In this document: piece by piece, positions 1 through 58,660 of the stretch
Numbering within the stretch: the stretch's first letter is position 1
Layout of the letters: the number at the start of each line of letters is the position of its first letter
Virus record (IMG/VR): IMGVR_UViG_3300047275_000458
Span: 1 to 58,660 of that record
DNA length: 58,660 bases
Direction: 5' to 3' (one strand)
From: a virus
Lineage: Duplodnaviria > Caudoviricetes
Notes under the pieces: model-generated
Seen by the model: only the letters and a program-made list of their open reading frames with translations
Databases searched by the model: none
Told to the model about the DNA's origin: nothing
Made by a program: the position numbers and the translations under genes

Positions 1-22
1 GGGCTGGACAACAGGGGGGTGG
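1..22. repeat. Terminal direct repeat / circular assembly overlap (left copy)
   Basis: GGGCTGGACAACAGGGGGGTGG at 1-22 is identical to 58639-58660. Confidence 0.95.
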
Positions 23-101
23 GGCCCCCGCCTCTGCTTACCTATGCCGTATAACGCGCCCGGTATTTTTACCTACATACACACGTAATACACATTACCC
101 C

Positions 102-130
102 TTGACATGCGTACACACCCCATCTATATT
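102..130 (+). promoter_or_regulatory. Sigma70-type promoter for the packaging/late arm
   Basis: TTGACA (102-107), 17-nt spacer, TATATT (125-130). Confidence 0.8.
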
Positions 131-245
131 GCGTCCTAGGGGGTCAGCGGTAACGGCCCGGAATGAATGCAGAGATCCTGAGATTCGAGTTGTTGTACAC
201 ACCCGTTGCGCCCCCTACCCTCAAACCGTTAAAGGAGTTCAAAGC

Positions 246-455
246 ATGAAACTAGCAGCCCTGTTTAAAGGTAAAGAAAGCGCCAAAGAAGAAAAAGCCG
301 AGAAAAAAATGTCCCCAGCGCAATACGCTCGTGGCGAAGCCATGGAGAAAAAAATGAAAGGTATGGAAAAAGGTGGACGCTCACAGAAATTTAACAAATT
401 TGTTAATGCGCCCAAAAAAGACATGATGCGCAAAGGGGCGGGGCGTGGGAGATAA
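246..455 (+). CDS. Small Lys/Met-rich basic protein (69 aa)
   Basis: AAAGGAG SD upstream of ATG 246; shorter than the ORF-track call that starts at 102. Confidence 0.75.
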   Translation: MKLAALFKGKESAKEEKAEKKMSPAQYARGEAMEKKMKGMEKGGRSQKFNKFVNAPKKDMMRKGAGRGR

Positions 456-606
456 CCGGAACTGGAAAAGGCACAACTTCTTTTTACCGGAGGACGCGGT
501 CACCGCGCTCAAGGCGCTAGCAGCTAAAGAGCAGACCACGTACTCCGACTTGATCCGTAAAGCCATCAAACAATTTTTGGAAGCTAATGGACGACCAAGC
601 GCTTGA
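445..606 (+). CDS. Ribbon-helix-helix (CopG/Arc-like) DNA-binding protein, 53 aa, not in the ORF track
   Basis: GTG start; MGDNRNWKRHNFFLPEDAVTALKALAAKEQTTYSDLIRKAIKQFLEANGRPSA has the RHH pattern (beta strand HNFFLP, helix, SDLIRKAI helix); fills the gap before terS. Confidence 0.75.
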   Translation: MGDNRNWKRHNFFLPEDAVTALKALAAKEQTTYSDLIRKAIKQFLEANGRPSA

Positions 607-1084
607 GCCGATTCAGCCCGGGAGGCTGACGGTACCGTCGGAGATGGTGGCAGAGATCGCGGCGGGCTTGGAAGAGCCCAAGGATATTGCGTTTCGGTAT
701 GGTATAGCCGGTGAGGCGTGGGATGACCTCAGTAAATGGGCGCCGTTTCAAAACGCTGTAGCTACGCAGAAGGCCGAATACGAGAAATCGGGGTTCACAT
801 TCAAGGTTAAAGCCAAAATGCTGACCGAGGATGTGTTCGAAGATGCGTATAAACGGGCTAGATCGAGCGATGCGACCCTGCTTCAGAAGCTGGAATTTGT
901 AAAATTAGGGGCCAAATTGGCAGATATGGAGCCAAAAAATACCCAGGCGGTGGCTAGCGGACCGGCGTTTTCCATAACAATTAATATGGGAGACGAGGCT
1001 GCAAAGCCTAAAACGATCGACATAACACCAAAAAATGTCGAAAATGACCAAGAAATGGTCGAAAATGAGGCAAAAACGGGCTAA
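587..1084 (+). CDS. terS: Probable terminase small subunit
   Basis: Directly upstream of terL; helical; C-terminal FSITIN beta strand. Confidence 0.6.
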   Translation: MDDQALEPIQPGRLTVPSEMVAEIAAGLEEPKDIAFRYGIAGEAWDDLSKWAPFQNAVATQKAEYEKSGFTFKVKAKMLTEDVFEDAYKRARSSDATLLQKLEFVKLGAKLADMEPKNTQAVASGPAFSITINMGDEAAKPKTIDITPKNVENDQEMVENEAKTG

Positions 1085-1099
1085 AACGCCCTATTTACA

Positions 1100-2497
1100 A
1101 TGAATCTAACATACACACCGCCGGACAGCGTTCGAGGGTTTTTACGCAGCGAATCGTTCATTTCACTGATTGTTGGACCAGTTGGAAGCACAAAAACGAC
1201 CGCTGGGATAATGAAAATCGCTTATCACGCCAAACAAATGGCCGCATGTAGGGATGGAGTGCGCAGATCCCGAGCCATATGGGTACGAAATACTCGTGAA
1301 CAGTTGCGAGACACAAGCATACCGGACGTGCTTCGGTGGTATCCTGACGGGCAGGCCGGTAGTTATCTGAAATCGGAGTATAAATTTATATTGAGGTTTG
1401 ACGATGTTGAATGCGAAATACTATTCCGAGGGCTGGACGACTCTGACGACGTGCGTAGGCTGTTATCTCTCCAAGCGTCTTTCGGCATCCTTGACGAGTT
1501 TCGGGAAATTAATCCTGATATCTTCAATGCTCTCCAAGGTCGTCTTGGCCGATATCCATCGAAACTTGATAATAGTGTTGGCTGTGTTACTGATAGCGGT
1601 AAATCTAACGCGCACATATGGGGGATGACCAACCCGCCAGACATGGATACGTTCTGGGAAACTTATTTATCGGAGCCACCGAATAATGCGCAATGTTTTT
1701 TTCAACCATCTGGATTATCTACTGAAGCCGACTGGCTTGAGTTTCTCCCCGAGGACTACTACGAAAACCTGGCTGAGGGTAAGTCTGAGGAATGGGTCGA
1801 TGTGTATATCCACGCTGAATTCGGCAAATCCCTCTCAGGACAGCCAGTATTTCGGGCGTTCGACCGTGATATTCACGTCTCGAAAAATACTCTTAACTAT
1901 ATAAAATTATCGACCCACCCCCTGATTATTGGGATGGACTTTGGATTAACACCAGCATGCACAATCAACCAGATAGACCCACAGGGGCGGTTTCTTACGT
2001 TTGCCGACATCGTGTCCGAGGGTATGGGTACGTTACGTTTTATCAGGGAGAAATTAAAACCCCTGCTGGCGAACCGATTCCCAGGAATGCCGGTTATCGT
2101 GATTGGGGACCCGGCGGGGCAGCAGCGAGCCCAGACCGACGAGCGCAGCGTATTTGATATTCTGAAACAAGAAGGGTTTCGAGTTATACCGGCCAAAACC
2201 AACAGCATAGTGGCCCGTATAAACGCCGTGGATAAGATGTTGACTACCATGGCAGATGGCAAACCTGCCCACTTAATTGACCCGGGGGCGAGGCACCTGA
2301 TTAATGCCTTGCGCGGTGGATATAGGTACAAAATTAAAACAAGTGGTCAAGTAGATGACAAACCAGAAAAAAACGAGTATTCTCACGTAGCAGATGCGCA
2401 TCAGTACGCATGTCTTCACGCCGATGGAAATCTAACTGGCGATGTCCTAGCCCCCAAAGCACGCGAAATACAAAGAATTTCTTACGCTTGGGTGTAA
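1100..2497 (+). CDS. terL: Terminase large subunit
   Basis: Walker A GPVGSTKT, Walker B GILDE, RNase H-like IGMDFG and C-terminal HVADAHQY. Confidence 0.93.
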   Translation: MNLTYTPPDSVRGFLRSESFISLIVGPVGSTKTTAGIMKIAYHAKQMAACRDGVRRSRAIWVRNTREQLRDTSIPDVLRWYPDGQAGSYLKSEYKFILRFDDVECEILFRGLDDSDDVRRLLSLQASFGILDEFREINPDIFNALQGRLGRYPSKLDNSVGCVTDSGKSNAHIWGMTNPPDMDTFWETYLSEPPNNAQCFFQPSGLSTEADWLEFLPEDYYENLAEGKSEEWVDVYIHAEFGKSLSGQPVFRAFDRDIHVSKNTLNYIKLSTHPLIIGMDFGLTPACTINQIDPQGRFLTFADIVSEGMGTLRFIREKLKPLLANRFPGMPVIVIGDPAGQQRAQTDERSVFDILKQEGFRVIPAKTNSIVARINAVDKMLTTMADGKPAHLIDPGARHLINALRGGYRYKIKTSGQVDDKPEKNEYSHVADAHQYACLHADGNLTGDVLAPKAREIQRISYAWV

Positions 2498-2501
2498 ATG
2501 G

Positions 2502-2530
2502 TTGACTTTATGGGTAAGAGGAGTTATAAG
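2502..2530 (+). promoter_or_regulatory. Sigma70-type promoter immediately before portal
   Basis: TTGACT, 17 nt, TATAAG; ATG follows 5 nt after the -10. Confidence 0.55.
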
Positions 2531-2535
2531 GCGGT

Positions 2536-4653
2536 ATGGAACAAGGGATAAATATTACCTCTGAGACAGCCCCCGGTGTGACAAACATCGGTGGTATTGT
2601 GCCCGTTAAGTCTGTAAAACAGCTAATGGACGAGCAGCGCGAAGCTGCTAATCGTGCTAATTCTGAGCCGGTTATTCAAAACTTGGCTGCGTATATTAAA
2701 CAGAAGTGGTATTACTCTCGATTTTCCAAAGAAATGACAATCGAGCAGCGCATGCTAAAAAGCGTGCGGCAGCGTCGTGGGGAATACGATCCTGATTTGT
2801 TGGTGCAGTTGCGCGAACAGAATTCCAGTTTGATTTATATGATGTTGACTTCCAACAAATGCCGTGCGGCGTCCAGTTGGTTGCGCGACGTATTACTTAC
2901 AGATTCCAAAGATAAACCCTGGTCGCTAAAGCCTAACCCCATCCCTGAAATGCCTCCTCCGGTCCTGCAAGGGCTGATGCAGCAGGCACAGCAGAAACTG
3001 ATGGCGTTTATGCAAACCGGTGTTAATCCCACCGATCAAGAAGTACGGCAGATTTTGCTTGATTTTAAAGACCAGGCCATGGGTGAGTTAACCGAGTTGG
3101 CGAAAGAAGACGCTAACCGGATGGAAAGAAAAATGCATAGTCAGTTGTTAGATGGACAGTGGACGACAGCGTTTGCACAGTTTATTGATGATTTGGTGAC
3201 GTTCCCGTGTGCAATTATTAAAGGGCCGGTTGTACGGTCTAAGCCTCACATGAATTGGGTTCCTGTTGGGGATTCGTACGAACTACGAGTGCAAAACGAA
3301 TTATCGTTGGAGTGGGAGCGAGTTGATCCGTTTAATATCTACCCCGCCCCAGATGCATCTCATATTGATGACGGTTATCTAATTGAGCGTCATCGCTTGC
3401 AGCGTGCCGATTTAGTCGGAATGCTGGGGGTTGAAGGATATAGTGACGGTGCTATCCGTGCCGTGCTTGAAGAATACGGTAAAGGAGGCTTACGTGACTG
3501 GATTTATGTTGACCTTACAAAGGCTGCTGCAGAAGGTAAAAGCACGGTTGCAGCCGGGCAAAACCCCTCGGAGCTCATCGATGCCCTCCAATTCTGGGGA
3601 AGTGTCCAAGGGCAACTCCTCCTCGACTGGGGCCTCACGGAAGAAGAAGTCCCGGACCCGCTCGCAGAGTACCCCATCGAAGCGTGGCTTATCGGCCGCT
3701 GGATCATCAAAGCGGTCATCAACCCAGACCCGCTCGGCAGAAAGCCGTACTACAAAACGTCCTACGAAGAAGTCCCCGGCGCGTTCTGGGGGAACTCGGT
3801 AGCTGATCTGTGTCGGGATAGTCAGTCCATGTGTAACGCCGTAGCGCGTGCGCTCGTGAACAATATGAGCCTAGCCTCCGGCCCGCAGGTTGTATACAAC
3901 ATTGATCGTTTGCCTCAGGGCGAAAACATTACACAACTATTCCCATGGAAAATTTGGCAAGTCACGAGCGACCCTCTCAATGGAAATGCCCGGCCTGTGG
4001 AGTTTTATCAGCCCGACTCGAGAGCGTCAGAACTTATGGCGGTGTACGAGAAGTTTGCAGTTCTTGCGGACGAATATACTGGGATTCCTCGCTACATGAC
4101 GGGTGGCAACCCATCGGGCGGCGCAGGCCGAACGGCTTCGGGGATGTCCATGCTGATGACGAACGCCGGAAAGTCAATCAAGCAAGTGATTGCTAACATC
4201 GATGAACACGTAATTAAACCGCTTATTGACAGGTTGTACTATTACAACATGCGTTACAGCGACGATCCAGATCTGAAGGGCGACGTAAATATTCAAGCCC
4301 TTGGCGCGGCAAGCCTGATGGAGAAAGAAGCCATTCAGCAGCGTCAGAACGAATTCCTAGGTATTGCCTTGAACTCTCCAGTTGCCCAGCAAGTCATAGG
4401 CATGGAAGGTGTAGCAGAATTGCTACGGCAGGCTGCTAAGCGCCTAGATATGAACGTGGATGATATTGTGCCACCCGAAGACGTAGTTAAGCGTAAAGTT
4501 ATGGAAGCCAACGCAATGCAGCAAGCGCAAATGATGGCTAACCAACAAAACGGGCAAGCACAAGCTGGTGGTACACCACCGGTACCCGGACCGGACCAAG
4601 GCTTACTGATGGATGGATCGCCGCAAACAAGTCGATTTACTCCATCGGCCTAG
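2536..4653 (+). CDS. Portal protein (P22-like size)
   Basis: 705 aa after terL; ERVDPFNIYP and RTASG motifs; Q-rich C-terminus. Confidence 0.88.
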   Translation: MEQGINITSETAPGVTNIGGIVPVKSVKQLMDEQREAANRANSEPVIQNLAAYIKQKWYYSRFSKEMTIEQRMLKSVRQRRGEYDPDLLVQLREQNSSLIYMMLTSNKCRAASSWLRDVLLTDSKDKPWSLKPNPIPEMPPPVLQGLMQQAQQKLMAFMQTGVNPTDQEVRQILLDFKDQAMGELTELAKEDANRMERKMHSQLLDGQWTTAFAQFIDDLVTFPCAIIKGPVVRSKPHMNWVPVGDSYELRVQNELSLEWERVDPFNIYPAPDASHIDDGYLIERHRLQRADLVGMLGVEGYSDGAIRAVLEEYGKGGLRDWIYVDLTKAAAEGKSTVAAGQNPSELIDALQFWGSVQGQLLLDWGLTEEEVPDPLAEYPIEAWLIGRWIIKAVINPDPLGRKPYYKTSYEEVPGAFWGNSVADLCRDSQSMCNAVARALVNNMSLASGPQVVYNIDRLPQGENITQLFPWKIWQVTSDPLNGNARPVEFYQPDSRASELMAVYEKFAVLADEYTGIPRYMTGGNPSGGAGRTASGMSMLMTNAGKSIKQVIANIDEHVIKPLIDRLYYYNMRYSDDPDLKGDVNIQALGAASLMEKEAIQQRQNEFLGIALNSPVAQQVIGMEGVAELLRQAAKRLDMNVDDIVPPEDVVKRKVMEANAMQQAQMMANQQNGQAQAGGTPPVPGPDQGLLMDGSPQTSRFTPSA
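3581..3802 (+). CDS. Overprinted +1-frame Ser/Arg/Lys-rich protein (73 aa) inside portal
   Basis: GGAG, 7 nt, ATG 3581; only 3 of 74 overlapping portal codons end in T; the bias ends at TAG 3800-3802. Confidence 0.7.
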   Translation: MPSNSGEVSKGNSSSTGASRKKKSRTRSQSTPSKRGLSAAGSSKRSSTQTRSAESRTTKRPTKKSPARSGGTR

Positions 4654-4656
4654 GTG

Positions 4657-4685
4657 TTGACGTAGTAATTTTTTAGTGGTATATA
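4657..4685 (+). promoter_or_regulatory. Sigma70-type promoter for head genes
   Basis: TTGACG, 17 nt, TATATA, with TG extension, in an AT-rich intergenic gap. Confidence 0.6.
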
Positions 4686-4711
4686 TCAATTTGTTTTAGA
4701 AAGGAGTTGCG

Positions 4712-4903
4712 ATGAAAGCAATCAGCCCGATGGAAAAGCGTGGTTCTGAGTACACTCAGGATTCCGCCAAGACCGATGGAATGTCCAAAGGTCCCGCCAA
4801 GCAGGGTGCTGGTGGCAACGACGGCAACGTTGATGCTGAAGGCAAGCGTGGTGGAAAAGAGTATGCTCAGATGTCGGCTAAAACCGACGGTATGTGCAAG
4901 TAA
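4712..4903 (+). CDS. Small hydrophilic protein with an internal repeat (KRG..EY.Q.SAKTDGM twice)
   Basis: AAAGGAG SD; duplicated motif. Confidence 0.75.
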   Translation: MKAISPMEKRGSEYTQDSAKTDGMSKGPAKQGAGGNDGNVDAEGKRGGKEYAQMSAKTDGMCK

Positions 4904-5134
4904 GTGCTGCGGATTGACGAAAGAGTCGCCCGCAGTCTGACGTTATTAAGGTCAGAAGAGTTTGCCCCATTGTTAGAGTATTTAGGGAACTGCAAAGCAG
5001 ATAGTCTTGAAAAAATGGCAGTGGCAAGCGAACAAACCCAAATTTACCGGCTTCAAGGTGAAGTTGGTGTGATCAAGGAGTTCCTTGATCTGGTAGGACG
5101 GTCAGGTGAACTGATCGAGAAGTTACGAAGGTAG
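4904..5134 (+). CDS. Small conserved-type protein between portal and scaffold
   Basis: Helical, IYRLQG motif, position typical of podoviral head modules. Confidence 0.7.
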   Translation: MLRIDERVARSLTLLRSEEFAPLLEYLGNCKADSLEKMAVASEQTQIYRLQGEVGVIKEFLDLVGRSGELIEKLRR

Positions 5135-5244
5135 GCAGACCGTTAAGTCGGAGCCCACCACTTTAATTTAACCGTGTAGCAGACCGTTATCGCGTAGCGC
5201 AGACCGTTCAGGCGGAGCGCGAAGTGAGAGTCGGAGCGAAGGAG
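5130..5244 (+). promoter_or_regulatory. Structured RNA leader of the scaffold gene with three GCAGACCG/CGGAGC internal-loop units
   Basis: GCAGACCGTT at 5135, 5179, 5199; CGGAGC at 5149, 5213, 5232; abuts SD AAGGAG at 5239-5244. Confidence 0.6.
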
Positions 5245-5250
5245 ATAGAA

Positions 5251-6237
5251 ATGGCATTGCCCAAGGCGATTCAACAGCAAGTTGAAGAAGCAGACGCGTT
5301 AGTAGCTAACATCCATGGTGATAAGACCGAAGAACTACAGGAAGCCCCTGAAAACTTTTCGGAGACTGACCCAGTAAATCAACTACCACCCGATCCGCCC
5401 CCTGTTGAGCCACCTCAGCAAACCGTTTCACAAGAGCCTGCAAAGGAAATACCCGAAAGCAAATGGGAAAATAAGTACCACACGCTAAAAGGTATGTACG
5501 ACGCGGAAGTACCCAGATTGCATGCCGAACTGCGCGAGATGAAAACGCAACTTCAGCAGCTTGTAGCCGATAAAGCTACAGCCGAAGCAAAACTGGCTAC
5601 CCCGGTTCCTTCTGTAGAGTCTCTAATCACTGAACATGACAAAGAAGCGTTTGGTTCGGACTTGATCGACCTGATTGAGCGTGCCACAAAGTCGCAGGTA
5701 TCAACCCTGCAGCAGCGTGAATCGCAACTATTGGACGAGATTAAGCAGTTGAGAACGCAGCTTGGAACAGTATCAGAGCGTCAGGTTGTATCCGATAAGG
5801 ATCGTTTCCTGATGGCGCTGGCCTCAAAAGCACCAGATTGGGAGCAGTTAAATACCGATTCGGGGTTTTTGGAGTGGCTAGCCCAGGTTGATCCAGTATA
5901 TGGATTACCCCGCCAAGTAGGTTTAAATAATGCGTACGATGCGTTTGATTCTGATCGCGTTGCTACAATTTTTAATACCTACCGCGATCTTGTTACTCCT
6001 AAGCAGCCGCAGCAACCGCAAACAACTCCGAAGCAACAACTTCAGCGTCAAGTAGCGCCGACCCGCTCTCGTGCATCGACGCCCCCGGCTACCAACGATG
6101 TGAATCAGCGCATCTATACGCAAGTAGAGATTGAGCAGTTTTACAATGATTGGCGACGAGGCTACATCGACCAAGAAGAGGCGGTTCGTATGGAAAAAGA
6201 AATTGTGGCCGCTGTCTCGCAAGGAAGAGTCAGATAA
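5251..6237 (+). CDS. Capsid scaffolding protein
   Basis: Acidic/Pro-rich N-terminus, coiled coil, C-terminal QGRVR, directly upstream of MCP; SD supports ATG 5251. Confidence 0.75.
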   Translation: MALPKAIQQQVEEADALVANIHGDKTEELQEAPENFSETDPVNQLPPDPPPVEPPQQTVSQEPAKEIPESKWENKYHTLKGMYDAEVPRLHAELREMKTQLQQLVADKATAEAKLATPVPSVESLITEHDKEAFGSDLIDLIERATKSQVSTLQQRESQLLDEIKQLRTQLGTVSERQVVSDKDRFLMALASKAPDWEQLNTDSGFLEWLAQVDPVYGLPRQVGLNNAYDAFDSDRVATIFNTYRDLVTPKQPQQPQTTPKQQLQRQVAPTRSRASTPPATNDVNQRIYTQVEIEQFYNDWRRGYIDQEEAVRMEKEIVAAVSQGRVR

Positions 6238-6303
6238 TGATTTAACCGGTGATGGTAGCGGCTATAAACCCTGGTAGTTTTTATTCTTTAGAAAGGAAAT
6301 AGC

Positions 6304-7320
6304 ATGTCTACCATTACCGCAGGCGCAACCTACCCAATTAATACCGTAGGTGGCAACGCAACATTCAACTCCCCCACGGGAGCACAGACGTACGCAGGTA
6401 CCGCATATTCGGGTACTTTTATTCCGGCCCTCTGGTCCGGCAAACTGGCGCAGAAGTTCTACGCCGCTACTGTATTTGGTGAAATCGCTAACACCGACTG
6501 GCAAGGCGACATCACTGGCATGGGCGATACCGTGATCATCAACACGATCCCGACGATCACCATCAACAACTACAGCATCGGTCAGAACCTTGCTTACGAA
6601 ATTCCTGCTCCTTCTACGATCAGCCTTACGATCAATAAAGGTAAGTATTTCGGCGTGAACGTAAACAACGTTCTTGAACTGCAAGCCAAGCCCAAGCTGA
6701 TGGATGTGTTTACTAACGACGCAGCTATGCAGATGAAGATCAATATCGACCAGGACGTATTGGGCGGTACATTTGATCAGGGCGCTGCTACCAACAAAGG
6801 TGCAACTGCTGGTGCAATCTCTAGTTCTTTCAACCTTGGCACCGACGCGGCTCCGATTGCGTTGACCGCCGCTAACATTCTGCAGAGCCTTACTGCTCTG
6901 TCGTCTGTTCTTGACGAGAACAACGTACCTGAGACCGATCGTTGGTTGATCATTGGCCCAACCGAGCGTCAAGTGTTGATGCAGTCCAACCTGGCACAAG
7001 CTCAGTTCATGGGAGACCCCTCCTCGATTCTGCGTAACGGCAAGATCGGACAGATTGACCGCTTCACGGTGTATGTCAGCAACCTGCTGCCCCGCGCCCT
7101 TGCTGGTCAAAACTTTTCAGGGGGTGTTTCGGCTGGTACGGCTAAGCGTCATGCCATCATGGCTGGTCACAAGTCGGCAATCACTTTTGCATCACAGATT
7201 GCTAAAGTTGAAAGTCTCCAGAACCCAAATGACTTCGGCACTTTAATCCGTGGCTTAAACGTTTACGGATATAAAGTAGTTCAAGACAAAGGTTTGGCTC
7301 TCCTACTTGCAGCAGGCTAA
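6304..7320 (+). CDS. Major capsid protein
   Basis: 338 aa, FIPALWSGKL and GDTVII motifs, highly-expressed codon bias, followed by a terminator. Confidence 0.9.
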   Translation: MSTITAGATYPINTVGGNATFNSPTGAQTYAGTAYSGTFIPALWSGKLAQKFYAATVFGEIANTDWQGDITGMGDTVIINTIPTITINNYSIGQNLAYEIPAPSTISLTINKGKYFGVNVNNVLELQAKPKLMDVFTNDAAMQMKINIDQDVLGGTFDQGAATNKGATAGAISSSFNLGTDAAPIALTAANILQSLTALSSVLDENNVPETDRWLIIGPTERQVLMQSNLAQAQFMGDPSSILRNGKIGQIDRFTVYVSNLLPRALAGQNFSGGVSAGTAKRHAIMAGHKSAITFASQIAKVESLQNPNDFGTLIRGLNVYGYKVVQDKGLALLLAAG

Positions 7321-7326
7321 TACCCA

Positions 7327-7353
7327 AGGTGGGGGGAAACCCCCACCTACTTT
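7327..7353 (+). terminator. Rho-independent terminator after MCP
   Basis: AGGTGGGGG-GAAA-CCCCCACCT followed by ACTTT. Confidence 0.7.
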
Positions 7354-7374
7354 AACTAGGAACTGGAGATCTAT

Positions 7375-7743
7375 ATGACGACTGAAAATAGGCTTGTACA
7401 ACTTGGTGTTTGGGATATAGCGGCCCAAGAAATTGCTGGTGGAACGGTATTGTCCACTGGTCTTTCTGCAGCCGGTGCAACCCAAGCCACGGCAACCGCG
7501 ATCACCGCAGATATTTCTGTGTTTGGTACGGTTGCTTCGGGTACTGGCGCAATTCTTCCGGGAACAAACGGTGCAAGCCGGTATGTTGTTCGGAATGGCG
7601 GCGCTAATGCTCTACTAGTTTATGCCCCTGTCGGTGGTACGATGAACGGCACTTTGAATGGCAGTGTTTCTGTTGCTGCTTCAACAAATGCTATGCTTAT
7701 CTCTACTAACGGCGTAGACTATTATTCTTTAGTATCTGCGTAA
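7375..7743 (+). CDS. Possible head decoration / minor virion protein
   Basis: Ala/Thr/Gly-rich, GGAG SD, follows MCP. Confidence 0.55.
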   Translation: MTTENRLVQLGVWDIAAQEIAGGTVLSTGLSAAGATQATATAITADISVFGTVASGTGAILPGTNGASRYVVRNGGANALLVYAPVGGTMNGTLNGSVSVAASTNAMLISTNGVDYYSLVSA

Positions 7744-7747
7744 TACT

Positions 7748-7767
7748 CGGGGGCTTCGGCCCCCGTT
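7748..7767 (+). terminator. Hairpin/terminator with UUCG tetraloop
   Basis: GGGGC-TTCG-GCCCC followed by GTTT. Confidence 0.6.
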
Positions 7768-7779
7768 TAAAAGGACAAT

Positions 7780-8469
7780 ATGGGAACCATTGTAGCCTCC
7801 ACTATTATTGACAAAGCCGCCATTCAGTTACTCGACACCGGTAACGTGCGTTGGACCCGGGCCGAGTTGTTTAGTTGGCTAAATGATGGTCAGCGTCAGA
7901 TCACGCTGATGTCCCCCCAAACAAATAACAAAATTGCTGTTATTAATATGGTTGCTGGCACTCGGCAAACTATTCCTTCTGACGGCTGGCGTTTGCTAGA
8001 TGTATTTCGTTACATGGGCAAACTTGGTAATACTCCGGGTCGAGCAGTGCGTTTGGTTTCACGCGAATTATTAGACGCATATGATCCCAATTGGCATGCG
8101 GCTTTAAAACTAGATACCCCCCAGAATTTTTTGTTTGATGATCAAGATCAAACTGCCTTTTATGTATACCCGCCAAACACTGGAAACGGATATATACAGA
8201 TTAACTATGCTCCTGTTCCTGCGACTCTAACTTTAGAATCACAGGCTATATCAATTAATGACATTTTCCAGACCGTGTTGCTGGACTACATTTTGTACCG
8301 AGCCTGTAGCAAAGATGCTGAATACGCTCCTGGGCTACAATTGGCTGCTGGTTATCTAACTACATTTATGGCTGCGTTTAATCTGCGCGATAAGACGGAC
8401 AAGGAAAATACACCTAACCTTGGCTTGTCTCCAAATATGGTAATTGGTGGACCTGGAGGTGAGTCGTGA
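7780..8469 (+). CDS. Head-tail adaptor / tail tubular A-like protein
   Basis: RWT..EL..WLN N-terminus, YVYPP, LLDYILYRA..KD motifs; position. Confidence 0.65.
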   Translation: MGTIVASTIIDKAAIQLLDTGNVRWTRAELFSWLNDGQRQITLMSPQTNNKIAVINMVAGTRQTIPSDGWRLLDVFRYMGKLGNTPGRAVRLVSRELLDAYDPNWHAALKLDTPQNFLFDDQDQTAFYVYPPNTGNGYIQINYAPVPATLTLESQAISINDIFQTVLLDYILYRACSKDAEYAPGLQLAAGYLTTFMAAFNLRDKTDKENTPNLGLSPNMVIGGPGGES

Positions 8470-9125
8470 ATACAGGCCTTACCGTTGGCTACGAAGATTT
8501 TTTACCGGAAGTTGTGCAATACGTACCGGATGTTCCGGAATTTATTGCTATTAATGCTATTCGCAACTCTTGTATTGAGTTTTGTGAGAAAAGCCGGTAT
8601 TTACAGACTGACTTAACGCCGGTTGATCTGGTAGCAAATCAGGCTATGTACACAGTTATTGTGCCACCTGATACTAAATTTGTAGATATCGTTGAAGCAT
8701 ATGCTAACGATGTTTTACTAATTCCCAAGTCAAGTGAAGAGTTGTCGCGTATTTATCGTTACACAGACTGGCGTTCTGTTGAAGGTCAGCCGATGTATGT
8801 TACTCGAGAAGTTTATACTTCTGTGCAACTTGTACCATTTTTAACGTCTGTTACTGCTGGGCAACAGTTATCTATGCGTATTTCGTACGCGCCTACGCGG
8901 GATTCTTCTGAAATTTCAGAAGATATCTACGAACAGTTTCTAGAATATATTTCGTTTGGTGCACGTTATCGTCTGTATTCTACTCCCAAGCAGCCGTACT
9001 ACGATCGCGGGATGGCAATGGAGTATCTCCGGTTATTCCGGGCTGGTATTAACGAAGCCCGAGTTCGTGTCAACAAAGGTCTGTCGCGTACGTCAGGCCG
9101 TATCGAATATCAGAGGTTCGTATGA
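8466..9125 (+). CDS. Second adaptor-like virion protein
   Basis: AIR..CIEFC motif; coupled to the previous gene. Confidence 0.6.
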   Translation: MNTGLTVGYEDFLPEVVQYVPDVPEFIAINAIRNSCIEFCEKSRYLQTDLTPVDLVANQAMYTVIVPPDTKFVDIVEAYANDVLLIPKSSEELSRIYRYTDWRSVEGQPMYVTREVYTSVQLVPFLTSVTAGQQLSMRISYAPTRDSSEISEDIYEQFLEYISFGARYRLYSTPKQPYYDRGMAMEYLRLFRAGINEARVRVNKGLSRTSGRIEYQRFV

Positions 9126-9451
9126 GTATTATTCGCCTAGTTCAAAACGACAATCTTCCGCAGGTTACGCTGACTATTATTGATAAAGCAACCGGCGATG
9201 CAATTGATCTGTCTAATCCCACCACTACCGTGCAAGTTAAGTTTCGAGCTACGGGGGGCACTACAGTTTTGCACACTCTTCCCTGTTCAAAACCAAATGG
9301 CGGTGGAGATGGCGTTGTAACTTTTTCTTTCCCTGCAAACACTCTTGACGTGGCAGAGGGCACATACGAAGGCGAAATTGAAATTAGTTTCAATAACGTT
9401 ATCCAAACTATTTTTGACGTTCTTCAGTTCTATGTAAGAGCCGAGTTCTAA
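9122..9451 (+). CDS. BppU N-terminal-like baseplate/Ig-like protein
   Basis: I.LVQND..P, AIDLS, G.YEGEIEI.F, F.VRAEF pattern. Confidence 0.6.
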   Translation: MSIIRLVQNDNLPQVTLTIIDKATGDAIDLSNPTTTVQVKFRATGGTTVLHTLPCSKPNGGGDGVVTFSFPANTLDVAEGTYEGEIEISFNNVIQTIFDVLQFYVRAEF

Positions 9452-9452
9452 A

Positions 9453-10352
9453 ATGGGTTTCCCAGTAATACCTACAACAGCCGTTGTAGCCCAAGTTACA
9501 TATGTTGATGCAGGTTATGTTGTTGTATATGACGCAGTAGCGGAAGTTCACGTTGTTCAAGTAGGGTATTTGGCAGAGTATCAAAACCTTACAATTAAAG
9601 CCGCTAGCGTTATCTTCCCGACCCGTTTTGTTGCCGACGTGGTTAACCCGTTGGACGGCACCGTTTTGTCCACAACCAAAGTTCTGGACGATACCCCAGT
9701 CTTACAAGAATTTGTTGGAATTGATTTTGACAAGCCGTTAACTGACTCGTTCTCAATGATCGATCAGGTTGATATCGCATACGATATTGGCAAAGTTTTA
9801 GCAGACACCTATACGACCCTTGACGCTACTACTGTAACTTCGGGTAAAGGTGTAACAGACTCCGTGTTTATGATTGACAACATGGATGGGGATATTGAAT
9901 TTGCCCTGATTAAAACTCTCTCGGAATTACAGTTTGTAACAGACTCATTAATTGCTATTGTTGGTAAACAAATCACAGATACCTTTACCGGCATCGACAC
10001 CGCGTCGCTTACCCTGGGCAAAAACTTTACTGAATCTGTAACAGAATCTGATTCTTCTGTTATTGACTTCGGAAAAAATTCAACGGACAGTGTTGCGCTG
10101 CAAGAGGTTTTAGTTGCTGTTTTAGGTAAGTCTTTTGCGGATTCTTTCACCGGGATTGATACTACGGCATATGCGTTTGCTAAAGTTTTGGCAGATATTT
10201 CAACCATATCTGATCAATCAACGATTGCTTCCTCTTTACAAAAGGCTGATAATGCTGTATTAGATGATGCGGGACTCCTTGTAATGCAGGACTACTGCGA
10301 CATTACATACTTTTTAGAGGATTACGTAGGGCAGTCTCGAACTTTTACATAA
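9453..10352 (+). CDS. Virion fibre protein with ~18-aa GK...D.....D repeats
   Basis: Recurring GKxxxDSxxxxD units. Confidence 0.6.
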   Translation: MGFPVIPTTAVVAQVTYVDAGYVVVYDAVAEVHVVQVGYLAEYQNLTIKAASVIFPTRFVADVVNPLDGTVLSTTKVLDDTPVLQEFVGIDFDKPLTDSFSMIDQVDIAYDIGKVLADTYTTLDATTVTSGKGVTDSVFMIDNMDGDIEFALIKTLSELQFVTDSLIAIVGKQITDTFTGIDTASLTLGKNFTESVTESDSSVIDFGKNSTDSVALQEVLVAVLGKSFADSFTGIDTTAYAFAKVLADISTISDQSTIASSLQKADNAVLDDAGLLVMQDYCDITYFLEDYVGQSRTFT

Positions 10353-10364
10353 GGAGTTTTTTGC

Positions 10365-10808
10365 ATGAATACACACGAAATAATTAAACCTACCGGCATG
10401 CTTCGGGTAGTTGTGATAGGTCCCGATGGGCAAGTCAAAACTGACGAGACATTTAAAAACTTGGTGGTCAACGTAGGTAAAGACTTTGTTGCCTCACGTA
10501 TGGTAGCGGCTAGCGCCACTGTAATGAGCCACATGGCAATTGGGTCTGGCACTACCGCTCCCGCTGCTGGTGATACTACGCTAGATAGTGAACTTGGTCG
10601 GGTAACTCTGGCTTCATCTTCTGCTGCAGGTGCAGTTGTTACTTACACGGCTTCATTCCCCGCTGGTACGGGTACGGGCGCAGTTACAGAAGCAGGAATC
10701 TTCAACGCTGGTGTTGCTGGTACGATGCTTTGCCGCACTGTATTTTCTGTGGTCAACAAAGGGGCTAACGACTCTATGAGCGTTACCTGGACCGTAACGG
10801 TGTCGTAA
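10365..10808 (+). CDS. Virion structural protein
   Basis: NLVV..GK, HMAIGSG, TEAGIF, SVTWTV motifs typical of tail-associated proteins. Confidence 0.65.
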   Translation: MNTHEIIKPTGMLRVVVIGPDGQVKTDETFKNLVVNVGKDFVASRMVAASATVMSHMAIGSGTTAPAAGDTTLDSELGRVTLASSSAAGAVVTYTASFPAGTGTGAVTEAGIFNAGVAGTMLCRTVFSVVNKGANDSMSVTWTVTVS

Positions 10809-11026
10809 TGGCAGTAATTGTTACCCGCGCAGGTAAGGGTTCACCCCTTACCAACAACGAAGTTGATTCAAACTTTACCAACTTAAATACGGCGAAGATT
10901 GAGTTAACTGGTGCTCCGGCAAACGGTGATGTACCGTCGTGGAACGCGGGAACAAGCACCTGGGTTCCAACGGCTATTGCAGATCCCACCGCTACGGCAA
11001 TTGCCATGGCGATTGCGCTAGGATAA
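10808..11026 (+). CDS. Short tail-fibre anchor protein
   Basis: TR..KGSPLT..EVD.NF.NLN N-terminus; ends AIAMAIALG. Confidence 0.65.
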   Translation: MAVIVTRAGKGSPLTNNEVDSNFTNLNTAKIELTGAPANGDVPSWNAGTSTWVPTAIADPTATAIAMAIALG

Positions 11027-11030
11027 AACT

Positions 11031-11351
11031 ATGGCAAATACTTTTAAAAATTATGCATCCCAGGCGGTAGGAACATCTCCGGTCACAATTGTAACGGCCA
11101 GCACTTCAACAACCGTAATTGGATTAACAGTTGCAAATATTGTGGCAAGTACAATCACCACAAGTATTACTGTTACTAGTGGAGCAACAACATACTACTT
11201 AGTCAAAGATGCTGTTGTTCCGGTTGGGGGGGCTCTTGTGCCAATTGGCGGAGATCAAAAACTAGTCCTAGAAACTGGAGACTTATTGCGAGTAACAACA
11301 TCAGTGGCGTCTTCTGCTGACGTTATTTGTTCCGTATTGGAGATTTCTTAA
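11031..11351 (+). CDS. Tail-fibre adaptor (paralogue-like to 14418-14771)
   Basis: MANTFKN start, K.VLE.GD.L.V motif, ends EIS*. Confidence 0.7.
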   Translation: MANTFKNYASQAVGTSPVTIVTASTSTTVIGLTVANIVASTITTSITVTSGATTYYLVKDAVVPVGGALVPIGGDQKLVLETGDLLRVTTSVASSADVICSVLEIS

Positions 11352-14041
11352 TGCCGTACATTGGTGCTCCCGCCGCTCCGCAATTTGCTTCGTTAGCCCC
11401 AGGAAGTGTTGAAACTTCTGATATACAAAACGGAGCAGTAACTCAAGTCAAATTAGATCCAAGCATCAGTCTTGGTGTTCGAGTTTCTAGTGTTGCATAT
11501 CCGGGAGATGACACCGCAGCCGATCCGGCAGGTGGACAGACGATTACAATTACTGGTGCTGGATTTGCTGCAACGCCCACAGTCTATATAGATAATACTA
11601 TTGCACCGTCAGTTAGTTTTGTTTCATCTACGCAAATTACTTTTACAACCCCCGCAAAAACTGCCGGAACCTATAACTTGTTTGTTATTAACCCGGATGG
11701 ATCAACAGCGATCCATGTTATGGGTATTTCGTATTCAGGCACGCCTACGTGGACAACTCCTGCCGGTAGCCTTGGTACCCAAAATGCAGCAGCTATTTCT
11801 GTTCAACTAATTGCTACAGGCGATACACCGCTTGTTTATAGTCTGACTTCTGGTTCAACTTTACCTGCTGGTGTGACGCTTTCCTCTAGCGGGTTAATTT
11901 CTGGCACGCTTGGAACTGCGCAAACGTTTAGCTTTTCAGTAGATGTAACTGATCCTCAGTACCAAACCACTCCTCGTTCGTTTTCTCTTACTGTAAGTGT
12001 TGGTGAACCTTATTTTCAGTATGTTACATTATTGTTAAGTGGAAATCAGCCAAGTGGAGTTACGGATACCGACAATAAGACGTTTAAGGACTCCTCGGCC
12101 AACAACTTCACCATTTCCCGCGCCGGTAATACCACGCAAGGCACGTTTACGCCGTTCTCTAAGGTCAATGGTCGGTGGGGCACTTCTTTTAGCGGAAGTG
12201 GGCAGGGTTTTAGCAGAGCAAGTGCAGACAGCAATTTTTCTACTATTGATGGTGATTGGACATGGGAGGGATGGGTTAATGTTCCAGCCCTTAATGACAC
12301 AAAATCAACTTTGATTTCTATAGGCGTTGGGGGCAGTGCAATTAGTTATACTATTGACGTTGGGACCGCTCTTGGAAAAATTGGGTTTAATGCTGGATCT
12401 GGCTCATGGGGCTGGAGCGGTAATTATGCTTCAAACAGTAATGTTATTATTGCTGGGCAATGGAATCACTTTGCAATAGTTCGCTCTGGGACAACACTTT
12501 ATTTCTTTGCTAATGGAGCTGCGGCAGGTTCTGTCTCTTCAGCAAGTTTTGGTGCAGGTATTTGGGGCACTCTATATGTCTGTAGTTATTTTGCAGACCA
12601 CAACGGAAGTGGAGCATATTTTGCCGGAACTGTTTCAAATCTACGATTTGTTAAAGGAACTGCTTTATATTCTGGTTCAACATATACAGTTCCAACTTCG
12701 CCATTAACAGCGATTACAAATACCAAATTTTTAGTTTTTCAATCAAATAGATTTGTTGATAACTCGTCAAACGCCTACACACTTTCTATTACTGGTGCGC
12801 CTCAGGTAACAACTTTTTCTCCTTTTCCAACACTGTTAGCTTACTCCGCTGGCACGAATGGCGGTAGTGCCTACTTTGATGGCAGCGGGGATTATTTGCT
12901 TGCCGCAAGTAACGCAGCGTTTGCTTTTGGCACAGGGGACTTTACCTTTGAAACTTTTGCTTATTACAACTCATTAGCTCAAGCAGATGCCGCTGCAATA
13001 TTAAACTGGGATGGTGTTACCTGGGCGGCAAACAAGTGGTCATTACATCTAAATCATGTAAGCGCCTCAAATAAAGTTACGTTCTTTGTAAATAACATAA
13101 ATTCTAATGCCGCAATTCTAACAAGCACAACAACAATGACAGTTGGGCAGTGGTACCACATCGCTGTTAGCAGAAGCGGAAGTACGTTTAGGTTGTTCAT
13201 CAACGGCGTTCTAGAATCAACGTCAACAAGTAGCGCAAGTTTAGATGGTGGAAACAACTCGCCCATTTATGTTGGAGGCGGCACCAGCGCTGGAAATACT
13301 CAATGGTTCAATGGTTATTTATCCAGCCCAAGATTGGTAAAAGGAACCGCAGTCTATACCGCTGCGTTTACGCCACCTACTGCGCCACTTACTGCCATCA
13401 CCAACACCTCACTTCTGCTGAATTACACCAACGGTGCAATTATCGATAGTTCTATGGCTAATGACCTGGAGACTGCTGGTAACGCACAGATTAGCACCAC
13501 GCAGAGCAAGTGGGGTGGTGCGTCTATGTACTTTGATGGTACTGGGGATTACTTATTAGCACGAAGAACTCCAGATTGGACTCTTTCTGGAGACTTTACA
13601 ATTGAGTTTTGGCTGTACTACACGGCCCATGGGAATTACGGCGGCCTTGTCTCTTGTGCAAACTCCGATACAAATAATGCACCAACTGCTGGATGGTGTG
13701 TTGTATTTTATTCAACCACAGACAAATTATATTTTGAAGCGCAGGGTGGTGTAGGAATACAAACCACAAATACAATACCAACATCTCAATGGAACCATAT
13801 CGCAGTAGTTCGTTCTGGTTCAACAATAACTCACTACTTAAATGGAACATCAAATGGTAGCGGAACCTCTTCTGCAACTTACACGCCGGGAACAACAGAC
13901 CCATTAGTAATTGGTAGTAATCGTGGGTTTAACTCAACAGTCACGGGCTACATTGACGACCTTCGCATCACCAAAGGCTACGCCCGTTACACAGCCAACT
14001 TCACCCCGCCCACTGGGCCATTTATTGGTAACGGAGTTTAA
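11351..14041 (+). CDS. Receptor-binding/tail protein: IPT/TIG and Ig domains plus three LamG/ConA-like domains
   Basis: TAATG coupling at 11351; three repeats of DF/WT.E.. / W.H.A..RSG.T / RF.KG.A.Y. Confidence 0.8.
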   Translation: MPYIGAPAAPQFASLAPGSVETSDIQNGAVTQVKLDPSISLGVRVSSVAYPGDDTAADPAGGQTITITGAGFAATPTVYIDNTIAPSVSFVSSTQITFTTPAKTAGTYNLFVINPDGSTAIHVMGISYSGTPTWTTPAGSLGTQNAAAISVQLIATGDTPLVYSLTSGSTLPAGVTLSSSGLISGTLGTAQTFSFSVDVTDPQYQTTPRSFSLTVSVGEPYFQYVTLLLSGNQPSGVTDTDNKTFKDSSANNFTISRAGNTTQGTFTPFSKVNGRWGTSFSGSGQGFSRASADSNFSTIDGDWTWEGWVNVPALNDTKSTLISIGVGGSAISYTIDVGTALGKIGFNAGSGSWGWSGNYASNSNVIIAGQWNHFAIVRSGTTLYFFANGAAAGSVSSASFGAGIWGTLYVCSYFADHNGSGAYFAGTVSNLRFVKGTALYSGSTYTVPTSPLTAITNTKFLVFQSNRFVDNSSNAYTLSITGAPQVTTFSPFPTLLAYSAGTNGGSAYFDGSGDYLLAASNAAFAFGTGDFTFETFAYYNSLAQADAAAILNWDGVTWAANKWSLHLNHVSASNKVTFFVNNINSNAAILTSTTTMTVGQWYHIAVSRSGSTFRLFINGVLESTSTSSASLDGGNNSPIYVGGGTSAGNTQWFNGYLSSPRLVKGTAVYTAAFTPPTAPLTAITNTSLLLNYTNGAIIDSSMANDLETAGNAQISTTQSKWGGASMYFDGTGDYLLARRTPDWTLSGDFTIEFWLYYTAHGNYGGLVSCANSDTNNAPTAGWCVVFYSTTDKLYFEAQGGVGIQTTNTIPTSQWNHIAVVRSGSTITHYLNGTSNGSGTSSATYTPGTTDPLVIGSNRGFNSTVTGYIDDLRITKGYARYTANFTPPTGPFIGNGV

Positions 14042-14043
14042 TT

Positions 14044-14415
14044 ATGAGTTATATAGGCATTCCTCCGTTTGGGCAAACTGTTAGAACAGTTACTACTGCT
14101 ACAGCGACGGCTGGACAGACAATATTTAATATTACTGGTGGGTATATTGTTGGGTACGTAGATGTATTTTTAAACGGGGTTTTGTTAGCCCCTAGTGACT
14201 ATACCGCCTCGGACGGACTTACGGTTGTTTTAAATACGGGTGCTGCCCTAAATGATCAATTTGAAGCCTTGTCATATCAAACTTTGTCGTTTACAGAAGC
14301 CCTACAATCTTTTAATAATTTGTCTGATGTAGCAAACGCAACAACTGCCCTTAACAATCTTGGCGGGGCGTCAACAGGTAAAGCCATCGCAATGGCAATC
14401 GTCTTCGGAGGTTAA
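14044..14415 (+). CDS. Tail-fibre anchor protein
   Basis: MSYIG..P, ATAGQT.F, DVFLNGV, NNLSDV; ends GKAIAMAIVFGG. Confidence 0.7.
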   Translation: MSYIGIPPFGQTVRTVTTATATAGQTIFNITGGYIVGYVDVFLNGVLLAPSDYTASDGLTVVLNTGAALNDQFEALSYQTLSFTEALQSFNNLSDVANATTALNNLGGASTGKAIAMAIVFGG

Positions 14416-14417
14416 AA

Positions 14418-14771
14418 ATGGCAGCACCTAATATAGTAAACGTCAGTGTTATTACCGGTAAAACAGCGGTTCAGGCCGTTGCAACTTCTGCTACTGCAAT
14501 TGTTACAAACAGTGCAGCAAGCGGCAAAGTATTCAAGGTAAACGCTCTGTATGTTAGCAACGTAGATGGCGTAAGCAACGCAGATGTGACCGTTGACTTG
14601 TATCGATCATCAACCGCATATCATATTGCTAAAACTGTAACCGTTCCAGCAGACGCAACGATTGACGTGATGACAAAAGCAATCTACCTGGAAGAAGGTG
14701 ACTCACTTCGTTTAACAGCATCTGTCGCAAGCGATATTGAAGCTGTATGCTCTTACGAGGAGATTTCTTAA
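14418..14771 (+). CDS. Tail-fibre adaptor
   Basis: MAAPNIVNV..I.GKT, YLEEGDSL, CSYEEIS*. Confidence 0.7.
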   Translation: MAAPNIVNVSVITGKTAVQAVATSATAIVTNSAASGKVFKVNALYVSNVDGVSNADVTVDLYRSSTAYHIAKTVTVPADATIDVMTKAIYLEEGDSLRLTASVASDIEAVCSYEEIS

Positions 14772-16469
14772 ATGCCTTATCCAACCGTAGACGGCGCTAA
14801 TGGGATTTGGAGTCTTAACCAGATTCGTAATGCCATTATGGGTAATCAATGGCCTTTGCAGTCTTTAACGGTCATTGAGACTTTTAGTTCAGGAACAACT
14901 ACATGGACTTGCCCAACAGGCGTGACGTTTGTTGAGTATCTTGTTGTCGCTGGCGGTGGCGGTGCAGGCTCAGATATTGGCGGTGCAGGTGGCGCCGGGG
15001 GCTTTAGAACTGGAACCGGGTTTCCAGTAACTGCTGGCACTCCTTACACAGTTACAGTTGGCGCTGGTGGTGCTGGAGGTGCTGGTGGTTCGTCATTATC
15101 CGGTGTAGCAGGTAGTGATTCTGTATTTTCAACCATCACATCCACTGGTGGTGGTTTAGGCGGGGCAGGCGGTGCATCATCTGCTCCCGGTGGAAACGGT
15201 GGTTCCGGTGGCGGCGGTGGTGGTTATAGAAGTACTCCAACAATTTCTGGTGGTTCTGGTAACACCCCTTCCGTTTCTCCGTCTCAAGGTAATAATGGTG
15301 CTGGCGGAGTTGGAAATGGGTCTACCACAGGTGCGGCTGGTGGAGGCGGTGGAGCATCTGCGGTTGGTACAGCGGGAGTTTTATCACCTGCGATTGTTGG
15401 CGGTAACGGCGGAAACGGAACAGCCTCAGCAATTAATACAGTTTCCACTTTTTACGCAGGTGGCGGAGGTGGTGGTTCATATTTTGGAACTGCTGGTTCT
15501 GGTGGTGCAGGTGGTGGTGGTAATGGTAAAAATGCAAATGCTTCTCCCGGTGTTGCTGGTGATAACGGCGCTGCTAACACGGGTGGTGGTGCAGGTGGTG
15601 GTTCTGCTTTTTTCGGTGCTGGTGGCACAGGCGGCTCAGGTATTGTCATTATTCGCTATCAAATCCCAGCGTCTTATGTTTTAACCTTTGCCACATCAGG
15701 TACATGGGTCTGCCCACAGGGTATTACTTCTGTTGACTATTTAGTAGTGGCTGGCGGTGGGGGTGGCGGTGGAAACTATGGTGGTGGCGGTGCTGGTGGA
15801 TTTAGGACTGGAACAGCATTGAGTGTAACGCCACAAACACGATATACCATTACTGTTGGTAGCGGCGGCGCTGGAGGCGCATCTGGAACGACAAAAGGAT
15901 CTAATGGAACCGACTCTGTTTTCAGTAGCGTAACGTCAACTGGTGGTGGAGGCGGTGGCGCAACATCAAATAATACTGGGTTAAATGGTGGCTCCGGTGG
16001 CGGCGGTGGTGGTTCAAATGCTGCTGGAGGTTCTGGAAACACCCCATCAACCACCCCTTCGCAGGGTAATAATGGCGGAAGCGGTAATTCAGATCTCGTT
16101 AATTATACCAATGGTGGTGGGGGTGGTGGGGCATCTGCGGTAGGTGTAAACGCAACATCTGCTAGCGCAGGGAATGGCGGTGCTGGCACTTCTTCATCAA
16201 TCTCTGGCTCATCTGTAACCTATTCTGGCGGCGGTGGCGGTGGTGTTGATACCGATAGCCTTTTTAACCCAAAGAAAATAATTGGCACAGGCGGCGCTGG
16301 TGGCGGTGGTACTGGTGGTAGAGGAAATGCCGGTGGCGGCACAGGCCAAAATGCTACGAACGGAACCGCAAATACTGGCGGAGGAGGTGGCGGTGGTGCT
16401 GTTGCTTATGGTTCATACACCGCAGGCGCTGGCGGTTCCGGTATCGTAATTCTTAAACTTAATCCATAA
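14772..16469 (+). CDS. Glycine-rich tail appendage protein with two tandem Gly-rich domains
   Basis: Two copies of TW.CP.G.T.V.YLVVAGGGG ... GGSGIVI. Confidence 0.8.
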   Translation: MPYPTVDGANGIWSLNQIRNAIMGNQWPLQSLTVIETFSSGTTTWTCPTGVTFVEYLVVAGGGGAGSDIGGAGGAGGFRTGTGFPVTAGTPYTVTVGAGGAGGAGGSSLSGVAGSDSVFSTITSTGGGLGGAGGASSAPGGNGGSGGGGGGYRSTPTISGGSGNTPSVSPSQGNNGAGGVGNGSTTGAAGGGGGASAVGTAGVLSPAIVGGNGGNGTASAINTVSTFYAGGGGGGSYFGTAGSGGAGGGGNGKNANASPGVAGDNGAANTGGGAGGGSAFFGAGGTGGSGIVIIRYQIPASYVLTFATSGTWVCPQGITSVDYLVVAGGGGGGGNYGGGGAGGFRTGTALSVTPQTRYTITVGSGGAGGASGTTKGSNGTDSVFSSVTSTGGGGGGATSNNTGLNGGSGGGGGGSNAAGGSGNTPSTTPSQGNNGGSGNSDLVNYTNGGGGGGASAVGVNATSASAGNGGAGTSSSISGSSVTYSGGGGGGVDTDSLFNPKKIIGTGGAGGGGTGGRGNAGGGTGQNATNGTANTGGGGGGGAVAYGSYTAGAGGSGIVILKLNP

Positions 16470-16472
16470 ACT

Positions 16473-16751
16473 ATGACTACAAAAATATACCGTTTATATG
16501 GGGTTGACATGGCGATGCACTTGTTGCGTCCCGGTGCCAAATGGGAAATTAGTAACTCACACTTTACCCGGTGGGAAGACCCACGCCCATGCCCAACATG
16601 GCAAGAAGTCTTAGATACGATGGAGAAGATCAAGGCGTTTGAAGACTCCATCAATACGATATGGTTGCCAGAACAGATTGAAGCGATGTCTGGTCAGGCC
16701 AAGATTCAACAGCAGGTAGATCAAATTATTGAAGAGCAGAAGGCTGCGTAA
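16473..16751 (+). CDS. XkdW-like tail fibre chaperone
   Basis: A...LRPGA.W, W.D.RP.PT..E pattern. Confidence 0.55.
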   Translation: MTTKIYRLYGVDMAMHLLRPGAKWEISNSHFTRWEDPRPCPTWQEVLDTMEKIKAFEDSINTIWLPEQIEAMSGQAKIQQQVDQIIEEQKAA

Positions 16752-16761
16752 AGGGAAACAT

Positions 16762-17133
16762 ATGGCACATTTCGCTGAACTTGATCAAAACAACGTCGTG
16801 CTACGGGTAATCGTAGTTGACAATAGAGATACCTCAACCCCCGATGGTACCGAAGTAGAGTCCATCGGAGTGGCTTTCTGCCAGCGCTTATTCGGTGGAA
16901 ATTGGGTTAAGACCTCTTATAACGGCAATATCCGAAAGAACTATGCCGGTATTGGGCATACATATGATTCTGGAATAGATGCGTTCATACCGCCCAAGCC
17001 ATTCCCCTCATGGGTTCTAAATCAAACGACGGCTCAGTGGGAAGCGCCAGTTGCTATGCCAACCGACGGCAAAAAATATAGTTGGGATGAAGATGTAACA
17101 GATTGGGTTGAAATACCTACTAATGAGGAATAA
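16762..17133 (+). CDS. Tail fibre assembly-like protein
   Basis: MAHFAELD..NVV.RVIVV, RKNYAGIG..YD...DAFI.PKP..SW; SD supports ATG 16762. Confidence 0.75.
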   Translation: MAHFAELDQNNVVLRVIVVDNRDTSTPDGTEVESIGVAFCQRLFGGNWVKTSYNGNIRKNYAGIGHTYDSGIDAFIPPKPFPSWVLNQTTAQWEAPVAMPTDGKKYSWDEDVTDWVEIPTNEE

Positions 17134-17135
17134 AC

Positions 17136-18731
17136 ATGACAGTAAAATTTACCAATAACGCCTCAGGGACACTTGCTGCCTCCATTGGCAATAATCCAGC
17201 TACCGACACAACTATTACAGTGTCTGGTTCACAGGGAGCGCTTTTCCCAATTTTAGTAGCTGGCTCTGGCGATTATTTTTACGCTACTTTAGTTGATCCC
17301 GCCAACAATATAGAAATTGTTAAAGTTACAGCCCGTGTTGCAGACGTGATGACAGTCGTGCGTGGGCAAGATGGCACAGTTCCACGTACGTACAATGCTG
17401 GTGATCGGCTTGAACTTCGTCCGGTTGCTGCTGCGCTCAATGCTCTTATAACTTACACCCCTGCCGGTAATATTTCTGCTACAACAGTGCAGGGAGCGAT
17501 TAGCGAACTTGATACAGAGAAAGCCGGATTAGCCCTTAACAACACGCTTAGTGGCAATAACACGTTTAGTGGTAACAATTCTTTTAGCGGTACTAATACA
17601 TTTACTGGTATTAATAACGTTCCAACTGCTGCCCTTGGCACTGACACAACACAAGTTGCGTCTACAGCTTTTGTCCAAGATGCCGTTGATGCGCGAGTTC
17701 CTTCAGGTGTTCTCACGGTCGACAACACAAACAATCGTGTTGGTATCAATCAAGTTACGCCTACAGTAACTTTACATACCGTTGGAACAGATGCAGTAAT
17801 TTTGCCTGTAGGGACAACAGTACAACGTCCGGCAACTCCGGCTGTTGGCATGTTCCGTATGAATTCAACTACGGGCAATCCTGAGTGGTATGACACTGTT
17901 AATAGCGTCTGGGTTGAGTTTTCTAATTTGTCAAAAACTTACTGGGTAGAATATTTAATAGTTGGCGGCGGTGGTGCTGGCGGTGCTTATGCCTTTGGTG
18001 GCGGAGGTGGCGGAGGCGGAGTTGTTGCTGGTATGTTCCAAGTAAAAAGTGGAATTCAGTATTTTGCCATCGTCGGAGCGGGTGGCGCTGGCGGAAGTGG
18101 ATCATACAATAATGGACGTAACGGAGATCCATCAATATTTGCTAACATGGTCGCTGCAGGCGGCGGCGGTGGCGGTTCATTTGATTCTTCTACTTTTTAT
18201 ATTGGACTTGACGGCGGCTGCGGCGGCGGAAATAGTGGATACGGTAGTCCAGGTAATGCACGAACTTCTGTTGGTCGAGGGATGCAAGGATTCCATGGCG
18301 CACTTGGTGGTACATATGGTGGCGGAGGTGGAGGTGGAGCAGGCGAATCCGGTAGCCCTGGTGGAGGTCTTCTAGGTGGAGACGGTGGAGATGGACGTGT
18401 ATCTACAATTACGGGTTCCTCTGTCTATTACGCAGGCGGAGGCGGAGGCGGCGGATACAACGGCGGAGCCGGAGGTAATGGAGGTCTTGGTGGCGGTGGC
18501 GCTGGAGCTACTGCTAATACTAACAATGCTGTAAGTGGTGCGTCTAATACTGGCGGCGGCGGAGGCGGCGTGTCTAGTATTGCTGGTGGTCTTTCTGGTG
18601 CTGGTGGCTCAGGAATTATTATCCTTCGTTATTCTGGTGCGCAGCGAGGCTCTGGCGGTACAGTCAGTTCAGTCGGTGGAAATACGCTTCATACGTTTAC
18701 TACAGTTGGCTCTAACACATTTACAGCATAA
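17136..18731 (+). CDS. Tail fibre protein with a C-terminal Gly-rich domain
   Basis: FTNNA...LA, EIVKVT...RGQDGT N-terminus; LPVGTT.QRP; VEYLIVGGGG...GGSGIIILRY. Confidence 0.8.
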   Translation: MTVKFTNNASGTLAASIGNNPATDTTITVSGSQGALFPILVAGSGDYFYATLVDPANNIEIVKVTARVADVMTVVRGQDGTVPRTYNAGDRLELRPVAAALNALITYTPAGNISATTVQGAISELDTEKAGLALNNTLSGNNTFSGNNSFSGTNTFTGINNVPTAALGTDTTQVASTAFVQDAVDARVPSGVLTVDNTNNRVGINQVTPTVTLHTVGTDAVILPVGTTVQRPATPAVGMFRMNSTTGNPEWYDTVNSVWVEFSNLSKTYWVEYLIVGGGGAGGAYAFGGGGGGGGVVAGMFQVKSGIQYFAIVGAGGAGGSGSYNNGRNGDPSIFANMVAAGGGGGGSFDSSTFYIGLDGGCGGGNSGYGSPGNARTSVGRGMQGFHGALGGTYGGGGGGGAGESGSPGGGLLGGDGGDGRVSTITGSSVYYAGGGGGGGYNGGAGGNGGLGGGGAGATANTNNAVSGASNTGGGGGGVSSIAGGLSGAGGSGIIILRYSGAQRGSGGTVSSVGGNTLHTFTTVGSNTFTA

Positions 18732-18740
18732 GGATTGAGT

Positions 18741-18935
18741 ATGGCACGACAACCCTACGGCGGATTGACCGAAGAAGAAATTGAAGCCATTGCTGAAAAA
18801 GCAGCCGAAAAGGCCGTTGAACGGTTTTACTTAGAAATTGGCAAGGCTACTGTTAAAAAAGCCACAATGGTAATTGGCGCGGCCGTTGTATTTTTATTAA
18901 TTTGGATGGGAAGTAACGGGCATATGCCCAAATAA
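18741..18935 (+). CDS. Small single-TM protein (lysis-region accessory)
   Basis: AAGGA SD; C-terminal hydrophobic helix. Confidence 0.6.
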   Translation: MARQPYGGLTEEEIEAIAEKAAEKAVERFYLEIGKATVKKATMVIGAAVVFLLIWMGSNGHMPK

Positions 18936-18946
18936 GGGAGTTACAC

Positions 18947-19306
18947 ATGATTGGTCGCCTGATTGCAATATTGTTTCTAAGTCGTGAAGTTGCTCATAGA
19001 GAGCATCTGCGTACAAAATCATACGCACAACATATGGCACTAGGTTCGTTTTACGATAGCATCGTAGATTTGGCTGATAGCCTTGCTGAAGCATATCAAG
19101 GTCGTCATGGGATTATTCGAGATATCCCACAATTGCCGTTAGATAGTAAAGGCGAGATTGACGATATTCTAGAGCGCCATTTAGATATGGTAGAGAAAAT
19201 TCGTTACACCGCGGTTGAGAAATCTGAGACCGCTTTGCAAAATATTATTGACGAAGTAGTATCACAATATTTATCGACTTTATATAAATTACGAAATTTA
19301 CTGTGA
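18947..19306 (+). CDS. Ferritin/Dps-like four-helix protein (DUF5856-like)
   Basis: H..H..T.SYA.H.ALG.FYD....L.D...E.YQG and NIIDE.......TLYKL motifs. Confidence 0.7.
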   Translation: MIGRLIAILFLSREVAHREHLRTKSYAQHMALGSFYDSIVDLADSLAEAYQGRHGIIRDIPQLPLDSKGEIDDILERHLDMVEKIRYTAVEKSETALQNIIDEVVSQYLSTLYKLRNLL

Positions 19307-19761
19307 GTGATATTGATCCAATACTTACTGCGGCAAAAGGTGCGGCACAAGGCATCAAATCAGCAATTCAGTCGGGCAAGGAGTTGTCGTCTGCCGTAGA
19401 TGATATTCAGCGTCTAGGTGTAGCCGAGTTACAAGCCAAGCAGGCGTATAAGAAAAAGCAGAGGTTTGTTACAGGAGATACTACAATTATGACTGCCTTC
19501 GCTGAGTGGCGCAGATTAAAGCAAATTAAAGAAGCAGAAAACGAATTAAAGGATAGTTTAATTGAGCGGTACGGCAAGTTTGAGGCCGAGAAGGAATGGG
19601 TTGAGATTCTGGCGATTAAAGAACGCCAGATGAAGGAAGTAAAAGACGGCAAAGACGAGTTTGGTAGGGATCTGGCTAAATTAAGACTTTTAAAGGTCTG
19701 GTGCTTCACCATATCCTTCTTTTTGGTAACTATTTATTATATTGCTAAGGGGCATTTATGA
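19303..19761 (+). CDS. Hypothetical protein with a C-terminal TM helix
   Basis: Coupled start/stop overlaps; coiled coil plus hydrophobic tail. Confidence 0.65.
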   Translation: MSDIDPILTAAKGAAQGIKSAIQSGKELSSAVDDIQRLGVAELQAKQAYKKKQRFVTGDTTIMTAFAEWRRLKQIKEAENELKDSLIERYGKFEAEKEWVEILAIKERQMKEVKDGKDEFGRDLAKLRLLKVWCFTISFFLVTIYYIAKGHL

Positions 19762-20198
19762 TTCCGTTTGCCGCGCTATTATCGATCGGTGAAAAAGTTC
19801 TAGACAAGGTTTTGCCAGATCCTGCAGCTAAAGCAGAAGCTCAAGCTAAACTTATGGAGTTGGCGCAAAAAGGGCATTTGGGTGAATTAGAAGCCATGGC
19901 AAAAGAAATGGAATCGGCCCGTAATCGGGAGGTTCAAATTGCTACAAGCCAGTTTGCCCCAATAATCAATAAGATTGTTACTCCTATTTTGGCTCTTGGC
20001 ACGGTAGCCCTGACCTTTATTTTGTTCTTGGTGATTATATTTGTGGAAGTAAACACCCAGTCCAAAGACATTCTTATCTACGTTCTAGGCGCCTTGACCT
20101 CGGCCATGACCATGGTCTTGGGCTATTATTTTGGGTCTAGTCAAGGCAGTAAGGAAAAATCCATGCAACTTGACGAAATCATGGATAAGAAGAAATGA
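19758..20198 (+). CDS. Holin-like protein (3TM/GTA-holin type)
   Basis: LDKVLPDP..KAEAQ.KL, two TM helices, YYFGSS; directly upstream of endolysin. Confidence 0.7.
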   Translation: MIPFAALLSIGEKVLDKVLPDPAAKAEAQAKLMELAQKGHLGELEAMAKEMESARNREVQIATSQFAPIINKIVTPILALGTVALTFILFLVIIFVEVNTQSKDILIYVLGALTSAMTMVLGYYFGSSQGSKEKSMQLDEIMDKKK

Positions 20199-20659
20199 AC
20201 CTAACAACTAACTTTACCTTGTCTGAGCTAGTCAAAAGCGATACAGCTTTGCGGCATGACATGGATAACACCCCTGGAGAAACAGAAATTGAAAATCTTC
20301 GACAATTATGTGAGCAGGTTCTTCAACCTGTTAGAGACTATTTCCAGAAGGGGGTCAAGTGTAACTCCGGCTATCGCGCCCCCGCCGTTAATCAAAAAGT
20401 TGGTGGAAGCCCAACGTCAGACCACTGCAAAGGGCAAGCGGCGGACATCGAAATCCCAGGCATCGCCAACGCGGACCTCGCCAAGTGGATCACGGAAAAC
20501 CTCAACTTCACGCAAGTCATCCTCGAGTTCTACACGCCAGGTGTCCCGGACAGCGGCTGGGTTCACGTCAGCTACGACCCGCAAAACCTTAAAAAGCAAA
20601 CCCTAACTGCCACAAAACAAAACGGAAAAACCGTCTACTTACCAGGCCTTGTAGCATAA
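20195..20659 (+). CDS. Endolysin, peptidase M15 family
   Basis: NF.L.EL..S, SGYR, S.H..G.AAD, W.H.SY zinc-peptidase motifs. Confidence 0.9.
   Translation: MNLTTNFTLSELVKSDTALRHDMDNTPGETEIENLRQLCEQVLQPVRDYFQKGVKCNSGYRAPAVNQKVGGSPTSDHCKGQAADIEIPGIANADLAKWITENLNFTQVILEFYTPGVPDSGWVHVSYDPQNLKKQTLTATKQNGKTVYLPGLVA
20403..20606 (+). CDS. Overprinted +1-frame Ser/Thr/Arg/Lys-rich protein inside endolysin (start uncertain: 20256, 20289 or 20403)
   Basis: Only 3 of 66 endolysin codons from 20408 end in T, none in the first 44; the frame closes at TAA 20604-20606. Confidence 0.55.
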   Translation: MEAQRQTTAKGKRRTSKSQASPTRTSPSGSRKTSTSRKSSSSSTRQVSRTAAGFTSATTRKTLKSKP

Positions 20660-20692
20660 CAGGTCTTGGTTTTATTTTATGAGGAGTAAATA

Positions 20693-21937
20693 GTGGCGCA
20701 AAAACCGCTAACGGATGAGCAACTTTTAGAAGCTGTGGAAGCATATACAAAGCATCGCGGTAACAGTGATCGAGCGGCTGCGTCTTTAAATATTAACGAA
20801 AGTACTTTTCGACACAGACTTGCAGAAGCTGAACGGCGTAAAACAGTAAAAAGTAAGCTGGCTACAGAAAACAATGAAGACGAGGGTTTTGATAAAGCAG
20901 CTTTACTTCACGACCAACTTCGTTCGCTTCGAGCACAACTTCATTCAGCCCGTAAAACCACGCTGGACGAACAGTATGTTCGAGAAAAGATTATTAAGTT
21001 GGCTGAATCTGAGAGTCTGTTGGAGATACCCAACTGGATGATCAAACCACTCAAGACTAAAAGTGTTACTGGAGTGCCGACCATATTTGCTTCTGACTGG
21101 CATTGGGGTGAGGTAGTTGACACTAAACAAATCAACGATGTCAATCGATATGATTTGCGCATTGCACAAGAACGAGCGCAAATATTAATTCAAACCGCAA
21201 CTGGGATTTTAAAAACCAGATTTGCCAATCCAGAATATCCCGGGATTGTATTTGCCCTCGGTGGGGACATGGTGTCTGGCGACATCCATGAAGAACTGTC
21301 TGTGTCAAACGAACGAGAGATTATGCCCATCGTTATTGACCTTTGGGGTATTCTGACTTGGTGTATCGAAACTTTGGCAAACGAATTCGGTAACGTATTT
21401 GTTCCGTGTGTTACAGGCAACCATGGTCGCAATACATACAAGATTCGAGCTAAGGGACGGAACTTTACCTCGTTTGATTGGCTGGTCTATAACTTCCTAG
21501 CCAAACGGTTTGAAAATGATCCGCGGGTTAGATTCTTGATTCCCGACGGGTCTGACGCTTATTTTCAGATTTATGGGCACCGGTATCTGCTTACGCATGG
21601 AGATCAGTTTCGTGGCGGGGATGGCATGATAGGTGCGCTTGGCCCCATTATTCGAGGCGACCACAAAAAACGTTCCCGCAACGCACAAATTGATACAGAG
21701 TATGATACTTTGTTACTAGGGCATTGGCATCAGTTAATTCAGTTACAGCGGTTAATCGTCAACGGTTCGCTTAAGGGCTACGATGAGTATGCGTATCAAA
21801 ATAACTTCCCGTTTGAGCCACCCCGACAAGCCTTGTGGATAACTCACCCAGAACACGGAATTACCTTTTCTGCCCCTATACTAGTGGATAGAACCCCCAC
21901 CAAACGGTCGGGGACATGGGTTTCGTGGAAGGCTTAG
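20693..21937 (+). CDS. Calcineurin-like metallophosphoesterase with an N-terminal HTH
   Basis: SDWH, GGDMVSGD, GNHG, HGD, GHWH motifs; AAASLNINESTFRHRL HTH. Confidence 0.85.
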   Translation: MAQKPLTDEQLLEAVEAYTKHRGNSDRAAASLNINESTFRHRLAEAERRKTVKSKLATENNEDEGFDKAALLHDQLRSLRAQLHSARKTTLDEQYVREKIIKLAESESLLEIPNWMIKPLKTKSVTGVPTIFASDWHWGEVVDTKQINDVNRYDLRIAQERAQILIQTATGILKTRFANPEYPGIVFALGGDMVSGDIHEELSVSNEREIMPIVIDLWGILTWCIETLANEFGNVFVPCVTGNHGRNTYKIRAKGRNFTSFDWLVYNFLAKRFENDPRVRFLIPDGSDAYFQIYGHRYLLTHGDQFRGGDGMIGALGPIIRGDHKKRSRNAQIDTEYDTLLLGHWHQLIQLQRLIVNGSLKGYDEYAYQNNFPFEPPRQALWITHPEHGITFSAPILVDRTPTKRSGTWVSWKA

Positions 21938-21939
21938 GG

Positions 21940-22584
21940 ATGACACAGATTGAAATTAGCCTAGAAAAATTACCGCCTCACTTGCGAGCATGGGTAGAGT
22001 TCGAGATTGACGAGTGCTATAAACATGATGTGGATGCTAAGTTGCTGCGGAAAAAGCACGTCAAAATGGATGGCGTAAACTGTGCAGGTTATTTTTCAGA
22101 CCATGAACCTGAGTTAGTAGTTGCTTGTTACAAGCCTATGCTTGATTGGCTGCGAATCCTTGTGCATGAAACTTGCCACCGAGATCAGTGGTCAGAGAAC
22201 TGCAAATACTGGCGGCAAAAAGTAGATGGTTATGACCCCCTGGTTTGGCTACAAGAATGGCTTGATGGCGATATTTCCTTGAGGGGGGAGAAGTTGTCCA
22301 AGGTTTTGACCGGTAGTGCATTAGTAGAATTGGACTGTGAAGTACGATCGGTCAAGAAAATTAAGGACTATGAACTACCATTTGATCTATGTGATTACCG
22401 CAAAAAGGCAAATGCTTATGTTTGGTTTTACCAGTGTATGCGGTACACCAGAAGATGGTACGCCAAGGGTAAAGCTCCCCATGCCGTTCCTGTCGTTTGG
22501 CAGGCTATGCCGAATGATTTTGATAACGACTATAGCAAGATCCCTAGAAAATTCAAGGATCTTATGTTACAACACTGTTTTTAA
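21940..22584 (+). CDS. Zincin-like metallopeptidase
   Basis: HETCH (HExxH) with downstream ELDCE. Confidence 0.6.
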   Translation: MTQIEISLEKLPPHLRAWVEFEIDECYKHDVDAKLLRKKHVKMDGVNCAGYFSDHEPELVVACYKPMLDWLRILVHETCHRDQWSENCKYWRQKVDGYDPLVWLQEWLDGDISLRGEKLSKVLTGSALVELDCEVRSVKKIKDYELPFDLCDYRKKANAYVWFYQCMRYTRRWYAKGKAPHAVPVVWQAMPNDFDNDYSKIPRKFKDLMLQHCF

Positions 22585-22594
22585 CTGGTACAAT
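22566..22594 (+). promoter_or_regulatory. Possible extended -10 promoter
   Basis: GTTACA, 17 nt, TACAAT with TGn extension. Confidence 0.45.
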
Positions 22595-22623
22595 GTACCG
22601 CCGCTTAGTATAAGGAGAAAAGC

Positions 22624-22869
22624 ATGGTGATGTCTGTAGAGCAGTTTTTAGAGAAAACAAAATGCGAATTGGTTTGTGATCAAATGATTGTTGGGCTTGG
22701 GCCAAACCGTAAAATGATTGGGTACATGAAAGAGGGTACATTTACCATTACTGACGAAGGGTACGAGTATCTTGCTCAGCTTGATGCTCCTGCTGTAGAA
22801 GAAGTCGAAGACAAGCCCAAACGTGGGCGTCCTCGTAAAGAAACAACAGAAGAGTCTGTTACAGACTAA
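22624..22869 (+). CDS. Small protein with an AT-hook-like KPKRGRPRK
   Basis: TAAGGAG SD; motif. Confidence 0.7.
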   Translation: MVMSVEQFLEKTKCELVCDQMIVGLGPNRKMIGYMKEGTFTITDEGYEYLAQLDAPAVEEVEDKPKRGRPRKETTEESVTD

Positions 22870-22885
22870 GTAAGGGGTTAGGGTC

Positions 22886-24706
22886 ATGCCTTCAATAAAA
22901 CTGGAAAACTTTTCAGGAACTATTCCAAGGACGGGCCCTACCCAACTTCCGGATAATGCGGCACAAATTGCCAAGAATGTTCGGCTAACCTCGCTGGAAC
23001 TTCGTTCGTGGCAAAAAGAAACGCGAGTTTATCAGCCCGTTACTAATAACGTTCAAAGTATTTACCGGTTGACTAATGAGGCAACTGGGGCTTCGGTTTG
23101 GCTTGAGTGGGCGGCAAATGTGGATGTGGCTCCAAGTCCGATTGCCGACGATACAGATTTTCGTATTTACTATACTGGGGATACTGCCCCCAAAAAAACA
23201 AACTGGGTTTTAGCAACATCGTCTGGGCTTGGTAGCCCGCCATTTCCTGACGCCTGGTTATATCTTGGCGTTCCTGCCCCCACAACTGCTCCCACCCTAG
23301 TATCTACTGGTAGTGGCGGTACTGCAGAAACTCGGGCTTATGTCTATACCTATATATCTACGTTTGGTGCTGTAACAGAAGAATCCGCACCCAGCCCTGC
23401 GGCTACAGTAAATACTCACGTTTCAGGTTCAACAGTTACTGTTTCTGGATTTGCAGCCGCGCCAACCACAGGCTACAACATCACTCACTGCCGTATTTAT
23501 CGTACGGTTACTGGCGGGGCGACAGTTAGTTACCAGTTAGTAGCAGAAATTCCCATTGCCACAGCAAGCTATGCCGATACGTTAGCAGTTGCTAACTTAG
23601 GACCCTTGCTGCAAACGCAAAGTTGGAATACACCCCCTACTGATCTACAGGGCATTGTGTCTATGCCTAACGGCATGATGGCAGGATTCCGAGACAACGA
23701 AGTCTGGTTTGCTGAACCGTACTACCCGCATGCTTGGCCGGATCTATATACCCTTGTGGTGGACTCTCGAATTGTTGGCTTAGGTGTGTATGATACAACG
23801 CTAGTTGTTTTGACCGAACGCCAGCCATATCTAATTACTGGTTCTAGCCCTCTGGCTATGTCTCAGACTAAGTTGCCAGTTCCACAGCCGTGTGTTTCGA
23901 AACGATCTATTGTGTCAGATCAGTTTGGTGTTTTGTATGCAAGCCCCAATGGCTTAGTCTCTATATCTCCCAGCGGCGTAGATGTTATTTCTCAGCGTTT
24001 GTACACACGTATCGAATGGCAAGCCCTAAACCCCAGTTCTATACAAGCCATGTTGTACAACAATCAGTATGTTGGCTTTTATACAGTCGGGGTAGAGACT
24101 AATGCAATTGTCCTCATCCGTAACGATATTCCGCCGTTATCTCAGTTGACCTTTAGTGGTCGTGCTCCATACGTAGATAAAAGCACCGGGAATATTTACG
24201 CTGTATCCACAATTGATAATGATATTTATCAGCTAGACGCTAGTGTTATTGACAACAGTTTGTTCGAGTGGAAGTCCAAACAGTTTGTTATGGCAAGCCC
24301 TACCAACTTTGGAGTGCTTAAAGTTCGAGCTGACTATGATTTAATTAGCAACACAAATGTTTATAATCAACTTATACAGGCAATTATTGCCGCTAACACT
24401 GCGTTGTGGGCTACATCGTCTAGCAATCTACAAGGGGTAATAAATTCAACCCCCCTAAATGTATACACACTTAATGGTTCTATTTTGATGGATTTGCCTA
24501 ATATTGCTGATACTAGGTCGGTCAACATTTTTGTATATGCCGAAGGCGTTTTGATTTATCAAGCTGCAATGACAAGTAACGAACCTGTCCGGATGCCAGC
24601 CGGGCAAAAAGCGTATATTTGGGAAGTGCTGATTTCTGGTAATGTGCCTGTGCGTATGTTTGGTATGGCAACAGATGTAACAGAATTGAAGAGCCTTGTA
24701 GAATGA
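22886..24706 (+). CDS. Tail tubular B / DNA stabilisation (P22 gp10-like) protein
   Basis: F.G.IPR.....LP..AAQ.A.N, FAEPY.PHAWP, CVSKRSIV, W.SK.F; precedes ejection genes. Confidence 0.7.
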   Translation: MPSIKLENFSGTIPRTGPTQLPDNAAQIAKNVRLTSLELRSWQKETRVYQPVTNNVQSIYRLTNEATGASVWLEWAANVDVAPSPIADDTDFRIYYTGDTAPKKTNWVLATSSGLGSPPFPDAWLYLGVPAPTTAPTLVSTGSGGTAETRAYVYTYISTFGAVTEESAPSPAATVNTHVSGSTVTVSGFAAAPTTGYNITHCRIYRTVTGGATVSYQLVAEIPIATASYADTLAVANLGPLLQTQSWNTPPTDLQGIVSMPNGMMAGFRDNEVWFAEPYYPHAWPDLYTLVVDSRIVGLGVYDTTLVVLTERQPYLITGSSPLAMSQTKLPVPQPCVSKRSIVSDQFGVLYASPNGLVSISPSGVDVISQRLYTRIEWQALNPSSIQAMLYNNQYVGFYTVGVETNAIVLIRNDIPPLSQLTFSGRAPYVDKSTGNIYAVSTIDNDIYQLDASVIDNSLFEWKSKQFVMASPTNFGVLKVRADYDLISNTNVYNQLIQAIIAANTALWATSSSNLQGVINSTPLNVYTLNGSILMDLPNIADTRSVNIFVYAEGVLIYQAAMTSNEPVRMPAGQKAYIWEVLISGNVPVRMFGMATDVTELKSLVE

Positions 24707-24915
24707 AAAAGCCTGGAATTCCTGCGGCGCATGGCGGCGTTGTTGATTCAAACCTTCAGCGTATGCTGGTTGCCATGAAGGAAAACTTGGAGATTATTAC
24801 TGGGGCTCGTCCTCAGGTGGGTGAAATTGCTCAGTTGTCTAGCACTGCAACAACTGCCGACATTATTGCGAAAATAAACGAGATTATTAGCCGTCTGAAC
24901 TTTAGTGGAAACTAG
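24703..24915 (+). CDS. Small tail-associated protein
   Basis: ATGA coupling; AMKENLEIITG, IIAKINEII. Confidence 0.6.
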   Translation: MKKPGIPAAHGGVVDSNLQRMLVAMKENLEIITGARPQVGEIAQLSSTATTADIIAKINEIISRLNFSGN

Positions 24916-24944
24916 TTTACAGTTTAGAACTAGTGTGTTATATA
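24916..24944 (+). promoter_or_regulatory. Possible sigma70 promoter for the ejection module
   Basis: TTTACA, 17 nt, TATATA with TG extension. Confidence 0.45.
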
Positions 24945-24961
24945 CATTACATGTGTAAAAT

Positions 24962-25387
24962 ATGAAATCAGTTATTTACGGGCAGGACAAGCAAGTAATT
25001 GATTGGGTTGGAAAACAAGTCGGAGAAGACGACTTTGGTAGCGGGGCGATAGGAATTGGGCTGGAAGAAGACGGTGAACTAATAGCTGGTGTAGTTTTTA
25101 ATTTGTACACAGGAGCGGGTATTTCAATGCATGTCGCCGCAGTACCGGGCAAACGCTGGATGACACGGGAGTATTTATGGCGCTGTTTCGCGTACCCATT
25201 TATCCAACTGAAGTGCAACCGCATTACCGGCCTTGTTCGCGTTGACAATATAGAAGCACAAAAATTTGATGAGCATTTGGGTTTTAAGCGAGAAGGGGTA
25301 CTTAGGCGAGCATGCACAGATGGTACAGATATGATTGTATACGGAATGCTTCGGGAAGAGTGCCGATTTTTGGAGATTAAACGGTGA
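24962..25387 (+). CDS. GNAT acetyltransferase-fold virion assembly protein (T7 gp13 / P22 gp14-like position)
   Basis: YPF.QL.C.RITG....N..A......LGFKREG.LR. Confidence 0.8.
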   Translation: MKSVIYGQDKQVIDWVGKQVGEDDFGSGAIGIGLEEDGELIAGVVFNLYTGAGISMHVAAVPGKRWMTREYLWRCFAYPFIQLKCNRITGLVRVDNIEAQKFDEHLGFKREGVLRRACTDGTDMIVYGMLREECRFLEIKR

Positions 25388-26514
25388 AATACGATCATTT
25401 TTCCATGTTGCCTGAACAGGCATTTCAATCTCGGAACGGATTGTTCGGAGGTATGACGCTTGAGGGTGGTAAAGGCGGCGGCGGTGCTCCCGCTCCAGAC
25501 CCTAATATTGGTAGGGCTCAGCGTGAAATGGCAGCAATTTCTAAGGAGTATTTAAATTCTTGGAAAACCGAAGTTTGGCCTACTCTTAAAGAACAATCTT
25601 TAAAACAAGAAGCTCGAGCAGACGAACAGTTTGAGCTAGACCGTGCCCTTCAAGATTTGCAGATGAAGTCCGCAAAAGAAAGCATGGAGCGATATGAAAA
25701 ATATGGATATCCGCTTCAAGAAAAAATTTTTGAAGAAGCCGAAAAAGCAGGTGGTGCCGAAGATCAAGAAAAGCAAGCCGCTCTTGCCCTTGGCGATGTG
25801 CGGTCTGCAACCCAACGTGAAGCACGTAATTTAGCTTTGCAACAACAAAGTTTTGGTATTGATCCTAGTTCTGGTCGATATCAAGGCATGATGCGAGCTA
25901 CTGGTGTTGATACTGCTGCAATGGAAGCGGCTGCTGCTAACCGTGCCCGTACTGCTGCCGAACAACTTGGTTGGGCTAAGCGAATGGACGCAACTGCTTT
26001 GGCTCAGGGTCAGTTTGGTAATCAGGCAACTTCTACCGGCCTAGCCCTTACTGCAGGTAATCAAGCACTTATGTCCGGACAGATCCCAATACAAAACGCT
26101 GGTGCTATGACTCAAAACATGGGCAGCGCTTACGGCGGGGCGATGCAAGGATGGAATCAAGTTGGACAACTTGGCGTCGATAAATACAAAGCTGACGTTC
26201 AAGCCTATAGTGCTAAACAACAAGCTGATGCGGCATTTGCTTCCGGTATTGGGCAAGCAGTTGGTACTGCTGCTGGAATAGGTATAAGGAGCTCTGATCG
26301 CCGACTCAAAACAGATATTCAACGCCTTGGTACACTAGAAAAATGGGATATTGGCGTTTACTCATTTAAATATGTTGATTCCCTTAAAGACAAATACGGC
26401 GATAAAACTTATGTTGGCGTTATGGCTGACGAAGTTGAACAAGTCCTACCTGAAGCCGTTATTACTATGGCTGATGGATACAAAGCCGTTAATTACGATT
26501 TAGTACTGGAGTAA
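25384..26514 (+). CDS. Ejection/pilot protein with a GGKGG motif and a C-terminal peptidase S74 chaperone domain
   Basis: TLEGGKGGGG near the N-terminus; SDRRLKTDI ... GVMADEV ... V...DGYKAVNY. Confidence 0.75.
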   Translation: MKYDHFSMLPEQAFQSRNGLFGGMTLEGGKGGGGAPAPDPNIGRAQREMAAISKEYLNSWKTEVWPTLKEQSLKQEARADEQFELDRALQDLQMKSAKESMERYEKYGYPLQEKIFEEAEKAGGAEDQEKQAALALGDVRSATQREARNLALQQQSFGIDPSSGRYQGMMRATGVDTAAMEAAAANRARTAAEQLGWAKRMDATALAQGQFGNQATSTGLALTAGNQALMSGQIPIQNAGAMTQNMGSAYGGAMQGWNQVGQLGVDKYKADVQAYSAKQQADAAFASGIGQAVGTAAGIGIRSSDRRLKTDIQRLGTLEKWDIGVYSFKYVDSLKDKYGDKTYVGVMADEVEQVLPEAVITMADGYKAVNYDLVLE

Positions 26515-26517
26515 ATT

Positions 26518-28098
26518 ATGGCGTTTAATTTTGGTGCATTTTTAGGCGGAGCAGCAAAAGCAGGTTTGCAGACATATCAGATGTTGTCTGAGGAAGAAGA
26601 ACGCGAGTTAATTAAGGAAGAACGTCGTCGCCGTATAGAAAAAGAACGTGCTATTGAAGCGGCAGGACGCGAAACCCTTGGACGAGCTGGAACGCAAACT
26701 GATTACACTGAAAGCATTCAAGGAGCGGCTGGTGTTGGTCCTCAACAAGCTCAAGCCCTTCAATCCAAAACTGATGACGCAGAGTTTGATCGCGCTGTAG
26801 CTCAATCTGCTGTTGACGTAATGCGAGAAGGTGCTGCGCGAAAGGGTGCGCTTCCAACAGGCCCCTCAACCGTAACGGCTAAAGAATACACTCAAGAACA
26901 AGCTGACAAAGATTATATTCGTCGTCTATCTGCTATTGATCCACGCCTTGGTCGACAAGCCAGGGTTGAAAATTTTCAAATTAAAGAACTAGAGCGCAAA
27001 GAAGCAGCGCAAAACAAGTTTAATGCTTCTATGGACAAATTAGACAAAGATCTTGCCACAATTGAAAGTGCGTTTGAAAGCAAAGGAATGCTTGGGCTAT
27101 ACGAAACGGCCAAGAAAAACGGGTTAAACGTCAAGTACGTAGAACCTAAGTCCGAAACAAATGCTTTGGCTACTATTCAGCTTATTGGTAAAGATGGCAA
27201 AGTCGAAAGAATTTTTACGTCTGGTTCGGAAGCTGCGGAAGCGCTTAGAGAAGCTCGGATGGGGCAATTTGAATCTGAAGCCATGAAGTTGCTAGGCGAT
27301 CCAAAATCTATTATAGACGCCATGCGAGCTAAACGAACAGAAGGACGCGAAGATCAGCGTCTTGGTATGGAGCAACAGCGTTTAGAAATGGAGCTAAAAA
27401 CAAATCCTGCAAGAATTGAGCAAATTCGTGCATCAATTAGTGCTTCTAATGCCTCTGCTCGTGTGTCAAATCTACAAGCAGATAAGCTGCGAGATATGCA
27501 GTCCATGAACGCTCAAATGGAAGAATTGCTAAAAAATCCAAAAGAAAATGCATCAGCTATTATACAGTTGGCTTCCCGTATGGAACTTCGGTTCCCAGAT
27601 GTATATACCCGTACTGGCCCTGTTAGAGATTCTGAAGGTAATCAAACGCAAGTTACTACTGGTATTTTGGGTAATGTAGTAAAAGGAACTTTGAAAGCCT
27701 CAGGAGTTGCCATTCTTCCGACGCAATCTTTGCCTATACTGCGTGACGCTGCTGCAGCGGCAAAAGGTGATTCTAAAAAGTTTTTAGCAAGCCAAGCCGC
27801 AAAAACAGCAATGGGGTTAGGAGCTACACCTGAAGATTTAATTAAAGATTTTATGCCGCAGGCTGCGCCTACTAAACAACCTCAATCGGCAATCCCTGCA
27901 CCTTCTACTACGAATAATGCAGCAGAATCTTCTAGCGTAGCTTCTAGTGGTAGAGGAGCTACTGTAACCCCTAATATTCCTCCGCCCCCTCCTCGAACTA
28001 TACAACAACAAACTAGAGGTGGTATTGTCGATACTGGCAGACCAAATCCAGAGTACGAAGCATGGGAACGTAAATACGGTAGGTACCAAACACAATAG
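26518..28098 (+). CDS. Internal virion / DNA ejection protein
   Basis: FNFGAFLGG start, coiled-coil rich, between pilot and giant protein. Confidence 0.6.
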   Translation: MAFNFGAFLGGAAKAGLQTYQMLSEEEERELIKEERRRRIEKERAIEAAGRETLGRAGTQTDYTESIQGAAGVGPQQAQALQSKTDDAEFDRAVAQSAVDVMREGAARKGALPTGPSTVTAKEYTQEQADKDYIRRLSAIDPRLGRQARVENFQIKELERKEAAQNKFNASMDKLDKDLATIESAFESKGMLGLYETAKKNGLNVKYVEPKSETNALATIQLIGKDGKVERIFTSGSEAAEALREARMGQFESEAMKLLGDPKSIIDAMRAKRTEGREDQRLGMEQQRLEMELKTNPARIEQIRASISASNASARVSNLQADKLRDMQSMNAQMEELLKNPKENASAIIQLASRMELRFPDVYTRTGPVRDSEGNQTQVTTGILGNVVKGTLKASGVAILPTQSLPILRDAAAAAKGDSKKFLASQAAKTAMGLGATPEDLIKDFMPQAAPTKQPQSAIPAPSTTNNAAESSSVASSGRGATVTPNIPPPPPRTIQQQTRGGIVDTGRPNPEYEAWERKYGRYQTQ

Positions 28099-28113
28099 CG
28101 TTAAAGGTAGGCA

Positions 28114-31100
28114 ATGGCAATATATTTTGACGATAGTGGTGGTAGTGACGCTTTTAATCCTGCAGATTGGGGCGTTTCTACAAAACCTGCAAAACGTGGT
28201 GTTTTAGGTGCAGCCAACGACTATGTTATTAATGCCGCAAATCTTATATTAGGTGGTACTAAATCTATTGTTGACTTTGCTCAACCGGGAACCGAACTGG
28301 CTTCTCAAATTGAAGCATTAATACGCGAAGGCCAAGAAAAACAATCTGATGTAACAAAACGGGCTAAACAAGAACTTGGGCAATCCATCGAAGAAGGTGG
28401 GATGGAAGCCTTAAAAGGTGTTGGCAAATATGTTGTTCAGTCTCCTGGCCTGGCTATCTCCGAAGCAATTGGGTCGTTTGTTGTTCCCGGTATCGCTATT
28501 AAAGGTGCAGGACTATTAGGTCGGGCTACTGGTGCGGGTGAGCGTGCGATTGCGGCAGGCCGTGCTGCTGGTCCTTTACGTGCTGCTGACGAAGCCGCTC
28601 TTGCGGCTCGAGGTGTTCGGCCTTACGAAATAACGGCTGGTGTTGCTTCTGGTGCTGCACTTAGTGGCGGTGATGCGGCTGGTGATGCATATCAACAAGT
28701 CTACGAATCTCAAATTAATTTAGGGGTAAACCCTGATGAAGCAAAACGACTTGCGACAGAAGCAGCCCGCAAGGCTAGCATAGTCCCTGCTGTGATAGGT
28801 GGAGTGACCGGCATACTTGGTGCTGAAGCACAATTATTTAGCGGCGCAAAACGAAGTGGCTCAAGCATTCTAAAGTCTGCTGGGTCGGAAGCCCTTCAAG
28901 AAGCCGTTGAAGAAGGCTCAACTAAATTGTCTGCCAACCTTGCTGCTATGCAGTATGGCGTTGATACAACCCCCATGCGAGGCGTGGTGGGTGCGGCTGC
29001 TTTAGGCGGCGCGCTTGGTGGTATCACTGGTGGAGGTGTTGCGTTTGCTACACGTCGTCAATCTGGTAGTTTGTTGCAAGCCTCTAACGACAACCTTACT
29101 GGTAATTTAACTCCGGACGACGACGGTATTAAGTCTGCCATCAATGAAGATCGACAGATGTCGTTGTTCTCGGCTGAGGAACTGATGCCGCAAGTTGTAG
29201 CGCGGGAATCAGAATTGATTAACCCATACAACGTAGGTGGCTATGTCGGAGCGCAACAGGCTGGCTTGGATACGGGACTACAATTTACAAGTACCGGTGG
29301 ACAACAAAATATGGTATTTGGTGCTGGTCCTGTTCAGCAAATTCAAACGGGTACAGGTCAAGCGGCGGCTCCAGCAGCCCAAGCCACTCAACCGCAAGCG
29401 AAACCTACTGCGAGCGGACAGCAGACACCGCAGGTCGATCCGCAAATTCTTTCAGAAACCGGTCAGCGGTATGGACTAACTCAGTCACAAATGCCCGGAA
29501 CTGGCGCAGCCGTTGTTAATATTGGTGGACGTAATGTCTACGGTACTAATTCTGTTAAACAGTTTTTGACTGAGTTGACTATTGCCGACGAAGGTAAGTC
29601 CGATATTCAACGGCAAATGGAAGCCGCAGTATTTAAGTCTGGCACGATGTCTGTACAACCTACGATTACGGCTAAAGCCCTGTCGGCTGCTGCAACCAAG
29701 CAACTAGAGAAACTACAGATTAACGAAGCCGATTCGCTGGAAACGGCTGCACAGATTCTTAACGACCAGATTCGAGCATTGGGCGACGCCAATAAAAAAG
29801 CCACAGATAAAAATGTGGAAACATTGGCACGCACATACGAAGCGCTTACGGGGAGCGTATCTCCGGCATTTACTCAAATTTTAGAAGGAGCAACAAATGT
29901 ACAAAATGGACAAAAACAGCAAGTGTCTACCGGGGTGGGAGCAGTTTCAGTCGGTGGAGGAGCGCCAGCGGGCGGTACAGGACTTAATGTTCAACCCACA
30001 AACGTTCAATCCCAGCAACCAGGAAGCCAGCCTAGCGGACAGAACATCGTCCAAAATGTCCCCGGCGGAGAAGGTGGAGCACGGCCTGGAGGTGGTGGAC
30101 CCATCGACACCAATGTTTCTGTTGGCAGCGAAGCCGCGCCGTCGCAAGTAACAGAAGGCACTCCGACTGAAAAAGAAGACTTTGCCAAAAAGTTATTTGT
30201 TGACGTATTTGGCGAACGCGATGGTCTAATTGTTTACGATTTGTTAGAGGTCACTGGAAACCAATCTGTTATTGCGGCTAAGTACGATATTGATCGTACT
30301 GTGGTGTCTAAGATCAAAAACAAGTATTTTGAGTCCAACACTGGTAAACAGTCCAAAGCTCTGTGGTTTAAGCCTAAGTATCAGGCAGCGTTGAAAAACG
30401 AAGTCATTGCTCAAGGCAGGTCGTTACAAGATGTGTATACATTCTTGTCTAACGAGTCCGAAGCCCAGAAGGAAATGGAAGACCTGATTATTAAGGACTT
30501 CGAAGTAGAACCTGCAGTAGAAGGGGCGGAAGATACAACTCCTACATCGGCTGAAGAACAAGGCGCAATTGCTCCTGTCATGGGAGAAGGGCTTCTCGAA
30601 GACAAATCAGAAACTACAGCAGACGAGCGAGATACAAATCTGACGTTTGTGGGATCTGAGAAGGGCTTAAGCCAAACTAGCGATGTTAGTGAAAAAAGTA
30701 ACTGGCGTTCGTCCATAAAGAAAAACCGCAAGAACCTGAAAAATGTTAGCGATGCGCATTTACAGGATGCGGCTATGGCTGCGCTTGAGGGTAAAGTAGA
30801 CGATAAAACTTTGTTGGAAGATATTACTGCCGAACTTAAGCGACGTGAAACCGTTGCCCGTGCTAGCAAAGCTGGGCGCGAAACTATAGAAACGCAGGAG
30901 GAAGAAGATGCCGTTCAAGAGCCAAGCCCAGAAAAAGTGGATGTACGCAAACAAGCCGGAGATGGCAGAGCGGTGGCAAAAAGAGACACCGAAAAACAAG
31001 CCGTTGCCGAAGAAGATGAAGTCAGCGACGAACTCGCAACCCGCGAAGAAGACGCCGAAGATGCGTGGAACAGCCTAGTCACAAGTAAAGAAGTTGAAGC

Positions 31101-34100
31101 CCTTGGCTTGGCAGAGTGGGTCGAACTGTCTGAAGCCCAGCAAGCACTAGTCTTGCGTCTGGATGATCCGTCTACGCTAACCATGCGTAACGTTGAGAAG
31201 ATTCTTGCGCTTGAAGACGATACCCGCACTATTGACGTTGAAGCCCGTGAAGTTAGCCCGGGTGAGCGTCGTATGATTGAAAACGGAATAAAACAGCTTC
31301 CAAACACACAAGTTGCTACCCTAGAAAAACATTACGGGGCGAAGTCTGGAACAGCAGAGTTTATTAGCAAACTCGCTACTGATGTAACTAACTATATTAA
31401 CAAAGGCGCTGAGTCTGTTGCCGCTGCCATCCGTGGGATTATTAAGTCCATGGCAGAAGGTATGGTTGCTTTTGGCCTAGTATTTAACCCGGCTATTCAA
31501 TACAGTGGTTTTGACTATAACGTTGAAGCCATATACGAAAAAGCAAAAGAACAGAAAACGCAAGTACCAGCTAACGCTAAAGCCAAGATGTCTCCTCTGG
31601 CTCAGGCTGTGTACCGCGATATGGCTGCTACAGCCAAGAAAACCGGCAAGGGCTTTATGATTGCCGACAAACAAGCGGGTATGATCCACGCGTTTAACGC
31701 TGATGGCAGTCTACTAGTCCAAGACAGCGCTTTGTTTGGCAAAGATATCGGTGACAAAGTAACTACGTCTTCGTTCCAAGGTGGGCCAAAGATTACCCCC
31801 GCCGGGAAATTTACGCTTAAAGTTTCTAAAGATGAGAGTTATGCTGGCGGTTATGTGCTTGGCATGGAAGAAACGTACGATGCAGGCGAAGGCAGTTGGG
31901 TGGCTATCCACGCCGCATACTTAGGCAACACCGGTGAAAAACGCCTTGAGCGTTTAGCCAGTGGAGACGCCAAGGAAAAGCGTGTTAGTTATGGATGTAT
32001 TAATACTACTCACGACACATTCCTTAACAAGTTTAAGCCAAACCTCGATAAGTTTGATGGTGGTATGGTATTTGTGCTGCCCGAAGAAACAGTAAATATT
32101 GCCGCTGCTAAAACAGGCAAGGTTCAGTTTTCTAAAAAGGTAGCCGCTGGAGGTTCAAAAGCCTCAGACGTTCGGAAAAAACTTCGTAACTTTATTGGCG
32201 CAGAAAATGAAGCTCGGATGCAGGTGTATCAGAGTATTGACGAAATTCCTGTTGACATACAGAAAAAAGTTGAAAAAGCTTCTGGCGAAGCCATTACTTC
32301 GAATACGCAAGGATTTATTGTAGATCGGAAAGCATATCTAATTGCTGACAATATTAGCCCCGGAACTGAACGGGCTGTGTTTATGCACGAAGTTGGTTCC
32401 CACCTGGGTTTGGAAAATATCCTTACCGAAGAACAATTTGACAAGTTAGTAGACACTCTTCTTGAATGGTCTGGTCGGCAAGATGATTCTCTAGAATGTA
32501 CTTTAGCTACTAAAGCGTTGGTTCGAGTTATTGACGCTAACAGCACAGATGCGCAACGTAATAGTGAAATGGTTGCGTATTTTATTGAAGAAGCGCTGCT
32601 TGCTGGTGTCAACCCTAAAGCTGTTGCTGAAGGAACAGGGTTTGCGTCTTGGTTCCGTACACTATGGTCAGCGTTTAAGCAGGGTATTCGCAAACTGAAT
32701 TTGTTTAATCCAGACAAAATGAATGCCACAGATATTATTAATATGGCATACGGAGCAGCACGCTTGGAGATTGCGGGTACTTGGCACGGGACTGCTGCTG
32801 AGTTTCGCCGGTTTAATCATATGTATATGAGTACTGGTGAAGGGGCTCAAGCTTATGGCTGGGGAACGTACTTAGCGCAACGGTTTGGTATTGCTTACGA
32901 ATACATGACTTCTGATGTTAGTAGAAAAACAAGAACTGAATTTACTTGGCAAAATCCAGAAGCCGTTCAAGTTTATTTTGAAAATCATCCATTAACTAAC
33001 ACAAAAGCTAAAGAAAAAATTTACGATCTAAACACTCAAGGGCTTTTAGTTCAAAAAGGATATCCTATTGAGCCGGAAGATTTAGCACGAATGTATGTAA
33101 GTGGTCATTATTTCGACAGTGCTAGCATTTCTGCTAAGCCTTTGTGGGTTCCAGTTACTGTTAACGGCAAAACATATACCACAAAAGATTTACAGTGGTC
33201 AGAAAAACAAATTAAACCTGCTGGAACAATGCTTCGGGTAGATGTTAATGCTAAGCAAGACGAACTGCTTAACTGGGATATCTCTCTGGCTAAACAACCT
33301 AGTATCTTAAACAAACTTGAAAAAGTATTTACAGAAGAGCTAGAAGTAAATTACGGCTTACGGTCTTGGATTACTAACCAAATAACAAAGTCTTTGAATT
33401 TTTCAGATTTAACTGGGCAAGAGTTGTATTTAACTTTGCAAGAAATTATTAAAAATTACAACCTTGCTCGGTATTACAAGCAAGACATTAGTTTGGAACA
33501 GATGTTCTTTATTGATGCAATAGAAGAAAATGCAGCACTTAAAGTTCAAAAGTATGAAACTGATGAAGTTGTATCAACATTTTTAAATGGCATTGGTATT
33601 AAAGGTCTTAAATTTTTAGACGCTCGCAGCCGTAAAAAATCAAAATCTTTCTATATTCAAAAGCTAGAAGAAGCTGAGTCAATTATTGAAGATTTTGAAG
33701 CGTGGGATGGTAAAACTCCTCGCTCTTACCCTTCTTGGGCAAAAAATACTGAGAAGCAAGCAGAATATATTGCAGATCTCAAATATAAATTATCTCAGGC
33801 CCCAGAAGATTCTGAATTAACACGCAACCTTGTTGTGTTTAGCGACAAAAATATTGTACGCGTAGCATCTTTGCAAGGGGGCAGTCAACAGGAAGTTAAG
33901 TTTAGTATTCGCCCTCTTGACCGTGGCACAGTAGAGCGCAATATCCGCAAACTTCCTTCTGGGCTACAGGGGCCAACACGCTCAACGTTTATTTCCCTGG
34001 CAAATTTTGCCCGTAAGGGTATGGATTACGTCGCATTTACCCCGGTGATTATTGACCGTGCGGTTAAGGCTGGTCTGACTGCTGCCAACAAATACCTCCG

Positions 34101-36711
34101 TCTAAACCAAGAACGGGGTCAGATGGCAAAGCAGATGGAAGAAGATGTACAGCGTATTGTGGATATGTACGCCAACGTGCCTGCAGAAAACCGTGGCACG
34201 GGTGATCGTAGCGTAAACCGTTACATATTTGACTCCACCCGCCGTGGGGTATGGGGGTTCCAACCTACCAATCGCAGCGACAAAGTAGATGTTGACCCTG
34301 AGTTGTCAATTCGCTTTAAACGTCTATCTCCTGAAGCCCAAGCATTTATCCGTGCCGTATTTAAGCATGGCGATGACATGCTGGCGCTAAAAAAGAAAAC
34401 CGTCATGGAGTTTACAAACTCGGAGTACGACGCAGCCATCGAGCAAGCCAAGAAAGACGGCGACGCCAAACTAGAAGCCTCCCTGACGGCAGACAAAAAA
34501 GCTGACCTTAAGAAATTTGACAGCTTGTTTAAGTTGCGTGAGGGTATACCCTATGCTCCGATCAAGCGTATCGGTAAGTACGTAGTGATTGCCAAGTCAG
34601 CAGAATACCGACAGGCAGAGCGTGATGGTGATGCTAAAAAGTTGCGTGACCTTGAAAAAGATCCTGACCATTACCATGTCACATTCAAAGATACGGAAGC
34701 CCAGGCTCGTGCGCTGCAACAATCTTTGGTTGATGAAGGACATTTTGGCGGGGATGAGGCTGTAGAAATAGGTGAGCGCGATCAATACGAAAACGAGTTA
34801 TACGGCGGTAACAATATCCTGCAAGCCTTGACTAAACTGCGTTCACAGATTGACGCCCGGGCAAGTTCTGAAAAAGCTGATGAGCGTGCGGGTGCTGCCA
34901 CGATGCGTCGTATTGTAACGGACTTGTACTTAGAGTCTTTGGCAGAAGCCAGCGCTCGGAAAAACGAAATGCGTCGTAAGGGCGTATCTGGTGAAGTTGA
35001 TATGCTCCAGTCGTTTGGGCTACAAGGTGCTGCCGATGCGCGGTTTCTGTCCGCCCTCCAATATGATAAACAGACGCAAGATGCTATTCAAGAAATGCGT
35101 GGACAAGTACGCACAGGTGGTGGTGATAGGTTACGGAAGTCGGAGTTGTATAACGAACTGATGGCGCGGTATGCACAGACGTTAGACTTTGAACCCATGC
35201 CGGTCACTCAAAAGCTTAACCGATTAACCTCTGTATGGTTCTTGGCGACTAGTCCGGGATACTACCTACAAAACTTAACCCAGCCATACATGATGTCGTT
35301 ACCTTTGATGGCGGCAAAACATGAAATTGGTAAATCTTCGACGGCACTGTTTAAGGCATATACTGAACTGGGCGAAGTATTTAAGAGCGCCAAGTTGTTT
35401 GAGCAGCAGTTTGACTACAGTAAAGTGCCTGCTGATGTTCGCCAAGCCATTAAGACTTTGGTTGATCGAGGCCGTATTGATATTGGTATTGATACCGAAC
35501 TTGGCAACGCACGGATTGAAGGTGCTGGTGCATTTGAAGACCGCTGGAATAAAGTAGATAAAGGTCTACGGCTTGCTGTTCAGAAAGTAGAGATTCTAAA
35601 CCGTCTATCTACTGCGATTGCAGCCTATCGGTTAGAAATGGCAAAGTCTGGTAGCGCCGCTAAAGCCCTGCAGTATGCGGACGACATTCTTGTGGATACC
35701 CATGGCGACTACAGCGCGTTTGCTGCACCGCGAGCATTTAATACAAATATTGGTAAAGTTGCTCTCCAGTTCCGTAAGTTCCAGTTGATCCAGTTAAGCT
35801 TGATGTCAAAGCTAATTAAAGATGCCTACACAGGTAAAGATCGAGCCGTTGCCGTAAAAGCCCTAACTTACATCCTAGGTAACACGGCTGTTATGGCTGG
35901 TGTGCTTGGGTTGCCCGGTATGTCAGCCATTGCTTGGATACTTGGTCAGTTACTAGGCGATGACGACGAGCCGTTTATTCTTGAGAAAGAATTGCGGGAG
36001 TATATTGGGGACGAGGATCTTGCCAACATAATTACGCGTGGCGTACCTACAGTGGCGGGGGCAGACTTGTCGGGTAAGATTGGTATGGGAAATATGTTGT
36101 CAGTCTTACCGTTTACCGAGATTGACAAACTAAATGGTGAGAAAACTGCAGAGATTATTGGTACGTTGATAGCGGGCCCTGCTGGTGGATTGTTGGCCCG
36201 GGGTGCGGATGGCGCTGCATACATGGCTAACGGCGATTACTGGAAGGGTTTGGAGTTGATGACCCCGAAGGGTGTTGGGGATGCCATGAAGGCTTATCGT
36301 ATTGCGAATGAAGGTGTAACCAACAATCGTGGGGATGTGTTGTTACCGCCCGAAGAACTAGGCGATCTGGACACTATTTGGCGGGCGTTTGGTCTTTCCC
36401 CTGTTAAACAGACAGTGCGGTCTGCTAAGCAAGGGTTTAAAATAGACTACGAAGCAAAATACGAAGCTCAGTCTGGGGAAATTAAGAGAGACTATATTCG
36501 GGCAGTCAAGGAAAATGATAACGAGGCCAAAGAAGAGGCTCGTCAGAAATGGAAGAAACTGCAGGAAGCACGCAAGCGCAATGGCTTTAAAGTTCAGCCA
36601 TTGTCTGAGTTGTTGACTTCTCCAAGAGAGCAGCGTAAGCGTGAGCGTAAGACCGTAGGGGGTGTGCAGTTTGACACCGGATCACGTAGGTTTGTGGAAG
36701 GATTACAGTAA
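28114..36711 (+). CDS. Giant polyvalent internal virion protein (L,D-transpeptidase-like, metallopeptidase, ART-like and PLxRFG-like domains)
   Basis: IHAAY...SYGCIN; MHEVGSH; WHGT...TGEGAQAYGWGTY; YAPIKRIGKY. Confidence 0.8.
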   Translation: MAIYFDDSGGSDAFNPADWGVSTKPAKRGVLGAANDYVINAANLILGGTKSIVDFAQPGTELASQIEALIREGQEKQSDVTKRAKQELGQSIEEGGMEALKGVGKYVVQSPGLAISEAIGSFVVPGIAIKGAGLLGRATGAGERAIAAGRAAGPLRAADEAALAARGVRPYEITAGVASGAALSGGDAAGDAYQQVYESQINLGVNPDEAKRLATEAARKASIVPAVIGGVTGILGAEAQLFSGAKRSGSSILKSAGSEALQEAVEEGSTKLSANLAAMQYGVDTTPMRGVVGAAALGGALGGITGGGVAFATRRQSGSLLQASNDNLTGNLTPDDDGIKSAINEDRQMSLFSAEELMPQVVARESELINPYNVGGYVGAQQAGLDTGLQFTSTGGQQNMVFGAGPVQQIQTGTGQAAAPAAQATQPQAKPTASGQQTPQVDPQILSETGQRYGLTQSQMPGTGAAVVNIGGRNVYGTNSVKQFLTELTIADEGKSDIQRQMEAAVFKSGTMSVQPTITAKALSAAATKQLEKLQINEADSLETAAQILNDQIRALGDANKKATDKNVETLARTYEALTGSVSPAFTQILEGATNVQNGQKQQVSTGVGAVSVGGGAPAGGTGLNVQPTNVQSQQPGSQPSGQNIVQNVPGGEGGARPGGGGPIDTNVSVGSEAAPSQVTEGTPTEKEDFAKKLFVDVFGERDGLIVYDLLEVTGNQSVIAAKYDIDRTVVSKIKNKYFESNTGKQSKALWFKPKYQAALKNEVIAQGRSLQDVYTFLSNESEAQKEMEDLIIKDFEVEPAVEGAEDTTPTSAEEQGAIAPVMGEGLLEDKSETTADERDTNLTFVGSEKGLSQTSDVSEKSNWRSSIKKNRKNLKNVSDAHLQDAAMAALEGKVDDKTLLEDITAELKRRETVARASKAGRETIETQEEEDAVQEPSPEKVDVRKQAGDGRAVAKRDTEKQAVAEEDEVSDELATREEDAEDAWNSLVTSKEVEALGLAEWVELSEAQQALVLRLDDPSTLTMRNVEKILALEDDTRTIDVEAREVSPGERRMIENGIKQLPNTQVATLEKHYGAKSGTAEFISKLATDVTNYINKGAESVAAAIRGIIKSMAEGMVAFGLVFNPAIQYSGFDYNVEAIYEKAKEQKTQVPANAKAKMSPLAQAVYRDMAATAKKTGKGFMIADKQAGMIHAFNADGSLLVQDSALFGKDIGDKVTTSSFQGGPKITPAGKFTLKVSKDESYAGGYVLGMEETYDAGEGSWVAIHAAYLGNTGEKRLERLASGDAKEKRVSYGCINTTHDTFLNKFKPNLDKFDGGMVFVLPEETVNIAAAKTGKVQFSKKVAAGGSKASDVRKKLRNFIGAENEARMQVYQSIDEIPVDIQKKVEKASGEAITSNTQGFIVDRKAYLIADNISPGTERAVFMHEVGSHLGLENILTEEQFDKLVDTLLEWSGRQDDSLECTLATKALVRVIDANSTDAQRNSEMVAYFIEEALLAGVNPKAVAEGTGFASWFRTLWSAFKQGIRKLNLFNPDKMNATDIINMAYGAARLEIAGTWHGTAAEFRRFNHMYMSTGEGAQAYGWGTYLAQRFGIAYEYMTSDVSRKTRTEFTWQNPEAVQVYFENHPLTNTKAKEKIYDLNTQGLLVQKGYPIEPEDLARMYVSGHYFDSASISAKPLWVPVTVNGKTYTTKDLQWSEKQIKPAGTMLRVDVNAKQDELLNWDISLAKQPSILNKLEKVFTEELEVNYGLRSWITNQITKSLNFSDLTGQELYLTLQEIIKNYNLARYYKQDISLEQMFFIDAIEENAALKVQKYETDEVVSTFLNGIGIKGLKFLDARSRKKSKSFYIQKLEEAESIIEDFEAWDGKTPRSYPSWAKNTEKQAEYIADLKYKLSQAPEDSELTRNLVVFSDKNIVRVASLQGGSQQEVKFSIRPLDRGTVERNIRKLPSGLQGPTRSTFISLANFARKGMDYVAFTPVIIDRAVKAGLTAANKYLRLNQERGQMAKQMEEDVQRIVDMYANVPAENRGTGDRSVNRYIFDSTRRGVWGFQPTNRSDKVDVDPELSIRFKRLSPEAQAFIRAVFKHGDDMLALKKKTVMEFTNSEYDAAIEQAKKDGDAKLEASLTADKKADLKKFDSLFKLREGIPYAPIKRIGKYVVIAKSAEYRQAERDGDAKKLRDLEKDPDHYHVTFKDTEAQARALQQSLVDEGHFGGDEAVEIGERDQYENELYGGNNILQALTKLRSQIDARASSEKADERAGAATMRRIVTDLYLESLAEASARKNEMRRKGVSGEVDMLQSFGLQGAADARFLSALQYDKQTQDAIQEMRGQVRTGGGDRLRKSELYNELMARYAQTLDFEPMPVTQKLNRLTSVWFLATSPGYYLQNLTQPYMMSLPLMAAKHEIGKSSTALFKAYTELGEVFKSAKLFEQQFDYSKVPADVRQAIKTLVDRGRIDIGIDTELGNARIEGAGAFEDRWNKVDKGLRLAVQKVEILNRLSTAIAAYRLEMAKSGSAAKALQYADDILVDTHGDYSAFAAPRAFNTNIGKVALQFRKFQLIQLSLMSKLIKDAYTGKDRAVAVKALTYILGNTAVMAGVLGLPGMSAIAWILGQLLGDDDEPFILEKELREYIGDEDLANIITRGVPTVAGADLSGKIGMGNMLSVLPFTEIDKLNGEKTAEIIGTLIAGPAGGLLARGADGAAYMANGDYWKGLELMTPKGVGDAMKAYRIANEGVTNNRGDVLLPPEELGDLDTIWRAFGLSPVKQTVRSAKQGFKIDYEAKYEAQSGEIKRDYIRAVKENDNEAKEEARQKWKKLQEARKRNGFKVQPLSELLTSPREQRKRERKTVGGVQFDTGSRRFVEGLQ
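29897..30151 (+). CDS. Overprinted +1-frame protein (84 aa) inside the giant gene
   Basis: AAGGAG, 6 nt, ATG; the host frame is a low-complexity linker; ends AAKPRRRK. Confidence 0.55.
   Translation: MYKMDKNSKCLPGWEQFQSVEERQRAVQDLMFNPQTFNPSNQEASLADRTSSKMSPAEKVEHGLEVVDPSTPMFLLAAKPRRRK
30908..31078 (+). CDS. Overprinted +1-frame basic protein MPFKSQAQKKWMYANKPEMAERWQKETPK... (56 aa), not in the ORF track
   Basis: AGGAGG, 6 nt, ATG; resembles a small phage protein type I recall as free-standing (unverified). Confidence 0.75.
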   Translation: MPFKSQAQKKWMYANKPEMAERWQKETPKNKPLPKKMKSATNSQPAKKTPKMRGTA

Positions 36712-36893
36712 TGGCTACTACAAAATCTAAAGTCAATCAGGCTGGGGTGTATACCAAACCGGGTATGCGCAAAGGTTTGTTTAACAAAATTAAGGCTGGA
36801 ACAAAAGGCGGTGATCCTGGTGAATGGTCAGCGCGTAAAGCTCAGTTGCTGGCTAAAGAATATAAATCTAAGGGTGGAGGGTATAAAACGTGA
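36711..36893 (+). CDS. Small basic protein
   Basis: TAATG coupling; YTKP.MR..LF..IKAG.KGG..GEWSARKAQLLA..YK..GGGY. Confidence 0.8.
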   Translation: MATTKSKVNQAGVYTKPGMRKGLFNKIKAGTKGGDPGEWSARKAQLLAKEYKSKGGGYKT

Positions 36894-37120
36894 AAAACCC
36901 TCAGCAGTCTCTAAAAGATTGGACAGCTCAGAAGTGGCGTACTAGCGACGGATCTCCATCAAAAGGCAAAAAGCGTTACCTACCGGATGCCGCGTGGAAG
37001 TCACTTAGCCCCGGGGAAAAAGCAGCTACAAATAAAGCCAAGGCGGAGGGCAATCGCAAAGGCAAGCAGTTTGTAGCACAACCGAAAAAAATTGCCCAAA
37101 AAACCTCTAACTACAGATAG
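36890..37120 (+). CDS. Small basic protein (DUF5872-like)
   Basis: Q.SL..WT.QKWRT..G, RYLP..AW..LS..EKAATN.AK. Confidence 0.8.
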   Translation: MKNPQQSLKDWTAQKWRTSDGSPSKGKKRYLPDAAWKSLSPGEKAATNKAKAEGNRKGKQFVAQPKKIAQKTSNYR

Positions 37121-37128
37121 GAGTAAGT

Positions 37129-37383
37129 ATGGCTAAGACACCAGCATGGCAACGCAAAGAAGGAAAAAACCCAAACGGCGGATTGAACGCCAAGGGTCGC
37201 GCATCGTACAACGCAGCTAACCCCGGTAAACCGGGACTTAAGGCTCCTCAGCCTGAGGGTGGCCCGCGTCGTGATTCATTTTGCGCTCGCATGAAAGGCA
37301 TGAAAAAGAAGTTGACTAGCGCAAAAACTGCCAACGATCCTAACAGCCGTATTAACAAAAGCCTAAAGGCATGGAACTGCTAA
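37129..37383 (+). CDS. Small basic protein (DUF6321-like)
   Basis: AWQRKEGKNP.GGLN.KGR, RR.SFCARM.G, SL..W.C; AGGAG SD. Confidence 0.8.
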   Translation: MAKTPAWQRKEGKNPNGGLNAKGRASYNAANPGKPGLKAPQPEGGPRRDSFCARMKGMKKKLTSAKTANDPNSRINKSLKAWNC

Positions 37384-37384
37384 C

Positions 37385-37576
37385 ATGATTAAGTTTATTC
37401 AAAAACAATTGGAAGCGTCGGAGCAACTAGTTCAAATTATGGAACGCGACCATAAAGAGCGTATGGAAGTTGTTCAGTTGTGGGCTGAAATGAACACAAA
37501 CCTCATCCAGAAATTAGCTGAACGTGATAAACTTATTGACGAACTTCGTGCTGCAGTGCTTGAACTTAAGAAGTAA
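37385..37576 (+). CDS. Small coiled-coil protein
   Basis: Fills the gap between genes, heptad pattern. Confidence 0.6.
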   Translation: MIKFIQKQLEASEQLVQIMERDHKERMEVVQLWAEMNTNLIQKLAERDKLIDELRAAVLELKK

Positions 37577-37587
37577 ACGGAGGAAGC

Positions 37588-38526
37588 ATGACACAAGCAT
37601 TTAATTTATCACGTATTGCTGGTAATCTAAATACTTCGGGGCAATTAGATGCTACCGATGGTTTAAACGGTGTTCTTCCTATTGCTAACGGCGGTACAGG
37701 ATCTAGTACAGCCGCGTTTTCTGGCGCTAATATTACAGGCTTAAACGCTACTAACATTTCTAGCGGCGTATTAGCAGTAGCTAACGGCGGTACAGGATCT
37801 AGTACAGCAGCTTTCTCTGGCGCTAATATCACAGGCTTAGACGCTACTAACATTTCTGCTGGAACTTTAGCAGTAGCCCGTGGTGGCACAGGTGCGGCAA
37901 CATTAGATGCCAACAACGTAATCCTCGGTAACGGAACATCAGCGGTTCAGTTCGTAGCACCCGGTACAAACGGTAATGTGCTTACATCAAACGGAACGAC
38001 TTGGACTTCTGCCGCCGCTGGTGGGGGTGGTGGTTCTTTTGTTTACTTAGCATCTGCAACTGCGTCAGCGTCTGTTGTAGATTTTACTGGTTTAGATACA
38101 TCTACTTATTTTTCATTTTTAATTACTTTTACTGATGTAAGGGGATCTGCTTTTTCTTGTCGGTTGTATCCGGGTGGAACTTTATCAACTGCCGCCCAAT
38201 ATGCTTATGCATATGTGTATGCAGATGCTTCTGGCTCTGCTGGCTCGGGTGCTTCTGGTCAAACAGTGCTAACTCTATCCACTACAAATACAACTACGGC
38301 TAATATAGGAATAACTGGTTATCTACAGTTTTTTCCTGCTGGAGGCTATTCTTCTATTGTTTCAAACTTTACAGTCATCGGCAGCACAGGTGGATCTATT
38401 ACTAACTTCTCGACATGCGGATCCATTATGAATGCAACCGCTGCTAATGGTATTCGTTTTGGGGGCGCTAGCATGGGAAACTTAACTGGTGGAAACTTTA
38501 AACTTTATGGGCTAAAGGCTAGTTAA
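37588..38526 (+). CDS. Second tail fibre protein
   Basis: LAVANGGTG repeats, PGT.GNVLTSNGT.W.S, FKLYG C-terminus; GGAGG SD. Confidence 0.75.
   Translation: MTQAFNLSRIAGNLNTSGQLDATDGLNGVLPIANGGTGSSTAAFSGANITGLNATNISSGVLAVANGGTGSSTAAFSGANITGLDATNISAGTLAVARGGTGAATLDANNVILGNGTSAVQFVAPGTNGNVLTSNGTTWTSAAAGGGGGSFVYLASATASASVVDFTGLDTSTYFSFLITFTDVRGSAFSCRLYPGGTLSTAAQYAYAYVYADASGSAGSGASGQTVLTLSTTNTTTANIGITGYLQFFPAGGYSSIVSNFTVIGSTGGSITNFSTCGSIMNATAANGIRFGGASMGNLTGGNFKLYGLKAS
37669..37893 (+). repeat. 96-bp (32-aa) tandem repeat in the tail fibre, about 2.3 copies
   Basis: GCTAACGGCGGTACAGGATCTAGTACAGC at 37684 and 37780. Confidence 0.85.
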
Positions 38527-38528
38527 TC

Positions 38529-38810
38529 ATGGAAAAACTTTATAAAACCATAAACGGCGGTGAGATAGTAGAGTGTTCCCAAGAAGAACAAGATCAGTAC
38601 GCTATTGATTTGATTCATTACGAAACAGTAACTTTGCCAATAGAAATACGGCAACAAAGAAACGCTTTACTAACCGCCTCTGATTGGACACAGGCGGCTG
38701 ACGTTCCTCAAGCAATTAAAGACGCATGGGCTACCTATCGCCAAGCGCTACGTAATGTGCCCCAGCAAGCAGGGTTTCCTACAAACGTAACGTGGCCCCA
38801 AAAGCCATAA
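38529..38810 (+). CDS. Tail fibre assembly chaperone
   Basis: R..RN.LL..SDWTQ..D, W..YRQALR.VPQQ.GFP..V.WP.KP. Confidence 0.85.
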   Translation: MEKLYKTINGGEIVECSQEEQDQYAIDLIHYETVTLPIEIRQQRNALLTASDWTQAADVPQAIKDAWATYRQALRNVPQQAGFPTNVTWPQKP

Positions 38811-38840
38811 AAAACCCCCCGACAGTTGCCCGTCGGGGGT
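38809..38840 (-). terminator. Rho-independent terminator at the convergence point (U-tract on the - strand)
   Basis: CCCCCGAC/GTCGGGGG stem preceded by A6 on the + strand. Confidence 0.8.
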
Positions 38841-38890
38841 AAGTCACCACTTGAGGAGAATGACCATGAGCAAGAAACTGCCAGAGGTCA
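38809..38890 (-). ncRNA. Candidate anti-RBS small RNA
   Basis: Possible promoter TAGCCA, 18 nt, TATTAT (38925-38896); terminator; 14-nt complement of the AAA+ gene RBS. Confidence 0.45.
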
Positions 38891-38903
38891 TTGCAATAAT
38901 ACC

Positions 38904-41843
38904 TTAAGTATTTACTGTTTGGCTACCTTCAAGTTTAGATCCCGTATGTACTGTAAGTTTTGGCGTCTGAACACCCTGTGCCTCCAGTTTCACCATGTCT
39001 ATCTCTACACACCGATGCTGACCGGCTGAGACTTTAGTACCCCTACCCACGTTGAACTTATCCTTAATCTCCTTGGCAACTCCTGCTGCCGAGGCATAAT
39101 CCATAAGCGACTTGTAGTCCACGCGATGTTGCAAGCACCAATCTGAGATTTCCTTGCGGATTAAAAACAGTTTTCCCGAGATCGGATCGTTCTTAGTGGC
39201 GTTGGATCCCATGATGTACCGACCAGCGGGAGGCCCGCCATAGATTCTGTTACAGTCTTCAGGGCCACGACCATCTCGCCCATCTCGATACTCTGTAGTA
39301 ACCATAACCCGAGCAGACAACTCGTTTAGCATACGGTTGAACGCTTCCTCAGATGTAATGGAGTTTTGTTCCTGAACGTTACTTGCCAACTCAAAGAATA
39401 AAGTTTTGATAAATGCATACACGCCTTCGGAATCAAAAGCAGTAATCTTTAGTTCATTACAGATCTCCAGTGCTACCATAGCCGTCATGGCTTGACTGCG
39501 GTAAAAGCGATACTTCACATCAGGAATATCTTCCTGTAGACGTTTACCCCAGTGACCAAGGCGCTTCATAACGTCGTCAAGATTCTGTACCACATATTGT
39601 ACAAATGCTTCGCCAGCCACACCCTTATTGAGGGCGATTCGTTTCATGGCTACATCTACCTCAGCACCAATATTTGGTAGTGGTCTACGATCTACGTCGA
39701 CCTGAATCATACGCACAGCCTCCGCCTCGGTGTTGCTCTGACGTGAAGCTAACAGGGAATGTAGATTTGTATTAGCAGTCAGAAAGACAGTCATCTCCCA
39801 AGTCTGAGACTCGGCAAACCGCACTCCGCTACCTTTACCCGTTGTTAATCGTTGCCGTTCTTGACCCGAACTAACTGCGTAGCACAACTTGGATAGCGTC
39901 TCAGCCTCGATGTTTGTTACTTCGTCGTACAGTACTGGGATGTGGTTATGCACCCCGATGTGTGCGTACAAAGCGTTGATCGTAGCCTGCTCTGCTTTTA
40001 TGGCAATCTTGTCTGCGTCACCAAATGCGTAAAGACCTGAATAGCACGTTGTGGTTTTGCCCTTACCAGACTTACTGCTGATGATCGCAAATACAATACC
40101 TTTATAAAGAGTGTCGCAAAACGGTGTAAGGATTGAACCAAATGTCGAAGCCACGATGTACTGCATGTGCTCCATGCCGGGACGGGAATACAAAAAGTTA
40201 ATTGCGTCTGCATACACCTCTAACTTACCGTTCGGGGTTGGAAACTCTTGAATCTTATCCTCGGCGTAACTCCCAACCAAAACTTTCCGAAGTGCGCCAT
40301 CCCGATGGTATAGCCGATCACCAAGCAAGAACGACTGATACTCATTCTTCCATCCAAAGTTTGTGTATGTATTTAGTTCCTCTGCTTCTCGTTTAAGTTT
40401 CTCGAGCGAGTCACGGAGGTACGCTGTCATGTGCATAGCAGAATCCTTGTGATTCGTTGGTATTAATTCGTACTTGGCAAGAGCCTCAATGGTTTTCTGA
40501 TTTGATGCTAAAACTTGTGTATCAATATCAAAATCTCGAACGCGGTTATCAGGCAAGTGCAAACGCAAGCCAACGCTAAACTCACCATTCTCTTTACAGA
40601 TACGGTGAATGGGGTAGAACAGATTGTTGGAGAACACAAACGCATGCATGATGTCGTCTTTGTCCTTCATGTATCTGCTCATCACATTGTTTTCGTGCCC
40701 GTACCCTTTAGGTAATTCTGGAACCTGAAAGGTAATTGTCTTGCCTTCCACTGAGGCGACCACTTCAGAAACTTCCGGTTCCGGTTCTTTCCTCCCAAGC
40801 ACCAACGGCGTTTTAATTTTGCCTTTATGAGGACACTCCATACACCCCGCCGGATTGCACTTGGAGAAGAACTCACATGTTGTTGGGGGTGAGCCCCAAG
40901 TATCGAATTTCGTAGTAACGTCGTTTTGCGTGTGCCCGGTTTCCTCACGTCGTTCGCTCCATTTGTGCGCTAAGTCAATACCTTCGTCACAGTATTTAAT
41001 AATTCCAATAACACCGCGCCAATGTTCGTAACCAACGTCACCTTGCGTATCCCGCATCAGCGCAACCTGTGAGCATTTGTCTGCTACAAGATCAGCCGAG
41101 GCAGGCACATTCTGTATTTGGGGTAGATGTGCAATGAGGTCATCGTTAAGATTACTTACTGGCTTAGGCGCCTGGACATCAACTTGAAACTTAAGCTGTG
41201 CATCTTTGAGCAACTTAGCAAACTGCCGAGGATCAACAACAACCACCGACGTTTTCATACTTACGGGTTTGGTCGAATCGTATTTCTTATTAGTTGCTCC
41301 CGCAGGGCGTAGGATGGAAGCAAAGTCTGCCGTTCTTGTAGGGTCAACCCGAAAGTTTAAGTATGTGCAAAGAGCCTTTAAGACCTCTGCTAGTTTGACC
41401 CATGTATCCGAACGGATACACTTTTCTAAAGTCCAATAGCCGTGAATGCCATAGCCTGAATCTACAATCATTGGCATGGGCAAACCAGTTTCAAGGCAAA
41501 ACTTCCCTAACTCTGAGACTGCTTCTTTCTTGGTTAGATAGCCTTCACCGCTAGCAAACTTGTCTTCGCCGCAATCAATGTCTACCCAAAATGATTTGGC
41601 TTTGAGCCAATTAGCAGGCTTGCGATACTTCTTCTTACCATCAATTTCTACAAATTCTGATTGGTAGGCAGCGCACGCATGGTAAACCTGTACTGGTTTT
41701 TTATCCCAGTACGCAACAGACTTCGCCATTTCCTCAAGTGAGGTGTATGGTCTGTGTGCTACCCGCCCATCAGGATTAATGAGGGCAAGATATTTAACGC
41801 CATCCTCCGGGAGGATAGCCCGTAAAAACTCAAGGGTGTCCAT
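38904..41843 (-). CDS. Primase-helicase (primase, PriCT-2-like, Zn site, DUF927-like helicase)
   Basis: FWVDID, SG.G.H.YW, YEHW, C...C..CPH, SGKGKTT Walker A, LYDE. Confidence 0.85.
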   Translation of the reverse strand: MDTLEFLRAILPEDGVKYLALINPDGRVAHRPYTSLEEMAKSVAYWDKKPVQVYHACAAYQSEFVEIDGKKKYRKPANWLKAKSFWVDIDCGEDKFASGEGYLTKKEAVSELGKFCLETGLPMPMIVDSGYGIHGYWTLEKCIRSDTWVKLAEVLKALCTYLNFRVDPTRTADFASILRPAGATNKKYDSTKPVSMKTSVVVVDPRQFAKLLKDAQLKFQVDVQAPKPVSNLNDDLIAHLPQIQNVPASADLVADKCSQVALMRDTQGDVGYEHWRGVIGIIKYCDEGIDLAHKWSERREETGHTQNDVTTKFDTWGSPPTTCEFFSKCNPAGCMECPHKGKIKTPLVLGRKEPEPEVSEVVASVEGKTITFQVPELPKGYGHENNVMSRYMKDKDDIMHAFVFSNNLFYPIHRICKENGEFSVGLRLHLPDNRVRDFDIDTQVLASNQKTIEALAKYELIPTNHKDSAMHMTAYLRDSLEKLKREAEELNTYTNFGWKNEYQSFLLGDRLYHRDGALRKVLVGSYAEDKIQEFPTPNGKLEVYADAINFLYSRPGMEHMQYIVASTFGSILTPFCDTLYKGIVFAIISSKSGKGKTTTCYSGLYAFGDADKIAIKAEQATINALYAHIGVHNHIPVLYDEVTNIEAETLSKLCYAVSSGQERQRLTTGKGSGVRFAESQTWEMTVFLTANTNLHSLLASRQSNTEAEAVRMIQVDVDRRPLPNIGAEVDVAMKRIALNKGVAGEAFVQYVVQNLDDVMKRLGHWGKRLQEDIPDVKYRFYRSQAMTAMVALEICNELKITAFDSEGVYAFIKTLFFELASNVQEQNSITSEEAFNRMLNELSARVMVTTEYRDGRDGRGPEDCNRIYGGPPAGRYIMGSNATKNDPISGKLFLIRKEISDWCLQHRVDYKSLMDYASAAGVAKEIKDKFNVGRGTKVSAGQHRCVEIDMVKLEAQGVQTPKLTVHTGSKLEGSQTVNT

Positions 41844-41844
41844 A

Positions 41845-42096
41845 TCAGACCCCTTGAATCAAGCTTTTCTGTGTCGCTTGTGAGCCAATCTGAATTGTCT
41901 TGGCTAGATGAGTTTCTACAACCTTAACAAGTTCCTGAGTTTGGAGACTAGTTTCCGAACACTCGACAATAATCCGTCCAATAAGTTCTGCAAGACCGAG
42001 AATAACTTCGCCATGATTAAACCCCTTCCCATTTAACGCTTGGTTCGCTTCAATTATTACGCCCGCAACTTTGCGCGCTTCTATTTCGTACGCCAT
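41845..42096 (-). CDS. Hypothetical protein
   Basis: AGGAG SD; fits the operon. Confidence 0.7.
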   Translation of the reverse strand: MAYEIEARKVAGVIIEANQALNGKGFNHGEVILGLAELIGRIIVECSETSLQTQELVKVVETHLAKTIQIGSQATQKSLIQGV

Positions 42097-42114
42097 TATG
42101 ATACTCCTAAAATG

Positions 42115-42189
42115 TGGTAGCAGGGGCGGGGATCGAACCCGCGATCTTCAGAATATGAACCTGACGAGATACCACTTCTCCACCCTGCG
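42115..42189 (-). tRNA. tRNA-Met(CAT), initiator-like
   Basis: Cloverleaf: acceptor CGCAGGG/CCCTGCT with C1xU72 mismatch, loop TTCATAT, GGTTCGATCC T-arm, encoded CCA. Confidence 0.9.
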
Positions 42190-42207
42190 CCATTACTACC
42201 CCCAGTT

Positions 42208-43083
42208 TTAATCGTCGAAATTCAAATCGTCGAGGTTAAACCCGTCTACTGTTACTTCCTCAGCGGGTTTGGCAGCGGGTGCTGCTTTCTTCGCTACGGG
42301 TTTTGGAGCGGGCGCTTCTTCAACAGGTGCAGCAGTTGCAGGTACTTCAGTATGTACAGCCTCAGCAACAAACCCTGAACCGAGAATCTGTGCCACTGTA
42401 TCACCAGCTACCACATCTTGTACTTGATTGAATGTGGCTTCGTCAAGCATACCAATTGCCTTAAACGTTAACTTGGGAGTTGGAGACTCCATGTCAAAGC
42501 CAATTTTGGTAACAACTGCATTGTACGGCATATTGCGCTTGGCAAGCGTCTGACCATACTCACCAAGAGCACGAATAGACGCGGGAGGAACACGTAACAG
42601 ATATGGATCGTTAACCAAATTAGGTGTAGCAATTGCCATACGCACGGAGTCCTGACATGCTTTACCTTTGGTAGAGCCGTTGTCGCCTACTTTGCTACCC
42701 CACTGATTCCACTTACAAACTGCGCAGGATTTAGATTGAGGTGCTTCGATGCTTGCATCGGGCTTAGCGCCATCGTTGGAAAAGCAATCAGGCTTTGTAC
42801 CCTCAGAACCTTCGCTATAACCTTTAGCATAGAACACTTTTGATGTGCCCTTATTTGCCTTGAGCATTACCACGTCGATTGACGTTGCAGGGCTTTCCGG
42901 ATCTTTCGGGTTAGGTAAAACTTTACGATCACCATCGCGGACAACAGCGAACACTTTGCCCTTGATGGAAATTACTGGGAAACCACCGCTAGCGTGTGCG
43001 GTTAAGTCAGAGTTAAAGTCTAACGATGTATTTTTTAAATACGCGGGTACGTTACCCGATTCAAACGGGATGATATTTGCCAT
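42208..43083 (-). CDS. Probable single-stranded DNA-binding/annealing protein
   Basis: PDCFS.DG..P, C..C..NQWGS, KAC, LRVPPAS; acidic-aromatic tail FNLDDLNFDD. Confidence 0.65.
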   Translation of the reverse strand: MANIIPFESGNVPAYLKNTSLDFNSDLTAHASGGFPVISIKGKVFAVVRDGDRKVLPNPKDPESPATSIDVVMLKANKGTSKVFYAKGYSEGSEGTKPDCFSNDGAKPDASIEAPQSKSCAVCKWNQWGSKVGDNGSTKGKACQDSVRMAIATPNLVNDPYLLRVPPASIRALGEYGQTLAKRNMPYNAVVTKIGFDMESPTPKLTFKAIGMLDEATFNQVQDVVAGDTVAQILGSGFVAEAVHTEVPATAAPVEEAPAPKPVAKKAAPAAKPAEEVTVDGFNLDDLNFDD

Positions 43084-43110
43084 TGTTAATTCTCCTGTGG
43101 GATAGCAATA

Positions 43111-43494
43111 TTACGCCGAACGGCGGATGTTTACAACTCTTTCTTCACGCCAATTAATACCCGGCGGAAGGTCTGCGTGTGCGTCTTTATACTGCTCAAC
43201 TGCGGTCTTACTTGCACGCACTTCAAGCAAAGGCCACTCGTCTTTACTGCGAACAAACTCCATGAAAGCTTCTCGATCCGCTACACTAGCTGATGAGCGT
43301 GTAGATGTGTATGCTGTACCAAACTCTGTTTTAACAGAATCCATACCAGTTTGGTCAAAAACTTCTAGCAACTTTACTTCTATTTTTTCCATCACTTTTT
43401 CAAGTTGGGAAGCCTTCATGTCGTAGTCGGCTTTTAGTTGAGCCTTACGATCACGCGCTTCAATGTACTTTGCAACTAAATCTGATAATTTCAT
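43111..43494 (-). CDS. Conserved replication-region coiled-coil protein
   Basis: YI..RD, SVKT..GT, LPPG pattern; AGGAG SD. Confidence 0.7.
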   Translation of the reverse strand: MKLSDLVAKYIEARDRKAQLKADYDMKASQLEKVMEKIEVKLLEVFDQTGMDSVKTEFGTAYTSTRSSASVADREAFMEFVRSKDEWPLLEVRASKTAVEQYKDAHADLPPGINWREERVVNIRRSA

Positions 43495-43520
43495 TTTTTA
43501 TTCTCCTAACTGGGGTAGTG

Positions 43521-43550
43521 ATATTAGCACAAACGTGTGTATGTTGTCTA
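43521..43550 (-). promoter_or_regulatory. Promoter with an embedded candidate operator
   Basis: TAGACA, 18 nt, TAATAT with TG extension; the spacer contains ACATACACACGT, also found at 75-86. Confidence 0.55.
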
Positions 43551-45134
43551 GGGGTTTTCACCATCTTCTTTCATCATGTCTAGCAATAGCCCTTGCAACT
43601 TTTGTTTAGTCTGTAATCGTTGATAAATTCGTCTCTCAATTTCTGACCCTGCAAGATGGACAATCACTGTGGTTTTAGTCTGTCCGGGTCGACGCACTCG
43701 GGCACAAGCCTGTTCGTATATATCGTTGGAATAAATCGGGGCAAACCAAATAATATTTGTAGCCGCAGTCAGAGTCAGACCGTGCGACATAGTTCCCGGA
43801 TTAGCCACTAGAATATGCAACGAATCCTGTTTATCTTGGAAACGATGAAAGATCGTATCTCTGTTGTGCTTGGAAGTTTCACCGTGCACCGCAGCAACTT
43901 CCCATTTCTTTGATAGCCGTTCTACTACCTGCTCAAGAACTGCCGTAAGTGGTACGAATACAATTACTTTGCCCTCAGATTCTTCAATCGCTTCTTCGAG
44001 GACTTCCATACGGGGCTGGCAAGGAATGTGTAAAGTAGATCCATCAGAAGCGTAGGCAACTCCGCAGGCAATCTGTACCAACTTATTTGCTTTAACCGCC
44101 TCGTTGACGGCAAGGATCTGTCCCCCGTCGAACTCAGTAGCGAGTTTGGATACCATGTCTTTGTAGGCTTTCTTTTGCTCATCCGTCATCTCCGCATCAC
44201 GGCTAATAAATATCTGTGGGGGTAAGTCAACGCAGTCATCTAAGGCAAACCGTATCGCAGGCTGCATGACTTGCTTAACAATGTCCGCAGCGTTATCCCG
44301 TGGGGCCCACTTGTACTGACTTAGTTGTTTCATTGTCAAATCCCGGAACTTACCAAAGTACGCAGGCAAGTCGGGGTTGGTTGGCGTTACTGCACGGCAC
44401 TGCGCCCATGCATCTGTCGGTGCGTTTGGGGTTGGTGCGCCTGTCAGAGCCCACACACGGCGGGTAACTTTCTGTTTGTTCAGTATGGTGTTTAGGGTCT
44501 TCCAACGGGTTGTGCTTGAGTTTCTGAACGTGGCAATCTCATCGACAATTACTAAGTCAATGTCGTCTCGAACGGCAAGTTGTGCCTCAATAGTCTTTAG
44601 CCCGTCTGTATTAATTATATACAGATGTGCATTTTGACCGAGAAGTTTGACTCGTCTTAAGTGGGTGCCGTATAAGACTGTAGCGTCTAGATGGGGGAAA
44701 GTCTTAAATACCTCGTCAGCCCAAGTACGTTCCATCGTCGACAGGGGGCAAACTATTAACGCCTTGCGCACTAATCCCGCCTTACGCATGTAGTCATACG
44801 CATATAGACTAGATACCGTCTTACCCATACCCATCGAGTTCAAGCAAAAGCATCGACTGTTCATGGATAAAAAGTTTGCCGTTTCTATCTGCGCCGCGAA
44901 TGGCTTAAACCGCCCACTAGCCAACGGGAAATCGTAATGCGTCTTAAGTGGGTCAGGGATACCATCGTAGCCCAACGTGCGTAGCACCCGTGTTTCATCA
45001 GGGCGATGTGGTACAGCCACAAGATCAAATCCGTTGTGGCGTACTAGTTTAGCGGTTGGTATTACTGTGGTAACTCTACTTGGTTCTTTTAGTTTTAGTA
45101 TTACGGCTTTCTTGTCCTTTAGGATCGTAGCCAT
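43548..45134 (-). CDS. SNF2-family (SF2) helicase
   Basis: MGMGKT, VIVDE, LTGAP, GLTLT.A, QA..RV.RPGQ. Confidence 0.92.
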   Translation of the reverse strand: MATILKDKKAVILKLKEPSRVTTVIPTAKLVRHNGFDLVAVPHRPDETRVLRTLGYDGIPDPLKTHYDFPLASGRFKPFAAQIETANFLSMNSRCFCLNSMGMGKTVSSLYAYDYMRKAGLVRKALIVCPLSTMERTWADEVFKTFPHLDATVLYGTHLRRVKLLGQNAHLYIINTDGLKTIEAQLAVRDDIDLVIVDEIATFRNSSTTRWKTLNTILNKQKVTRRVWALTGAPTPNAPTDAWAQCRAVTPTNPDLPAYFGKFRDLTMKQLSQYKWAPRDNAADIVKQVMQPAIRFALDDCVDLPPQIFISRDAEMTDEQKKAYKDMVSKLATEFDGGQILAVNEAVKANKLVQIACGVAYASDGSTLHIPCQPRMEVLEEAIEESEGKVIVFVPLTAVLEQVVERLSKKWEVAAVHGETSKHNRDTIFHRFQDKQDSLHILVANPGTMSHGLTLTAATNIIWFAPIYSNDIYEQACARVRRPGQTKTTVIVHLAGSEIERRIYQRLQTKQKLQGLLLDMMKEDGENP

Positions 45135-45143
45135 TTATCTTCC

Positions 45144-45392
45144 TCAGGGGTTGTAGTCACTTTTTCCTTTTCTCCATCCACGGTTTACTTTCTTGCTAGT
45201 AACTTCCAAGTTTCCGGTGTTATTTCCACCACCACGCTTGATCGGGGTCTTGTGGTTAACATCTCGACCGTCTCCTTTCTGAACACGACCTTGTGTCTCA
45301 AGAGTACGTCGCGCCTTATTTCGCTGCGATCTATTCTCGACCTGCTCGGGTTTGCTATGGTATTCACGGTATTCCTTTTTGTAGTCACGCAT
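45144..45392 (-). CDS. Small HNH-like protein
   Basis: RDYKKEY, DV.H..P...GG.N...NL.V.....NR. Confidence 0.7.
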   Translation of the reverse strand: MRDYKKEYREYHSKPEQVENRSQRNKARRTLETQGRVQKGDGRDVNHKTPIKRGGGNNTGNLEVTSKKVNRGWRKGKSDYNP

Positions 45393-45585
45393 TGCGTTTC
45401 CTTTCTTTTTCCCAACGATCCCGATGGTCTACATCACACCATCTGTGGCCTGCCTCTACACTCTCACCGCATAGCAGACAAAACCCCGTCTCTTCAGCGT
45501 CGGGTTTCCTTGAGCGCACTTCCTTTAGGGCAAGTGTGTCGCTCATCTCTACTAAATCATTTGCTTGATCTGCTATATCCGCCAT
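45385..45585 (-). CDS. DksA/TraR-like C4 zinc-finger protein
   Basis: MAD.AD.A acidic tip; C..CGE ... WCD..H. Confidence 0.65.
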   Translation of the reverse strand: MADIADQANDLVEMSDTLALKEVRSRKPDAEETGFCLLCGESVEAGHRWCDVDHRDRWEKERKRNA

Positions 45586-45859
45586 CTAAAAATTCCCTTA
45601 CTTGTTCTACATCGTCAACAACTAGTGCCCAACCACGCGCTGTCCGAATGTCTTCAATACAACGCTCTTGATTAGCCGTAGTATTACCACGCTTACCGGG
45701 GGCTTTAGTCTCAATTGCTAAAAACTTTCCATCACAGCAACAGATTATGTCCGGTATTCCTACCTTACCGAATCCGTTAGCCGAAGGCATAAAGTACCAA
45801 ATTTTACGCTCTTTGAGAAGCCGTTTAACAGCATCTTTTACTTTGCCCTCGGGAGTCAT
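45557..45859 (-). CDS. VRR-NUC nuclease (Holliday junction resolvase-like)
   Basis: TPEGKVK, G.PD, FLAIETKAPG, T..Q. Confidence 0.88.
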   Translation of the reverse strand: MTPEGKVKDAVKRLLKERKIWYFMPSANGFGKVGIPDIICCCDGKFLAIETKAPGKRGNTTANQERCIEDIRTARGWALVVDDVEQVREFLDGGYSRSSK

Positions 45860-46503
45860 GCTTTCTCCTTGTAATGTACGCACGTTTTAACGGGACACCA
45901 TCCCCTACACAAACCGCTTGGCTTGGCAGGCCATGAATCACGCTCGTAAGCCGATTCTAGTTTTTTTACGCGAGGAAGTAACTCTTGCCATATCGCGGGT
46001 ACATCACTACGTAAGTACGTGGTTCTGTCGATTCTTTTTTCTTTGAGCCACACGTAAGCAGTTGATACCTGTTCGAGACTAGGATCGTGGGCGAACTCGA
46101 AGGCTGCGTACAGTGCAAGCTGTTCTGAAGGTTTGCGCTTGCCTGTTTTGTAGTCAATAACAATCCCAGTGTTGTTGTACTTAATACGCAAGTCAGCAAT
46201 ACCTCGACTCCACGCTTCCTTCCATGGAGCAGGCTTGAAGTTTCTGTCGATGGCGATTTTACCTTCTGCACTTTTCTCTCCCGGCATAGCCGCAATTTTG
46301 TCCGCAATATTCTGCCAGTGGGTCATTCCCTCGGGCAGTGGTGTGCCTTCCTTGATCCACTCCTCAAACGCTGTGTGTACGCGTTCTCCCCACTTGGTTG
46401 CCTCCGTGGGTTGACCGACATAATCCCTTACCACGTTCCCGTGGTAGAACTGCTTGGGGCAAGTCTCAAATTTATCTAAGTGTGAGTATGTCCACGCCTG
46501 CAT
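45856..46503 (-). CDS. PD-(D/E)XK Cas4-like exonuclease
   Basis: CP, G..VH..E, GIADL, DYKTGK, QL.LYA, C..CPV..C. Confidence 0.85.
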   Translation of the reverse strand: MQAWTYSHLDKFETCPKQFYHGNVVRDYVGQPTEATKWGERVHTAFEEWIKEGTPLPEGMTHWQNIADKIAAMPGEKSAEGKIAIDRNFKPAPWKEAWSRGIADLRIKYNNTGIVIDYKTGKRKPSEQLALYAAFEFAHDPSLEQVSTAYVWLKEKRIDRTTYLRSDVPAIWQELLPRVKKLESAYERDSWPAKPSGLCRGWCPVKTCVHYKEKA

Positions 46504-46538
46504 GGGTTCTCCAAGTGGTTATGCGCCAAACCGTGTTT

Positions 46539-48395
46539 TTACGATTTCGCGTCTCCATAATTGTATGAAAAACCACCTTCACAGGCAACTGGTAAATCAG
46601 AAGCCCACTTGGGAGGAGTGTGCATGACATCTTCCATCAGTTTCAGGCAGGCTTGAGCGAATCCGTCAGGCACACACGCAACCACTTCGTCATGCACCGT
46701 CAGTACAACTTTAAATCGGTACTCGGAAGTATCCAGTTTGCGCAAGGCTTGATCAATCTTTGCCATCTGATCAAACACAACGATCCGGGCTAGGGCTTGG
46801 ACTACGTTCTCTACCACCTTACCCCCGTAAATATTGACGGGGCCATAGCGCCCATCGTAGACAAACCCCTCAGACGTTTTGCGCAAGTTGGGGTAGTAAA
46901 TAAACATGCCGTTGGGCAACCATATCTTCTCGCCTATACATTTAAGTTTGATACCTGTACCAAACTCATACTCATACCCGCTAGTCATCTTGGCAAGCGC
47001 GGTGTCAGCTTCCTTCCACAAAGCGGCAACATAAGAATACTTCTCTCTATAGAGTTTGACTATGCGTTCTGCATCTTCGATAGGCAGATCCACTGATACG
47101 CCTGCCTGCCCAATCTTGAGCGTAGACTTAAACTTGTCTTTGCCCATGCCGTAGCCTAGCCCCAAGATACAAGTCTTGCCTACAAAGCGTTCTATTTTGT
47201 CTACAGACTTATCGATTGTCCGTCCGTAAACTTCAGTCGCAAATTTGGAATAGATGTCGATTTTGTTTCGGAAATCATCAAGTAAATCGATTTGCCCTGC
47301 AAGCCACGCGACAACCCGCGCTTCGATCTGCGACGAGTCACACGCGACCAACGCATGATTTTGCGGTACAGATATGGATTTCCTAAGACTTCCTCCCCTT
47401 GGAAGATTCTGCAAGTTAATTTTGTCCCCGCCACTTGCGCGACCAGTATGAGCCCCGTAGTAATTGAGAAGTATAGGTAGCGCACCTCGCTTAGCGATGG
47501 CAATGAACGATTCAGTGCGCGTCTCTTCCAAAGTTGATTTGACGCCAAGTCGCGCCGAGACAACGGCTTGCACGCGGGGATCGTCATGCTCCAACAAAGC
47601 CTTGAACTCACTATCGGTCTTACCAAAGGCATAGGTTTCCTTTCCGGTACGTAGGCTAGTCTTTGTGGGCGGTTCAACGCCTAACTTGCGTAGTACCTCA
47701 GCAAATTGTGGATTAGACATTAGGTTATCTCTGCCAATGCTAGCATCGATACGTTCCATTAACGTCTGCTTTTTCGTACGAATGTTTACAAGGTGTTGCT
47801 CTAATACATCCTCACGAAGCTGTAACACAGGATCAATAAACATCCTAAGCATCAAATCAATAATGTATTGCTCCTTTGGCGTGGAGTATTGTTGCAGCAC
47901 CCTATACAACGTGTAAGTAAGTTCCACGTCGTTTATGCAATAGTCTGCATAGGCTTGCATTTCCTCAGGCGTAAAGTCTGCTCCATGTTTACCAATGGCA
48001 TTGAGTGCTTCCTTGCCCTTCTCACCAAGTACAAACTTCTTAACCAGTTTGTCAAGCGAACCGCCTACCGTCAAACCCGTGATAGGTCGCGACATGCTTA
48101 GCGTGTCAAGGTAATACTTAGGCTTAATCCCGAAGTGCCAATTGAGGATTGCCCCATCAAACGCCATGTTGTGCGCCAATAGGTAAGAGTCCTCAATTCT
48201 AAACTGCGACAGGAACGCCTTGATCTGTGCGTGCGTACCGCTACACCATTGCGTCTGCTGATCGGCTATCTTGACTGCTACACCAATAACTTCAAAACGT
48301 TTGTCGCGGATATAGGCTTCTGTGGTTAACTTCTTGAGCCCATATTCCTTGTCGTAGTATGTTTCGAAGTCAATGGTAATAATGTTAGTCGTCAT
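46539..48395 (-). CDS. DNA polymerase, family A, with 3'-5' exonuclease
   Basis: DFETYY, HN..FD, HTGR, NLQN, D.SQIE.R, K...LG..YG, VHDE. Confidence 0.93.
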   Translation of the reverse strand: MTTNIITIDFETYYDKEYGLKKLTTEAYIRDKRFEVIGVAVKIADQQTQWCSGTHAQIKAFLSQFRIEDSYLLAHNMAFDGAILNWHFGIKPKYYLDTLSMSRPITGLTVGGSLDKLVKKFVLGEKGKEALNAIGKHGADFTPEEMQAYADYCINDVELTYTLYRVLQQYSTPKEQYIIDLMLRMFIDPVLQLREDVLEQHLVNIRTKKQTLMERIDASIGRDNLMSNPQFAEVLRKLGVEPPTKTSLRTGKETYAFGKTDSEFKALLEHDDPRVQAVVSARLGVKSTLEETRTESFIAIAKRGALPILLNYYGAHTGRASGGDKINLQNLPRGGSLRKSISVPQNHALVACDSSQIEARVVAWLAGQIDLLDDFRNKIDIYSKFATEVYGRTIDKSVDKIERFVGKTCILGLGYGMGKDKFKSTLKIGQAGVSVDLPIEDAERIVKLYREKYSYVAALWKEADTALAKMTSGYEYEFGTGIKLKCIGEKIWLPNGMFIYYPNLRKTSEGFVYDGRYGPVNIYGGKVVENVVQALARIVVFDQMAKIDQALRKLDTSEYRFKVVLTVHDEVVACVPDGFAQACLKLMEDVMHTPPKWASDLPVACEGGFSYNYGDAKS

Positions 48396-48687
48396 ATCTT
48401 CCTTGGGCTGCTTGGTCAAAGTCATTTTTCGCGGGGCGATTAATCCTACCTGACTTCCACAAAGCCTCCATTCGTTGACGCTGTTCCTCCCGTTTCTCGG
48501 GTGTCCACGCTACCTTCTTGCGTACAATTCTAATTCGCTTGGGCTTATCGACAGGCATAGCAACCGTGCCCCCTGCTTGGCTAATCCAAAACTTTAACTG
48601 CAATTCTACAGTTCGAAAGTTTTCTGCCGCAATACTCTCAAGTTCTTCTTTAAGTGATTCACTAATAAGGATTTGTGCCATGCTCAT
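48385..48687 (-). CDS. Possible RHH/Arc-like regulator with a basic tail
   Basis: I.ISE.LK..L...A..N.RT...QL. Confidence 0.55.
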   Translation of the reverse strand: MSMAQILISESLKEELESIAAENFRTVELQLKFWISQAGGTVAMPVDKPKRIRIVRKKVAWTPEKREEQRQRMEALWKSGRINRPAKNDFDQAAQGRYDD

Positions 48688-48860
48688 TTCTCCAATCGTT
48701 GTTCAACAAGATATTTAATTACTAAATCCCCTACTGCTGTAAAATCTGAACCATACATTGTCCTGTACGGTTCGTTCTCGTAGTCCATAAAATGTACTAA
48801 GAATCCGTTGTCAATTTTGCGTACCTTAAACTGAGCGACAAGCTCGGGATCAGTCGGCAT
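48684..48860 (-). CDS. Hypothetical protein, 58 aa, not in the ORF track
   Basis: GAGGAGG SD; MPTDPELVAQFKVRKIDNGFLV...; ATGA coupling. Confidence 0.7.
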   Translation of the reverse strand: MPTDPELVAQFKVRKIDNGFLVHFMDYENEPYRTMYGSDFTAVGDLVIKYLVEQRLEK

Positions 48861-48872
48861 GTCTGTCCTCCT

Positions 48873-49085
48873 CTATATGTGGTTGCGTATGTAGTTTTGC
48901 AAATCATCAATTGCGCTGTATTGTGTAGCGTCACACGCTACAAACTTTCTTCGTATGTTTAGCGCCATGATGGACACCGCCGTATTGATTAAGCTGGCTA
49001 GTTCCTCTGACTTGTCTATGTCTTGCCGACTTGTTGCCCGATGGATAAGTTGCAAAAGGTCTTGGGTATTGATGGTTCGGCTCAT
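48873..49085 (-). CDS. Hypothetical protein
   Basis: Operon tiling. Confidence 0.55.
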   Translation of the reverse strand: MSRTINTQDLLQLIHRATSRQDIDKSEELASLINTAVSIMALNIRRKFVACDATQYSAIDDLQNYIRNHI

Positions 49086-49267
49086 AGCAATGCTGGCTCC
49101 GATTCATATATTCTCTCCTTCATTTTTCTCGCTTCTTCTCGAGCGTGTTTCTTAAAGTATTTGGCTACTAACTTTCGCTCATCAGTGGTTTTGAAAGGCC
49201 ACTCCCATCGCTCCCATGTGAGTCCACTGGGGTGCTTTCCTTGCTTGCTCTCTTCTTCCTTCGCCAT
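49082..49267 (-). CDS. Hypothetical protein
   Basis: GGAG/GAGG SD; ATGA coupling to the next gene. Confidence 0.55.
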   Translation of the reverse strand: MAKEEESKQGKHPSGLTWERWEWPFKTTDERKLVAKYFKKHAREEARKMKERIYESEPALL

Positions 49268-49407
49268 GCGTATAGCCTCTCCTTCTCACATTGTTTGCAG
49301 TTGCTTGCCTTGCCCATCAACCCACGGGAGGCGTTAAAGAATTTACTAAGTGGTAACTCCTGTTTGCACATCTTGCATGGCTTACTAATTTCTTCTTCCA
49401 TTACCAT
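49168..49407 (-). CDS. Small CxxC...CxxC zinc-binding protein
   Basis: K.C..C....PL..F ... S.CK.C; AAGGAG SD. Confidence 0.6.
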   Translation of the reverse strand: MVMEEEISKPCKMCKQELPLSKFFNASRGLMGKASNCKQCEKERLYAWRRKKRASKESTPVDSHGSDGSGLSKPLMSES

Positions 49408-49577
49408 TCTCCTTGTTCATAAATGTCAATCATTAAACCAATGTTGCCCAAGCTGTAACCGATAAACGCTATGGTTAAACCTACTCGGTGTAACTTAAAA
49501 AAATAATTACCTGACTGCCACAGATATAACATCATGGCTAGGAACAGGGGCATCGTCGCAAATATAAGTTCTCTCAT
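49401..49577 (-). CDS. Small membrane protein, 58 aa, not in the ORF track
   Basis: Two hydrophobic segments; FIGYSLGNIGL. Confidence 0.65.
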   Translation of the reverse strand: MRELIFATMPLFLAMMLYLWQSGNYFFKLHRVGLTIAFIGYSLGNIGLMIDIYEQGEW

Positions 49578-49581
49578 GTCA

Positions 49582-49761
49582 TCACCCTCTGTAAAAATTA
49601 GTTCTCTTAAACTTCACCATGCGAATAAGGCCTTGTTCCATTAGTTCCCGACACACTCGTCGAACCGTGTTTTTATCACATAAAAAATATTCGGCTATTT
49701 GTGTAGCCGAATATGTGCGCTTTCTTTCTGCTAGAAATTTATGTATTCGTTCTCTATACAT
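49582..49761 (-). CDS. Winged-HTH protein
   Basis: SATQIAE......NTVRR...EL...GLI. Confidence 0.7.
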   Translation of the reverse strand: MYRERIHKFLAERKRTYSATQIAEYFLCDKNTVRRVCRELMEQGLIRMVKFKRTNFYRG

Positions 49762-49936
49762 CCCTATTATCCTGTTTGTCAAATACCCACCCGCGAATAG
49801 CACCAGCCTGCGCACGAATGTCTGTCGTAACTTCTACGATCCTTGTGAAGTTGGGGTTACCGCATGGGGACATAAGGTTGTTAAGTTCTCTTGTGAGCGC
49901 ATTTAACCGCACAGTTGCTTCTGCGGGATCAATCAT
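49754..49936 (-). CDS. Hypothetical protein
   Basis: AGGAG SD. Confidence 0.6.
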   Translation of the reverse strand: MIDPAEATVRLNALTRELNNLMSPCGNPNFTRIVEVTTDIRAQAGAIRGWVFDKQDNRDV

Positions 49937-49966
49937 TGGGGTATCTCCTATTGCGTGGAGTTACCA

Positions 49967-50620
49967 TTATATATCAGCACCGGACATGCGTGCAATGACT
50001 GCTGCTGCTTGCACTTCTTCGGTGTTGATGGTAGCCAAGAAGGCGGCGGCGGTTGATTCAGTTCTTTCCCCTTTGGCAGCCTTACGCTCAACTCGGTCTA
50101 TAAATTCGCTAGGTATGTACACTTTGAGGTCAGGCCAAAGTTTGAGCGCCTCGTTTAGTGACTTACAGTTATTCAAGAATTGCCTAACTTGGGTTTCGAC
50201 CTTTCCCCAACGCTCAGCAATTTCAGTACGCATCTTAGCCTTACTTACATGGTCGTTGATTAACTCCGTGGGCATTTCCTCACCCTCTTCAAAGTGAACA
50301 TACACATCAGGATAATTAGACCTATACTGCGGAGGAAGTAGAACTTCTTTTTCGCTGCGACATTGCAACTTAAAGTCCGGCCCGCTAAAGTGAAAGTCAA
50401 CAGCAGTATTTTTATGTAGCCAAGACGCGGGCATCTCGGAAATTAAATGATGTTTATTCTCCCATACTTTCTGAATAAACCAACGCTCGTTGCCAGTTAC
50501 ATCCAGCGTTATACGTGAAACCTCTTGGCCTAATGAAGCTTGTAACTCGTGGTCACGCATATAACGAATATGATCACGTACTTCGTTGACAAGGTTTTGT
50601 GAAATTCCTACGAATGCCAT
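49967..50620 (-). CDS. Hypothetical protein (Nmad5-like C-terminal motif)
   Basis: SLNEALKLWP.L..YIP; GAGGAG SD. Confidence 0.55.
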   Translation of the reverse strand: MAFVGISQNLVNEVRDHIRYMRDHELQASLGQEVSRITLDVTGNERWFIQKVWENKHHLISEMPASWLHKNTAVDFHFSGPDFKLQCRSEKEVLLPPQYRSNYPDVYVHFEEGEEMPTELINDHVSKAKMRTEIAERWGKVETQVRQFLNNCKSLNEALKLWPDLKVYIPSEFIDRVERKAAKGERTESTAAAFLATINTEEVQAAAVIARMSGADI

Positions 50621-50622
50621 GA

Positions 50623-50853
50623 TTACTCTCCTCTATTAAGAATGATTACTTCATTGATTGTTTCAATCCACACTTTAGCCCCACACGACAGGGGGTTATC
50701 GGGCCTGTAAACTATTTTGCATGGGCCCAGAATCTCAACTTCGTTGCCATACTCGTTACTCTTGTATGTTTTAACTGTTAACACAGGTTTGCGGTCAGGT
50801 GACTTGGCGTTGTGCTTGATGTTGTGTTGGTTAACATGCACGATAGTCTTCAT
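50623..50853 (-). CDS. Conserved-type small phage protein
   Basis: HVNQH.I, TVK, GP..IVY.PD.PLSCGA.VWIET. Confidence 0.75.
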   Translation of the reverse strand: MKTIVHVNQHNIKHNAKSPDRKPVLTVKTYKSNEYGNEVEILGPCKIVYRPDNPLSCGAKVWIETINEVIILNRGE

Positions 50854-50858
50854 GGTTA

Positions 50859-51455
50859 TTACTCCAATTTAAAATCTAATTTAAATTTGATCTTGCCTCC
50901 AAACTGCACAGTTGTAAGTGCTTGATCTAACTTTGGTTTCATTGCCGCACTCAGGTATTCTTGAATTCGCTTAAGCACTCCGCTTTGTTGCACGCTTTCC
51001 CAAGTGGCTGAACTCATGCCGTAGAAATAAATGCTTCCTTCTTCTTTGCTACAGTTTCTTAAGAGTCGTTGAACATACCAATCGTCTCCGGTTTCCATGC
51101 GTCGTGCGACTGCATCTGCGTACAAAACATTGTATATCTCGTCGTAGAGTTGCTCGTTGTCTAGCCCATTAATATTAATTCTGTCTTTGTCTACATCGCT
51201 CCAAGGTATTTCATAAAACTTGCACACATGGTCATACAACTGCCTAGCCTTGCTAGAGTACCCACCTACGGGGTATGTGGGGTAGTTTTCTAACCCCGAT
51301 GCAATCTTATTTCTAACTCGGTCTGTTACTTTTTCAAAGTCTATAGTAACCTCCGTCGTTGCGCCCATCATCTTTGATATGCGGGCTACATCCCATTGAT
51401 TGTCAACTCGTTTAGACTTTACTTCTACGAATTTTTTGCTCTTGTTGGTGTCCAT
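50859..51455 (-). CDS. Hypothetical protein
   Basis: 198 aa, TAATG-coupled to the VWA gene. Confidence 0.7.
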   Translation of the reverse strand: MDTNKSKKFVEVKSKRVDNQWDVARISKMMGATTEVTIDFEKVTDRVRNKIASGLENYPTYPVGGYSSKARQLYDHVCKFYEIPWSDVDKDRININGLDNEQLYDEIYNVLYADAVARRMETGDDWYVQRLLRNCSKEEGSIYFYGMSSATWESVQQSGVLKRIQEYLSAAMKPKLDQALTTVQFGGKIKFKLDFKLE

Positions 51456-52597
51456 TATTGCTCCATTTCAAAGTGTATTGTTTCGCCTACTGGCGAAGTT
51501 TTGTCTGAAGATATGCACCATACTTGTGGGAAATTAAACTGGTTAGGCTCAGGAAAGTCTGTGTAACCATCGGTGAGCGTTACCATTACGTCAGGCTCGA
51601 TGCCCTGTGCTTCGATGTAGCGTAGACCCTCCACCATGTCTGTGCCACCTCCGCTGTGATAAGTCACGCTAACCTCCTCGCCAAACTCAAACACATCGTG
51701 CTTTTGGACTTTGGTATCGGTGTAGATAACATGGACACGCGTTGGATTACAGTCAGCCATGATGCGCCGTACATGCCCGTTGTAATAGTCGATCTCGGTT
51801 TTGCTTACCGATCCAGATATGTCAACTTGCAGTACAACCTCGCCCATTGTAGGTATCTTGCCTGTGCTTGGTAGGTACATACCCTGCCCAATGAAGCGAC
51901 GATTGGGGCGTAGCCATGTGTAGTCGTTGTTGGTCATGCCATTCATGTAACGCTCAAGATGGTCATACCATGGCGTTTTGACATTGATAAACTCAGACAC
52001 AATCTCGGCTAACTTACCGGGCAACTTACCCCGTGCCTTGGCTGCTTGGGCTGCTTGTGCGATCTCGACCTTGGCTTGCGCTTCGATCTCTCTGATCTCA
52101 GACTCGGTTAGTTCCTCGTACTTAATATCGTCACCAAGTCCGTTATCAAAGCGTGGCTTGCCCTCTCCACCGCCACCGCTTCCATCATCAGGCGAGGATT
52201 CAGGTAGTTCATCGTATATCTGCTCGGTAGTCTTGTCCTTCGACCCCGGCATGTTTACTGTATCGGGGATTGACTCACCAACTTTGCAATCATTAAGCAT
52301 ATCGTTGATCCAAGCATCACCCGCATAGTTCCACTTCTTATGATCTCGATCCTTACGACGCATAGCATGTTGACCGATGACATGGCCTACCTCATGGCAC
52401 AGACCCCATACAACTTGGGGTACAGTCAGCGATTCAACAAAGTCGTGGTTGTAATAAATATCCCCACGGGCATTGACTGCTAGCGTGGGGATGGTTGGAT
52501 CTTCGATTAACTGTTTGCGTAACAGAATACTGCTAAAGAACGGATGATCAAGGACTATTTGTGCTTTCGCCTTGTCCAACTTCGATACGGATTTCAT
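51455..52597 (-). CDS. Metallopeptidase-like + VWA domain protein (DUF2201-like)
   Basis: HEVGH; MIDAS DISGS; GGGTD; TDGY. Confidence 0.88.
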   Translation of the reverse strand: MKSVSKLDKAKAQIVLDHPFFSSILLRKQLIEDPTIPTLAVNARGDIYYNHDFVESLTVPQVVWGLCHEVGHVIGQHAMRRKDRDHKKWNYAGDAWINDMLNDCKVGESIPDTVNMPGSKDKTTEQIYDELPESSPDDGSGGGGEGKPRFDNGLGDDIKYEELTESEIREIEAQAKVEIAQAAQAAKARGKLPGKLAEIVSEFINVKTPWYDHLERYMNGMTNNDYTWLRPNRRFIGQGMYLPSTGKIPTMGEVVLQVDISGSVSKTEIDYYNGHVRRIMADCNPTRVHVIYTDTKVQKHDVFEFGEEVSVTYHSGGGTDMVEGLRYIEAQGIEPDVMVTLTDGYTDFPEPNQFNFPQVWCISSDKTSPVGETIHFEMEQ

Positions 52598-52808
52598 CTG
52601 TAAGTTCTCCATCTTCGTGGTTAACAAAGGAAGCACCGCCTCGTTTATCTTTAACTATTTTGGCAGTGCCTATGATTAGGCCAACAAACAAGCGTTGTGC
52701 AATAAGCACAAACTTATTAGCCTCTCTTAAATGGTGCTGATAATACACGGCGATGAGCGTTGCACCTAACGCCCACACCAACAGAAACAACTCAGCCATA
52801 CTAAACAT
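52548..52808 (-). CDS. Small membrane protein
   Basis: Two hydrophobic segments. Confidence 0.55.
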   Translation of the reverse strand: MFSMAELFLLVWALGATLIAVYYQHHLREANKFVLIAQRLFVGLIIGTAKIVKDKRGGASFVNHEDGELTDEIRIEVGQGESTNSP

Positions 52809-52810
52809 AC

Positions 52811-53710
52811 TTACGCCCCCATGAATGCGCCCATCTGTTTGGCAATATCGTCTAACTTCTTCGCCGCTTGTTCACGAACGATTGGGGATTCACGCAGCCA
52901 TTCCTTGTGCTCGTTGTAAGTTCCCATCGTCTGTTCAAGTTCCTTGATAACTTGCACCATCTCTGGGTTGTCGTCAAGCATTAATTTGCGTGCTACCTCT
53001 AGCCCTTCGATAACATTCTCTACCGCAGAGTCACGGAACACAGACTTCTCAGTTCCGATTGGGCGGTTGAGTTTATCTACCAAGTGCTTGAGTGGTTCAA
53101 GCATACGGCTCACAACATCCGTTCGAGCAAACTTCTCTACATCCTGCATGGCCTGCACAAAGTTCTGCACATCGTCGTCGCTTATGTCAAACAAGAAGTG
53201 CTTGCGATCCGGCAGGGGCAGGAACCTCATGTCAAATCCCATACGTGTGGCAAACTCATCTGCCGTAGGGTAGTCCTCAATCTTGGCTCTCGGTGCTACA
53301 CCTTGGGATACGGCTGATGCACTGCGGTATGCAATGTCAAGTTGCACATACTTGTCCCAATCAGGCAAGAACTTTGCAAGCAAGCCGTCTACCTTGGAAA
53401 TCAGCGAGCGCATTGTGCTTGTGTAGTCCATGTACATATTGTTGGGCAAGATGCGTGGGCCTTTGTCAATGTACGGAATTGTGTGCTTTTTGTGATAGGT
53501 GTAGACCTCGCTCATCGCGGACAATACCTCGTTGATCGGGTTGTTCTTATCCCTGAACAATTTACTGTTGACCACTAGGCTTGCGTCATCCATCTGTGCT
53601 TGGATCATAGCCTCCGCTAGTTGATCGCGGCGGATAAGGTTGGCTCGTCGCATGGTAAGTTTGACAAGCATGGCCTTCTCGTTTAACTGCGTTACTTTTG
53701 GTTCAGTCAT
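52811..53710 (-). CDS. DUF3150-like helical protein
   Basis: K.L, G.RILP, YP...E....F, FRDS...N pattern; AGGAG SD. Confidence 0.6.
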   Translation of the reverse strand: MTEPKVTQLNEKAMLVKLTMRRANLIRRDQLAEAMIQAQMDDASLVVNSKLFRDKNNPINEVLSAMSEVYTYHKKHTIPYIDKGPRILPNNMYMDYTSTMRSLISKVDGLLAKFLPDWDKYVQLDIAYRSASAVSQGVAPRAKIEDYPTADEFATRMGFDMRFLPLPDRKHFLFDISDDDVQNFVQAMQDVEKFARTDVVSRMLEPLKHLVDKLNRPIGTEKSVFRDSAVENVIEGLEVARKLMLDDNPEMVQVIKELEQTMGTYNEHKEWLRESPIVREQAAKKLDDIAKQMGAFMGA

Positions 53711-53721
53711 AGTTCACTCTC

Positions 53722-54237
53722 CTAGTTATCGAAAAAGAATATAAACCGCCAACGATCTGGCGATTCAATATTTGTTGGCATACAGTGTATGAAACGATCC
53801 AAGACATACTCCCATACCGAAGTGATCTCAGACTTCATGCGTAGTTCTGCGATCTGTGCAACTACTTCTTTCGGCAGGCTATGCTCCATATACTTCTGAA
53901 CAAACACATCAGCATACTCCCACGAATGGCTGTGAGAATTTCCCTCCCACGAATCAATCCAACCTGCAGTTAGTGGTGCTATGTCATCGGGTATACCCTT
54001 AGGTTCAGGCCCCTCACCACGAACACCAGCAAGGCTGGCAAACAAATCGTAGTTACGATCCTCAACCTTTGACCACATGTGGGCTGGCCCGTAGTTTTCT
54101 TTACTTAACTCAGGGGGAACATTGAACATTCCTTCAACGGGTATGCCCGTGAACTGATTAACTGTCTGCCAACAATCAATCCCTCGGCTAGGTATAGTCA
54201 CCTTGCGCTCAAGGTGTACATGAATGTCGCATCCCAT
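53722..54237 (-). CDS. Conserved phage protein (MGCDIH...RNY.LF..LAGVR...FDN type)
   Basis: Motif recognition. Confidence 0.75.
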   Translation of the reverse strand: MGCDIHVHLERKVTIPSRGIDCWQTVNQFTGIPVEGMFNVPPELSKENYGPAHMWSKVEDRNYDLFASLAGVRGEGPEPKGIPDDIAPLTAGWIDSWEGNSHSHSWEYADVFVQKYMEHSLPKEVVAQIAELRMKSEITSVWEYVLDRFIHCMPTNIESPDRWRFIFFFDN

Positions 54238-54238
54238 A

Positions 54239-55222
54239 TCAGATCATCACTTTCGCGTTTTGTACTGCCCAGTTAACAAATGCCTTGGTTGTCTTAATCT
54301 CGGGGCATAGTTTCATGGCATCCGACACACACATCACCTGGAACTCAGGCTTGAGTCGAGCCACATACTCCGCAACTCTGTCGAAGTTATCCTTGGACAC
54401 CCTGTGAGCAAGCGCACCAGTTAACGCATACAGAACTGCGGGATCGGTTGGAACTTCACCTTTCGATGGGTTCATAATCAACGCGTCAATGTTGGGCAGT
54501 CCCTCGTAGATACGACGGAACCCAGTGTACTCTGCCGCCGCGCCCTCCCCTACATCACCCGCTACAGTACTAAAGTACACATCAGTGGGTAACTCAGTGG
54601 GTATCTCGTTGACGCGCTCCCAGTTACGCGGTGTGGGGCATACTTTGTCAGGATCAAATGCACTGAGTAAGTTAGGTCTGAACCGCAAGAACTGAATCAG
54701 TATGGGATCAATGTTGTTTGCAAGTGCCCATTCCGACCAATCGTCAATGTTCTCGACATACTCAAATGTGCGGACACGACCACGCAACTTAGACACGATA
54801 CGATTTGCACCCGACTTGTCTTTGGTTCGGTTGCCCGTGGCGATGATCTGCGTGTCTGATGATAGCTGAAGCCTGCCCACTTTCCGGTTGTATATCAGAC
54901 CGCACAGTGCATTTTGCATCGGTGTTGTCGCATCGGATAACTCGTCAAGGATTAGTAGGTTGCGCCCCGTGGACAGACATGCCAACTCCTCGGGTGGTTT
55001 CCATGTGGTGTAGTCCCCGCCGTTGTTAGGCGTACCAAGCAAGTCAACAGGCTCACGCAGCGAAGCAAAGAATAACTCTACATGGTCAAACCCCAAGTCT
55101 TTACCTACTTGAAGGGCAAGTGCAGACTTACCCCCGCCCGGCGCACCCTCAATGTATGGCACGACTTTTTTGCTTACCTCAAACTGCTTCTCGATGGACA
55201 TCTTAATATCTGAGTATTTCAT
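54239..55222 (-). CDS. MoxR-like AAA+ ATPase
   Basis: GAPGGGKS, LILDE, ATGNR..D..GA, PTPR.WE. Confidence 0.9.
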   Translation of the reverse strand: MKYSDIKMSIEKQFEVSKKVVPYIEGAPGGGKSALALQVGKDLGFDHVELFFASLREPVDLLGTPNNGGDYTTWKPPEELACLSTGRNLLILDELSDATTPMQNALCGLIYNRKVGRLQLSSDTQIIATGNRTKDKSGANRIVSKLRGRVRTFEYVENIDDWSEWALANNIDPILIQFLRFRPNLLSAFDPDKVCPTPRNWERVNEIPTELPTDVYFSTVAGDVGEGAAAEYTGFRRIYEGLPNIDALIMNPSKGEVPTDPAVLYALTGALAHRVSKDNFDRVAEYVARLKPEFQVMCVSDAMKLCPEIKTTKAFVNWAVQNAKVMI

Positions 55223-55243
55223 ATGGTCATTCTCCTAGTTATA

Positions 55244-55432
55244 TTAGTCAGACAATAACTCTTTGATCCGCCTCTGTATGCGCTCCCTCACCTCAAGGGG
55301 TGGTTTGCGATCCATCTGCGGGGTGAATGTGGGAAGGGGCACATGATACTGCGCCATCTCCACACGCCTTGCTTCTTGACGCTCACGCCTAAGTATCTGC
55401 GCGTCAAGTAAAACCTTGTCGAATATGTTCAT
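55244..55432 (-). CDS. Hypothetical early protein
   Basis: GGAGGTG SD, ATGA coupling. Confidence 0.6.
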   Translation of the reverse strand: MNIFDKVLLDAQILRRERQEARRVEMAQYHVPLPTFTPQMDRKPPLEVRERIQRRIKELLSD

Positions 55433-55620
55433 AGTCCGTACACCTCCTCTGGTACTTTGTGGGTAAACTTAATGCTCATGCCCATATCCTTGGCTACCTT
55501 GAGCGTATGCGCAGTCAATGTTTCTGTCCCCGCTATTTTGGCTAGCATCTGCGCCTTGTCGTTGATCGGGTAATACAGGGGTTTGCCATATACAGTCTTA
55601 ACCTCGACTTCGATATTCAT
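55429..55620 (-). CDS. Hypothetical early protein (K.VYG...YP...A.IAG..TLT type)
   Basis: GAGGAG SD; motif. Confidence 0.7.
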   Translation of the reverse strand: MNIEVEVKTVYGKPLYYPINDKAQMLAKIAGTETLTAHTLKVAKDMGMSIKFTHKVPEEVYGL

Positions 55621-55704
55621 CTCATCTCCTCCTCGTTACCATAGTTACTAATATAAATACTGCTCCCGCGATACCAAGCAGACCAACTGCGTCTATTAGA
55701 ATAG

Positions 55705-55911
55705 TCATGTCTTGATCCTTTTGCGTTCAATGTACTGCGCTAGGACAAGTGTGCGTATGCGTTCGTGCTCTGCTACAACTTTCTTGGCCTCGCTTGGTGG
55801 AACCCATCCGTGTTGTTTGAATGTGCGTACAATGTCCGTATCCTTGGCAGGTATGTAGTCATCTTTAAATTTAACCGGCCGATCATCAGAGTTCATATTT
55901 ATCTCCGTCAC
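55705..55911 (-). CDS. Hypothetical early protein
   Basis: YIPA..TDI..TFK..GW.PPSE. Confidence 0.6.
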   Translation of the reverse strand: MTEINMNSDDRPVKFKDDYIPAKDTDIVRTFKQHGWVPPSEAKKVVAEHERIRTLVLAQYIERKRIKT

Positions 55912-56101
55912 TTGTGGGTAACTTAGACTTGAAGTTGAGTAGCTCAGATTTTGAGCTAGCAGTCCTTTTACTTGAGGCTTCGCTTCGCATGTCCCGCCAC
56001 GCTAGCAGTCCTATGCCAACGAACACGATGACCACGAACCACACTAATTCTTGCGCGGCCTGCGCGGCAAGCCCTGAGTCATACCAGTAGTTAGTTTTCA
56101 T
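55886..56101 (-). CDS. Small single-TM early protein
   Basis: AAGGAG SD; hydrophobic helix. Confidence 0.55.
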   Translation of the reverse strand: MKTNYWYDSGLAAQAAQELVWFVVIVFVGIGLLAWRDMRSEASSKRTASSKSELLNFKSKLPTSDGDKYEL

Positions 56102-56468
56102 GTGTCATCTCCTTTGGTATCTCAACTTCCTCACCTAACTTGCTTGCTACATAGCACCGCATCGCGGCAACGAGTGGGGTTGGGCCGTCCCGCACAATAC
56201 CTTCAACATTTTCGGCGTACCAATGGTTCCCATACTCCTTCCCGTTGTCATCGACATAATGCGTAGCCCACCACACGCCAATCTTTTCCCGCTCAATGAT
56301 CGGCCCACCATACTCCCAATCTTCTGAGGGGCGATAAACAATTCCATAGTCAAGCATTTGGAGTTTGTCAGAAAAGAACAATAGGTTGCACTCAAACTTA
56401 ACTTCATGCTTCTCGCATTGAGCCACCGCCCAATCCAACTGCACACCGCTTAGTTCACTTGTTTTCAT
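56091..56468 (-). CDS. NinX / DUF2591-like protein
   Basis: L.G..LDWAVA, PS.DW...GPIIERE.I, G.TPL.AAMRC.V...LG. Confidence 0.8.
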   Translation of the reverse strand: MKTSELSGVQLDWAVAQCEKHEVKFECNLLFFSDKLQMLDYGIVYRPSEDWEYGGPIIEREKIGVWWATHYVDDNGKEYGNHWYAENVEGIVRDGPTPLVAAMRCYVASKLGEEVEIPKEMTHEN

Positions 56469-56722
56469 GGTCTGCCCCTGCTATCTACCCATCCCATGCC
56501 AACATAATCGCTAGGATCTTCCCACTCATCGGGCATAGGTATATTGGCTTGCATCTTGGCATCGTGTTCTGCGGCGGCGGCATATGCCGCATCTAGGGCA
56601 TCAATTTCGTTCTCTAGCATTGAGATGTAAATTTCATCCCGCACTCCTGTTGATTGCAGGTCTTTGTATAACTTGTAGGTCTCGAGCAACTCAGCGTCAC
56701 TCATTGTTTTCGGATTTTTCAT
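56465..56722 (-). CDS. Hypothetical early protein
   Basis: GGAGG SD; DYVGMGWV..RGRP. Confidence 0.65.
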   Translation of the reverse strand: MKNPKTMSDAELLETYKLYKDLQSTGVRDEIYISMLENEIDALDAAYAAAAEHDAKMQANIPMPDEWEDPSDYVGMGWVDSRGRP

Positions 56723-56914
56723 TTAGCCCTCCGGTGTGATACACAGAAAGTCTGCTACAGTTTGATCAACATCATGTGTATGGTGTAACGCGCTGAAGTG
56801 GTAGTGCCCATACTGCAAGTCCACGGCGTGCTCCAGTTTGTCAACGAAGTTGTCGAAGTTATCAACATCGAGCGTGATTGTGATAGGTGCGGGGCCCCGC
56901 TTTTTGGTTGTCAT
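56723..56914 (-). CDS. Hypothetical early protein
   Basis: GGAGG SD. Confidence 0.6.
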   Translation of the reverse strand: MTTKKRGPAPITITLDVDNFDNFVDKLEHAVDLQYGHYHFSALHHTHDVDQTVADFLCITPEG

Positions 56915-56916
56915 GG

Positions 56917-57144
56917 TTAACGGCCTCCCTTGTGTGATGAGTTGAGGTTAAGTAACAGACTTTTATCTGTAACGACAATGTAGTTAGACTTGGGCATGGG
57001 GACAATCGTGTGCTTGACTGACTGCGCCTGCTCCTCACCGCATGGCATGCAGGTGTGGTATCCCATTTTCCAACGGAGGTATGGGACTTTGTTGAAGTGG
57101 CAATGTGTGCATAGATACACACGATCTTCTTCGCGTAGTTCCAT
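56917..57144 (-). CDS. Small zinc-finger protein
   Basis: C..C ... R...GY.TC..CGE; TAATG start at 57144. Confidence 0.7.
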   Translation of the reverse strand: MELREEDRVYLCTHCHFNKVPYLRWKMGYHTCMPCGEEQAQSVKHTIVPMPKSNYIVVTDKSLLLNLNSSHKGGR

Positions 57145-57218
57145 TAGAAGTCTCCAAGATAGAGGTAACAGAGACCAACGAAGCCTGCAAGAATGACAAA
57201 TGCATCGAGTAGGGTCAT
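57144..57218 (-). CDS. 24-aa hydrophobic peptide MTLLDAFVILAGFVGLCYLYLGDF
   Basis: GGAG SD, TAATG coupling to the next gene. Confidence 0.55.
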   Translation of the reverse strand: MTLLDAFVILAGFVGLCYLYLGDF

Positions 57219-57548
57219 GGATAATTCTCCGTGTGTTTTGGATAAATAGAATTGGATAAATAGGAAATGCCTTATAGATCAATGGGTTAGCAGATCGAAT
57301 TATCCAAATAGCCTAATTATCCGGGGATTGTAGAGGCCCCCCCTATTGTGCGTGTGATGCGTGCGTATCCTCTCACGCGCATAGTACACACAGAGGTTCT
57401 CTCGGGAGGGGGGTATCTAAAATTATTGGATAACTAGACTAAATAGACTAAATACAAACAACAGAATGGCTACGGCAAGCCGTTTGCGGTATTTATCCAG
57501 TTTTGATGGCTATAGTGGCTATAGTCATTTTGGATAATTGCTGGATAA
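57218..57548. repeat. Cluster of TTATCCA/TGGATAA boxes (candidate origin or protein-binding array)
   Basis: 8 exact heptamers plus 1 variant in ~330 bp, both orientations. Confidence 0.7.
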
Positions 57549-58028
57549 TTAGGCAATCTTTGCCGCCATCTCCCGAACACCTTGGATTAGTTCCACAACT
57601 TGGGTAAGTGTGGCACGCTTAGATGACGGGACTTGGACACCATCTTTCTTGCGGATAACATAGCCCCCATTCTTGGTAAGGGCGAGGTCATTGATCTTAT
57701 CTTGGAATCGTGTTTCCAAGGACTCAAAGGTTGCGCGGTTGGGGATTGATACAGATTCGCCCAATAGACCCGCGATAGCCTCTGCGAGTGGTTGGTAGTT
57801 ACCACGACGCGATGCCGTGGCGATAGACCCCACAGAGAATTGCGCGAGCCCCATGCGAGCGTGTTTGCCCACAGAACCCTTTTGCCCTGCGAGGTATGTG
57901 ATGGCTTCAAAGGTTGCGCCATGCAAGACTGAAACCTTGCGCTCTGTTAAGGTTTTGCCAACGACAAGAGCCGAGGCGGGTGTGTATTGTGCAACTTCGG
58001 TACTATTGTGTGCGAGTGCGACTGACAT
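57549..58028 (-). CDS. Hypothetical early protein
   Basis: GAGGAG SD, 159 aa. Confidence 0.75.
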   Translation of the reverse strand: MSVALAHNSTEVAQYTPASALVVGKTLTERKVSVLHGATFEAITYLAGQKGSVGKHARMGLAQFSVGSIATASRRGNYQPLAEAIAGLLGESVSIPNRATFESLETRFQDKINDLALTKNGGYVIRKKDGVQVPSSKRATLTQVVELIQGVREMAAKIA

Positions 58029-58055
58029 GATTTAACTCCTCAAAGGTTGGTGGAT

Positions 58056-58250
58056 TTAATACATACCGCACAGGGCGCGTTTTGTCCCTGCAATCTCCGC
58101 GTTAACTGACCGCGAAATCGTGAACACCCTAGCACGCCGAACCCGTGCAAGGTGCTTGATAACTTTGACGCTATAACCCGTCTTAGGGTCAAGAGGTTTG
58201 ATGCTTGCAGAACCTTGAATGGTTCCGCGCTTGACTGTGTAAGTTGCCAT
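58056..58250 (-). CDS. Small basic early protein
   Basis: GGAGG SD before ATG 58250. Confidence 0.55.
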   Translation of the reverse strand: MATYTVKRGTIQGSASIKPLDPKTGYSVKVIKHLARVRRARVFTISRSVNAEIAGTKRALCGMY

Positions 58251-58585
58251 GTAAGCCTCCAATGATTGAGCAATTTGATGCACCCTGATAACAAGGCACA
58301 TTAAATTGCCCGTTATTGTTCGCGGGGAAGCCTACTTCGCGCCCGCCTGGATCGCATGACTCGCGGACTAACGCGCCCGAGCCCACTAACACTTATCCCC
58401 TCATCAGCCCCTTTGTCCCCCCGTAGAGGTGCGAACCCGTAGGTATCGCCGACGGCAAGGCTTGCCGGTGTGTTAGCCTATCCACGATTAGCCGTTCGAC
58501 TAACCATGTCCCCCCACTACGCGCTTTTACGAGATCCGTGGGCGATCACGGTAGGGAGATCCTAAGACCCGCGCTGTCTGCGCCT

Positions 58586-58614
58586 ACCCTACACCATACG
58601 GGAAAGTGTGCCAA
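58586..58614 (-). promoter_or_regulatory. Possible leftward early promoter
   Basis: TTGGCA, 17 nt, TAGGGT on the - strand. Confidence 0.4.
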
Positions 58615-58638
58615 ACTTGAGTGTGCTAGGGGGGTAGG

Positions 58639-58660
58639 GGGCTGGACAACAGGGGGGTGG
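58639..58660. repeat. Terminal direct repeat / circular assembly overlap (right copy)
   Basis: Identical to 1-22. Confidence 0.95.

Follow-up and report, generated by a model that had tools for sequence, protein, structure and literature searches.

Genes 4 and 19 of phage T7 contain the out-of-frame genes 4.1, 4.2, 19.2 and 19.3, for which we know of no demonstrated conservation or function. Rz1 of phage lambda, a lipoprotein of the outer membrane, carries a signal sequence and a lipobox and acts with Rz in lysis. It has its own ribosome-binding site and is conserved among phages, and a single late mRNA probably yields both Rz and Rz1. The Rz1 gene of this spanin pair is embedded in the +1 frame of Rz, according to the passages of PMC5295617 that treat it. 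The classic cases of overprinted genes, in phiX174 and small eukaryotic viruses, are presented in the relevant sections of PMC8227390 as de novo births under genome-size pressure. The internal virion proteins of podoviruses (the IVP-D class) are very large, mosaic proteins with variable passenger modules, and the passages of Hardies et al. (PMC4819975) searched for overlapping or embedded reading frames describe no out-of-frame passengers.

The window analyzed here, the complete 58,660-bp record, is podophage-like. An earlier note had proposed that basic peptides, nucleic-acid-binding and possibly protamine-like, are overprinted in the +1 frame of core genes throughout the genome. The present analysis makes it highly probable that the general +1 pattern is a by-product of composition and that two of the ORFs, both within one giant gene, are genuine overlapping genes. 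No published description of these nested genes was found in the literature searched.

The giant ORF (28114..36711, + strand, 2865 aa) lies in the internal-virion-protein module. Residues 1984-2850 matched PHROG 10089, named DarB-like (E 1.5e-63), and residues 8-313 matched phrog_18222; searches of Pfam (E<=0.001) and of PDB sequences (E<=0.01) found nothing. The gene upstream, 22886-24706, matched phrog_511, "internal virion protein" (E 2.7e-159), and the giant protein would have a role in ejection. Immediately downstream of the giant ORF on the same strand are three free-standing small basic genes, already noticed earlier, at 36711-36893, 36890-37120 and 37129-37383. They matched phrog_17747 (E 2.2e-34), phrog_14910 (E 7.4e-37) and Pfam DUF6321 (E 2.8e-19), respectively, and had homologues in the related genome G001 (82%, 86% and 55%), the third also in G002 (79%) and G004 (76%). 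A fourth free-standing gene reported at 246 was checked for existence alone and is present.

The first nested gene, of the family designated PGWEQ, occupies 29897..30151 (+ strand), shifted by +1 relative to the giant ORF, and encodes 84 residues from an ATG that follows a Shine-Dalgarno-like hexamer, AAGGAG (29885..29890), by 6 nt. It overlaps residues 595-680 of the giant protein, a stretch rich in Gly, Val and Gln (also Ser, Pro and Asn). A search of 1.84 billion representatives recovered ten relatives at E<=0.001, the best at 7.6e-14, and at 51 of 51 IMG/VR loci the gene was nested in the same relative frame, within a same-strand frame open for 667-2121 codons. In 41 unique sequences the ATG was conserved, with AAGGAG or a near variant (CAGGAG, TAGGAG, AAGGAA, AAGGAC) 6 nt upstream. 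The peptide has no Pfam match at the gathering level, and its AF2 model is helical (mean pLDDT 73.8).

The second nested gene, of the family designated MPFKS, lies at 30908..31078 (+ strand), again in the +1 frame, and encodes 56 residues from an ATG located 6 nt after the Shine-Dalgarno-like hexamer AGGAGG (30896..30901). It overlaps an acidic segment of the giant protein (residues 932-989, net charge -10). The description of these two peptides as basic suits the second (pI 10.6, net charge +12), but the first, with a pI of 8.9 and a net charge of +2, is not notably basic. Of 133 candidates, 130 qualified as relatives with E<=0.01 and a best value of 1.4e-12; their aligned portions were 43-93% identical. 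IMG/VR contained 373 relatives. The window copy retains all 11 invariant alignment columns, including Met1. The AF2 model (pLDDT 78) has two helices, at 6-15 and 17-26. No Pfam match reached the gathering level, and the best PHROG match was phrog_1375 at an E of only 0.027.

MPFKS counted as nested where the giant frame stayed open for at least 300 codons to each side. Among 83 sources, 25 were nested, 9 lay in ORFs of medium length with the identical frame offset, 41 were free-standing or otherwise placed and 8 were missed by the motif, two of which, G002 and G004, proved to be nested. Nesting was found in 24 of 80 kept loci and in G002 and G004, and in every case the small ORF is offset by +1 from the giant one; since the search for MPFKS and PGWEQ loci started from the small proteins, these nesting frequencies are not population estimates. 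Of the giant ORFs fetched through PGWEQ, 41 of 45 also carry MPFKS, 888-1683 nt downstream.

The pattern of variation sets the two overlaps apart from the rest of the giant gene. The entropies at codon positions 1, 2 and 3 within the PGWEQ overlap were 0.938, 0.703 and 1.075 in the small frame and 1.092, 0.962 and 0.736 in the giant frame; for 55 unique nested MPFKS copies they were 0.910, 0.786 and 1.149 in the small frame and 1.079, 0.829 and 0.749 in the giant frame, all of these comparisons counting sequences, not independent events. Four giant-frame windows flanking PGWEQ gave 1.21-1.33, 0.98-1.18 and 1.59-1.68 for positions 1, 2 and 3, and the flanks of MPFKS were likewise canonical (1.50, 1.37 and 1.78; 1.51, 1.42 and 1.75). 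Of the pairwise MPFKS differences, 41% were synonymous when read in the small frame and 16% when read in the giant one. The giant frame was open over PGWEQ in 40 of 40 unique cases versus 11.6 expected, and over MPFKS in 23 of 23 versus 12.1 expected. When 1665 alternative-frame segments from 86 giant ORFs were clustered without bias, PGWEQ and MPFKS formed the largest clusters, and their own third position was the most variable. Judged by these comparisons, both ORFs are conserved small genes, overlapped alike in dozens of IMG/VR contigs, and this part of the earlier proposal, two SD-led +1 genes at 29897 and 30908, is borne out by conserved families with a coding signature of their own. A tblastn search of 50,697 isolated-phage records with both window peptides gave no match, and a family member closer to the consensus gave weak matches only (E>=1e-3).

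We infer translation of the small frames, their co-expression with the giant gene, any function shared with its product and the succession of evolutionary events. Ribosomes would initiate internally on the late mRNA of the giant gene, so that the 84-residue and 56-residue proteins would be made alongside the giant protein; a search for sigma-70-like promoters between 29400 and 31300 found none. Selection would act mainly on the small frames while the giant frame is also kept open, giving dual-coding stretches. Both small genes sit where the giant protein is of low complexity, Gly/Val/Gln-rich in one case and acidic in the other. The MPFKS overlap more likely arose when the giant gene engulfed an existing gene, because the family also occurs free-standing and as the N-terminal module of larger proteins. 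The PGWEQ family, nested in every locus inspected, may for that reason have been born in place.

Both ORFs could instead be silent relics, engulfed as a fusion of neighboring genes created the giant ORF and now untranslated. Capture by fusion fits the free-standing MPFKS genes found right behind long ORFs, as in locus L097, where the preceding frame is open over at least 1332 codons; some nested copies (L081 and L091, for example) have no recognizable SD motif, and MPFKS has been lost from G001 and G003. G003 lacks both nested genes, so that neither is indispensable. An untranslated copy, however, would drift to the giant-frame pattern and accumulate stops, whereas none of the 55 unique nested MPFKS or 41 unique PGWEQ copies is broken; they vary predominantly at their own third positions and, in both families, conserve their start signals. 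We therefore regard loss of expression as very unlikely.

A second alternative is that the ORFs are compositional by-products, and the two families alternative-frame shadows of a conserved segment of the giant protein. Alternative-frame peptides of conserved genes do match between relatives by blastp (many did for terminase, portal, helicase and polymerase), and alternative frames may have been miscalled as the "proteins" in the database. True shadows, however, keep the host third position most variable, as in clusters 5, 8, 9, 12, 13 and 15 and in 11 tested regions, while in both overlaps it is the least variable (0.736 and 0.749 versus 1.59-1.78 in the flanks). Moreover, of the MPFKS genes that are not nested in a giant ORF, the giant-equivalent frame is open in 10 of 43 and closed in 33 of 43, and one member is the annotated gene 48 of Streptomyces phage FlowerPower. 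The flanks of the 27 hosts of nested MPFKS genes form 9 groups upstream and 12 downstream, between which blastp finds no link, and the Met start, the SD motif and the length are conserved. Such a shadow is extremely unlikely.

Programmed +1 frameshifting into the small frames, yielding truncated isoforms of the giant protein with a new C-terminus, would have a precedent in prfB, where an SD-like element just upstream of the shift site stimulates +1 frameshifting, and stops close the small frames just a few codons ahead of the ATG. Against it, Met1 hardly varies, if at all, and falls at the position where free-standing members of the family begin, and the 6-nt distance from SD to ATG is initiation spacing. 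In-frame stops 0-28 codons upstream of nested MPFKS allow almost no space, or none, for a shift site. This explanation is extremely improbable as well.

The wider set of claimed ORFs was compared with a null in which 70 heuristic genes, at least one of which (4740-4940) is probably called in the wrong frame, underwent 300 junction-preserving synonymous shuffles. All seven ORFs in the original claim exist, on the host strand and offset by +1. The phage has 38 +1 ORFs of at least 50 aa, compared with 39.7±4.3 in the shuffled genes; their total length is 2915 aa versus 2872 aa, and their charge per residue is 0.101 versus 0.108. The one quantity above the null was the number of ORFs with an SD-like 4-mer, 9 versus 4.25±1.9, a value reached by a fraction of 0.03 of the shuffles. 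The two giant-gene ORFs account for 2 of the 9, and a mild excess (6 versus 2.7±1.4) persisted when they were removed and starts limited to ATG. The ORFs are mostly basic, as had been stated (30 of the 38 have a pI >9), but basicity belongs to the entire +1 frame (15.5% Lys plus Arg, 3.1% Asp plus Glu). The phage genes are G-rich at codon position 1 (36.6%) and G-poor at position 2 (17.5%), so the +1 frame, with one stop per 20 codons, has few GAN (Asp/Glu) and many AAG/AGG-type codons. This codon structure alone would yield long basic +1 ORFs everywhere, with no need for selection. Among the 38 ORFs, 27 could be aligned and 11 lie in host genes that have no homologue in G001-G004; none of the 27 is open across all well-covered relatives in that group, and the only stop-free rows are two tail-fibre ORFs, 0-10% of which is covered by a single relative. 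Host third positions were equally variable inside and outside 11 tested +1 ORF regions. Most short basic +1 ORFs in the phage genes are a side-effect of codon composition.

The individual ORFs outside the giant gene conform to this pattern. The portal ORF (3431..3802, + strand; 73 aa and pI 12.0 from the claimed start at 3581, with GGAG at 7 nt spacing) has internal stops in the equivalent of 3581-3802 in 43 of 55 aligned relatives. Of the 12 relatives in which it is open, 7 have ACN in place of the ATG, four of these at 98% portal identity. The host position 3 entropy was 1.04 inside and 1.11 outside. A local patch does exist over 3581-3802 (C3 excess +21.7, T3 deficit -18.5), an extreme that 3-5% of equally long windows in the gene also reach. 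The same distortion had been claimed for endolysin, but there the skew is gene-wide (49% of windows as extreme), with no segment of elevated synonymous conservation. The endolysin ORF (20256..20606, + strand) encodes 116 aa from an ATG or 67 aa (pI 12.0) from a GTG at about 20403. SD-like motifs were as described for six of the seven ORFs, but neither start of this one has any. It contains 1-5 stops in 64 of 80 relatives (81-92% amino acid identity), and the closest (92%) has two stops. The 16 open relatives are 90% identical to the window in nucleotide sequence in that half, compared with 74.5% for the closed ones; on these alignments they are simply the nearest in nucleotide sequence.

On the - strand, the ORFs in primase (40682..40948; 88 aa from a GTG, GGAG at 8 nt spacing), helicase (43964..44182; 72 aa, GGAG at 7 nt) and DNA polymerase (47201..47677; 143 aa from the ATG at 47632, with AAGGA at 5 nt, or 158 aa from a TTG at 47677) have 2-4, 2-7 and 1-8 stops, respectively, in 4 of 4 relatives each. 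The host position 3 entropies inside and outside were 1.14 and 1.20, 1.15 and 1.10, and 1.16 and 1.15, and the synonymous-codon differences 0.62 and 0.61, 0.61 and 0.59, and 0.65 and 0.61, in the same order. Pfam and PHROG searches returned no match better than E 0.087 for the set, the portal ORF matching only at E>=0.087. All five were rejected as genes, with stops in most or all relatives and no synonymous-site trace, and are compositional by-products. That functional nucleic-acid-binding mini-proteins are overprinted throughout the core genes is thus hardly credible: the ORFs, their SD-like motifs, the mild SD enrichment, the portal patch and the 16 open endolysin relatives are set against null-level count, length and charge, broken homologues, a portal ATG already gone at 98% identity and unconstrained host third positions.

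Compared with the described systems, the giant gene most resembles Rz/Rz1 in having a complete small gene inside a larger one on the same strand, in the +1 frame and with its own putative ribosome-binding site; the arrangement is likewise conserved among phages, and one late mRNA would serve both products. It differs in that inspection of the sequences found no hydrophobic leader in either small protein, the host encodes a giant virion-module protein and two nested genes lie about 1 kb apart. As in T7, small ORFs with ribosome-binding sites occur in another frame of large podovirus genes, but here, unlike anything known of the T7 ORFs, they are conserved across dozens of divergent contigs and bear a frame-specific selection signature. 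One frame is more constrained and the other compositionally odd or of low complexity, as the sections of PMC8227390 on small-virus overprinting describe. The genome, however, is 58.7 kb, and one nested family is also free-standing and a module of larger proteins, which points to capture of an existing gene and not to de novo birth. Like the IVP-D proteins in the part of PMC4819975 devoted to them, the giant protein appears to be a very large mosaic encoded after the tail genes and carrying variable passengers; the passengers described there are in-frame domains, whereas those of the giant gene are separate, out-of-frame genes.

The window is a complete virus record of 58,660 bases, with a rightward virion module that encodes the terminase, portal, major head protein, tail fibres, endolysin and internal virion proteins, and a leftward replication module that encodes the primase, helicase and DNA polymerase. 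A giant ORF of 2865 aa (28114-36711, + strand) lies inside the virion module. Translation table 11 gave well-formed genes in the window and an alternative genetic code was dropped. Portal relatives in IMG/VR ranged from 99% down to 42% identity, and four related records of 46-58 kb, designated G001-G004, were readable at full length. The nearest isolates by portal protein were Rhizobium phages, at 38% identity, and megablast of 9.5 kb of the window gave no match among isolated phages. No relatives were found with residues 701-1220 of the giant protein as the query. At 4740-4940, the +2 frame of the heuristic gene call matched open frames in all four related records (E down to 5e-15, 49-62% identity, 53 aa), so the frame chosen for this interval is probably wrong and the real gene lies in the other frame.

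An earlier note had claimed a genome-wide hidden layer of basic mini-proteins, represented by seven ORFs nested in the portal, endolysin, giant (two), primase, helicase and polymerase genes. All seven ORFs were present, each in the +1 frame of its host gene, and SD-like motifs were found at 5-8 nt for six of them, the exception being the endolysin ORF, none of whose starts had one. The synonymous codons of a heuristic list of 70 genes (55,092 nt) were shuffled in three ways, the strictest of which preserves the protein, the codon usage and all +1-frame trinucleotide counts. Under this shuffle, 39.7 ± 4.3 ORFs of at least 50 aa were expected in the +1 frame and 38 were observed, with a summed length of 2915 aa as compared with 2872 aa after shuffling, and a mean charge per residue of 0.101 as compared with 0.108. 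The plain shuffle gave a similar picture. Since ORF count, length and charge all match those of codon-shuffled genes, the hidden layer is not real. The only excess over the null was in ORFs whose first start follows an SD-like four-mer, which numbered 9 versus 4.25 ± 1.9, a value reached in 0.03 of the shuffles. Over all genes, the +1 frame encodes 15.5% Lys plus Arg and 3.1% Asp plus Glu, and has one stop per 20 codons versus one per 12 in the +2 frame. It is basic because codon position 1 is rich in G (36.6%) and position 2 has only 17.5% G. The basic character belongs to the whole +1 frame, not to individual ORFs, and SD-like motifs and basicity in this frame alone are no evidence for coding.

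The five ORFs in the core genes are not conserved genes; the relatives carry stops and the host synonymous sites are as free inside the ORFs as outside. All four related records had stops in the polymerase (1-8), helicase (2-7) and primase (2-4) ORFs, and the synonymous-codon differences inside and outside the ORF were 0.65 and 0.61, 0.61 and 0.59, and 0.62 and 0.61, respectively. For the portal ORF (3581-3802), 57 relatives were entered in the alignment, two of which were removed because of internal stops in the portal frame. The equivalent of the ORF had at least one stop in 43 of the remaining 55, and the ATG was lost in seven of the 12 in which it was open, including four contigs with a 98% identical portal. 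The synonymous-codon differences were 0.52 inside and 0.56 outside the portal ORF, and 0.50 inside and 0.66 outside the endolysin ORF, for which the outside region is very small. The endolysin gene was absent from five related records, so endolysin relatives from IMG/VR were used instead. The ORF contained 1-5 stops in 64 of 80 of these relatives (81-92% identity), with two stops in the closest. Over the half of the endolysin concerned, the 16 relatives with an open frame were 90% identical to the window in nucleotide sequence and the rest 74.5%, indicating that openness reflects shared ancestry, and raised synonymous conservation was found in no part of the gene among the IMG/VR relatives. 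The host third-position entropy did not change inside any of the 11 regions tested. Eleven of the 38 +1 ORFs lie in host genes that lack a homologue in G001-G004, and none of the aligned ORFs was open in every well-covered relative among these records.

The codon distortion that the earlier note had described over the portal and endolysin ORFs is real; it is limited to one patch of the portal gene and runs through the whole endolysin gene, and in neither is it matched by conservation. At 3581-3802, C at third positions exceeded the amino acid-matched expectation by 21.7 and T fell 18.5 below it; only 3-5% of windows of the same size in the gene were equally extreme. The Ser/Thr-rich look of the +1 peptide arises because the third base of the host codon is the second base of the +1 codon. 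One possibility is that the patch came from a recombined segment of other composition. Two further +1 ORFs, one in the major head gene (6350-6535) and one in the terminase gene (1398-1628), were open in three and two of the four related records, respectively. The host third-position entropy (0.81 versus 0.83 and 1.14 versus 1.12) was unchanged, so that both look like by-products.

When 877 alternative-frame segments were compared with the four relatives by blastp, many significant matches arose from conservation of the host protein alone. The alternative frames of conserved genes also look conserved, so similarity alone proves nothing, and stop counts, synonymous-site counts and codon-position entropy were used in its place. 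The discriminating measure was the codon position with the greatest variability. Two ORFs nested in the +1 frame of the giant ORF were distinguished in this way, the PGWEQ gene (29897-30151, + strand, 84 aa) and the MPFKS gene (30908-31078, + strand, 56 aa). In 41 unique PGWEQ sequences, the entropies at positions 1, 2 and 3 of the giant frame were 1.21-1.33, 0.98-1.18 and 1.59-1.68 over four flank windows, and 1.092, 0.962 and 0.736 over the overlap, where the small frame gave 0.938, 0.703 and 1.075. In 55 unique nested copies of MPFKS, the giant frame gave 1.50, 1.37 and 1.78 in the upstream flank, 1.51, 1.42 and 1.75 in the downstream flank and 1.079, 0.829 and 0.749 in the overlap, while the values for the small frame were 0.910, 0.786 and 1.149. 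The giant frame is thus in the normal order in the flanks and inverted in both overlaps, where the small frame is in the normal order. Of the pairwise differences within MPFKS, 41% were synonymous when read in the small frame, as compared with 16% when read in the giant one; these pair counts, like the entropies, treat related sequences as independent.

The giant frame was nevertheless open in 23 of 23 unique MPFKS copies and 40 of 40 unique PGWEQ copies, where redrawing the synonymous codons of the small ORF predicted 12.1 and 11.6, respectively. In MPFKS genes outside giant ORFs, the equivalent frame was open in 10 of 43. The giant frame is kept open even though the small frame dominates the variation, which argues that both frames are under selection. 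When 1665 alternative-frame segments taken from 86 giant ORFs were clustered blind, MPFKS and PGWEQ emerged as the two largest clusters with variability highest at their own third position; in ordinary shadow clusters the variability peaks at the host third position. Each nested ORF shows features of an embedded out-of-frame pair, 1) an ORF within a longer same-strand ORF, 2) predicted start signals of its own and 3) purifying selection in the inner frame together with an outer frame that is kept open. Of the seven hidden genes proposed in the earlier note, the two in the giant gene, at 29897 and 30908, survive as conserved ORFs with an own-frame signature and the other five do not. To judge from these comparisons, the two are real, conserved and apparently undescribed genes. 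An assembly artefact was dismissed on the grounds that more than 70 independent contigs show the nested arrangement.

Three more clusters of +1 segments, most variable at their own third position, were observed in the giant ORFs of loci fetched via MPFKS (L081-L160) and PGWEQ (L273-L323): cluster 4 (21 members, entropies 0.44/0.54/0.65), cluster 19 (5 members, possibly related to cluster 4) and cluster 14 (9 members, entropies 0.62/0.62/0.78). Clusters 4/19 and 14 may be additional nested genes in the giant ORFs of other phages.

The PGWEQ gene has AAGGAG 6 nt before its ATG in the window, and in the 41 unique sequences listed for the family the SD hexamer or a one-base variant precedes the conserved ATG by 6 nt. 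A phmmer search of 1.84 billion representatives gave 10 homologues at E<=0.001, the best at 7.6e-14, nine of which (55-99 aa) share conserved motifs and start at aligned positions. The alignment of 40 family members has 11 invariant columns, and the window peptide, used as the reference row, has all of them; it shares the family traits, namely the Pro-Gly-x-Glu, Pro-Ser-x-Gln-Glu and Arg-x-x-Ser-Lys columns, a start at Met and a size of roughly 80-90 aa. The protein has a net charge of +2 and a pI of 8.9, and the AlphaFold2 model is a small helical protein (pLDDT 73.8). In IMG/VR, each of the 51 PGWEQ loci had the small ORF at +1 of a surrounding same-strand frame that stayed open for 667-2121 codons; since the loci were fetched through the small proteins, the proportions of nested copies given here for PGWEQ and below for MPFKS are not natural frequencies. 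Among giant ORFs fetched via PGWEQ, 41 of 45 also carry MPFKS, 888-1683 nt downstream (1011 nt from ATG to ATG in the window), and only 3 of 29 of those fetched via MPFKS carry PGWEQ. G001 has PGWEQ only (2574-codon giant ORF), G002 has both genes and G003 has neither (2581-codon giant ORF), indicating that the nested genes were gained or lost among fairly close relatives (66-76% portal identity). The predicted complex of the two small proteins scored 0.00 against a mark of 0.32, which speaks neither for nor against binding.

The MPFKS gene is preceded by AGGAGG, 6 nt before its ATG in the window; a recognizable SD was present in only part of the nested loci. In a large protein collection, 130 of 133 candidates (30-98 aa) were homologous at E<=0.01 by phmmer, with a best value of 1.4e-12. 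Aligned with 21 relatives, the window peptide retains all 11 invariant columns, including the Met-Pro-Phe start, and falls within the 40-60 aa typical of the family. Pfam has no family for either small protein, nor does either have a structural neighbour. For MPFKS, DUF3008 (PF11450) was rejected, since there was no Pfam match at E<=1; the sole link is a language-model neighbour at 0.82, a cluster in which 15% of the members have DUF3008, the other clusters being unnamed. The nearest library entry, phrog_1375, matched at an E of only 0.027, so no claim of membership is made. The AlphaFold2 model (mean pLDDT 78) shows confident helices at residues 6-15 and 17-26 and, after them, a disordered basic tail, the net charge being +12 over 56 aa, and Foldseek found no match to the model in the PDB below E 6.9. 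The protamine-like role raised as a possibility in the earlier note would call for DNA binding and for strong basicity throughout the peptide; against the +12 of MPFKS, PGWEQ has only +2.

There were 373 MPFKS relatives in IMG/VR, of which 80 loci were kept. Frames were read around the gene in 83 sources, the copies being located by a sequence motif. In 25 (24 loci and the window), MPFKS has at least 300 open codons to either side in a surrounding same-strand frame, and is always at +1 of this long frame; in nine it is spanned by a medium ORF in the identical relative frame, and in 41 it is free-standing or otherwise placed. The remaining eight were not caught by the motif, two of which, G002 and G004, have a nested copy with a variant motif; the giant ORFs that hold it span 3120 codons in G002 and at least 1957 in G004. 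These copies were found by profile search, as global alignment of the mosaic giant proteins misplaced the MPFKS region. The 400-aa flanks of 27 nested copies fell into 9 upstream and 12 downstream groups with no detectable similarity between groups, and tblastn similarity to the giant protein of the window was found in only 6 of 24 nested loci. In L088, L102, L110, L113, L115, L125 and L128, and also in L095 and L096, MPFKS is spanned by a frame open for about 290-700 codons in the relative frame of the giant gene, and in most of these loci it is preceded by a frame of about 800 codons ending 170-200 nt upstream. From this layout, such loci resemble a giant gene that has been split in two, MPFKS lying towards the 5' end of the downstream portion.

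MPFKS is also found free-standing, as annotated gene 48 of Streptomyces phage FlowerPower, where its neighbours are a peptidase gene on one side and a holin gene on the other. The module occurs in 37 proteins of 104-639 aa, two of which have a Pfam domain on record (PF00226, PF13298), and it is the N-terminus of a longer protein in three IMG/VR loci; these longer proteins provided no usable functional clue. Its occurrence as a free-standing gene, within larger proteins and as an N-terminal module argues that MPFKS predates the overlap, which probably arose by gene capture and not by de novo birth. The free-standing DUF6321 gene at 37129-37383 in the window matches PHROG families whose proteins, 99-928 aa long, carry the module at their C-terminus (in phrog_3477, for example, at positions 850-928 of a 928-position profile), so small genes beside the giant gene also exist elsewhere as in-frame parts of larger proteins.

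The giant protein has neither a Pfam family nor a sequence relative in the PDB. The PGWEQ overlap corresponds to residues 595-680, rich in Gly, Val and Gln with a net charge of -1, and the MPFKS overlap to residues 932-989, with a net charge of -10. Both stretches can tolerate constraint from a second frame. No sigma-70-like promoter was found in 29400-31300, upstream of both nested genes, which suggests internal initiation on the mRNA of the giant gene. Ribosomes would start at the nested-gene starts, and the small proteins would be co-expressed with the giant protein, perhaps as partner or cargo. A programmed +1 frameshift, which would make the small frames extensions of giant-frame products, was rejected on the evidence of the starts and upstream stops; the Met start is invariant in the MPFKS alignment, at least 90% conserved in the PGWEQ alignment and common to the free-standing genes. 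In nested MPFKS loci, stops in the small frame occur 0-28 codons upstream.

A broader reading, which we put forward tentatively and consider rather doubtful as a whole, is that, in a broad group of uncultured aquatic podophages, the genes for giant internal virion proteins carry a set of out-of-frame small genes, at least these two and possibly more, in low-complexity linkers; that these are translated from internal ribosome-binding sites, so that their synthesis would keep pace with that of the giant protein, whose assembly partners or co-ejected cargo they would be; and that at least one was gained when the giant gene engulfed a pre-existing free-standing gene. If so, gene engulfment is a route to overlapping genes other than de novo overprinting. 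Gene finders drop any ORF that lies within a longer one, which hides conserved phage proteins such as these, and yet both families can be picked out in dozens of contigs by sequence analysis alone. The switch in which codon position varies most is a clear test that separates nested genes from far commoner compositional look-alikes, and the window serves as a worked example for the triage of hidden ORF claims. Two uncharacterised small proteins are added to the virion/ejection module of an abundant uncultured phage group.

In searches of the openly accessible literature, neither the MPFKS and PGWEQ families nor genes nested in giant virion-protein genes were found described; passages of PMC4819975, PMC8227390 and PMC12919940 describe neither the families nor the nested arrangement. 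In Hardies et al. (PMC4819975), internal virion proteins host in-frame passenger domains, not out-of-frame genes. The arrangement resembles that of lambda Rz1 in Rz, where a late gene likewise contains a whole second gene that is read in the +1 frame and has start signals of its own. A spanin of the Rz1 type was rejected for both peptides, which, as read from the sequence, are hydrophilic from the first residues and have no hydrophobic leader. In contrast to lambda Rz1, neither nested product is a lipoprotein, the nested genes number two, and they lie in the gene for a giant protein of the virion module.

Follow-up and report, generated by a model that had tools for sequence, protein, structure and literature searches.

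The question raised by this locus is whether a stretch of unusual codons inside the portal gene of a phage marks a second, overlapping gene or a change of composition. The window analysed here comprises 58,660 nucleotides of the virus record IMGVR_UViG_3300047275_000458. Its portal gene (2536..4653, + strand, 705 amino acids), the older host frame of the overlap, was recognised by Pfam (SU10_portal, E 7e-20) and by PHROG families 332 and 1216. In tblastn searches, podophages of Rhizobium, Roseobacter and Pelagibacter were matched through their annotated portal proteins at 25-38% identity. A DNA search of the portal gene against 50,697 phage records yielded zero matches, relatives being found at the protein level only (at most 38% identity). 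Portal homologues which carry the nested frame described below are called bearers. The carriers are uncultured freshwater podophages, the nearest named relatives of which are Rhizobium, Roseobacter, Pelagibacter and HMO-2011 podophages. The data are best explained by a nested gene under selection, and it is rather likely, on comparative sequence evidence, that the most conserved portion of the portal gene carries an overprinted protein-coding gene in the +1 frame of the same strand.

Codon usage in the portal gene

An earlier note on this DNA had described a 73-amino-acid gene opened by ATG 3581-3583, 7 nt downstream of a GGAG (3570-3573), and closed by TAG 3800-3802. These signals were found at exactly those positions, and the translation has the composition claimed (19 K+R, 20 S, two acidic residues). 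The counts given for the portal codons beneath this ORF were reproduced as well: before the stop only three codons end in T (GAT 3580, AGT 3601, CTT 3688), Leu is CTC seven times and CTT once, Ile is ATC in five of five cases, and Val is GTC four times until the GTA which makes the stop. T-ending codons return after the TAG (eight of the next 25 codons; seven of the previous 25).

Regarding the C3-rich and T3-poor patch as a whole (3553..3799, + strand), in which a trough in synonymous change is situated and which would encode a disordered Ser/Thr/Lys/Arg tail in the +1 frame, the third-position frequency of C was 0.48-0.56 and that of T 0-0.05, against 0.21 and 0.27, respectively, in the remainder of the gene. 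The base composition of the patch was A.235, C.332, G.279 and T.154, and its third positions are GC-rich against a genome GC content of 46.7%. The pattern is stronger than expected by chance. The genome-wide mean frequency of T in third positions was 0.336 (sd 0.093; 13,260 windows of 75 codons from 47 crudely called genes); the value of 0.040 in the portal patch was the genome minimum, which is approached by the endolysin gene alone (0.053).

The bias is sharpest at the four-fold degenerate codons of Leu and Val. Their counts in the patch (ending in C/T/A/G) were 12/1/1/0 in the window, 13/1/1/0 in L008, 13/0/1/1 in L009 and 11/0/1/0 in L027, against 6/23/21/22, 22/16/8/43, 22/14/6/45 and 12/15/9/21, respectively, in these genes outside the patch. 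The other four-fold codons of the patch (Pro, Ala, Gly and Thr) end in C about as often as in G, and also in A, e.g., 10/0/3/13. Portal codons with T in the second position would end in C because the +1 frame then reads Ser, and not Tyr, Cys, Trp or a stop as it does when they end in A or G, and third-position T would be avoided because the +1 frame would gain hydrophobic residues. Upstream of the patch, in the stretch which would encode an N-terminal helix, the T-ending portal codons ATT TAT GTT GAY CTT persist in L008 and L009 despite the high GC3 of these lineages (T3 0.14-0.16); the +1 frame reads them as Phe, Met and Leu.

The same patch could be a compositional relic, i.e., a GC-rich recombinant segment or a shared gene-conversion tract, of which the open +1 frame would be an untranslated by-product. 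This origin, which is judged highly improbable, would account for third positions rich in GC within a genome of 46.7% GC and for the several alternative frames which are open over the patch; it would also suit the whole-gene GC3 of 0.68-0.72 in L008/L013 and L009, and the most conserved region of the portal gene is a likely place for recombination. However, GC-rich portal homologues commonly use CTG and GTG in the same stretch (C/T/A/G counts of, e.g., 4/2/0/10 and 2/1/0/8), whereas the bearers have none or one G-ending codon among the 12-15 four-fold Leu and Val codons of the patch, and in L008 and L009 the patch is biased even relative to their own genes. CTG and GTG codons had been proposed as the mark of a GC-rich donor, and their near-absence from the patch in the bearers favours a gene. 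The bias thereby fits one specific to the +1 frame and does not match such a donor; the explanation of the codon pattern by selection on that frame, as first proposed, was borne out by the C-ending Leu and Val codons together with the comparative data.

Start signal, extent and distribution of the nested frame

A Shine-Dalgarno (SD) sequence, AAAGGAGG (3481..3488, + strand), is built from the portal codons AAA GGA GG(N), and 5 nt on its 3' side lies a GTG (3494..3496, + strand) which spans the portal codons CGT GAC. This arrangement is common to all 19 unique bearer sequences (portal codons AAA GGA GGY ... CGT in each). Regarding the 38 unique non-bearers with the same portal residues K-G-G-L-R, the first Gly codon was GGA in none, and the Arg codon was CGT in 21, CGC in 16 and CGG in one. 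A search of all IMG/VR with the pattern of SD, spacer and GTG retrieved 16 contigs, every one a bearer portal gene, and an independent pattern taken from the 3' patch retrieved the same 16. The motif AGGAGG is rare in the 58.66-kb genome (11 occurrences on both strands). An SD-like motif precedes 46 of the 68 crudely called gene starts, and it follows that the host uses SD sequences.

The nested ORF (3494..3802, + strand) consists of 102 codons and a TAG (3800..3802) which spans the portal codons GTA GCT and has an identical position in all bearers. All 19 unique bearer sequences, which represent about eight lineages, share this length of exactly 102 codons. The remaining unique portal homologues which cover the region number about 80; in none of them do SD, GTG and open frame occur together, and most contain two to nine stops in the +1 frame. 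Given the start, stop and length conserved among relatives, the nested +1-frame ORF is probably a real gene missed by standard annotation.

Translation of this gene probably starts at GTG 3494, which gives 102 amino acids, and not at ATG 3581, which gives 73. The start proposed in the earlier note was not supported because ATG 3581 is ACG in most bearer lineages, namely in the 97.6% relatives of the window (L003-6/L024/L050), in L008/L013 and in L009; the nested product of L147 and L138 also has Thr at this residue. The ATG occurs only in the L026/L027 lineage and in the window with its 99% relatives, and the GGAG at 3570-3573 is lost in the 97.6% group. Regarding the retention of these signals in homologues, the TAG is kept in all bearers and both the ATG and the GGAG vary. 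The pair (3570..3583, + strand), of which the ATG encodes residue 30, an internal Met of the nested protein, is possibly a secondary start in this strain.

In a quick IQ-TREE phylogeny from which the overlap region had been left out, 15 bearers and one non-bearer, L118, formed a single clade (SH-aLRT 99). L118, which is placed on a long branch, has neither SD nor GTG, and the open frame and the codon bias are missing along with them. Since the bearers are drawn from one clade, their lineages are only partly independent of each other.

When portal codons were resampled synonymously from the portal gene's own usage, a +1 frame of 102 codons was open in 0.0002 of the trials for the window and in 0.0001-0.009 of the trials for six relatives. 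Synonymous shuffling within the region gave probabilities of 0.09-0.57 for the absence of a +1 stop, which are non-significant alone. Also open over the patch, in the window and in several bearers, are the +2 frame and two antisense frames; these were rejected as coding because they are interrupted in L008/L013, L009 or L026. The codon-aligned antisense frame of the window contains zero ORFs of at least 60 amino acids with a start.

Synonymous constraint and its possible causes

The proportion of synonymous differences in the portal frame (pS, Nei-Gojobori) among seven bearers was 0.42 in the nested ORF, against 0.756 and 0.749 in the flanks; the same region gave 0.76 in 14 non-bearers. In sliding windows across the ORF the seven bearers yielded 0.27-0.39, with the minimum of 0.27 in windows starting at 3586-3736. 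Regarding invariant portal residues with degenerate codons, the codon was identical in all seven bearers at 29 of 68 positions within the ORF versus 24 of 349 elsewhere (p = 2e-12), whereas the corresponding counts in non-bearers were 12 of 79 versus 33 of 372 (p = 0.1). An OLGenie-style estimate of dNN/dNS, at most suggestive of purifying selection on the nested frame, was 0.35 [0.22-0.52] for the bearers and 0.58 [0.37-0.87] for the same region in non-bearers, intervals which overlap, and the flanks used as control were also below 1 (0.74 and 0.89). Within the nested frame, 40 of the 102 residues were invariant among seven lineages; elsewhere in the portal gene, windows averaged 9.3 invariant residues and never exceeded 14.

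Even between close relatives pS within the ORF was 0.29-0.55 and followed the same subclades as the flanks; as it is never near zero and is concordant with the subclades, it argues against recent homogenisation, as a gene-conversion tract would require. A relic of composition also leaves unexplained why all 19 bearers, but none of the 38 comparable non-bearers, have an SD and a GTG about 60 nt upstream of the patch, and why all features are absent at once in L118; that origin is largely refuted by the present data.

The synonymous trough extends from about 3466 to 3800, and the constraint begins at the SD and not upstream of it. Its position bears on a programmed +1 frameshift, by which the internal SD would stimulate ribosomes to produce a truncated portal protein fused to a basic tail. 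The +1 frame is indeed open for 23-37 codons upstream of GTG 3494, and intragenic SD-like sequences are able to promote +1 shifting, prfB being an example. Nevertheless, the sequence following the SD (YTA/CTG CGT GAN) contained zero slippery or shift-prone sites by inspection, and a GTG kept through CGT in 19 of 19 bearers would be needless; frameshifting is therefore given scarcely any chance.

Synonymous sites could also be constrained by a non-coding element at the mRNA or DNA level, for instance a folded RNA, a C-rich site for Rho or a signal for packaging or regulation, and the strand is C-rich and T-poor. Typical Rho-binding sites are depleted in G, but G is not depleted here (0.279). 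The segment 3300-4000 gave zero Rfam matches at E values up to 1, and RNAalifold returned a covariation term of +0.32 with compensatory changes in three of 70 pairs, which lends a conserved structure no support from covariation. The constraint is periodic with the codons and depends on the second codon base, and an element of this kind leaves the SD, the start, the stop and the exact length unexplained. Although troughs in synonymous rate are also produced by such elements, according to passages of PMC8227390, a non-coding origin has only a very slim probability.

The preferred reading, a translated nested gene, can be set out as follows. On the late portal mRNA, the strong internal SD would direct ribosomes to GTG 3494, from which they would read 102 codons to the TAG at 3800-3802; the product would consist of a short amphipathic helix and a disordered, basic, Ser/Thr-rich tail. 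The gene would have arisen once, in the ancestor of the clade, and would have been kept afterwards by purifying selection, and it is this selection on the nested frame that would give the portal gene its odd codon usage.

The predicted product

The 102-residue product contains 13 Arg and 12 Lys versus two acidic residues (D/E), is Ser/Thr-rich, and has a pI of about 12 and an overall GRAVY of -1.24; the version in the window has zero Cys. AlphaFold2, run with an alignment of 10 sequences, predicted an N-terminal amphipathic helix at residues 2-19 (3497..3550, + strand; pLDDT about 80), and the remaining tail of about 80 residues is predicted to be disordered and is very basic. Zero PHROG families were matched by the nested protein, Pfam gave sub-threshold matches only (best E 0.07), no homologues were found among proteins of 56-179 residues, and zero structural look-alikes were found in the ESM Atlas; none of these comparisons points to a function. 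Radical exchanges among Pro, Arg and Gln are tolerated at many sites, and selection therefore seems to preserve the general character of the protein and about 40 fixed positions rather than a fold.

A portal GAR codon with a following G yields AAG or AGG in the +1 frame. Because the portal frame dictates much of the charge in this way, the positive charge is not evidence of selection for DNA binding. Binding of the polycationic tail to nucleic acid (packaged DNA or nucleic acid of the host), with the helix serving for anchoring or self-association, is a speculative role and less probable than its absence. A spanin of the Rz1 type or a lysis protein of the phiX174 E type is not supported by the composition, as the product of the window is without Cys and the helix at residues 2-19 carries Gln, Arg and Lys.

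The ORF might also be translated while its peptide is without a function of its own. In this case initiation or translation itself would matter, as a means of adjusting, for example, portal synthesis or mRNA stability. Alternatively, the product would merely be tolerated, under selection for harmlessness only, i.e., for a hydrophilic peptide which does not aggregate and which lacks Cys and aromatic residues. Selection at the level of composition, by which Pro, Arg and Gln swap freely and third-position T is excluded, is in line with this, as are a charge mostly imposed by the portal frame and a predicted fold with a single helix only. A functionless peptide would not be expected to keep 40 of 102 residues invariant while flanking synonymous sites are saturated, nor a fixed length of 102 codons with the same stop, nor the hydrophobic residues of the helix through T-ending codons even in GC3-rich relatives; moreover, a merely tolerated product would most easily be dropped by loss of the SD or the GTG, as in L118. 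Translation into a functionless peptide is judged improbable, and a product with its own function is preferred.

Co-expression with the portal protein from one late mRNA is plausible. A riverine metatranscriptome contained a 7.8-kb contig of a relative, which was about 90% identical across the portal gene (215 differences in 2118), and a second RNA run contained short pieces only; a contig from an RNA library does not by itself prove transcription or translation.

Further candidates and comparison with known systems

A second +1-frame ORF, of 116 codons and with a codon signature like that of the portal ORF, lies inside the endolysin gene (20256..20606). It resembles the portal ORF in its +1 relation to the host gene, in the use of C only after the second-position T of Leu and Val codons, in a tail rich in Ser, Thr, Lys and Arg, in a length fixed among its bearers (116 codons) and in a synonymous trough. 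It differs in its host gene, in the lack of sequence similarity (BLASTP E 1.9) and in bearers which are scattered over many different phage contigs, and no start signal separating its bearers from non-bearers was found. For a third candidate region, in the giant virion protein, the search for relatives gave one weak locus only. It is an unlikely generalisation that freshwater tailed dsDNA phages repeatedly create hidden +1 genes in conserved structural and lysis genes (portal, endolysin, possibly the giant virion protein), each encoding a polycationic, Ser/Thr-rich, disordered protein. If true, such nested proteins would form a late accessory class binding nucleic acids or other polyanions, invisible to current phage annotation and recognisable by a codon rule: no third-position T, and C after second-position T.

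Gene callers disallow long overlaps on the same strand, and therefore nested genes in large dsDNA phages are, to our knowledge, almost never annotated; the nested phage genes known to us come mainly from tiny genomes or lysis cassettes. Searches of the open literature yielded zero reports of a gene lying within a portal gene. The portal ORF offers unusually clean comparative evidence, and its host gene is among the most conserved of tailed phages. The case indicates that locally unusual codons in a core gene can mark a second gene and need not mean horizontal transfer. The codon rule provides a simple search for further nested genes, of which the endolysin ORF suggests that more exist. The portal ORF would also represent a datable birth of a protein de novo, with living relatives with and without the gene, in which the usefulness of a new protein can be tested.

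Phage genes embedded in the +1 frame of another gene include phiX174 E in D and K in A/C, and lambda Rz1 in Rz. The portal ORF is like these in being a small same-strand ORF with its own start, nested in an older gene of which it constrains the codon choice, and in being restricted to a clade. Unlike them, it is hosted by the portal gene of a 58.7-kb tailed dsDNA phage and has no link to lysis; its product is without the transmembrane segment of E, judging by composition, and without the lipoprotein signal and Cys of Rz1. The phiX174 proteins E and K are named as overlapping proteins of de novo origin in passages of PMC8227390.

With regard to small virion proteins, the nested product is small, strongly cationic and mostly unstructured, and its gene lies among late structural genes. 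Small basic nucleic-acid-binding proteins of virions and related proteins include phiX174 J, adenovirus VII and mu, the C-terminal domain of the hepatitis B core protein, the internal proteins of T4 and the protamines. As in phiX174 J, an amphipathic or hydrophobic end is paired with a basic region. The product differs from protamines in that Lys and Arg make up about 25% in about equal amounts, so that it is not dominated by Arg, and in being very rich in Ser and Thr; it shows no homology to any of the proteins listed, and much of its charge is a by-product of acidic residues of the portal protein.

Proven viral overlapping genes are described as rich in C, Ser, Arg and Pro, poor in T and in TA/TT, disordered and narrowly distributed, and their older frames as undergoing less synonymous change, in the pertinent passages of PMC6195259 (Pavesi et al. 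2018) and PMC8227390. The nested ORF agrees with these overlaps of eukaryotic viruses in its richness in C, Ser, Arg and Pro, its low content of T and of TA/TT, its predicted disorder, its narrow distribution and the lowered synonymous change of the older portal frame. Those overlaps belong to small RNA or ssDNA genomes under strong size pressure, whereas the portal case belongs to a large dsDNA phage under no obvious pressure of this kind.

Portal gene and its relatives

The +1 frame of the portal gene (2536..4653, + strand) probably holds a real overprinted gene of 102 codons, from GTG 3494 to TAG 3800-3802, which is the best-supported reading of the sequence comparisons; its translation is putative. 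The nested gene proposed in the earlier note is largely supported, but its length of 73 codons is not. No report of a gene nested in portal was found in the literature outside subscription journals and supplements.

The window is a complete phage genome of 58,660 bp with direct terminal repeats and a GC content of 46.7%. The large terminase gene (1100..2497) precedes the portal gene, downstream of which are a probable scaffold gene, the major capsid protein (6304..7320) and more structural genes. The nearest named phages, which are Rhizobium, Roseobacter, Pelagibacter and Puniceispirillum HMO-2011-type podophages, reach a portal identity of only 25-38%, and no DNA-level match to the portal gene was present in the phage collection. 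A single 2865-aa ORF (28114..36711, + strand) fills about 15% of the genome; its product is presumably a giant virion or ejected protein.

Searches of the portal against IMG/VR and against metagenome contigs yielded 80 and 55 loci, respectively (42-99% identity). The deduplicated loci, together with three more from a scan with the start-signal pattern, gave 112 unique portal sequences, which were codon-aligned. Relatives carrying both the nested ORF and a portal stretch (the patch, about 3553-3799) rich in third-position C (C3) and poor in third-position T (T3) are called bearers. They comprise the window and its 99% relatives, a 97.6% group (L003-6 and others), L008/L013, L009, L026/L027/L146, L147, L138 and the partial L108. 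The ORF from GTG 3494 has 102 codons in every bearer, the first +1-frame stop is at the identical position in each complete bearer, and the patch has a C3 of 0.46-0.52 and a T3 of 0.02-0.07 in these. No other unique sequence covering the region has this combination, and the +1 frame of most non-bearers is broken by 2-9 stops across it. A 7.8 kb contig from a riverine metatranscriptome library spans the portal gene in full and differs from it at 215 of 2118 positions (about 90% identity), so a related phage was present in that sample.

In a quick IQ-TREE analysis of 55 portal proteins of nearly full length, from which the overlap region had been taken out, the 15 bearers formed a single clade (SH-aLRT 99) that also included a non-bearer, L118 (= L025; the partial L063 agrees with it across the region). 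That every bearer belongs to one clade is a caveat on the independence of the lineages compared. L118 lacks the Shine-Dalgarno sequence (CAG GGC GGA) and the GTG (CGC ACC), has three stops in frame and is unremarkable in its codon usage over the patch (C3 0.28, T3 0.15; Leu/Val C/T/A/G 3/2/3/3). Its branch is long (0.34) and its position therefore uncertain; if that position holds, L118 would represent a loss of the ORF followed by decay of the bias. Whatever its placement, the ORF has a single origin in a family whose other members are without it.

Probable start signal of the nested frame

The earlier note described a peptide of 73 residues starting at ATG 3581 behind GGAG (3570-3573) and ending at TAG 3800-3802; these elements lie at exactly these coordinates, and the composition (19 K+R, 20 S, 2 acidic) was reproduced. 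The ATG is, however, unconserved as a start, being ACG (Asp GAC in portal) in the 97.6% group, L008/L013 and L009, with Thr at that residue of the nested product in L147 and L138. The sole candidate in-frame start common to the bearers is GTG 3494, 87 nt upstream, which is preceded by the Shine-Dalgarno sequence AAAGGAGG (3481-3488) and a 5-nt spacer. The portal codons K-G-G-L-R-D supply the letters of this signal and of the GTG. In all 19 unique bearer sequences the reading is AAA GGA GGY (TTA, CTA or CTG) CGT, whereas 38 unique non-bearers sharing the five residues have GGC or GGT, and in no case GGA, for the first Gly (Arg codon CGT 21, CGC 16, CGG 1). The pattern AAAGGAGG-N-Y-TAC-GTGA-N-TGG matches 16 contigs in the whole of IMG/VR, every one a bearer portal gene, and an independent pattern for the 3' part of the ORF recovers the same 16. 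Shine-Dalgarno sequences precede most genes of the window (46 of 68 crude starts), and AGGAGG is rare in the genome (11 sites, both strands). A +1 frameshift out of the portal frame was considered and rejected by inspection, as there is no shift site and the conserved GTG would be needless.

Codon bias and synonymous constraint

With 25-codon windows, C3 climbs to 0.56 from about 0.2, and T3 drops to 0-0.04, across approximately 3553-3790. Nowhere else in the genome is T3 this low, as judged from 47 crudely called genes cut into 13,260 windows of 75 codons; the endolysin gene alone approaches this minimum. The codon choices listed in the earlier note for the 73-codon span were all recovered, with three T-ending portal codons, CTC in 7 of 8 Leu, ATC in 5 of 5 Ile, and GTC in four Val codons before the GTA that makes the stop. 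Each nested codon takes its first base from the second base of a portal codon and its middle base from the third; a nested codon starting with T encodes hydrophilic Ser if the middle base is C, Tyr, Cys, Trp or stop if it is A or G, and Phe or Leu if it is T. Four-fold Leu/Val codons in the patch nearly always end in C, the distribution (C/T/A/G) being 12/1/1/0 in the window, 13/1/1/0 in L008, 13/0/1/1 in L009 and 11/0/1/0 in L027; outside it, T, A and G are favoured in the window (6/23/21/22) and G in L008 (22/16/8/43). Among four-fold Pro, Ala, Gly, Thr, Ser and Arg codons within the patch, those ending in C and in G are similarly frequent (window 10/0/3/13). Upstream of the patch the bias is reversed: T-ending ATT TAT GTT GAY CTT are retained also in L008 and L009, despite a T3 of 0.14-0.16 otherwise, and yield Phe, Met and Leu of the predicted N-terminal helix of the nested protein.

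A recombinant patch from a GC-rich donor, the alternative named in the earlier note, is contradicted by the Leu/Val rule, since Leu/Val codons ending in G are freely used here by GC-rich homologues that lack the ORF (for example 4/2/0/10, 2/1/0/8 and 5/2/0/8), which favours a gene; in addition, the bias persists inside GC-rich bearers and the conserved signal sits upstream of the patch. G is not depleted in the region, which speaks against a Rho-type C-rich site; such a site would also leave start, stop and periodicity unexplained. With each gene's own codon usage, a +1 frame open over 102 codons was expected in 0.0001-0.009 of resamplings; synonymous shuffling within the region was not significant (0.09-0.57). 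The +2 and two antisense frames are likewise open over the patch in the window and are broken in L009, L026 or L008/L013.

The proportion of portal synonymous differences among seven bearer lineages is 0.42 in the ORF versus 0.756 in the 5' flank and 0.749 in the 3' flank, both of which are saturated; the values for 14 non-bearers are 0.764 versus 0.786 and 0.763. In 30-codon windows the bearers' values start dropping at about 3466, reach 0.27-0.39 in windows starting at 3586-3736 and return to about 0.7 by 3850, whereas non-bearers remain at 0.70-0.83. The seven bearers share 40 invariant +1-frame residues in the 102-codon window (mean 9.3, maximum 14 elsewhere in the gene) and 42 invariant third positions (mean 11.5, maximum 16), with no excess of invariant portal residues (73 versus a mean of 68). 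Of the invariant degenerate portal residues, 29 of 68 within the ORF and 24 of 349 outside have an identical codon in all seven (p = 2e-12), compared with 12 of 79 and 33 of 372 in seven non-bearers (p = 0.1). Inside the ORF even close bearer pairs show a synonymous difference of 0.29-0.30, and the differences group into the same three subclades as the flanks, which argues for a constraint of long standing and against a tract shared only recently. OLGenie-style dNN/dNS in the +1 frame is lowest in bearers (0.35 [0.22-0.52]) but only suggestive, as non-bearers (0.58 [0.37-0.87]) and flank controls (0.74, 0.89) also fall below 1. Conserved RNA structure is not supported as an alternative. The one conceivable alternative is that the ORF is translated and its peptide only kept harmless.

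Putative nested products and comparable frames

The predicted nested protein of 102 residues (13 R, 12 K, 2 acidic, 23 S, 12 T) has a pI of about 12 and a GRAVY of -1.24, and is 57-81% identical between lineages, versus 76-99% for the portal over the same span. AlphaFold2 with a 10-sequence alignment predicted one helix (residues 2-19, pLDDT about 80) and nothing else structured (mean pLDDT 58.5), and no match was found in Pfam, PHROG, a homologue search limited to proteins of 56-179 aa or Atlas. A portal Glu codon followed by a G-initial codon reads AAG or AGG in the nested frame whichever synonym is used; the basic charge is thus largely forced by the portal frame and by itself no evidence of selection for DNA binding. 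Selection visibly enforces hydrophilicity, a tail free of Cys and aromatic residues, some 40 fixed positions and the hydrophobic face of the N-terminal helix. Judged by its physical character only, the protein may plausibly bind nucleic acids.

The only comparable patch in the genome is in the endolysin gene (20195..20659, + strand), which encloses a +1 ORF of 116 aa with an ATG start (20256..20606, + strand). The Ser/Thr/Lys/Arg-rich tail of its product resembles that of the portal-nested product, with no sequence similarity between the two proteins. The ORF is carried by 13 of 57 unique endolysin homologues (81% or more) and has exactly 116 codons in all 13. Within codons 70-130, the four-fold Leu/Val codons of carriers number C 98, T 2, A 0, G 0 by their last base, versus T 101, G 94, A 52, C 45 in the 44 homologues without it, and synonymous difference among carriers falls to 0.12 versus 0.58-0.75 in the others. 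No start signal setting carriers apart was identified. The lysis region (19303..20659, + strand) encodes a protein of 152 aa that has a hydrophobic segment at its C-terminal end, a holin-like protein of 146 aa (19758..20198, + strand) and the endolysin. Downstream, no spanin gene was recognised, and the next gene (20693..21937) encodes 414 aa.

A third candidate, basic and of 56 aa (ATG 30908..31078, + strand), lies in the +1 frame of the 2865-aa gene, 6 nt after AGGAGG at 30896; a locally low-T3 window (0.12) begins at 30916, and a search for relatives of 30896..31078 gave only one weak match. On the minus strand, +1 stretches in 57549..58028 (119 codons from 57946) and 46539..48425 (159 codons from 47680) exceed in length all 300 synonymous resamplings, and neither translation is Ser/Lys/Arg-rich.

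According to PMC6195259, proven viral overlapping genes show an excess of C, CG/CC, Arg, Ser and Pro and a deficit of T, TA/TT, Tyr and Ile, and de novo frames are described in PMC8227390 as clade-restricted, disordered and accessory. The ORF nested in the portal gene matches this profile.

Follow-up and report, generated by a model that had tools for sequence, protein, structure and literature searches.

A small basic protein gene probably nested in the +1 frame of a giant virion-module gene of a tailed phage

The DNA analysed here (referred to as the window) is the whole 58,660-nucleotide stretch of the IMG/VR virus record IMGVR_UViG_3300047275_000458 (Duplodnaviria; Caudoviricetes; positions 1 to 58,660). 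It contains a giant gene, within which a much smaller ORF is found; the features of both are collected in Table 1. The entire small ORF is contained in the longer ORF on the same strand but in another reading frame, since (30908-28114) mod 3 = 1, that is, +1 relative to the host. The AGGAGG, its distance from the ATG and the 56-residue peptide were exactly as reported in a preliminary description of this DNA, which had also called the host frame acidic at this place. The host-frame reading across the nested ORF is ...QEEEDAVQEPSPEKVDVRKQAGDG..., and this segment has a pI of 4.19, with 18 D/E against 8 K/R. The small protein, in contrast, has a pI of 10.55, with 15 K/R against 3 D/E. The 'DAVQ' of the host is the frame-shifted reading of the 'MPFK' of the small protein. 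The nearest in-frame upstream stop lies 6 codons before the ATG.

Table 1. Features of the nested ORF and of its host gene in the window.
Feature	Coordinates	Strand	Basis and remarks
Host gene, giant 2865-aa virion-module or polyvalent-type protein	28114..36711	+	ORF call, frame 0; PHROG matches
Shine-Dalgarno-like AGGAGG	30896..30901	+	6 nt (aagaag) 5' of nested ATG; within host Q-E-E codons
Nested gene (probable), 56-aa basic 'MPFKS'-family protein	30908..31078	+	+1 frame of host; stop TAG 31076-31078
Conserved core, small-protein residues 1-28: N-terminal MPF.S..Q and predicted helical hairpin	30908..30991	+	Alignment, AlphaFold2
Basic tail, small-protein residues 29-56; length and sequence vary across the family	30992..31075	+	Alignment, pLDDT
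Host-frame 'shadow', host aa 932-988, acidic linker DAVQEPSPEK...	30907..31077	+	Translation; pNN/pSN ~1

When the giant host protein was searched against PHROGs, its N-terminal part matched phrog_18222 (E 3e-38) and its C-terminal region (aa 1984-2850) matched phrog_10089, 'DarB-like antirestriction' (E 1.5e-63). Further matches were to phrog_11358, phrog_30335 and others, and a Pfam search of the same protein gave no match. Upstream of the host gene lie the genes for an internal virion protein (22886-24706, phrog_511) and then a virion structural protein (25384-26514). Judged by these sequence matches and by its position, the host gene belongs with those for giant polyvalent or virion proteins in a structural module. 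The scaffold-position protein of the window lies at 5224-6237. The base composition around the nested site is A-rich, and no GC step marking an insertion appeared in the composition profile there. Distant-mode blastn of 30000-32000 against GenBank phages found no match; hence, the shared signal described below lies at the protein level, in the +1 frame. When the family HMM (see below) was run over all six frames of the window, it picked out a single place, the nested ORF (i-E 5e-23; 69.6 bits), and no second copy. The remaining same-strand nested ORFs of the giant gene look like noise.

The 56-residue peptide was searched against a library of 5.8 billion proteins. It matched 133 small proteins (30-98 aa), with a best E of 1.4e-12, and at least 380 places in viral contigs carry family copies among the matches listed. 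Identity is 43-76% over the whole alignment. In an alignment of 29 sequences eight columns were invariant (M1, P2, F3, S5, Q8, M12, P17 and A20), and all eight are present in the window protein. The 133 relatives, together with the family-HMM match, rule out a chance ORF. The preliminary description had taken the MPFKS motif to be that of a common free-standing protein of tailed phages and had proposed the homology search as a check; the motif does match the consensus of a real family of small phage proteins that stand free. The MPFKS family is, from its sequences, a real and mostly metagenomic set of small basic phage proteins.

The window protein was modelled with AlphaFold2. The model has helices at residues 6-15 and 17-26, with pLDDT 90-95 over residues 1-30, and secondary structure is absent beyond residue 26. 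Averaged over blocks of ten residues, pLDDT is 90 at residues 21-30, 79 at 31-40 and about 61 at 41-56. The predicted fold of the family is thus a two-helix hairpin followed by a basic disordered tail. The best structure matches in BFVD were uncharacterised phage proteins of 44-85 aa (E 2e-4; target-length-normalised TM-score up to 0.91).

Searches of annotated collections gave the family no name. Pfam returned no match for P0001, P0002, 29 family members, the scaffold-like hosts described below or the fusion proteins, and no match below E 0.1 came out of a sequence profile search of the PDB. Among PHROGs, neither the scaffold-like hosts nor the nested peptides of loci L001 and L002 found a match; one weak match was to phrog_1375, of unknown function (E 0.027, 15.9 bits), in which residues 3-28 aligned with profile positions 17-42 of 70. 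An ESM Atlas feature search led to unnamed viral clusters, and the nearest Pfam-bearing cluster carried PF11450 (DUF3008) on 15% of its members (score 0.82). DUF3008 proteins, like those of the MPFKS family, are small and uncharacterised, with an N-terminal motif that we take to be similar. Membership in DUF3008 is not supported, as none of the 29 family members matched it at E up to 10 and P0001 was also negative. A literature search (main texts) found no paper that treats the MPFKS family or describes nesting of a gene within giant or scaffold genes, nor was the name DUF3008 found in the literature searched.

Of the viral-contig loci, 78 were classified by context. At 52 of these the small gene was not nested, so that free homologues of the window protein do exist; 18 were nested in giant ORFs of 1260-3571 aa, and eight in a gene of about 400 aa between portal and virion structural (phrog_13704) genes. 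The nested copies share one relative frame (+1) throughout, in two unrelated host gene families. The host frame was open in all nested copies. In the free copies the small frame was conserved and the other frame was full of stops. Giant-nested copies were also seen in GenBank MW202828, in Flavobacterium phage elemo, and in a Cytophagales MAG contig (2691-aa ORF). The apparent mid-size 'hosts' of four loci (L012, L016, L061, L063) were discounted, being frames that are open only spuriously, owing to high GC; for L012 the terminase match begins past the small ORF, and the other three were judged by eye. Loci L065 and L066 were left out, because the start pattern missed the ORF.

Eight of ten large neighbours of free copies were portal (6), terminase (1) or scaffold (1) genes, in a sample picked for large size, which favours portal and terminase genes. 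At one locus (L014) the gene order was portal-small-scaffold, and at another (L130) the module was fused in frame to a scaffold-like C-domain. The module also occurs in longer proteins: 59 were found, and in 43 of the 46 examined it formed the extreme N-terminus. The longest protein with the module at its N-terminus has 1076 aa (P0161).

Loci were also chosen by their host proteins alone. All eight evaluable relatives found through the giant's N-domain had the nested ORF, even where host identity was as low as 27%; three further relatives end before the nested site and were excluded as not evaluable. For the scaffold-like genes, of which there are at least 562, 68 of 78 evaluable ones among the matches listed had an intact ATG-started +1 ORF of 36-52 aa, and nine were without a nested ORF. 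The giant ORF of L081 is homologous to that of L009 across the site; L009 has the nested ORF and L081 does not. The nine scaffold-like genes and L081 indicate that the nested ORF is dispensable at that position.

Selection on the two frames was assessed by OLGenie-style ratios. Small-frame pNN/pNS was 0.14 (0.07-0.25) in the scaffold-nested subfamily (n=23), 0.48 (0.35-0.63) in giant-nested copies (n=26) and 0.55 (0.33-0.88) in the host-ascertained giants together with the window (n=8), against 0.30 in free copies; these are uncorrected p-distances from pairs that share ancestry, with intervals from a bootstrap over codons only. For the host frame, pNN/pSN was 0.88 (scaffold-nested), 1.11 (giant-nested) and 0.96 (host-ascertained giants and window), compared with 1.21 for the untranslated frame of the free copies. 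Differences peaked at codon position 3 of the small frame and were fewest at its position 2, which is position 3 of the host. The identity in the host frame (0.39) may be compared with that in the never-translated third frame (0.43). The nested ORF forms a conservation island, with identity 0.42-0.67 versus 0.07-0.34 in the flanking 120 host aa, and mean identity among 20 unique giant-nested copies was 56%. These sequence comparisons show a nested small frame that appears to be under purifying selection and a host frame that appears unconstrained. As the ratio is 0.48-0.55 in giants versus 0.30 in free copies, the constraint may be partly relaxed there, or compromised by the host frame.

Translation signals were examined in the 26 unique giant-nested copies. 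A Shine-Dalgarno (SD) 4-mer at -17 to -5 was present in 14 of them, versus 2.4 expected from their own host ORFs, and an SD 5-mer in 13, versus 0.9 expected; either count was reached in none of 200,000 simulations. The SD was missing in the other 12, which is presumably explained by Bacteroidota-type hosts (the host is known only for L002, a Flavobacterium). Such hosts are not known to use SD. The start codon was kept in all 26 copies (23 ATG, 3 GTG), and the copies listed were open for 42-98 codons. An in-frame stop lies a median of about 6.5 codons 5' of the nested start. The SD enrichment and the close upstream stop argue for internal initiation and not for frameshifting into the small frame. 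The preliminary description would have been refuted by a lack both of free-standing homologues and of SD and ORF conservation in homologous giant genes. It is not refuted: free-standing homologues exist, the ORF and its start are conserved in the homologous giant genes, and so is the SD in SD-using lineages.

We consider it highly probable, from the sequence comparisons above, that 30908-31078 is a live same-strand nested gene and that the acidic 'linker' of the host is its shadow. Purifying selection, and the fact that this is the sole copy in the window, suggest that the nested copy probably still works and is no relic. The gene would be transcribed within the mRNA of the giant late gene and translated from its own internal SD and ATG in the +1 frame, giving a strongly basic protein of 56 aa. 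The predicted product would consist of the conserved N-terminal MPF.S..Q motif, the two-helix hairpin and a Lys-rich tail. The same 171 nt would be read in frame 0 by the giant protein as an acidic linker of unconstrained sequence; since the host segment needs only the absence of stops, the linker may be called the shadow of the small gene. Read-through of the gene in another frame had been proposed at the outset and agrees with the host-frame ratio of about 1. The wider proposal made with it, that acidic linkers of polyvalent proteins are often shadows of hidden basic genes, is borne out for one gene family, in two host gene families only.

From the genes that surround it, we infer that the small protein may act in head assembly, or be a packaged DNA- or portal-proximal protein or adaptor. 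A complex prediction for the window portal as a monomer (69-row alignment) with residues 1-42 of the small protein, run without controls, gave a score of 0.00, which counts neither for nor against binding.

The small gene would have been there first, and the nesting would have arisen as host genes began to be read through it. This step would be easy in the +1 frame, since any host-frame stop can be abolished by a substitution that leaves the small protein unchanged. We infer this direction from the wider distribution of the family and from the changes of context seen on a tree of the small proteins that is poorly resolved (136 rows, 40 columns; unrooted; 9 of 132 inner branches starred). Context was clustered on this tree (17 changes, versus about 59 when shuffled), and the starred branches force at least three changes for 'giant' and at least three for 'scaffold-like'. 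Fusion of two genes flanking a free copy was considered as a route and is not supported: when the flanking ORFs of all 60 loci outside giant ORFs (free and mid-size-nested) were compared by blastp with the N and C parts of the giant hosts, only L081 matched, and there the small gene sits past the end of a whole giant gene.

The opposite history, with the same function today, is improbable but keeps more weight than the other alternatives. Here the gene would have arisen de novo by overprinting of an acidic virion-protein linker and later escaped to free positions and to other hosts. A Glu-rich linker does yield, in the +1 frame, a Lys/Arg-rich peptide resembling the tail, and the unrooted, poorly resolved tree leaves room for this order of events. 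Overlapping genes of viruses usually arise by overprinting (reviews PMC8227390 and PMC3494269). In the classic cases the long host frame is ancestral and the short frame novel; viral overprinted genes resemble the present case in that one stretch of DNA gives two proteins, of which one is well conserved while the other has a biased composition and is probably disordered. Against this history, the family is far more widespread than the overlapped segment of either host family: free copies turn up in contexts that have nothing in common, and many proteins unrelated to one another begin with the module. Moreover, the core, which has W, M, Y and F positions and is not of low complexity, is predicted with confidence to fold as a hairpin, and no constraint specific to the host frame is seen. 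The distribution suggests that the short MPFKS gene is the older unit and the host linker the novel reading.

It is very unlikely that the nested ORF is a fossil, that is, a once free small gene overrun by the giant gene and now silent, decaying and open by accident. Relics do exist, as in L002, where a second, truncated copy 132 codons upstream is open for 10 codons only; the ORF has been lost in the nine scaffold-like genes, and the constraint on giant-nested copies is weaker than that on free ones. A decaying gene, however, is hard to reconcile with a start codon kept in every giant-nested copy, with reading frames of the listed copies open throughout, with small-frame ratios below 1 whose confidence intervals exclude 1, or with the SD enrichment. 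The ORF is also the sole copy in the window and persists in all eight evaluable N-domain relatives.

We assign a similarly slight chance to recoding, either by a -1 slip into the host frame, in the Lys-rich tail, of ribosomes that began at the nested ATG, which would join the module to the C-terminal part of the giant protein, or by host ribosomes shifting +1 into the module. In-frame equivalents of such products are known (the N-terminal-module proteins up to P0161 and the L130 fusion), and many tails are runs of Lys codons. The canonical heptamer, however, is absent from the window tail (by eye), the upstream stop lies so close to the start that host-frame ribosomes could hardly enter the module, and free copies carry the same basic tail with nothing to shift into. 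Least probable of all is that function resides in the host-frame peptide (D/N-A-V/I-Q-E/K...V-G-E-G), perhaps as a cleavage or targeting site in packaged proteins, with the +1 ORF as a by-product. A recognisable motif does recur in the host frame of both host families, both of them head-module proteins, but it is exactly what the conserved small-protein residues give when read in the shifted frame, the host frame has a ratio of about 1 and an identity no higher than that of the third frame, variation is least at host position 3, the reverse of what host-frame coding would predict, and free copies conserve the small frame despite a stop-filled other frame.

A live gene nested in the +1 frame invites comparison with known systems. 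The lambda Rz1 gene is embedded in Rz in the +1 frame (spanins). As in embedded spanins, the small gene here lies wholly inside a larger same-strand gene, in the +1 frame and with its own start, and spanin genes too occur in embedded, overlapped and separated arrangements among related phages. Unlike Rz1, the window peptide is without Cys, lipobox, signal peptide or hydrophobic N-terminus, and with no signal peptide bearing a lipobox Cys an Rz1-like spanin o-component is ruled out. The hosts also differ, being giant virion or scaffold-position proteins and not lysis proteins, and here the small frame is the constrained one, with the host frame a free linker. In homing-endonuclease insertion of the ShiLan type, as here, a stop-free host-frame stretch that hides a complete gene is tolerated as a loop or linker, and presence or absence varies among homologous hosts. 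The hidden gene of that system is a homing endonuclease, which explains its own mobility, whereas the MPFKS gene encodes a basic protein of 36-98 aa without a nuclease domain, and its nesting recurs in the same frame in two unrelated host families. Identity with the ShiLan type was rejected, as no HNH or homing endonuclease was found, Pfam was negative for P0001 and the 29 members, and the stand-alone size (36-60 aa) is too small. N-terminal capsid-targeting sequences occur on packaged phage proteins such as the T4 internal proteins. The MPFKS module would be analogous to these in function only, as a short conserved N-terminus on many unrelated cargo domains, with genes in or beside the head module; unlike them, it also occurs as a stand-alone protein of 36-60 aa.

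A more speculative extension, to which we give only a low probability, is that MPFKS is a self-contained cassette that has more than once entered disordered linkers of head-assembly or packaged proteins, its basic product and the acidic linker that overprints it forming a charge-complementary pair. With the two frames offset as +1/0, a Lys codon in one is read as Glu in the other, hence the pairing of a basic product (pI 10.5) with an acidic linker (pI 4.2). The small protein may bind the very linker that is its shadow, or may be a trans-acting version of the N-terminal module of the cargo proteins. If the cassette reading is true, giant phage proteins would harbour in their linkers a store of hidden genes that has been overlooked.

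Unusual here is that the short nested frame appears to be the conserved one, over a long host frame that is a free-running linker. It is also unusual that one small gene stands free in some places, lies nested in the same frame within two unrelated virion-module genes, and supplies the N-terminal module of many larger proteins. Gene callers miss genes that are fully nested on the same strand, and reading the +1 frame of acidic linkers in giant phage proteins offers a testable rule for hidden genes. The analysis flags an abundant, uncharacterised family of head-module proteins, for which the Flavobacterium elemo phages, such as vB_FspP_elemo on Flavobacterium sp. BAL314, are a cultivable system. 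In MW202828 the giant CDS alone is annotated under the match, the nested gene being unannotated, and in the Flavobacterium phages the annotation at the match is 'structural protein' alone in 39 of the 39 rows listed.

The preliminary description had reported an AGGAGG, a 6-nt gap and an ATG opening a 56-aa ORF out of frame within the giant gene, and all of these were found again at the same positions. The window is a piece of a tailed-phage genome, and its relevant features are collected below.

Features of the window bearing on the nested ORF
Feature	Position	Strand	Remarks
SD-like AGGAGG	30896-30901		six bases before the ATG at 30908
Small ORF	30908-31078	+	56-aa peptide, identical to that first described; wholly within the giant ORF
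Giant ORF	28114-36711	+	2865 aa; late module, preceded by genes for an internal virion protein and for a structural protein
Further ORF in the giant gene	29897-30151	+	84 aa, +1 frame, ATG, aaggag upstream; peptide resembles frame noise
Terminase large subunit	1100-2497
Portal or adaptor	2536-4653
Major head protein	6304-7320
DNA polymerase and primase-like gene		opposite

The small ORF begins 2794 nt from the start of the giant ORF, which places it in the +1 frame. Its product is strongly basic (pI 10.55, 15 K/R), and the host reading of the same stretch (aa 932-988) is acidic, as had been claimed (pI 4.19, 18 D/E). The window contains the small gene only once. The giant protein had no match in Pfam; in PHROG, its C-terminal 870 aa matched phrog_10089 ('DarB-like antirestriction', E 1.5e-63) and its N-terminus phrog_18222, among the PHROG families of giant proteins. 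By eye and without Pfam support, it also contains an HExxH motif (FMHEVGSHLG) and, close to the N-terminus, hydrophobic stretches rich in Gly, while another stretch, SYGCINTTHD, resembles a catalytic motif of the L,D-transpeptidase type. Judged from sequence, a working nested gene is the most likely reading of the region, with the acidic linker of the giant protein as its shadow; the earlier interpretation was supported overall.

When the peptide was searched against 5.8 billion clustered proteins, a real family emerged: 133 proteins of 30-98 aa matched, with E values from 1.4e-12 up to 1. An alignment of 29 members has invariant M1, P2, F3, S5, Q8, M12, P17 and A20 followed by a basic tail, and its consensus is the motif given in the preliminary description. 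At least 380 stretches in IMG/VR encode a relative, and 80 of these loci were kept for study. The family is rare elsewhere. The bacterial and archaeal genome collection held five loci, every one in MAG contigs. In GenBank phages, eight records, seven of them from Streptomyces phages, matched P0005, a close family member that stands free, at E up to 0.01; the window peptide matched MW202828 and 68 Flavobacterium 'elemo' records weakly (E 0.3-0.7).

The small protein fits no named family. Neither it nor any of the 29 aligned members matched Pfam, the latter even at E 10; its PHROG match was weak (phrog_1375, E 0.027), no relative was found in the PDB, and its ESM Atlas matches were unnamed viral clusters. 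The nearest Pfam-bearing cluster there, with DUF3008 on 15% of members (score 0.82), is a lead only. AlphaFold2 with the family alignment predicted a two-helix hairpin (helices 6-15 and 17-26; pLDDT 90-95 over residues 1-30), with no secondary structure past residue 26 and a block-mean pLDDT of about 61 over residues 41-56. Structural matches in BFVD were uncharacterised phage proteins of 44-85 aa. One subfamily (A-C-Y ... W-D-C-K-K-W; L001:6001-6132, L002:3583-3711, L093, L126, L154) has two conserved cysteines, possibly a metal site or a disulfide, and occurs nested in both kinds of host described below.

We classified 78 viral-contig loci, leaving out L065 and L066, where the start pattern failed to find the ORF. 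At 18 loci the small gene lay within an ORF of 1260-3571 aa on the same strand, and at eight it was nested near the 5' end (host aa ~40-105) of a conserved ~400-aa gene. Free-standing homologues exist as well: 52 loci were not nested, a class that includes L043 and L046, in which a longer protein has the module as its N-terminus, and four high-GC loci with spurious enclosing ORFs. In one of the four (L012) the terminase match starts downstream of the small ORF; the others (L016, L061, L063) were judged by eye. Wherever the gene is nested, codons of the host begin at position +2 of the small ORF, i.e., the small gene is +1 of its host. A Cytophagales MAG contig carries an additional nested copy within a 2691-aa ORF. 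The weak GenBank matches all lie under giant CDSs; MW202828 (L001) and Flavobacterium phage elemoE_10-3D (L002) have ORFs of 43 and 42 aa, respectively, that open with the family motif in the +1 frame of a >2900-aa ORF, the giant CDS being the sole annotation at both sites. The same absence of annotation was seen in all 40 GenBank matches listed (H1-H40), which include 39 of the 68 elemo records. In L002, a second, truncated 5' end (3187-3230, host aa ~1062) lies 132 codons upstream of the intact copy; it shares the upstream context and first six residues, stops after 10 codons, and looks like a relic of local duplication.

The ~400-aa host sits in L060 in the order terminase, portal, host, virion structural protein (phrog_13704), a position commonly taken by a scaffolding gene. 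It had no match in PHROG or Pfam, so that 'scaffold-like' is a positional label.

Because these loci had been found through the small protein, relatives were also gathered by host proteins only. The giant N-domain gave 11 loci, three of which end before the site; the ORF is present in all eight evaluable relatives, in the +1 frame and within host aa ~860-1080, the nested ORF thus being kept in homologous giant genes. Two of these (L170, L173) are the contigs of L045 and L013, and L166 equals L167 at the ORF, leaving seven distinct copies, five of them new. The start codon is ATG in four of the eight and GTG in the others (L164, L166, L167, L168), each of the latter with AAGGAG 6-8 nt upstream. 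The scaffold-like C-domain gave at least 562 relatives, of which the best 80 were taken, two being incomplete. An intact ATG-started +1-frame ORF of 36-52 aa was present in 68 of the 78 evaluable genes, in several subfamilies all opening M-P-(F/L/I), and was absent from nine; in the remaining gene (L130) the module is joined in frame to the C-domain.

Sequence variation was then compared between the frames. Pairwise differences per site at small-frame positions 1, 2 and 3 were 0.35, 0.27 and 0.44 for giant-nested copies (n=20), and 0.29, 0.22 and 0.56 for free copies (n=47). The least variable site, small-frame position 2, is host position 3, a pattern opposite to that expected from host-frame coding. 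Nested copies had a mean identity of 0.56 when read in the small frame, as against 0.39 for the host frame and 0.43 for the third frame, which is never translated. OLGenie-style ratios are given below.

Approximate selection ratios (uncorrected p-ratios, pairs sharing ancestry; small frame pNN/pNS, host frame pNN/pSN; 95% bootstrap interval in brackets)
Set	n	Small frame	Other frame
Scaffold-nested subfamily, host-ascertained	23	0.14 (0.07-0.25)	host 0.88
All giant-nested	26	0.48 (0.35-0.63)	host 1.11
Host-ascertained giant plus window	8	0.55 (0.33-0.88)	host 0.96
Free copies	46	0.30 (0.21-0.40)	untranslated 1.21

Between the window and ten relatives, identity was 0.42-0.67 over residues 1-36 of the nested ORF, 0.29-0.54 over the overlapped host segment and only 0.07-0.34 over the flanking 120 host aa. 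Hence, the nested gene is an island of conservation within the giant gene.

Two features are signs of independent translation of the small ORF. At -17 to -5, 14 of the 26 unique giant-nested copies have an SD 4-mer, where 2.4 would be expected from the host ORF of each, and 13 have a 5-mer (0.9 expected); neither count was attained in any of 200,000 simulations. The remaining 12 copies, one from a Flavobacterium phage, have low-GC, A-rich leaders. Bacteroidota rarely use SD sequences. The small frame is closed by a stop at a median distance of 6.5 codons upstream of the start (six in the window), which argues against entry by frameshifting.

Since the small family is far wider than the overlapped segment of either host, and the host frame is unconstrained, the host linker is probably the younger reading of the overlap, and it is in this direction that we infer its origin. 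Host-frame stops are set only by wobble bases of the small gene (TTT-AAR gives TAA, TTC-AAR gives CAA). The TAA is present in several free copies, and in L026, L042, L047, L078 and L080 it also terminates an upstream ORF. Read-through in this frame is thus one synonymous change away, which can explain the constant use of the one frame. The giant genes of L009 and L081 share 42% identity over aa 154-1506, a stretch that spans the site; that of L009 has the small gene nested, whereas that of L081 (2072-9991, 2639 aa) has none at the site and a free copy (10001-10153) 10 nt past its stop. The small-gene tree is poorly resolved (9 of 132 inner branches starred). It needs at least 17 context changes, against ~59 when shuffled, and a starred clade unites the Cys-bearing copies of giant (L001, L002) and scaffold-like (L093, L126, L154) hosts. 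The converse history, in which the small gene was born de novo in an acidic linker and later escaped to its free positions, appears unlikely. A simple fusion of two neighbours over the small gene is unsupported, as blastp of free-copy flanks against the giant's halves gave no similarity except for L081.

Same-strand embedded genes occur in phages, e.g., Rz1 in Rz. The nearest published parallel found was the ShiLan insertion in actinophage methylase genes. The hidden gene there is a homing nuclease; here it is a tiny structural-module protein, is nested in one frame in two unrelated host families, is also found free-standing and as an N-terminal module, and the constrained frame is the short one. 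In the literature searched (main texts), nothing was found on the small family or its nesting. Acidic linkers of other polyvalent proteins may have a similar origin.

Free copies are tightly packed in operons. Ten large neighbours, picked by size, a choice favouring portal- and terminase-type genes, comprised six portals and one each of terminase, scaffolding protein, ribonucleotide reductase and tail fibre. The small gene lies between portal and scaffold in L014, and immediately precedes the terminase in L012. The module was also found in 59 longer proteins (99-1076 aa), and was the extreme N-terminus in 43 of the 46 that were read, followed by a basic stretch and unrelated C-terminal parts. 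By eye, these parts include hydrophobic segments rich in Gly and Ala and, in some proteins, an HExxH motif. The precomputed Pfam assignments are DnaJ in one protein and LigD_N in another. Given this position and the head-gene neighbours, the module behaves like a portable N-terminal unit tied to the head module. The small protein may act in head assembly, or be a packaged, DNA- or portal-proximal protein or adaptor. In L130 (2773-3816), a 348-aa ORF has the module in frame with the scaffold-like C-domain as its N-terminus; whether natural fusion or indel variant, it would link the module functionally to that host family. In a 70-aa protein (P0009), ~28 N-terminal residues typical of the scaffold-like host are joined in frame to the small protein; an indel variant, or else a sequencing error, would seem to lie between the two starts in this contig.

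Follow-up and report, generated by a model that had tools for sequence, protein, structure and literature searches.

A conserved element in the 3'UTR of a phage primase mRNA is a candidate antisense regulator of early-gene translation

Known anti-Shine-Dalgarno and antisense RNAs compared with the phage locus

The icaR mRNA of Staphylococcus aureus carries in its 3'UTR a pyrimidine-rich anti-Shine-Dalgarno (anti-SD) motif that pairs with the SD, whereby initiation of translation is blocked and a substrate for RNase III is formed, and this pairing may work in cis or in trans (PMC3868564). From that account the 3'UTR anti-SD mechanism of the icaR type is established in bacteria (PMC3868564). The locus described here resembles icaR, as portrayed in that paper, in that both have a pyrimidine anti-SD motif in the 3'UTR of an mRNA. 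However, icaR is bacterial, has its motif 260 nt beyond the stop codon and directs it at the SD of the same gene, whereas the present element is phage-borne, lies just 5' of a terminator and has as its proposed partners other genes, which lie as far as 16 kb upstream. A self-interaction of the icaR type was considered for the phage and rejected, as the translation initiation region (TIR) of the primase gene itself was among the top 2 matches of the element in 0 of 17 genomes and ranked 74th of 77 TIRs in the window, by which we mean the whole stretch of 58,660 nucleotides that was analysed.

In enterobacteria, CpxQ, SroC, DapZ and MicL are sRNAs derived from 3'UTRs, which have a conserved seed upstream of the parental terminator and TIRs as their targets, and they are demonstrated RNA species that need Hfq and RNase E processing or an internal promoter. 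The phage element is like them in that its seed adjoins the parental intrinsic terminator, is conserved and would target TIRs, and it differs in being a candidate predicted from sequence. [quoted passage not shown] C4 comes from the same operon as the genes it represses (PMC8198154), and the phage element would share with it, so far as that source describes C4, the property of being a phage-encoded antisense RNA in one operon with its targets; C4, however, is found at the beginning of its operon and has its role in lysogenic immunity, whereas the element stands at the 3' end of an operon in an apparently lytic replication module. When the region 38600-39100 was searched against Rfam at E <= 10, 8 matches were returned, none of which was C4 (RF01695) or isrK and none of which reached its gathering score. 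The best Rfam resemblance, both for the window (38809-38866, 27.9 bits) and for the related locus L129 (25.9 bits), was to RF02278 (Betaproteobacteria toxic small RNA), and since these scores lie under the gathering score of 50 the element is not a member of that family. As described in PMC4603805, RF02278 RNAs are free-standing chromosomal sRNAs whose function is given as unknown; they are like the element in being short RNAs in which a terminator hairpin comes after a 5' UCUCCU motif and unlike it in that the phage element lies in the 3'UTR of a primase mRNA. The literature on phage sRNAs, UTR-derived RNAs and anti-SD repression, as far as our partial coverage of it extends, describes no phage 3'UTR anti-SD element. 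We lean, by a small amount, towards regarding the element as a variant of known 3'UTR base-pairing regulation that would be new for a phage.

Layout, conservation and strand of the element

The primase/helicase-like gene (38904-41843, - strand) is the last gene of the replication arm and encodes 979 aa with a DUF927 domain, as judged from the open reading frame and from profile matches to phrog_1139 (DNA primase, 6.4e-11), phrog_25314 and Pfam DUF927 (2.6e-16). Its nearest cultured relatives are distant, with 27% identity to the primase of Pseudomonas phage Rollin and 22% to those of Rhizobium RHph phages, and the nearest cultured DNA polymerases are those of the Rhizobium RHph phages (38%) and KPP25 (37%), while a tail-fibre query gave mosaic matches only. 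A DNA search with 38300-39400 found no match among cultured phages, and the Rollin primase has no 3'UTR because overlapping genes come after it.

The element (38809-38906, - strand) consists of the primase stop codon, an outer stem P1, a hairpin P2, an unpaired pyrimidine core and an intrinsic terminator, and its predicted fold has an energy of -38.3 kcal/mol (z = -4.4 compared to shuffles). In the minimum free energy structure the 5' arm of stem P1 (38895-38906) contains the primase stop UAA (38906-38904) and a -10-like TATTAT, and it faces a 3' arm at 38840-38851 that reads AGUGGU ... CUUA; this stem is also predicted for clade B, where both partners of a U-A pair are changed to give G-C, as read by eye. 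Hairpin P2 (38859-38892) is predicted to form between AAUGACC (38892-38886) and GGUCAUU (38865-38859), as the initial annotation had anticipated when it proposed that AAUGACC folds back, and its 20-nt loop holds CAUG (38868-38865). The anti-SD core CUCCUCA (38852-38858) is unpaired in the predicted fold, and a pyrimidine core is present in 36 of the 37 distinct elements. The Rho-independent terminator (38809-38839) that had been noticed on this strand is indeed there and strong: its stem (38839-38830 with 38825-38816) has 10 pairs, 8 of them G-C, followed by G and U6, and it is the strongest terminator-like site across the whole - arm. The element thus lies between a stop codon (38904-38906) and the intrinsic terminator of the same mRNA (38816-38839 plus T6), as a 3'UTR regulator would, and by its sequence context it is the 3'UTR of the primase mRNA.

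The initial annotation had instead proposed an sRNA with its own promoter, TAGCCA-18-TATTAT, and this proposal found no support. The promoter is a 9/12 match, and a local scan gave 2 such sites when 2.0 were expected and a scan of the whole - arm gave 18 when 27.6 were expected, these scans covering promoters of the sigma-70 type. The match is thus at chance level, and its -10 lies within the predicted stem P1, which starts at the primase stop; that P1 includes the stop codon argues against the internal promoter.

The 3'UTR was found to be near-identical in all 6 relatives whose contigs reach the element (primase 95-99% identical in aa), the contig of relative L002, known from early protein-based scans, stopping short of it at window position 38879. 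In 3 of these 6 (L087-L089) the terminator stem is replaced by a different hairpin and the UTR is retained. At a primase identity of 42-59% the order of stop codon, hairpin, pyrimidine core and terminator was seen in 43 of 45 loci; of the other two, L128 has the layout with an atypical terminator and L124 is cut by the contig end. The gene calls and starts behind these counts and behind the TIR comparisons below came from a crude caller and the clades were assigned by eye, and the counts of genomes are not independent because the genomes are related. Among the 40 variants listed for the contigs of X19, X23, X3 and X18, for which there are 157 further variants, none falls within 38811-38903 or 55223-55236, and the sequencing runs listed for the region include no RNA run. 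The stretch of about 95 nt from stop codon to terminator is a conserved structured element.

The structure also bears on the strand that is functional. All 23 of the sequences from clades A, B, C and C' retain P2. In close relatives the AA of P2 is changed to GG or UG, which yields G.U wobbles, and all non-Watson-Crick pairs of the hairpin are G.U on the primase-sense strand; at P2 position 4, clade C has a C-G to U-A double change. When predicted pairs were counted over the sequences, 86% of cells were paired, a level reached by 0 of 500 shuffles and compared to 19-64% in slid controls, and both sides were changed in 9 cells (again 0 of 500 shuffles). For 34 of 36 sequences, the fold of the sense strand had greater stability than that of the antisense strand. 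RNAalifold on a 22-sequence MAFFT alignment recovered 4 terminator pairs and nothing more. Wobble pairs and fold energies thus favour the primase-sense (-) strand.

The same data bear on the possibility that the element acts as DNA where the two genome arms meet, for example as a protein-binding or recombination site, in which CATG and the flanking repeats would be read as DNA. CATG is palindromic and invariant in clades A, B and C, and the DNA of close relatives diverges right after the terminator T-run, as expected of a module junction. Against this, CATG is missing in clade D and altogether in 14 of 37 elements, the junction at which the DNA diverges falls outside the element, and stem covariation with G.U wobbles is a signature of RNA, so we regard a DNA site as highly improbable.

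The + strand contains a 13-codon ORF, MSKKLPEVIAIIP (38866-38907), preceded by the SD AGGAG, which is the mirror image of the anti-TIR and probably not a gene. If it were the functional strand, the tiny ORF would be translated, for instance to load ribosomes or to control antisense read-through RNA, and its likeness to other TIRs would come from common rules or from duplication. The terminator hairpin has no T-run on the + strand, so late transcripts would read through it and meet a real SD and ATG; SD and ATG are properly spaced in 24 of the 37 distinct elements; a 22-nt pattern scan found these 22 nt in an unrelated viral contig, where they form a genuine gene start; and the few variable sites of the ORF in close relatives include two synonymous third positions. 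However, 4 more of the 37 elements have only GTG or TTG and 9 have no start codon, and different clades have unrelated peptides (MSKKLPEVIAIIP, MAVLAPT, MTISGAI...), so that the conserved frame, conserved start and related peptide by which a small protein or leader peptide is recognised were not found. On this strand the G.U pairs become A.C mismatches and the folds are weaker in the 34 of 36 sequences mentioned, and in L122, L153 and L159, whose downstream gene is co-directional, the element is still present. The + strand peptide gene, which the initial annotation had offered as an alternative, is disfavoured by these data, and we consider a functional + strand quite unlikely.

Complementarity to translation initiation regions

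In the window, AGGAGAATGACCAT occurs in exactly two copies, at 38854-38867 (+) and 55223-55236 (-), and thus a - strand RNA from 38867 to 38854, AUGGUCAUUCUCCU, would be perfectly complementary to the ATPase mRNA, which bears out the exact 14-nt complement that had been reported for this RBS. The proposed main target (55223-55236, - strand) comprises the SD and spacer, positions -16 to -3, of the mRNA of a MoxR-like AAA+ ATPase (gene 54239-55222, 327 aa, start ATG at 55222-55220), whose family matches are phrog_1297 and AAA_5, the latter with 19.4 bits and so short of the cut-off of 22. The 24 nt before this ATG are identical in relatives L091 and L092, and L091 has 9 differences, counted by eye, within the 36 nt upstream of them. 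An inverted repeat of this length as such is what chance would give, because the window genome holds 16 non-palindromic exact inverted repeats of at least 14 nt; what is unusual is that both copies are SD-plus-start contexts. Among 2926 pairs of real TIRs in the window genome the longest shared word was 13 nt (1 pair) and the next 12 nt (1 pair). The score of the element was 14 with TIRs of its own genome and 13-13.5 with those of unrelated clades (rank p ~0.03). The cofold ddG of element and ATPase TIR was -11.5 compared to a mean of -7.5 and a lowest value of -11.9 in shuffled controls, and it is not beyond the controls because half of the 14 nt (7 of 14) is sequestered in P2. The case that can be made from the window genome alone is marginal.

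A rival explanation must be weighed here, that the element is merely a structured mRNA 3' end serving exonuclease protection or termination, with a likeness to TIRs that arises from composition and chance. It gains from the ddG lying inside the control range and from the commonness of 14-nt inverted repeats, as it does from the terminator being the strongest of the - arm. It gains also from the anti-SD core, whose mean duplex energy with the SD consensus was -7.6 compared to -6.4 for shuffles, no stronger than composition predicts, and from cross-clade scores of up to 13-16. By the duplex energies of 28-nt seeds with TIRs, own genomes could not be told apart from foreign ones, since an SD plus AUG of whatever origin pairs with any anti-TIR.

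What goes against this rival is the comparison of own with foreign genomes by local score. At a score of at least 14 there were 6 matches among 934 own-genome TIRs and 1 among 7980 cross-clade TIRs, and at a score of at least 13.5 there were 8 of 934 and 8 of 7980, respectively, with 45 of 36761 for real TIR-TIR pairs within genomes. All 8 own-genome matches at the lower threshold were to genes on the primase strand (8 of 456, compared to 0 of 478 late genes), which also speaks against the + strand reading. For 8 clade representatives, the Fisher p of a rank test was 8e-4. Two orthologous genes recurred as best matches in several clades: the ATPase TIR ranked first or second in 7 of the 13 own genomes and in 7 of 176 cross-clade comparisons, and the TIR of a 127-aa Gam/gp157-like gene in 7 of 16 and 17 of 222, respectively. 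The DNA polymerase TIR, like that of the primase, was in the top 2 in none of the 17 genomes, and the ATPase TIR is unmatched in clades B, D and E, where its ranks were 44, 32, 72, 5, 13 and 40. No one target is universal across clades. In G001 of clade B, the complement of the UTR shares no word of at least 12 nt with the genome. In G008 it is the helicase TIR that the UTR matches, over 12+10 nt; the cofold ddG is -34 kcal/mol, and no value lower than -15 was obtained in 30 shuffled controls. In some clade B and D TIRs an upstream ACTAAC complements a conserved GUUAG, in an order that is not collinear with SD pairing.

Compensatory changes between seed and target, which had been suggested as something to look for in relatives, are seen in the helix between the UTR and the ATPase TIR in clade C: it is GAGGA-UCCUC in G009, G010 and G025, GAGAA-UCUC in G011 and G028, and GAUGA-UCAUC in G013. 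G012 has one G.U in this helix and G025 one change that is not compensatory. The compensation in the intermolecular helix goes against a mere 3' end, and in G011, as worked out by hand, it would come at the cost of the corresponding intramolecular pair. TIR complementarity is thus kept or co-varies in relatives, with a target that differs between clades. Taking both sides together, we find a purely structural 3' end with fortuitous TIR likeness unlikely.

The other targets that had been proposed in the window fare less well. The exonuclease TIR (ACCACTTGGAGAA-CCC-ATG; 46507-46519, - strand) does have the bulged match, 6+7 bp with a 2-nt bulge, and ranks 4th of 77, but in none of 17 genomes was it among the two best matches, and it is doubtful as a conserved target. 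A relative of about 86% identity has 2 substitutions in the 13 target positions and the seed is unchanged in that identity class, although it is not established that both belong to one lineage because the contigs differ. The partial match at the start at 57218, in the TIR (57215-57230, - strand) of a 24-codon hydrophobic ORF (57144-57218), is present as GGAGAAT plus CCATGA (7+6) and weak. Of the silencing of several early mRNAs that was originally proposed, the part that is supported is an anti-RBS element predicted to pair with the ATPase TIR, and the exonuclease as a conserved target and the match at 57218 are not supported.

A proposed mechanism and what it would mean

A plausible explanation, which we favour slightly, is that the element is a 3'UTR-borne antisense regulator of early-gene translation. 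The primase mRNA would carry the regulatory RNA in its 3'UTR and may also release it through processing. Read backwards, the element would be the mirror image of a TIR, with an anti-start, a spacer and an anti-SD, and it would pair with TIRs of early and replication genes on the same strand, its main partner in the window phage being the MoxR-like AAA+ ATPase with 14 bp over the SD. The sequence features, the conservation, the structural strand bias, the own-genome complementarity and the covariation are observations. From them we infer an accumulation of the RNA, its pairing in vivo, whether in trans or, inside one long transcript, in cis, and repression as the outcome: the pairing would block ribosome binding and possibly form a substrate for RNase III, and early genes would be turned off once transcription arrives at the end of the replication operon.

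A more specific picture, which we put forward tentatively as possible rather than probable, is that a family of uncultured freshwater phages uses an 'operon-end timer', a programmable TIR-mirror 3'UTR that co-evolves with upstream TIRs and is neutralised by late transcripts. Its partners, the MoxR-like ATPase, the Gam/gp157-like protein and the helicase, would be silenced only after the whole replication arm has been transcribed, and the late convergent transcripts, which pass the terminator because it works in one direction only and which are complementary to the whole element, would later neutralise it.

To our knowledge little has been mapped of the regulatory RNAs in lytic phages, and the 3'UTR-borne regulators that we know of come almost exclusively from a few model bacteria. 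The element is conserved over a broad clade of uncultured phages with a complementarity that tracks the phage's own gene starts, and its intermolecular covariation offers ready compensatory pairs. It also illustrates that complementarity in raw sequence can reveal real regulators if it is checked against relatives. If the proposed regulation is true, these phages would have an RNA-only feedback by which the completion of early transcription leads to the shut-off of early translation.

The convergent junction and its relatives

The window is a complete virus record of 58,660 bp with direct terminal repeats, in which the + strand carries the structural genes as far as a 93-aa tail-fibre assembly gene ending at 38810 and the - strand carries the early and replication genes, which begin near 58.3 kb and end with a 979-aa primase/helicase-like gene (41843-38904). 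The primase 3' UTR (38809-38906, -) sits in the 93 nt separating these two convergent arms. The cultured phages nearest by DNA polymerase are distant (Rhizobium RHph_TM3_14A group, 38% identity; Pseudomonas KPP25, 37%), and the metagenomes whose DNA contains the region are from freshwater, lake, aquaculture and drinking-water. When six metagenome contigs with 95-99% identical primase that reach the region were compared, the UTR was almost unchanged and the seed (RNA of 38867-38854) identical in all six, the terminator hairpin differed from that of the window in three, and similarity ended directly after the T-run in all six. Three loci with 99% identical primase (L085, L086 and L090) have another last gene in the structural arm and diverge completely right after the T-run at 38809-38815, which marks the terminator as a module-exchange junction.

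A primase profile search gave 80 loci, and the downstream sequence was inspected in the 62 whose frame reaches the stop codon. At 42-59% primase identity, 43 of 45 loci had a common layout of stop codon, about 10-20 nt, a hairpin, a pyrimidine core that reads CUCC, UCCU or UUCC, another 10-20 nt or so, a G+C-rich terminator hairpin and a U-run; the remaining two have an atypical terminator (L128) or are ended by the contig edge (L124). At 39% identity or less, the next gene begins straight away in most of the 17 loci, and one (L153) has a short pyrimidine core and a terminator. Counting the window and its close relatives there are 37 distinct elements, of which 36 have the pyrimidine core and 23 have CATG; their opposite strand has an SD (Shine-Dalgarno) with ATG in 24/37 and no start whatever in 9/37.

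Elsewhere in the window, two replication-arm ORFs flank a tRNA-Met (CAT) gene (42115-42189, -); a high-depth 80-nt contig of sequencing run X19 matches the window only there and, because it has 8 differences, is probably the tRNA of another organism. In two DNA runs of separate studies (X3 and X18), contigs skip 233 bases at 50635-50869, which removes most of a 76-aa ORF (50623-50853), and this is therefore a natural deletion variant. A match to a DarB-like antirestriction PHROG (1.5e-63) covers the C-terminal 870 residues of the 2865-aa ORF at 28114-36711 (+), which may encode a giant virion-borne protein. At 51455-55222 (-) a DUF2201 metallopeptidase/VWA-like protein is encoded two genes after the MoxR-like AAA+ ATPase; MoxR-VWA is a usual gene pairing, found here in a phage replication arm.

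Strand and fold of the 3' UTR

On the primase-sense strand the hairpin P2 (38859-38892, -; arms AAUGACC/GGUCAUU) adjoins the pyrimidine core on its 5' side, has CAUG in its loop and is preserved in 23/23 sequences of clades A, B, C and C'. All its non-Watson-Crick pairs are G.U on this strand (A.C on the opposite one), and in clade C position 4 is C-G in five sequences and U-A in seven. In a MAFFT alignment of the elements, 86% of P2 cells were paired and nine cells had changes on both sides, each matched by 0/500 shuffles, and slid controls gave 19-64% paired cells; this test used five P2 pairs chosen by the analyst, and the rows of clade A and L139/L144, out of register, were counted as unpaired. 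The pre-terminator part folded better in sense than in antisense in 34 of 36 sequences (mean -11.2 and -8.2 kcal/mol), the exceptions being L122, which was opposite, and L121, which was equal through a parsing failure. This bias is supportive and not decisive for the choice of strand because a G+U-rich strand gains wobble pairs through composition alone. On the same MAFFT alignment, in which the arms of different clades are out of line with each other, RNAalifold for that reason gave no more than 4 pairs, all in the terminator.

In the predicted fold of the window, CUCCUCA (38858-38852) is unpaired, the GGUCAUU of the seed is locked in P2, and an outer stem beginning at the stop codon takes in the -10 box of the promoter (TAGCCA-18-TATTAT) proposed in the initial annotation. 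For clade B, too, an outer stem of this kind is predicted, and one of its pairs is U-A to G-C changed on both sides when L104 is compared with L106 (read by eye). The promoter itself is a 9/12 match, a count at or below shuffle expectation. The proposed - strand terminator was borne out, no other site of the arm being as strongly terminator-like as the hairpin at 38839-38816 with its T6. Of the two origins suggested earlier, an sRNA or a primase 3' UTR-derived RNA, the latter is supported and a primary transcript from that promoter is not; because P2 pairs on the sense strand and the outer stem covers the -10 box, the RNA appears to belong to the primase message, as its 3' end or as a product of it.

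Complementarity to early-gene TIRs

All sequence statements of the initial annotation proved correct. The 14-nt complementarity reported earlier was reproduced, with exactly two occurrences, 38854-38867 (+) and 55223-55236 (-), the latter at -16 to -3 relative to the ATG of the 327-aa MoxR-like AAA+ ATPase. The window genome holds 16 non-palindromic inverted exact repeats of at least 14 nt, and the match is less significant than its appearance suggests. What is unusual is its SD/start context: the + strand copy is itself an SD, spacer and ATG, and none of 2926 pairs of real TIRs (translation initiation regions) in this genome has a common word longer than 13 nt. The longest common word, of 13 nt (GGAGATTTCTTAA), occurs in the TIRs of two structural genes at 11351 and 14772 (+), which may be paralogous. 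The 22 nt of window 38856-38877 also form a true gene start (MSKNEVAAKK...) in an otherwise unrelated viral contig (L084, 1477-1498), and thus SD+start words can recur by chance or convergence. The secondary matches were also found, at the exonuclease TIR (6+7 bp with a 2-nt bulge) and at the 57218 gene start (7+6), which begins a 24-codon ORF. The exonuclease is unsupported as a target because an approximately 86% relative has 2 changes in 13 site positions, one wobble-compatible and one breaking, which is about the neutral rate. The 24-codon hydrophobic ORF (57144-57218, -; peptide MTLLDAFVILAGFVGLCYLYLGDF) has a good SD, is among the earliest genes and may encode a small membrane protein.

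With 16 further virus records, each UTR, cut before its terminator and reverse-complemented, was aligned to every TIR (-40..+8), genes being called by a crude ORF-plus-SD rule with approximate starts. Scores of at least 13.5 were obtained for 8/934 own-genome and 8/7980 cross-clade TIRs, and of at least 14 for 6/934 versus 1/7980, counts that are inflated by relatedness of the genomes; all eight own-genome matches of at least 13.5 fell among the 456 primase-strand genes. Within-genome pairs of real TIRs scored at least 13.5 in 45/36,761, which makes the element several-fold more similar to an early TIR of its own genome than TIRs are to one another. A conservative rank test of the own maximum against cross-clade maxima (8 clades, one genome each) gave Fisher p = 8e-4, and the window by itself p ~0.03.

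The ATPase TIR was in the top two in 7/13 own genomes (the window, five of clade C and G017) and 7/176 cross-clade comparisons, and that of a 127-aa Gam/gp157-like gene (window 43111-43494) in 7/16 (G006, G008, G014, G017-G020) and 17/222. The TIRs of DNA polymerase, the primase itself and the exonuclease were in the top two in 0/17 own genomes each, and in 4/234, 10/234 and 5/234 cross-clade. In this ranking the ATPase match was not found in clades B, D and E, and in G001 no word of at least 12 nt is common to UTR and genome. The G008 UTR matches its helicase TIR over 12+10 nt (cofold ddG -34 kcal/mol; lowest shuffled control -15) and, with 4 mismatches in 24 nt, its Gam-like TIR (-25 kcal/mol; lowest control -14). 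The anti-SD strength of the element is close to composition expectation, and the window's own ATPase pairing, with a cofold ddG of -11.5 that is inside the shuffled-control range once P2 opening is charged, is thermodynamically unimpressive. In clades B and D (G001, G006, G007, G014, G015; loci L099-L101, L182-L187, L206-L211), the ATPase and the orthologue of window gene 49967-50620 each have ACTAAC 2-8 nt before the SD; this motif could pair with GUUAG, the most conserved UTR word, but its order does not run collinearly with the SD pairing.

The clade C helix between UTR and ATPase TIR takes up 16-18 nt of the TIR, comprising the SD and 11-12 nt upstream, and one pair of this helix is altered on both sides: UTR/TIR is GAGGA/UCCUC in G009, G010 and G025, GAGAA/UCUC in G011 and G028 and GAUGA/UCAUC in G013, and G012 has G.U at this pair. 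The G011 change keeps the intermolecular pair and would break an alternative intramolecular mini-hairpin (worked out by hand), and G025 has one further, uncompensated change within the helix. In L091 and L092 (87% aa identity) the 24 nt before the ATPase ATG are identical to the window, and the 36 nt further upstream in L091 have 9 differences (counted by eye). Compensatory change between seed and target, to be looked for in relatives according to the initial annotation, is thus seen in the clade C pair, and the window's own clade offers conservation only.

Proposed role and known regulators

From these sequence comparisons we propose that the primase 3' UTR may act as an anti-TIR, with CAU in a loop, CUCC in an unpaired tract, TIR-like spacing and lineage-specific flanks, which would pair with TIRs of early genes on the same strand, in trans or inside one long transcript, and would occlude their SD. 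Because it is transcribed last, the element would set the moment at which early translation is shut off. Since the + strand of the terminator lacks a U-run, one may speculate that late read-through RNA could sponge the element.

3' UTR-derived sRNAs are a known class of regulators, which the phage element resembles. In Rfam the element gave RF02278 at 27.9 bits against a gathering threshold of 50, and anti-hemB, PsrR1 and SorX also below threshold; these resemblances are all to anti-SD sRNAs, and the element belongs to no curated family. SD occlusion by a 3' UTR has been demonstrated for icaR (PMC3868564), and the same is proposed here; however, the icaR type is defined by self-pairing, which is not seen for the phage element, its own primase TIR being in the top two in 0/17. 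P1 C4 (PMC8198154) is an RNA that shares an operon with the genes it targets, as is likewise proposed here. The literature searched, of which coverage was partial, yielded no account of a phage element of this type. The phage 3' UTR anti-TIR element would be an apparently undescribed version of known 3' UTR-type regulation.
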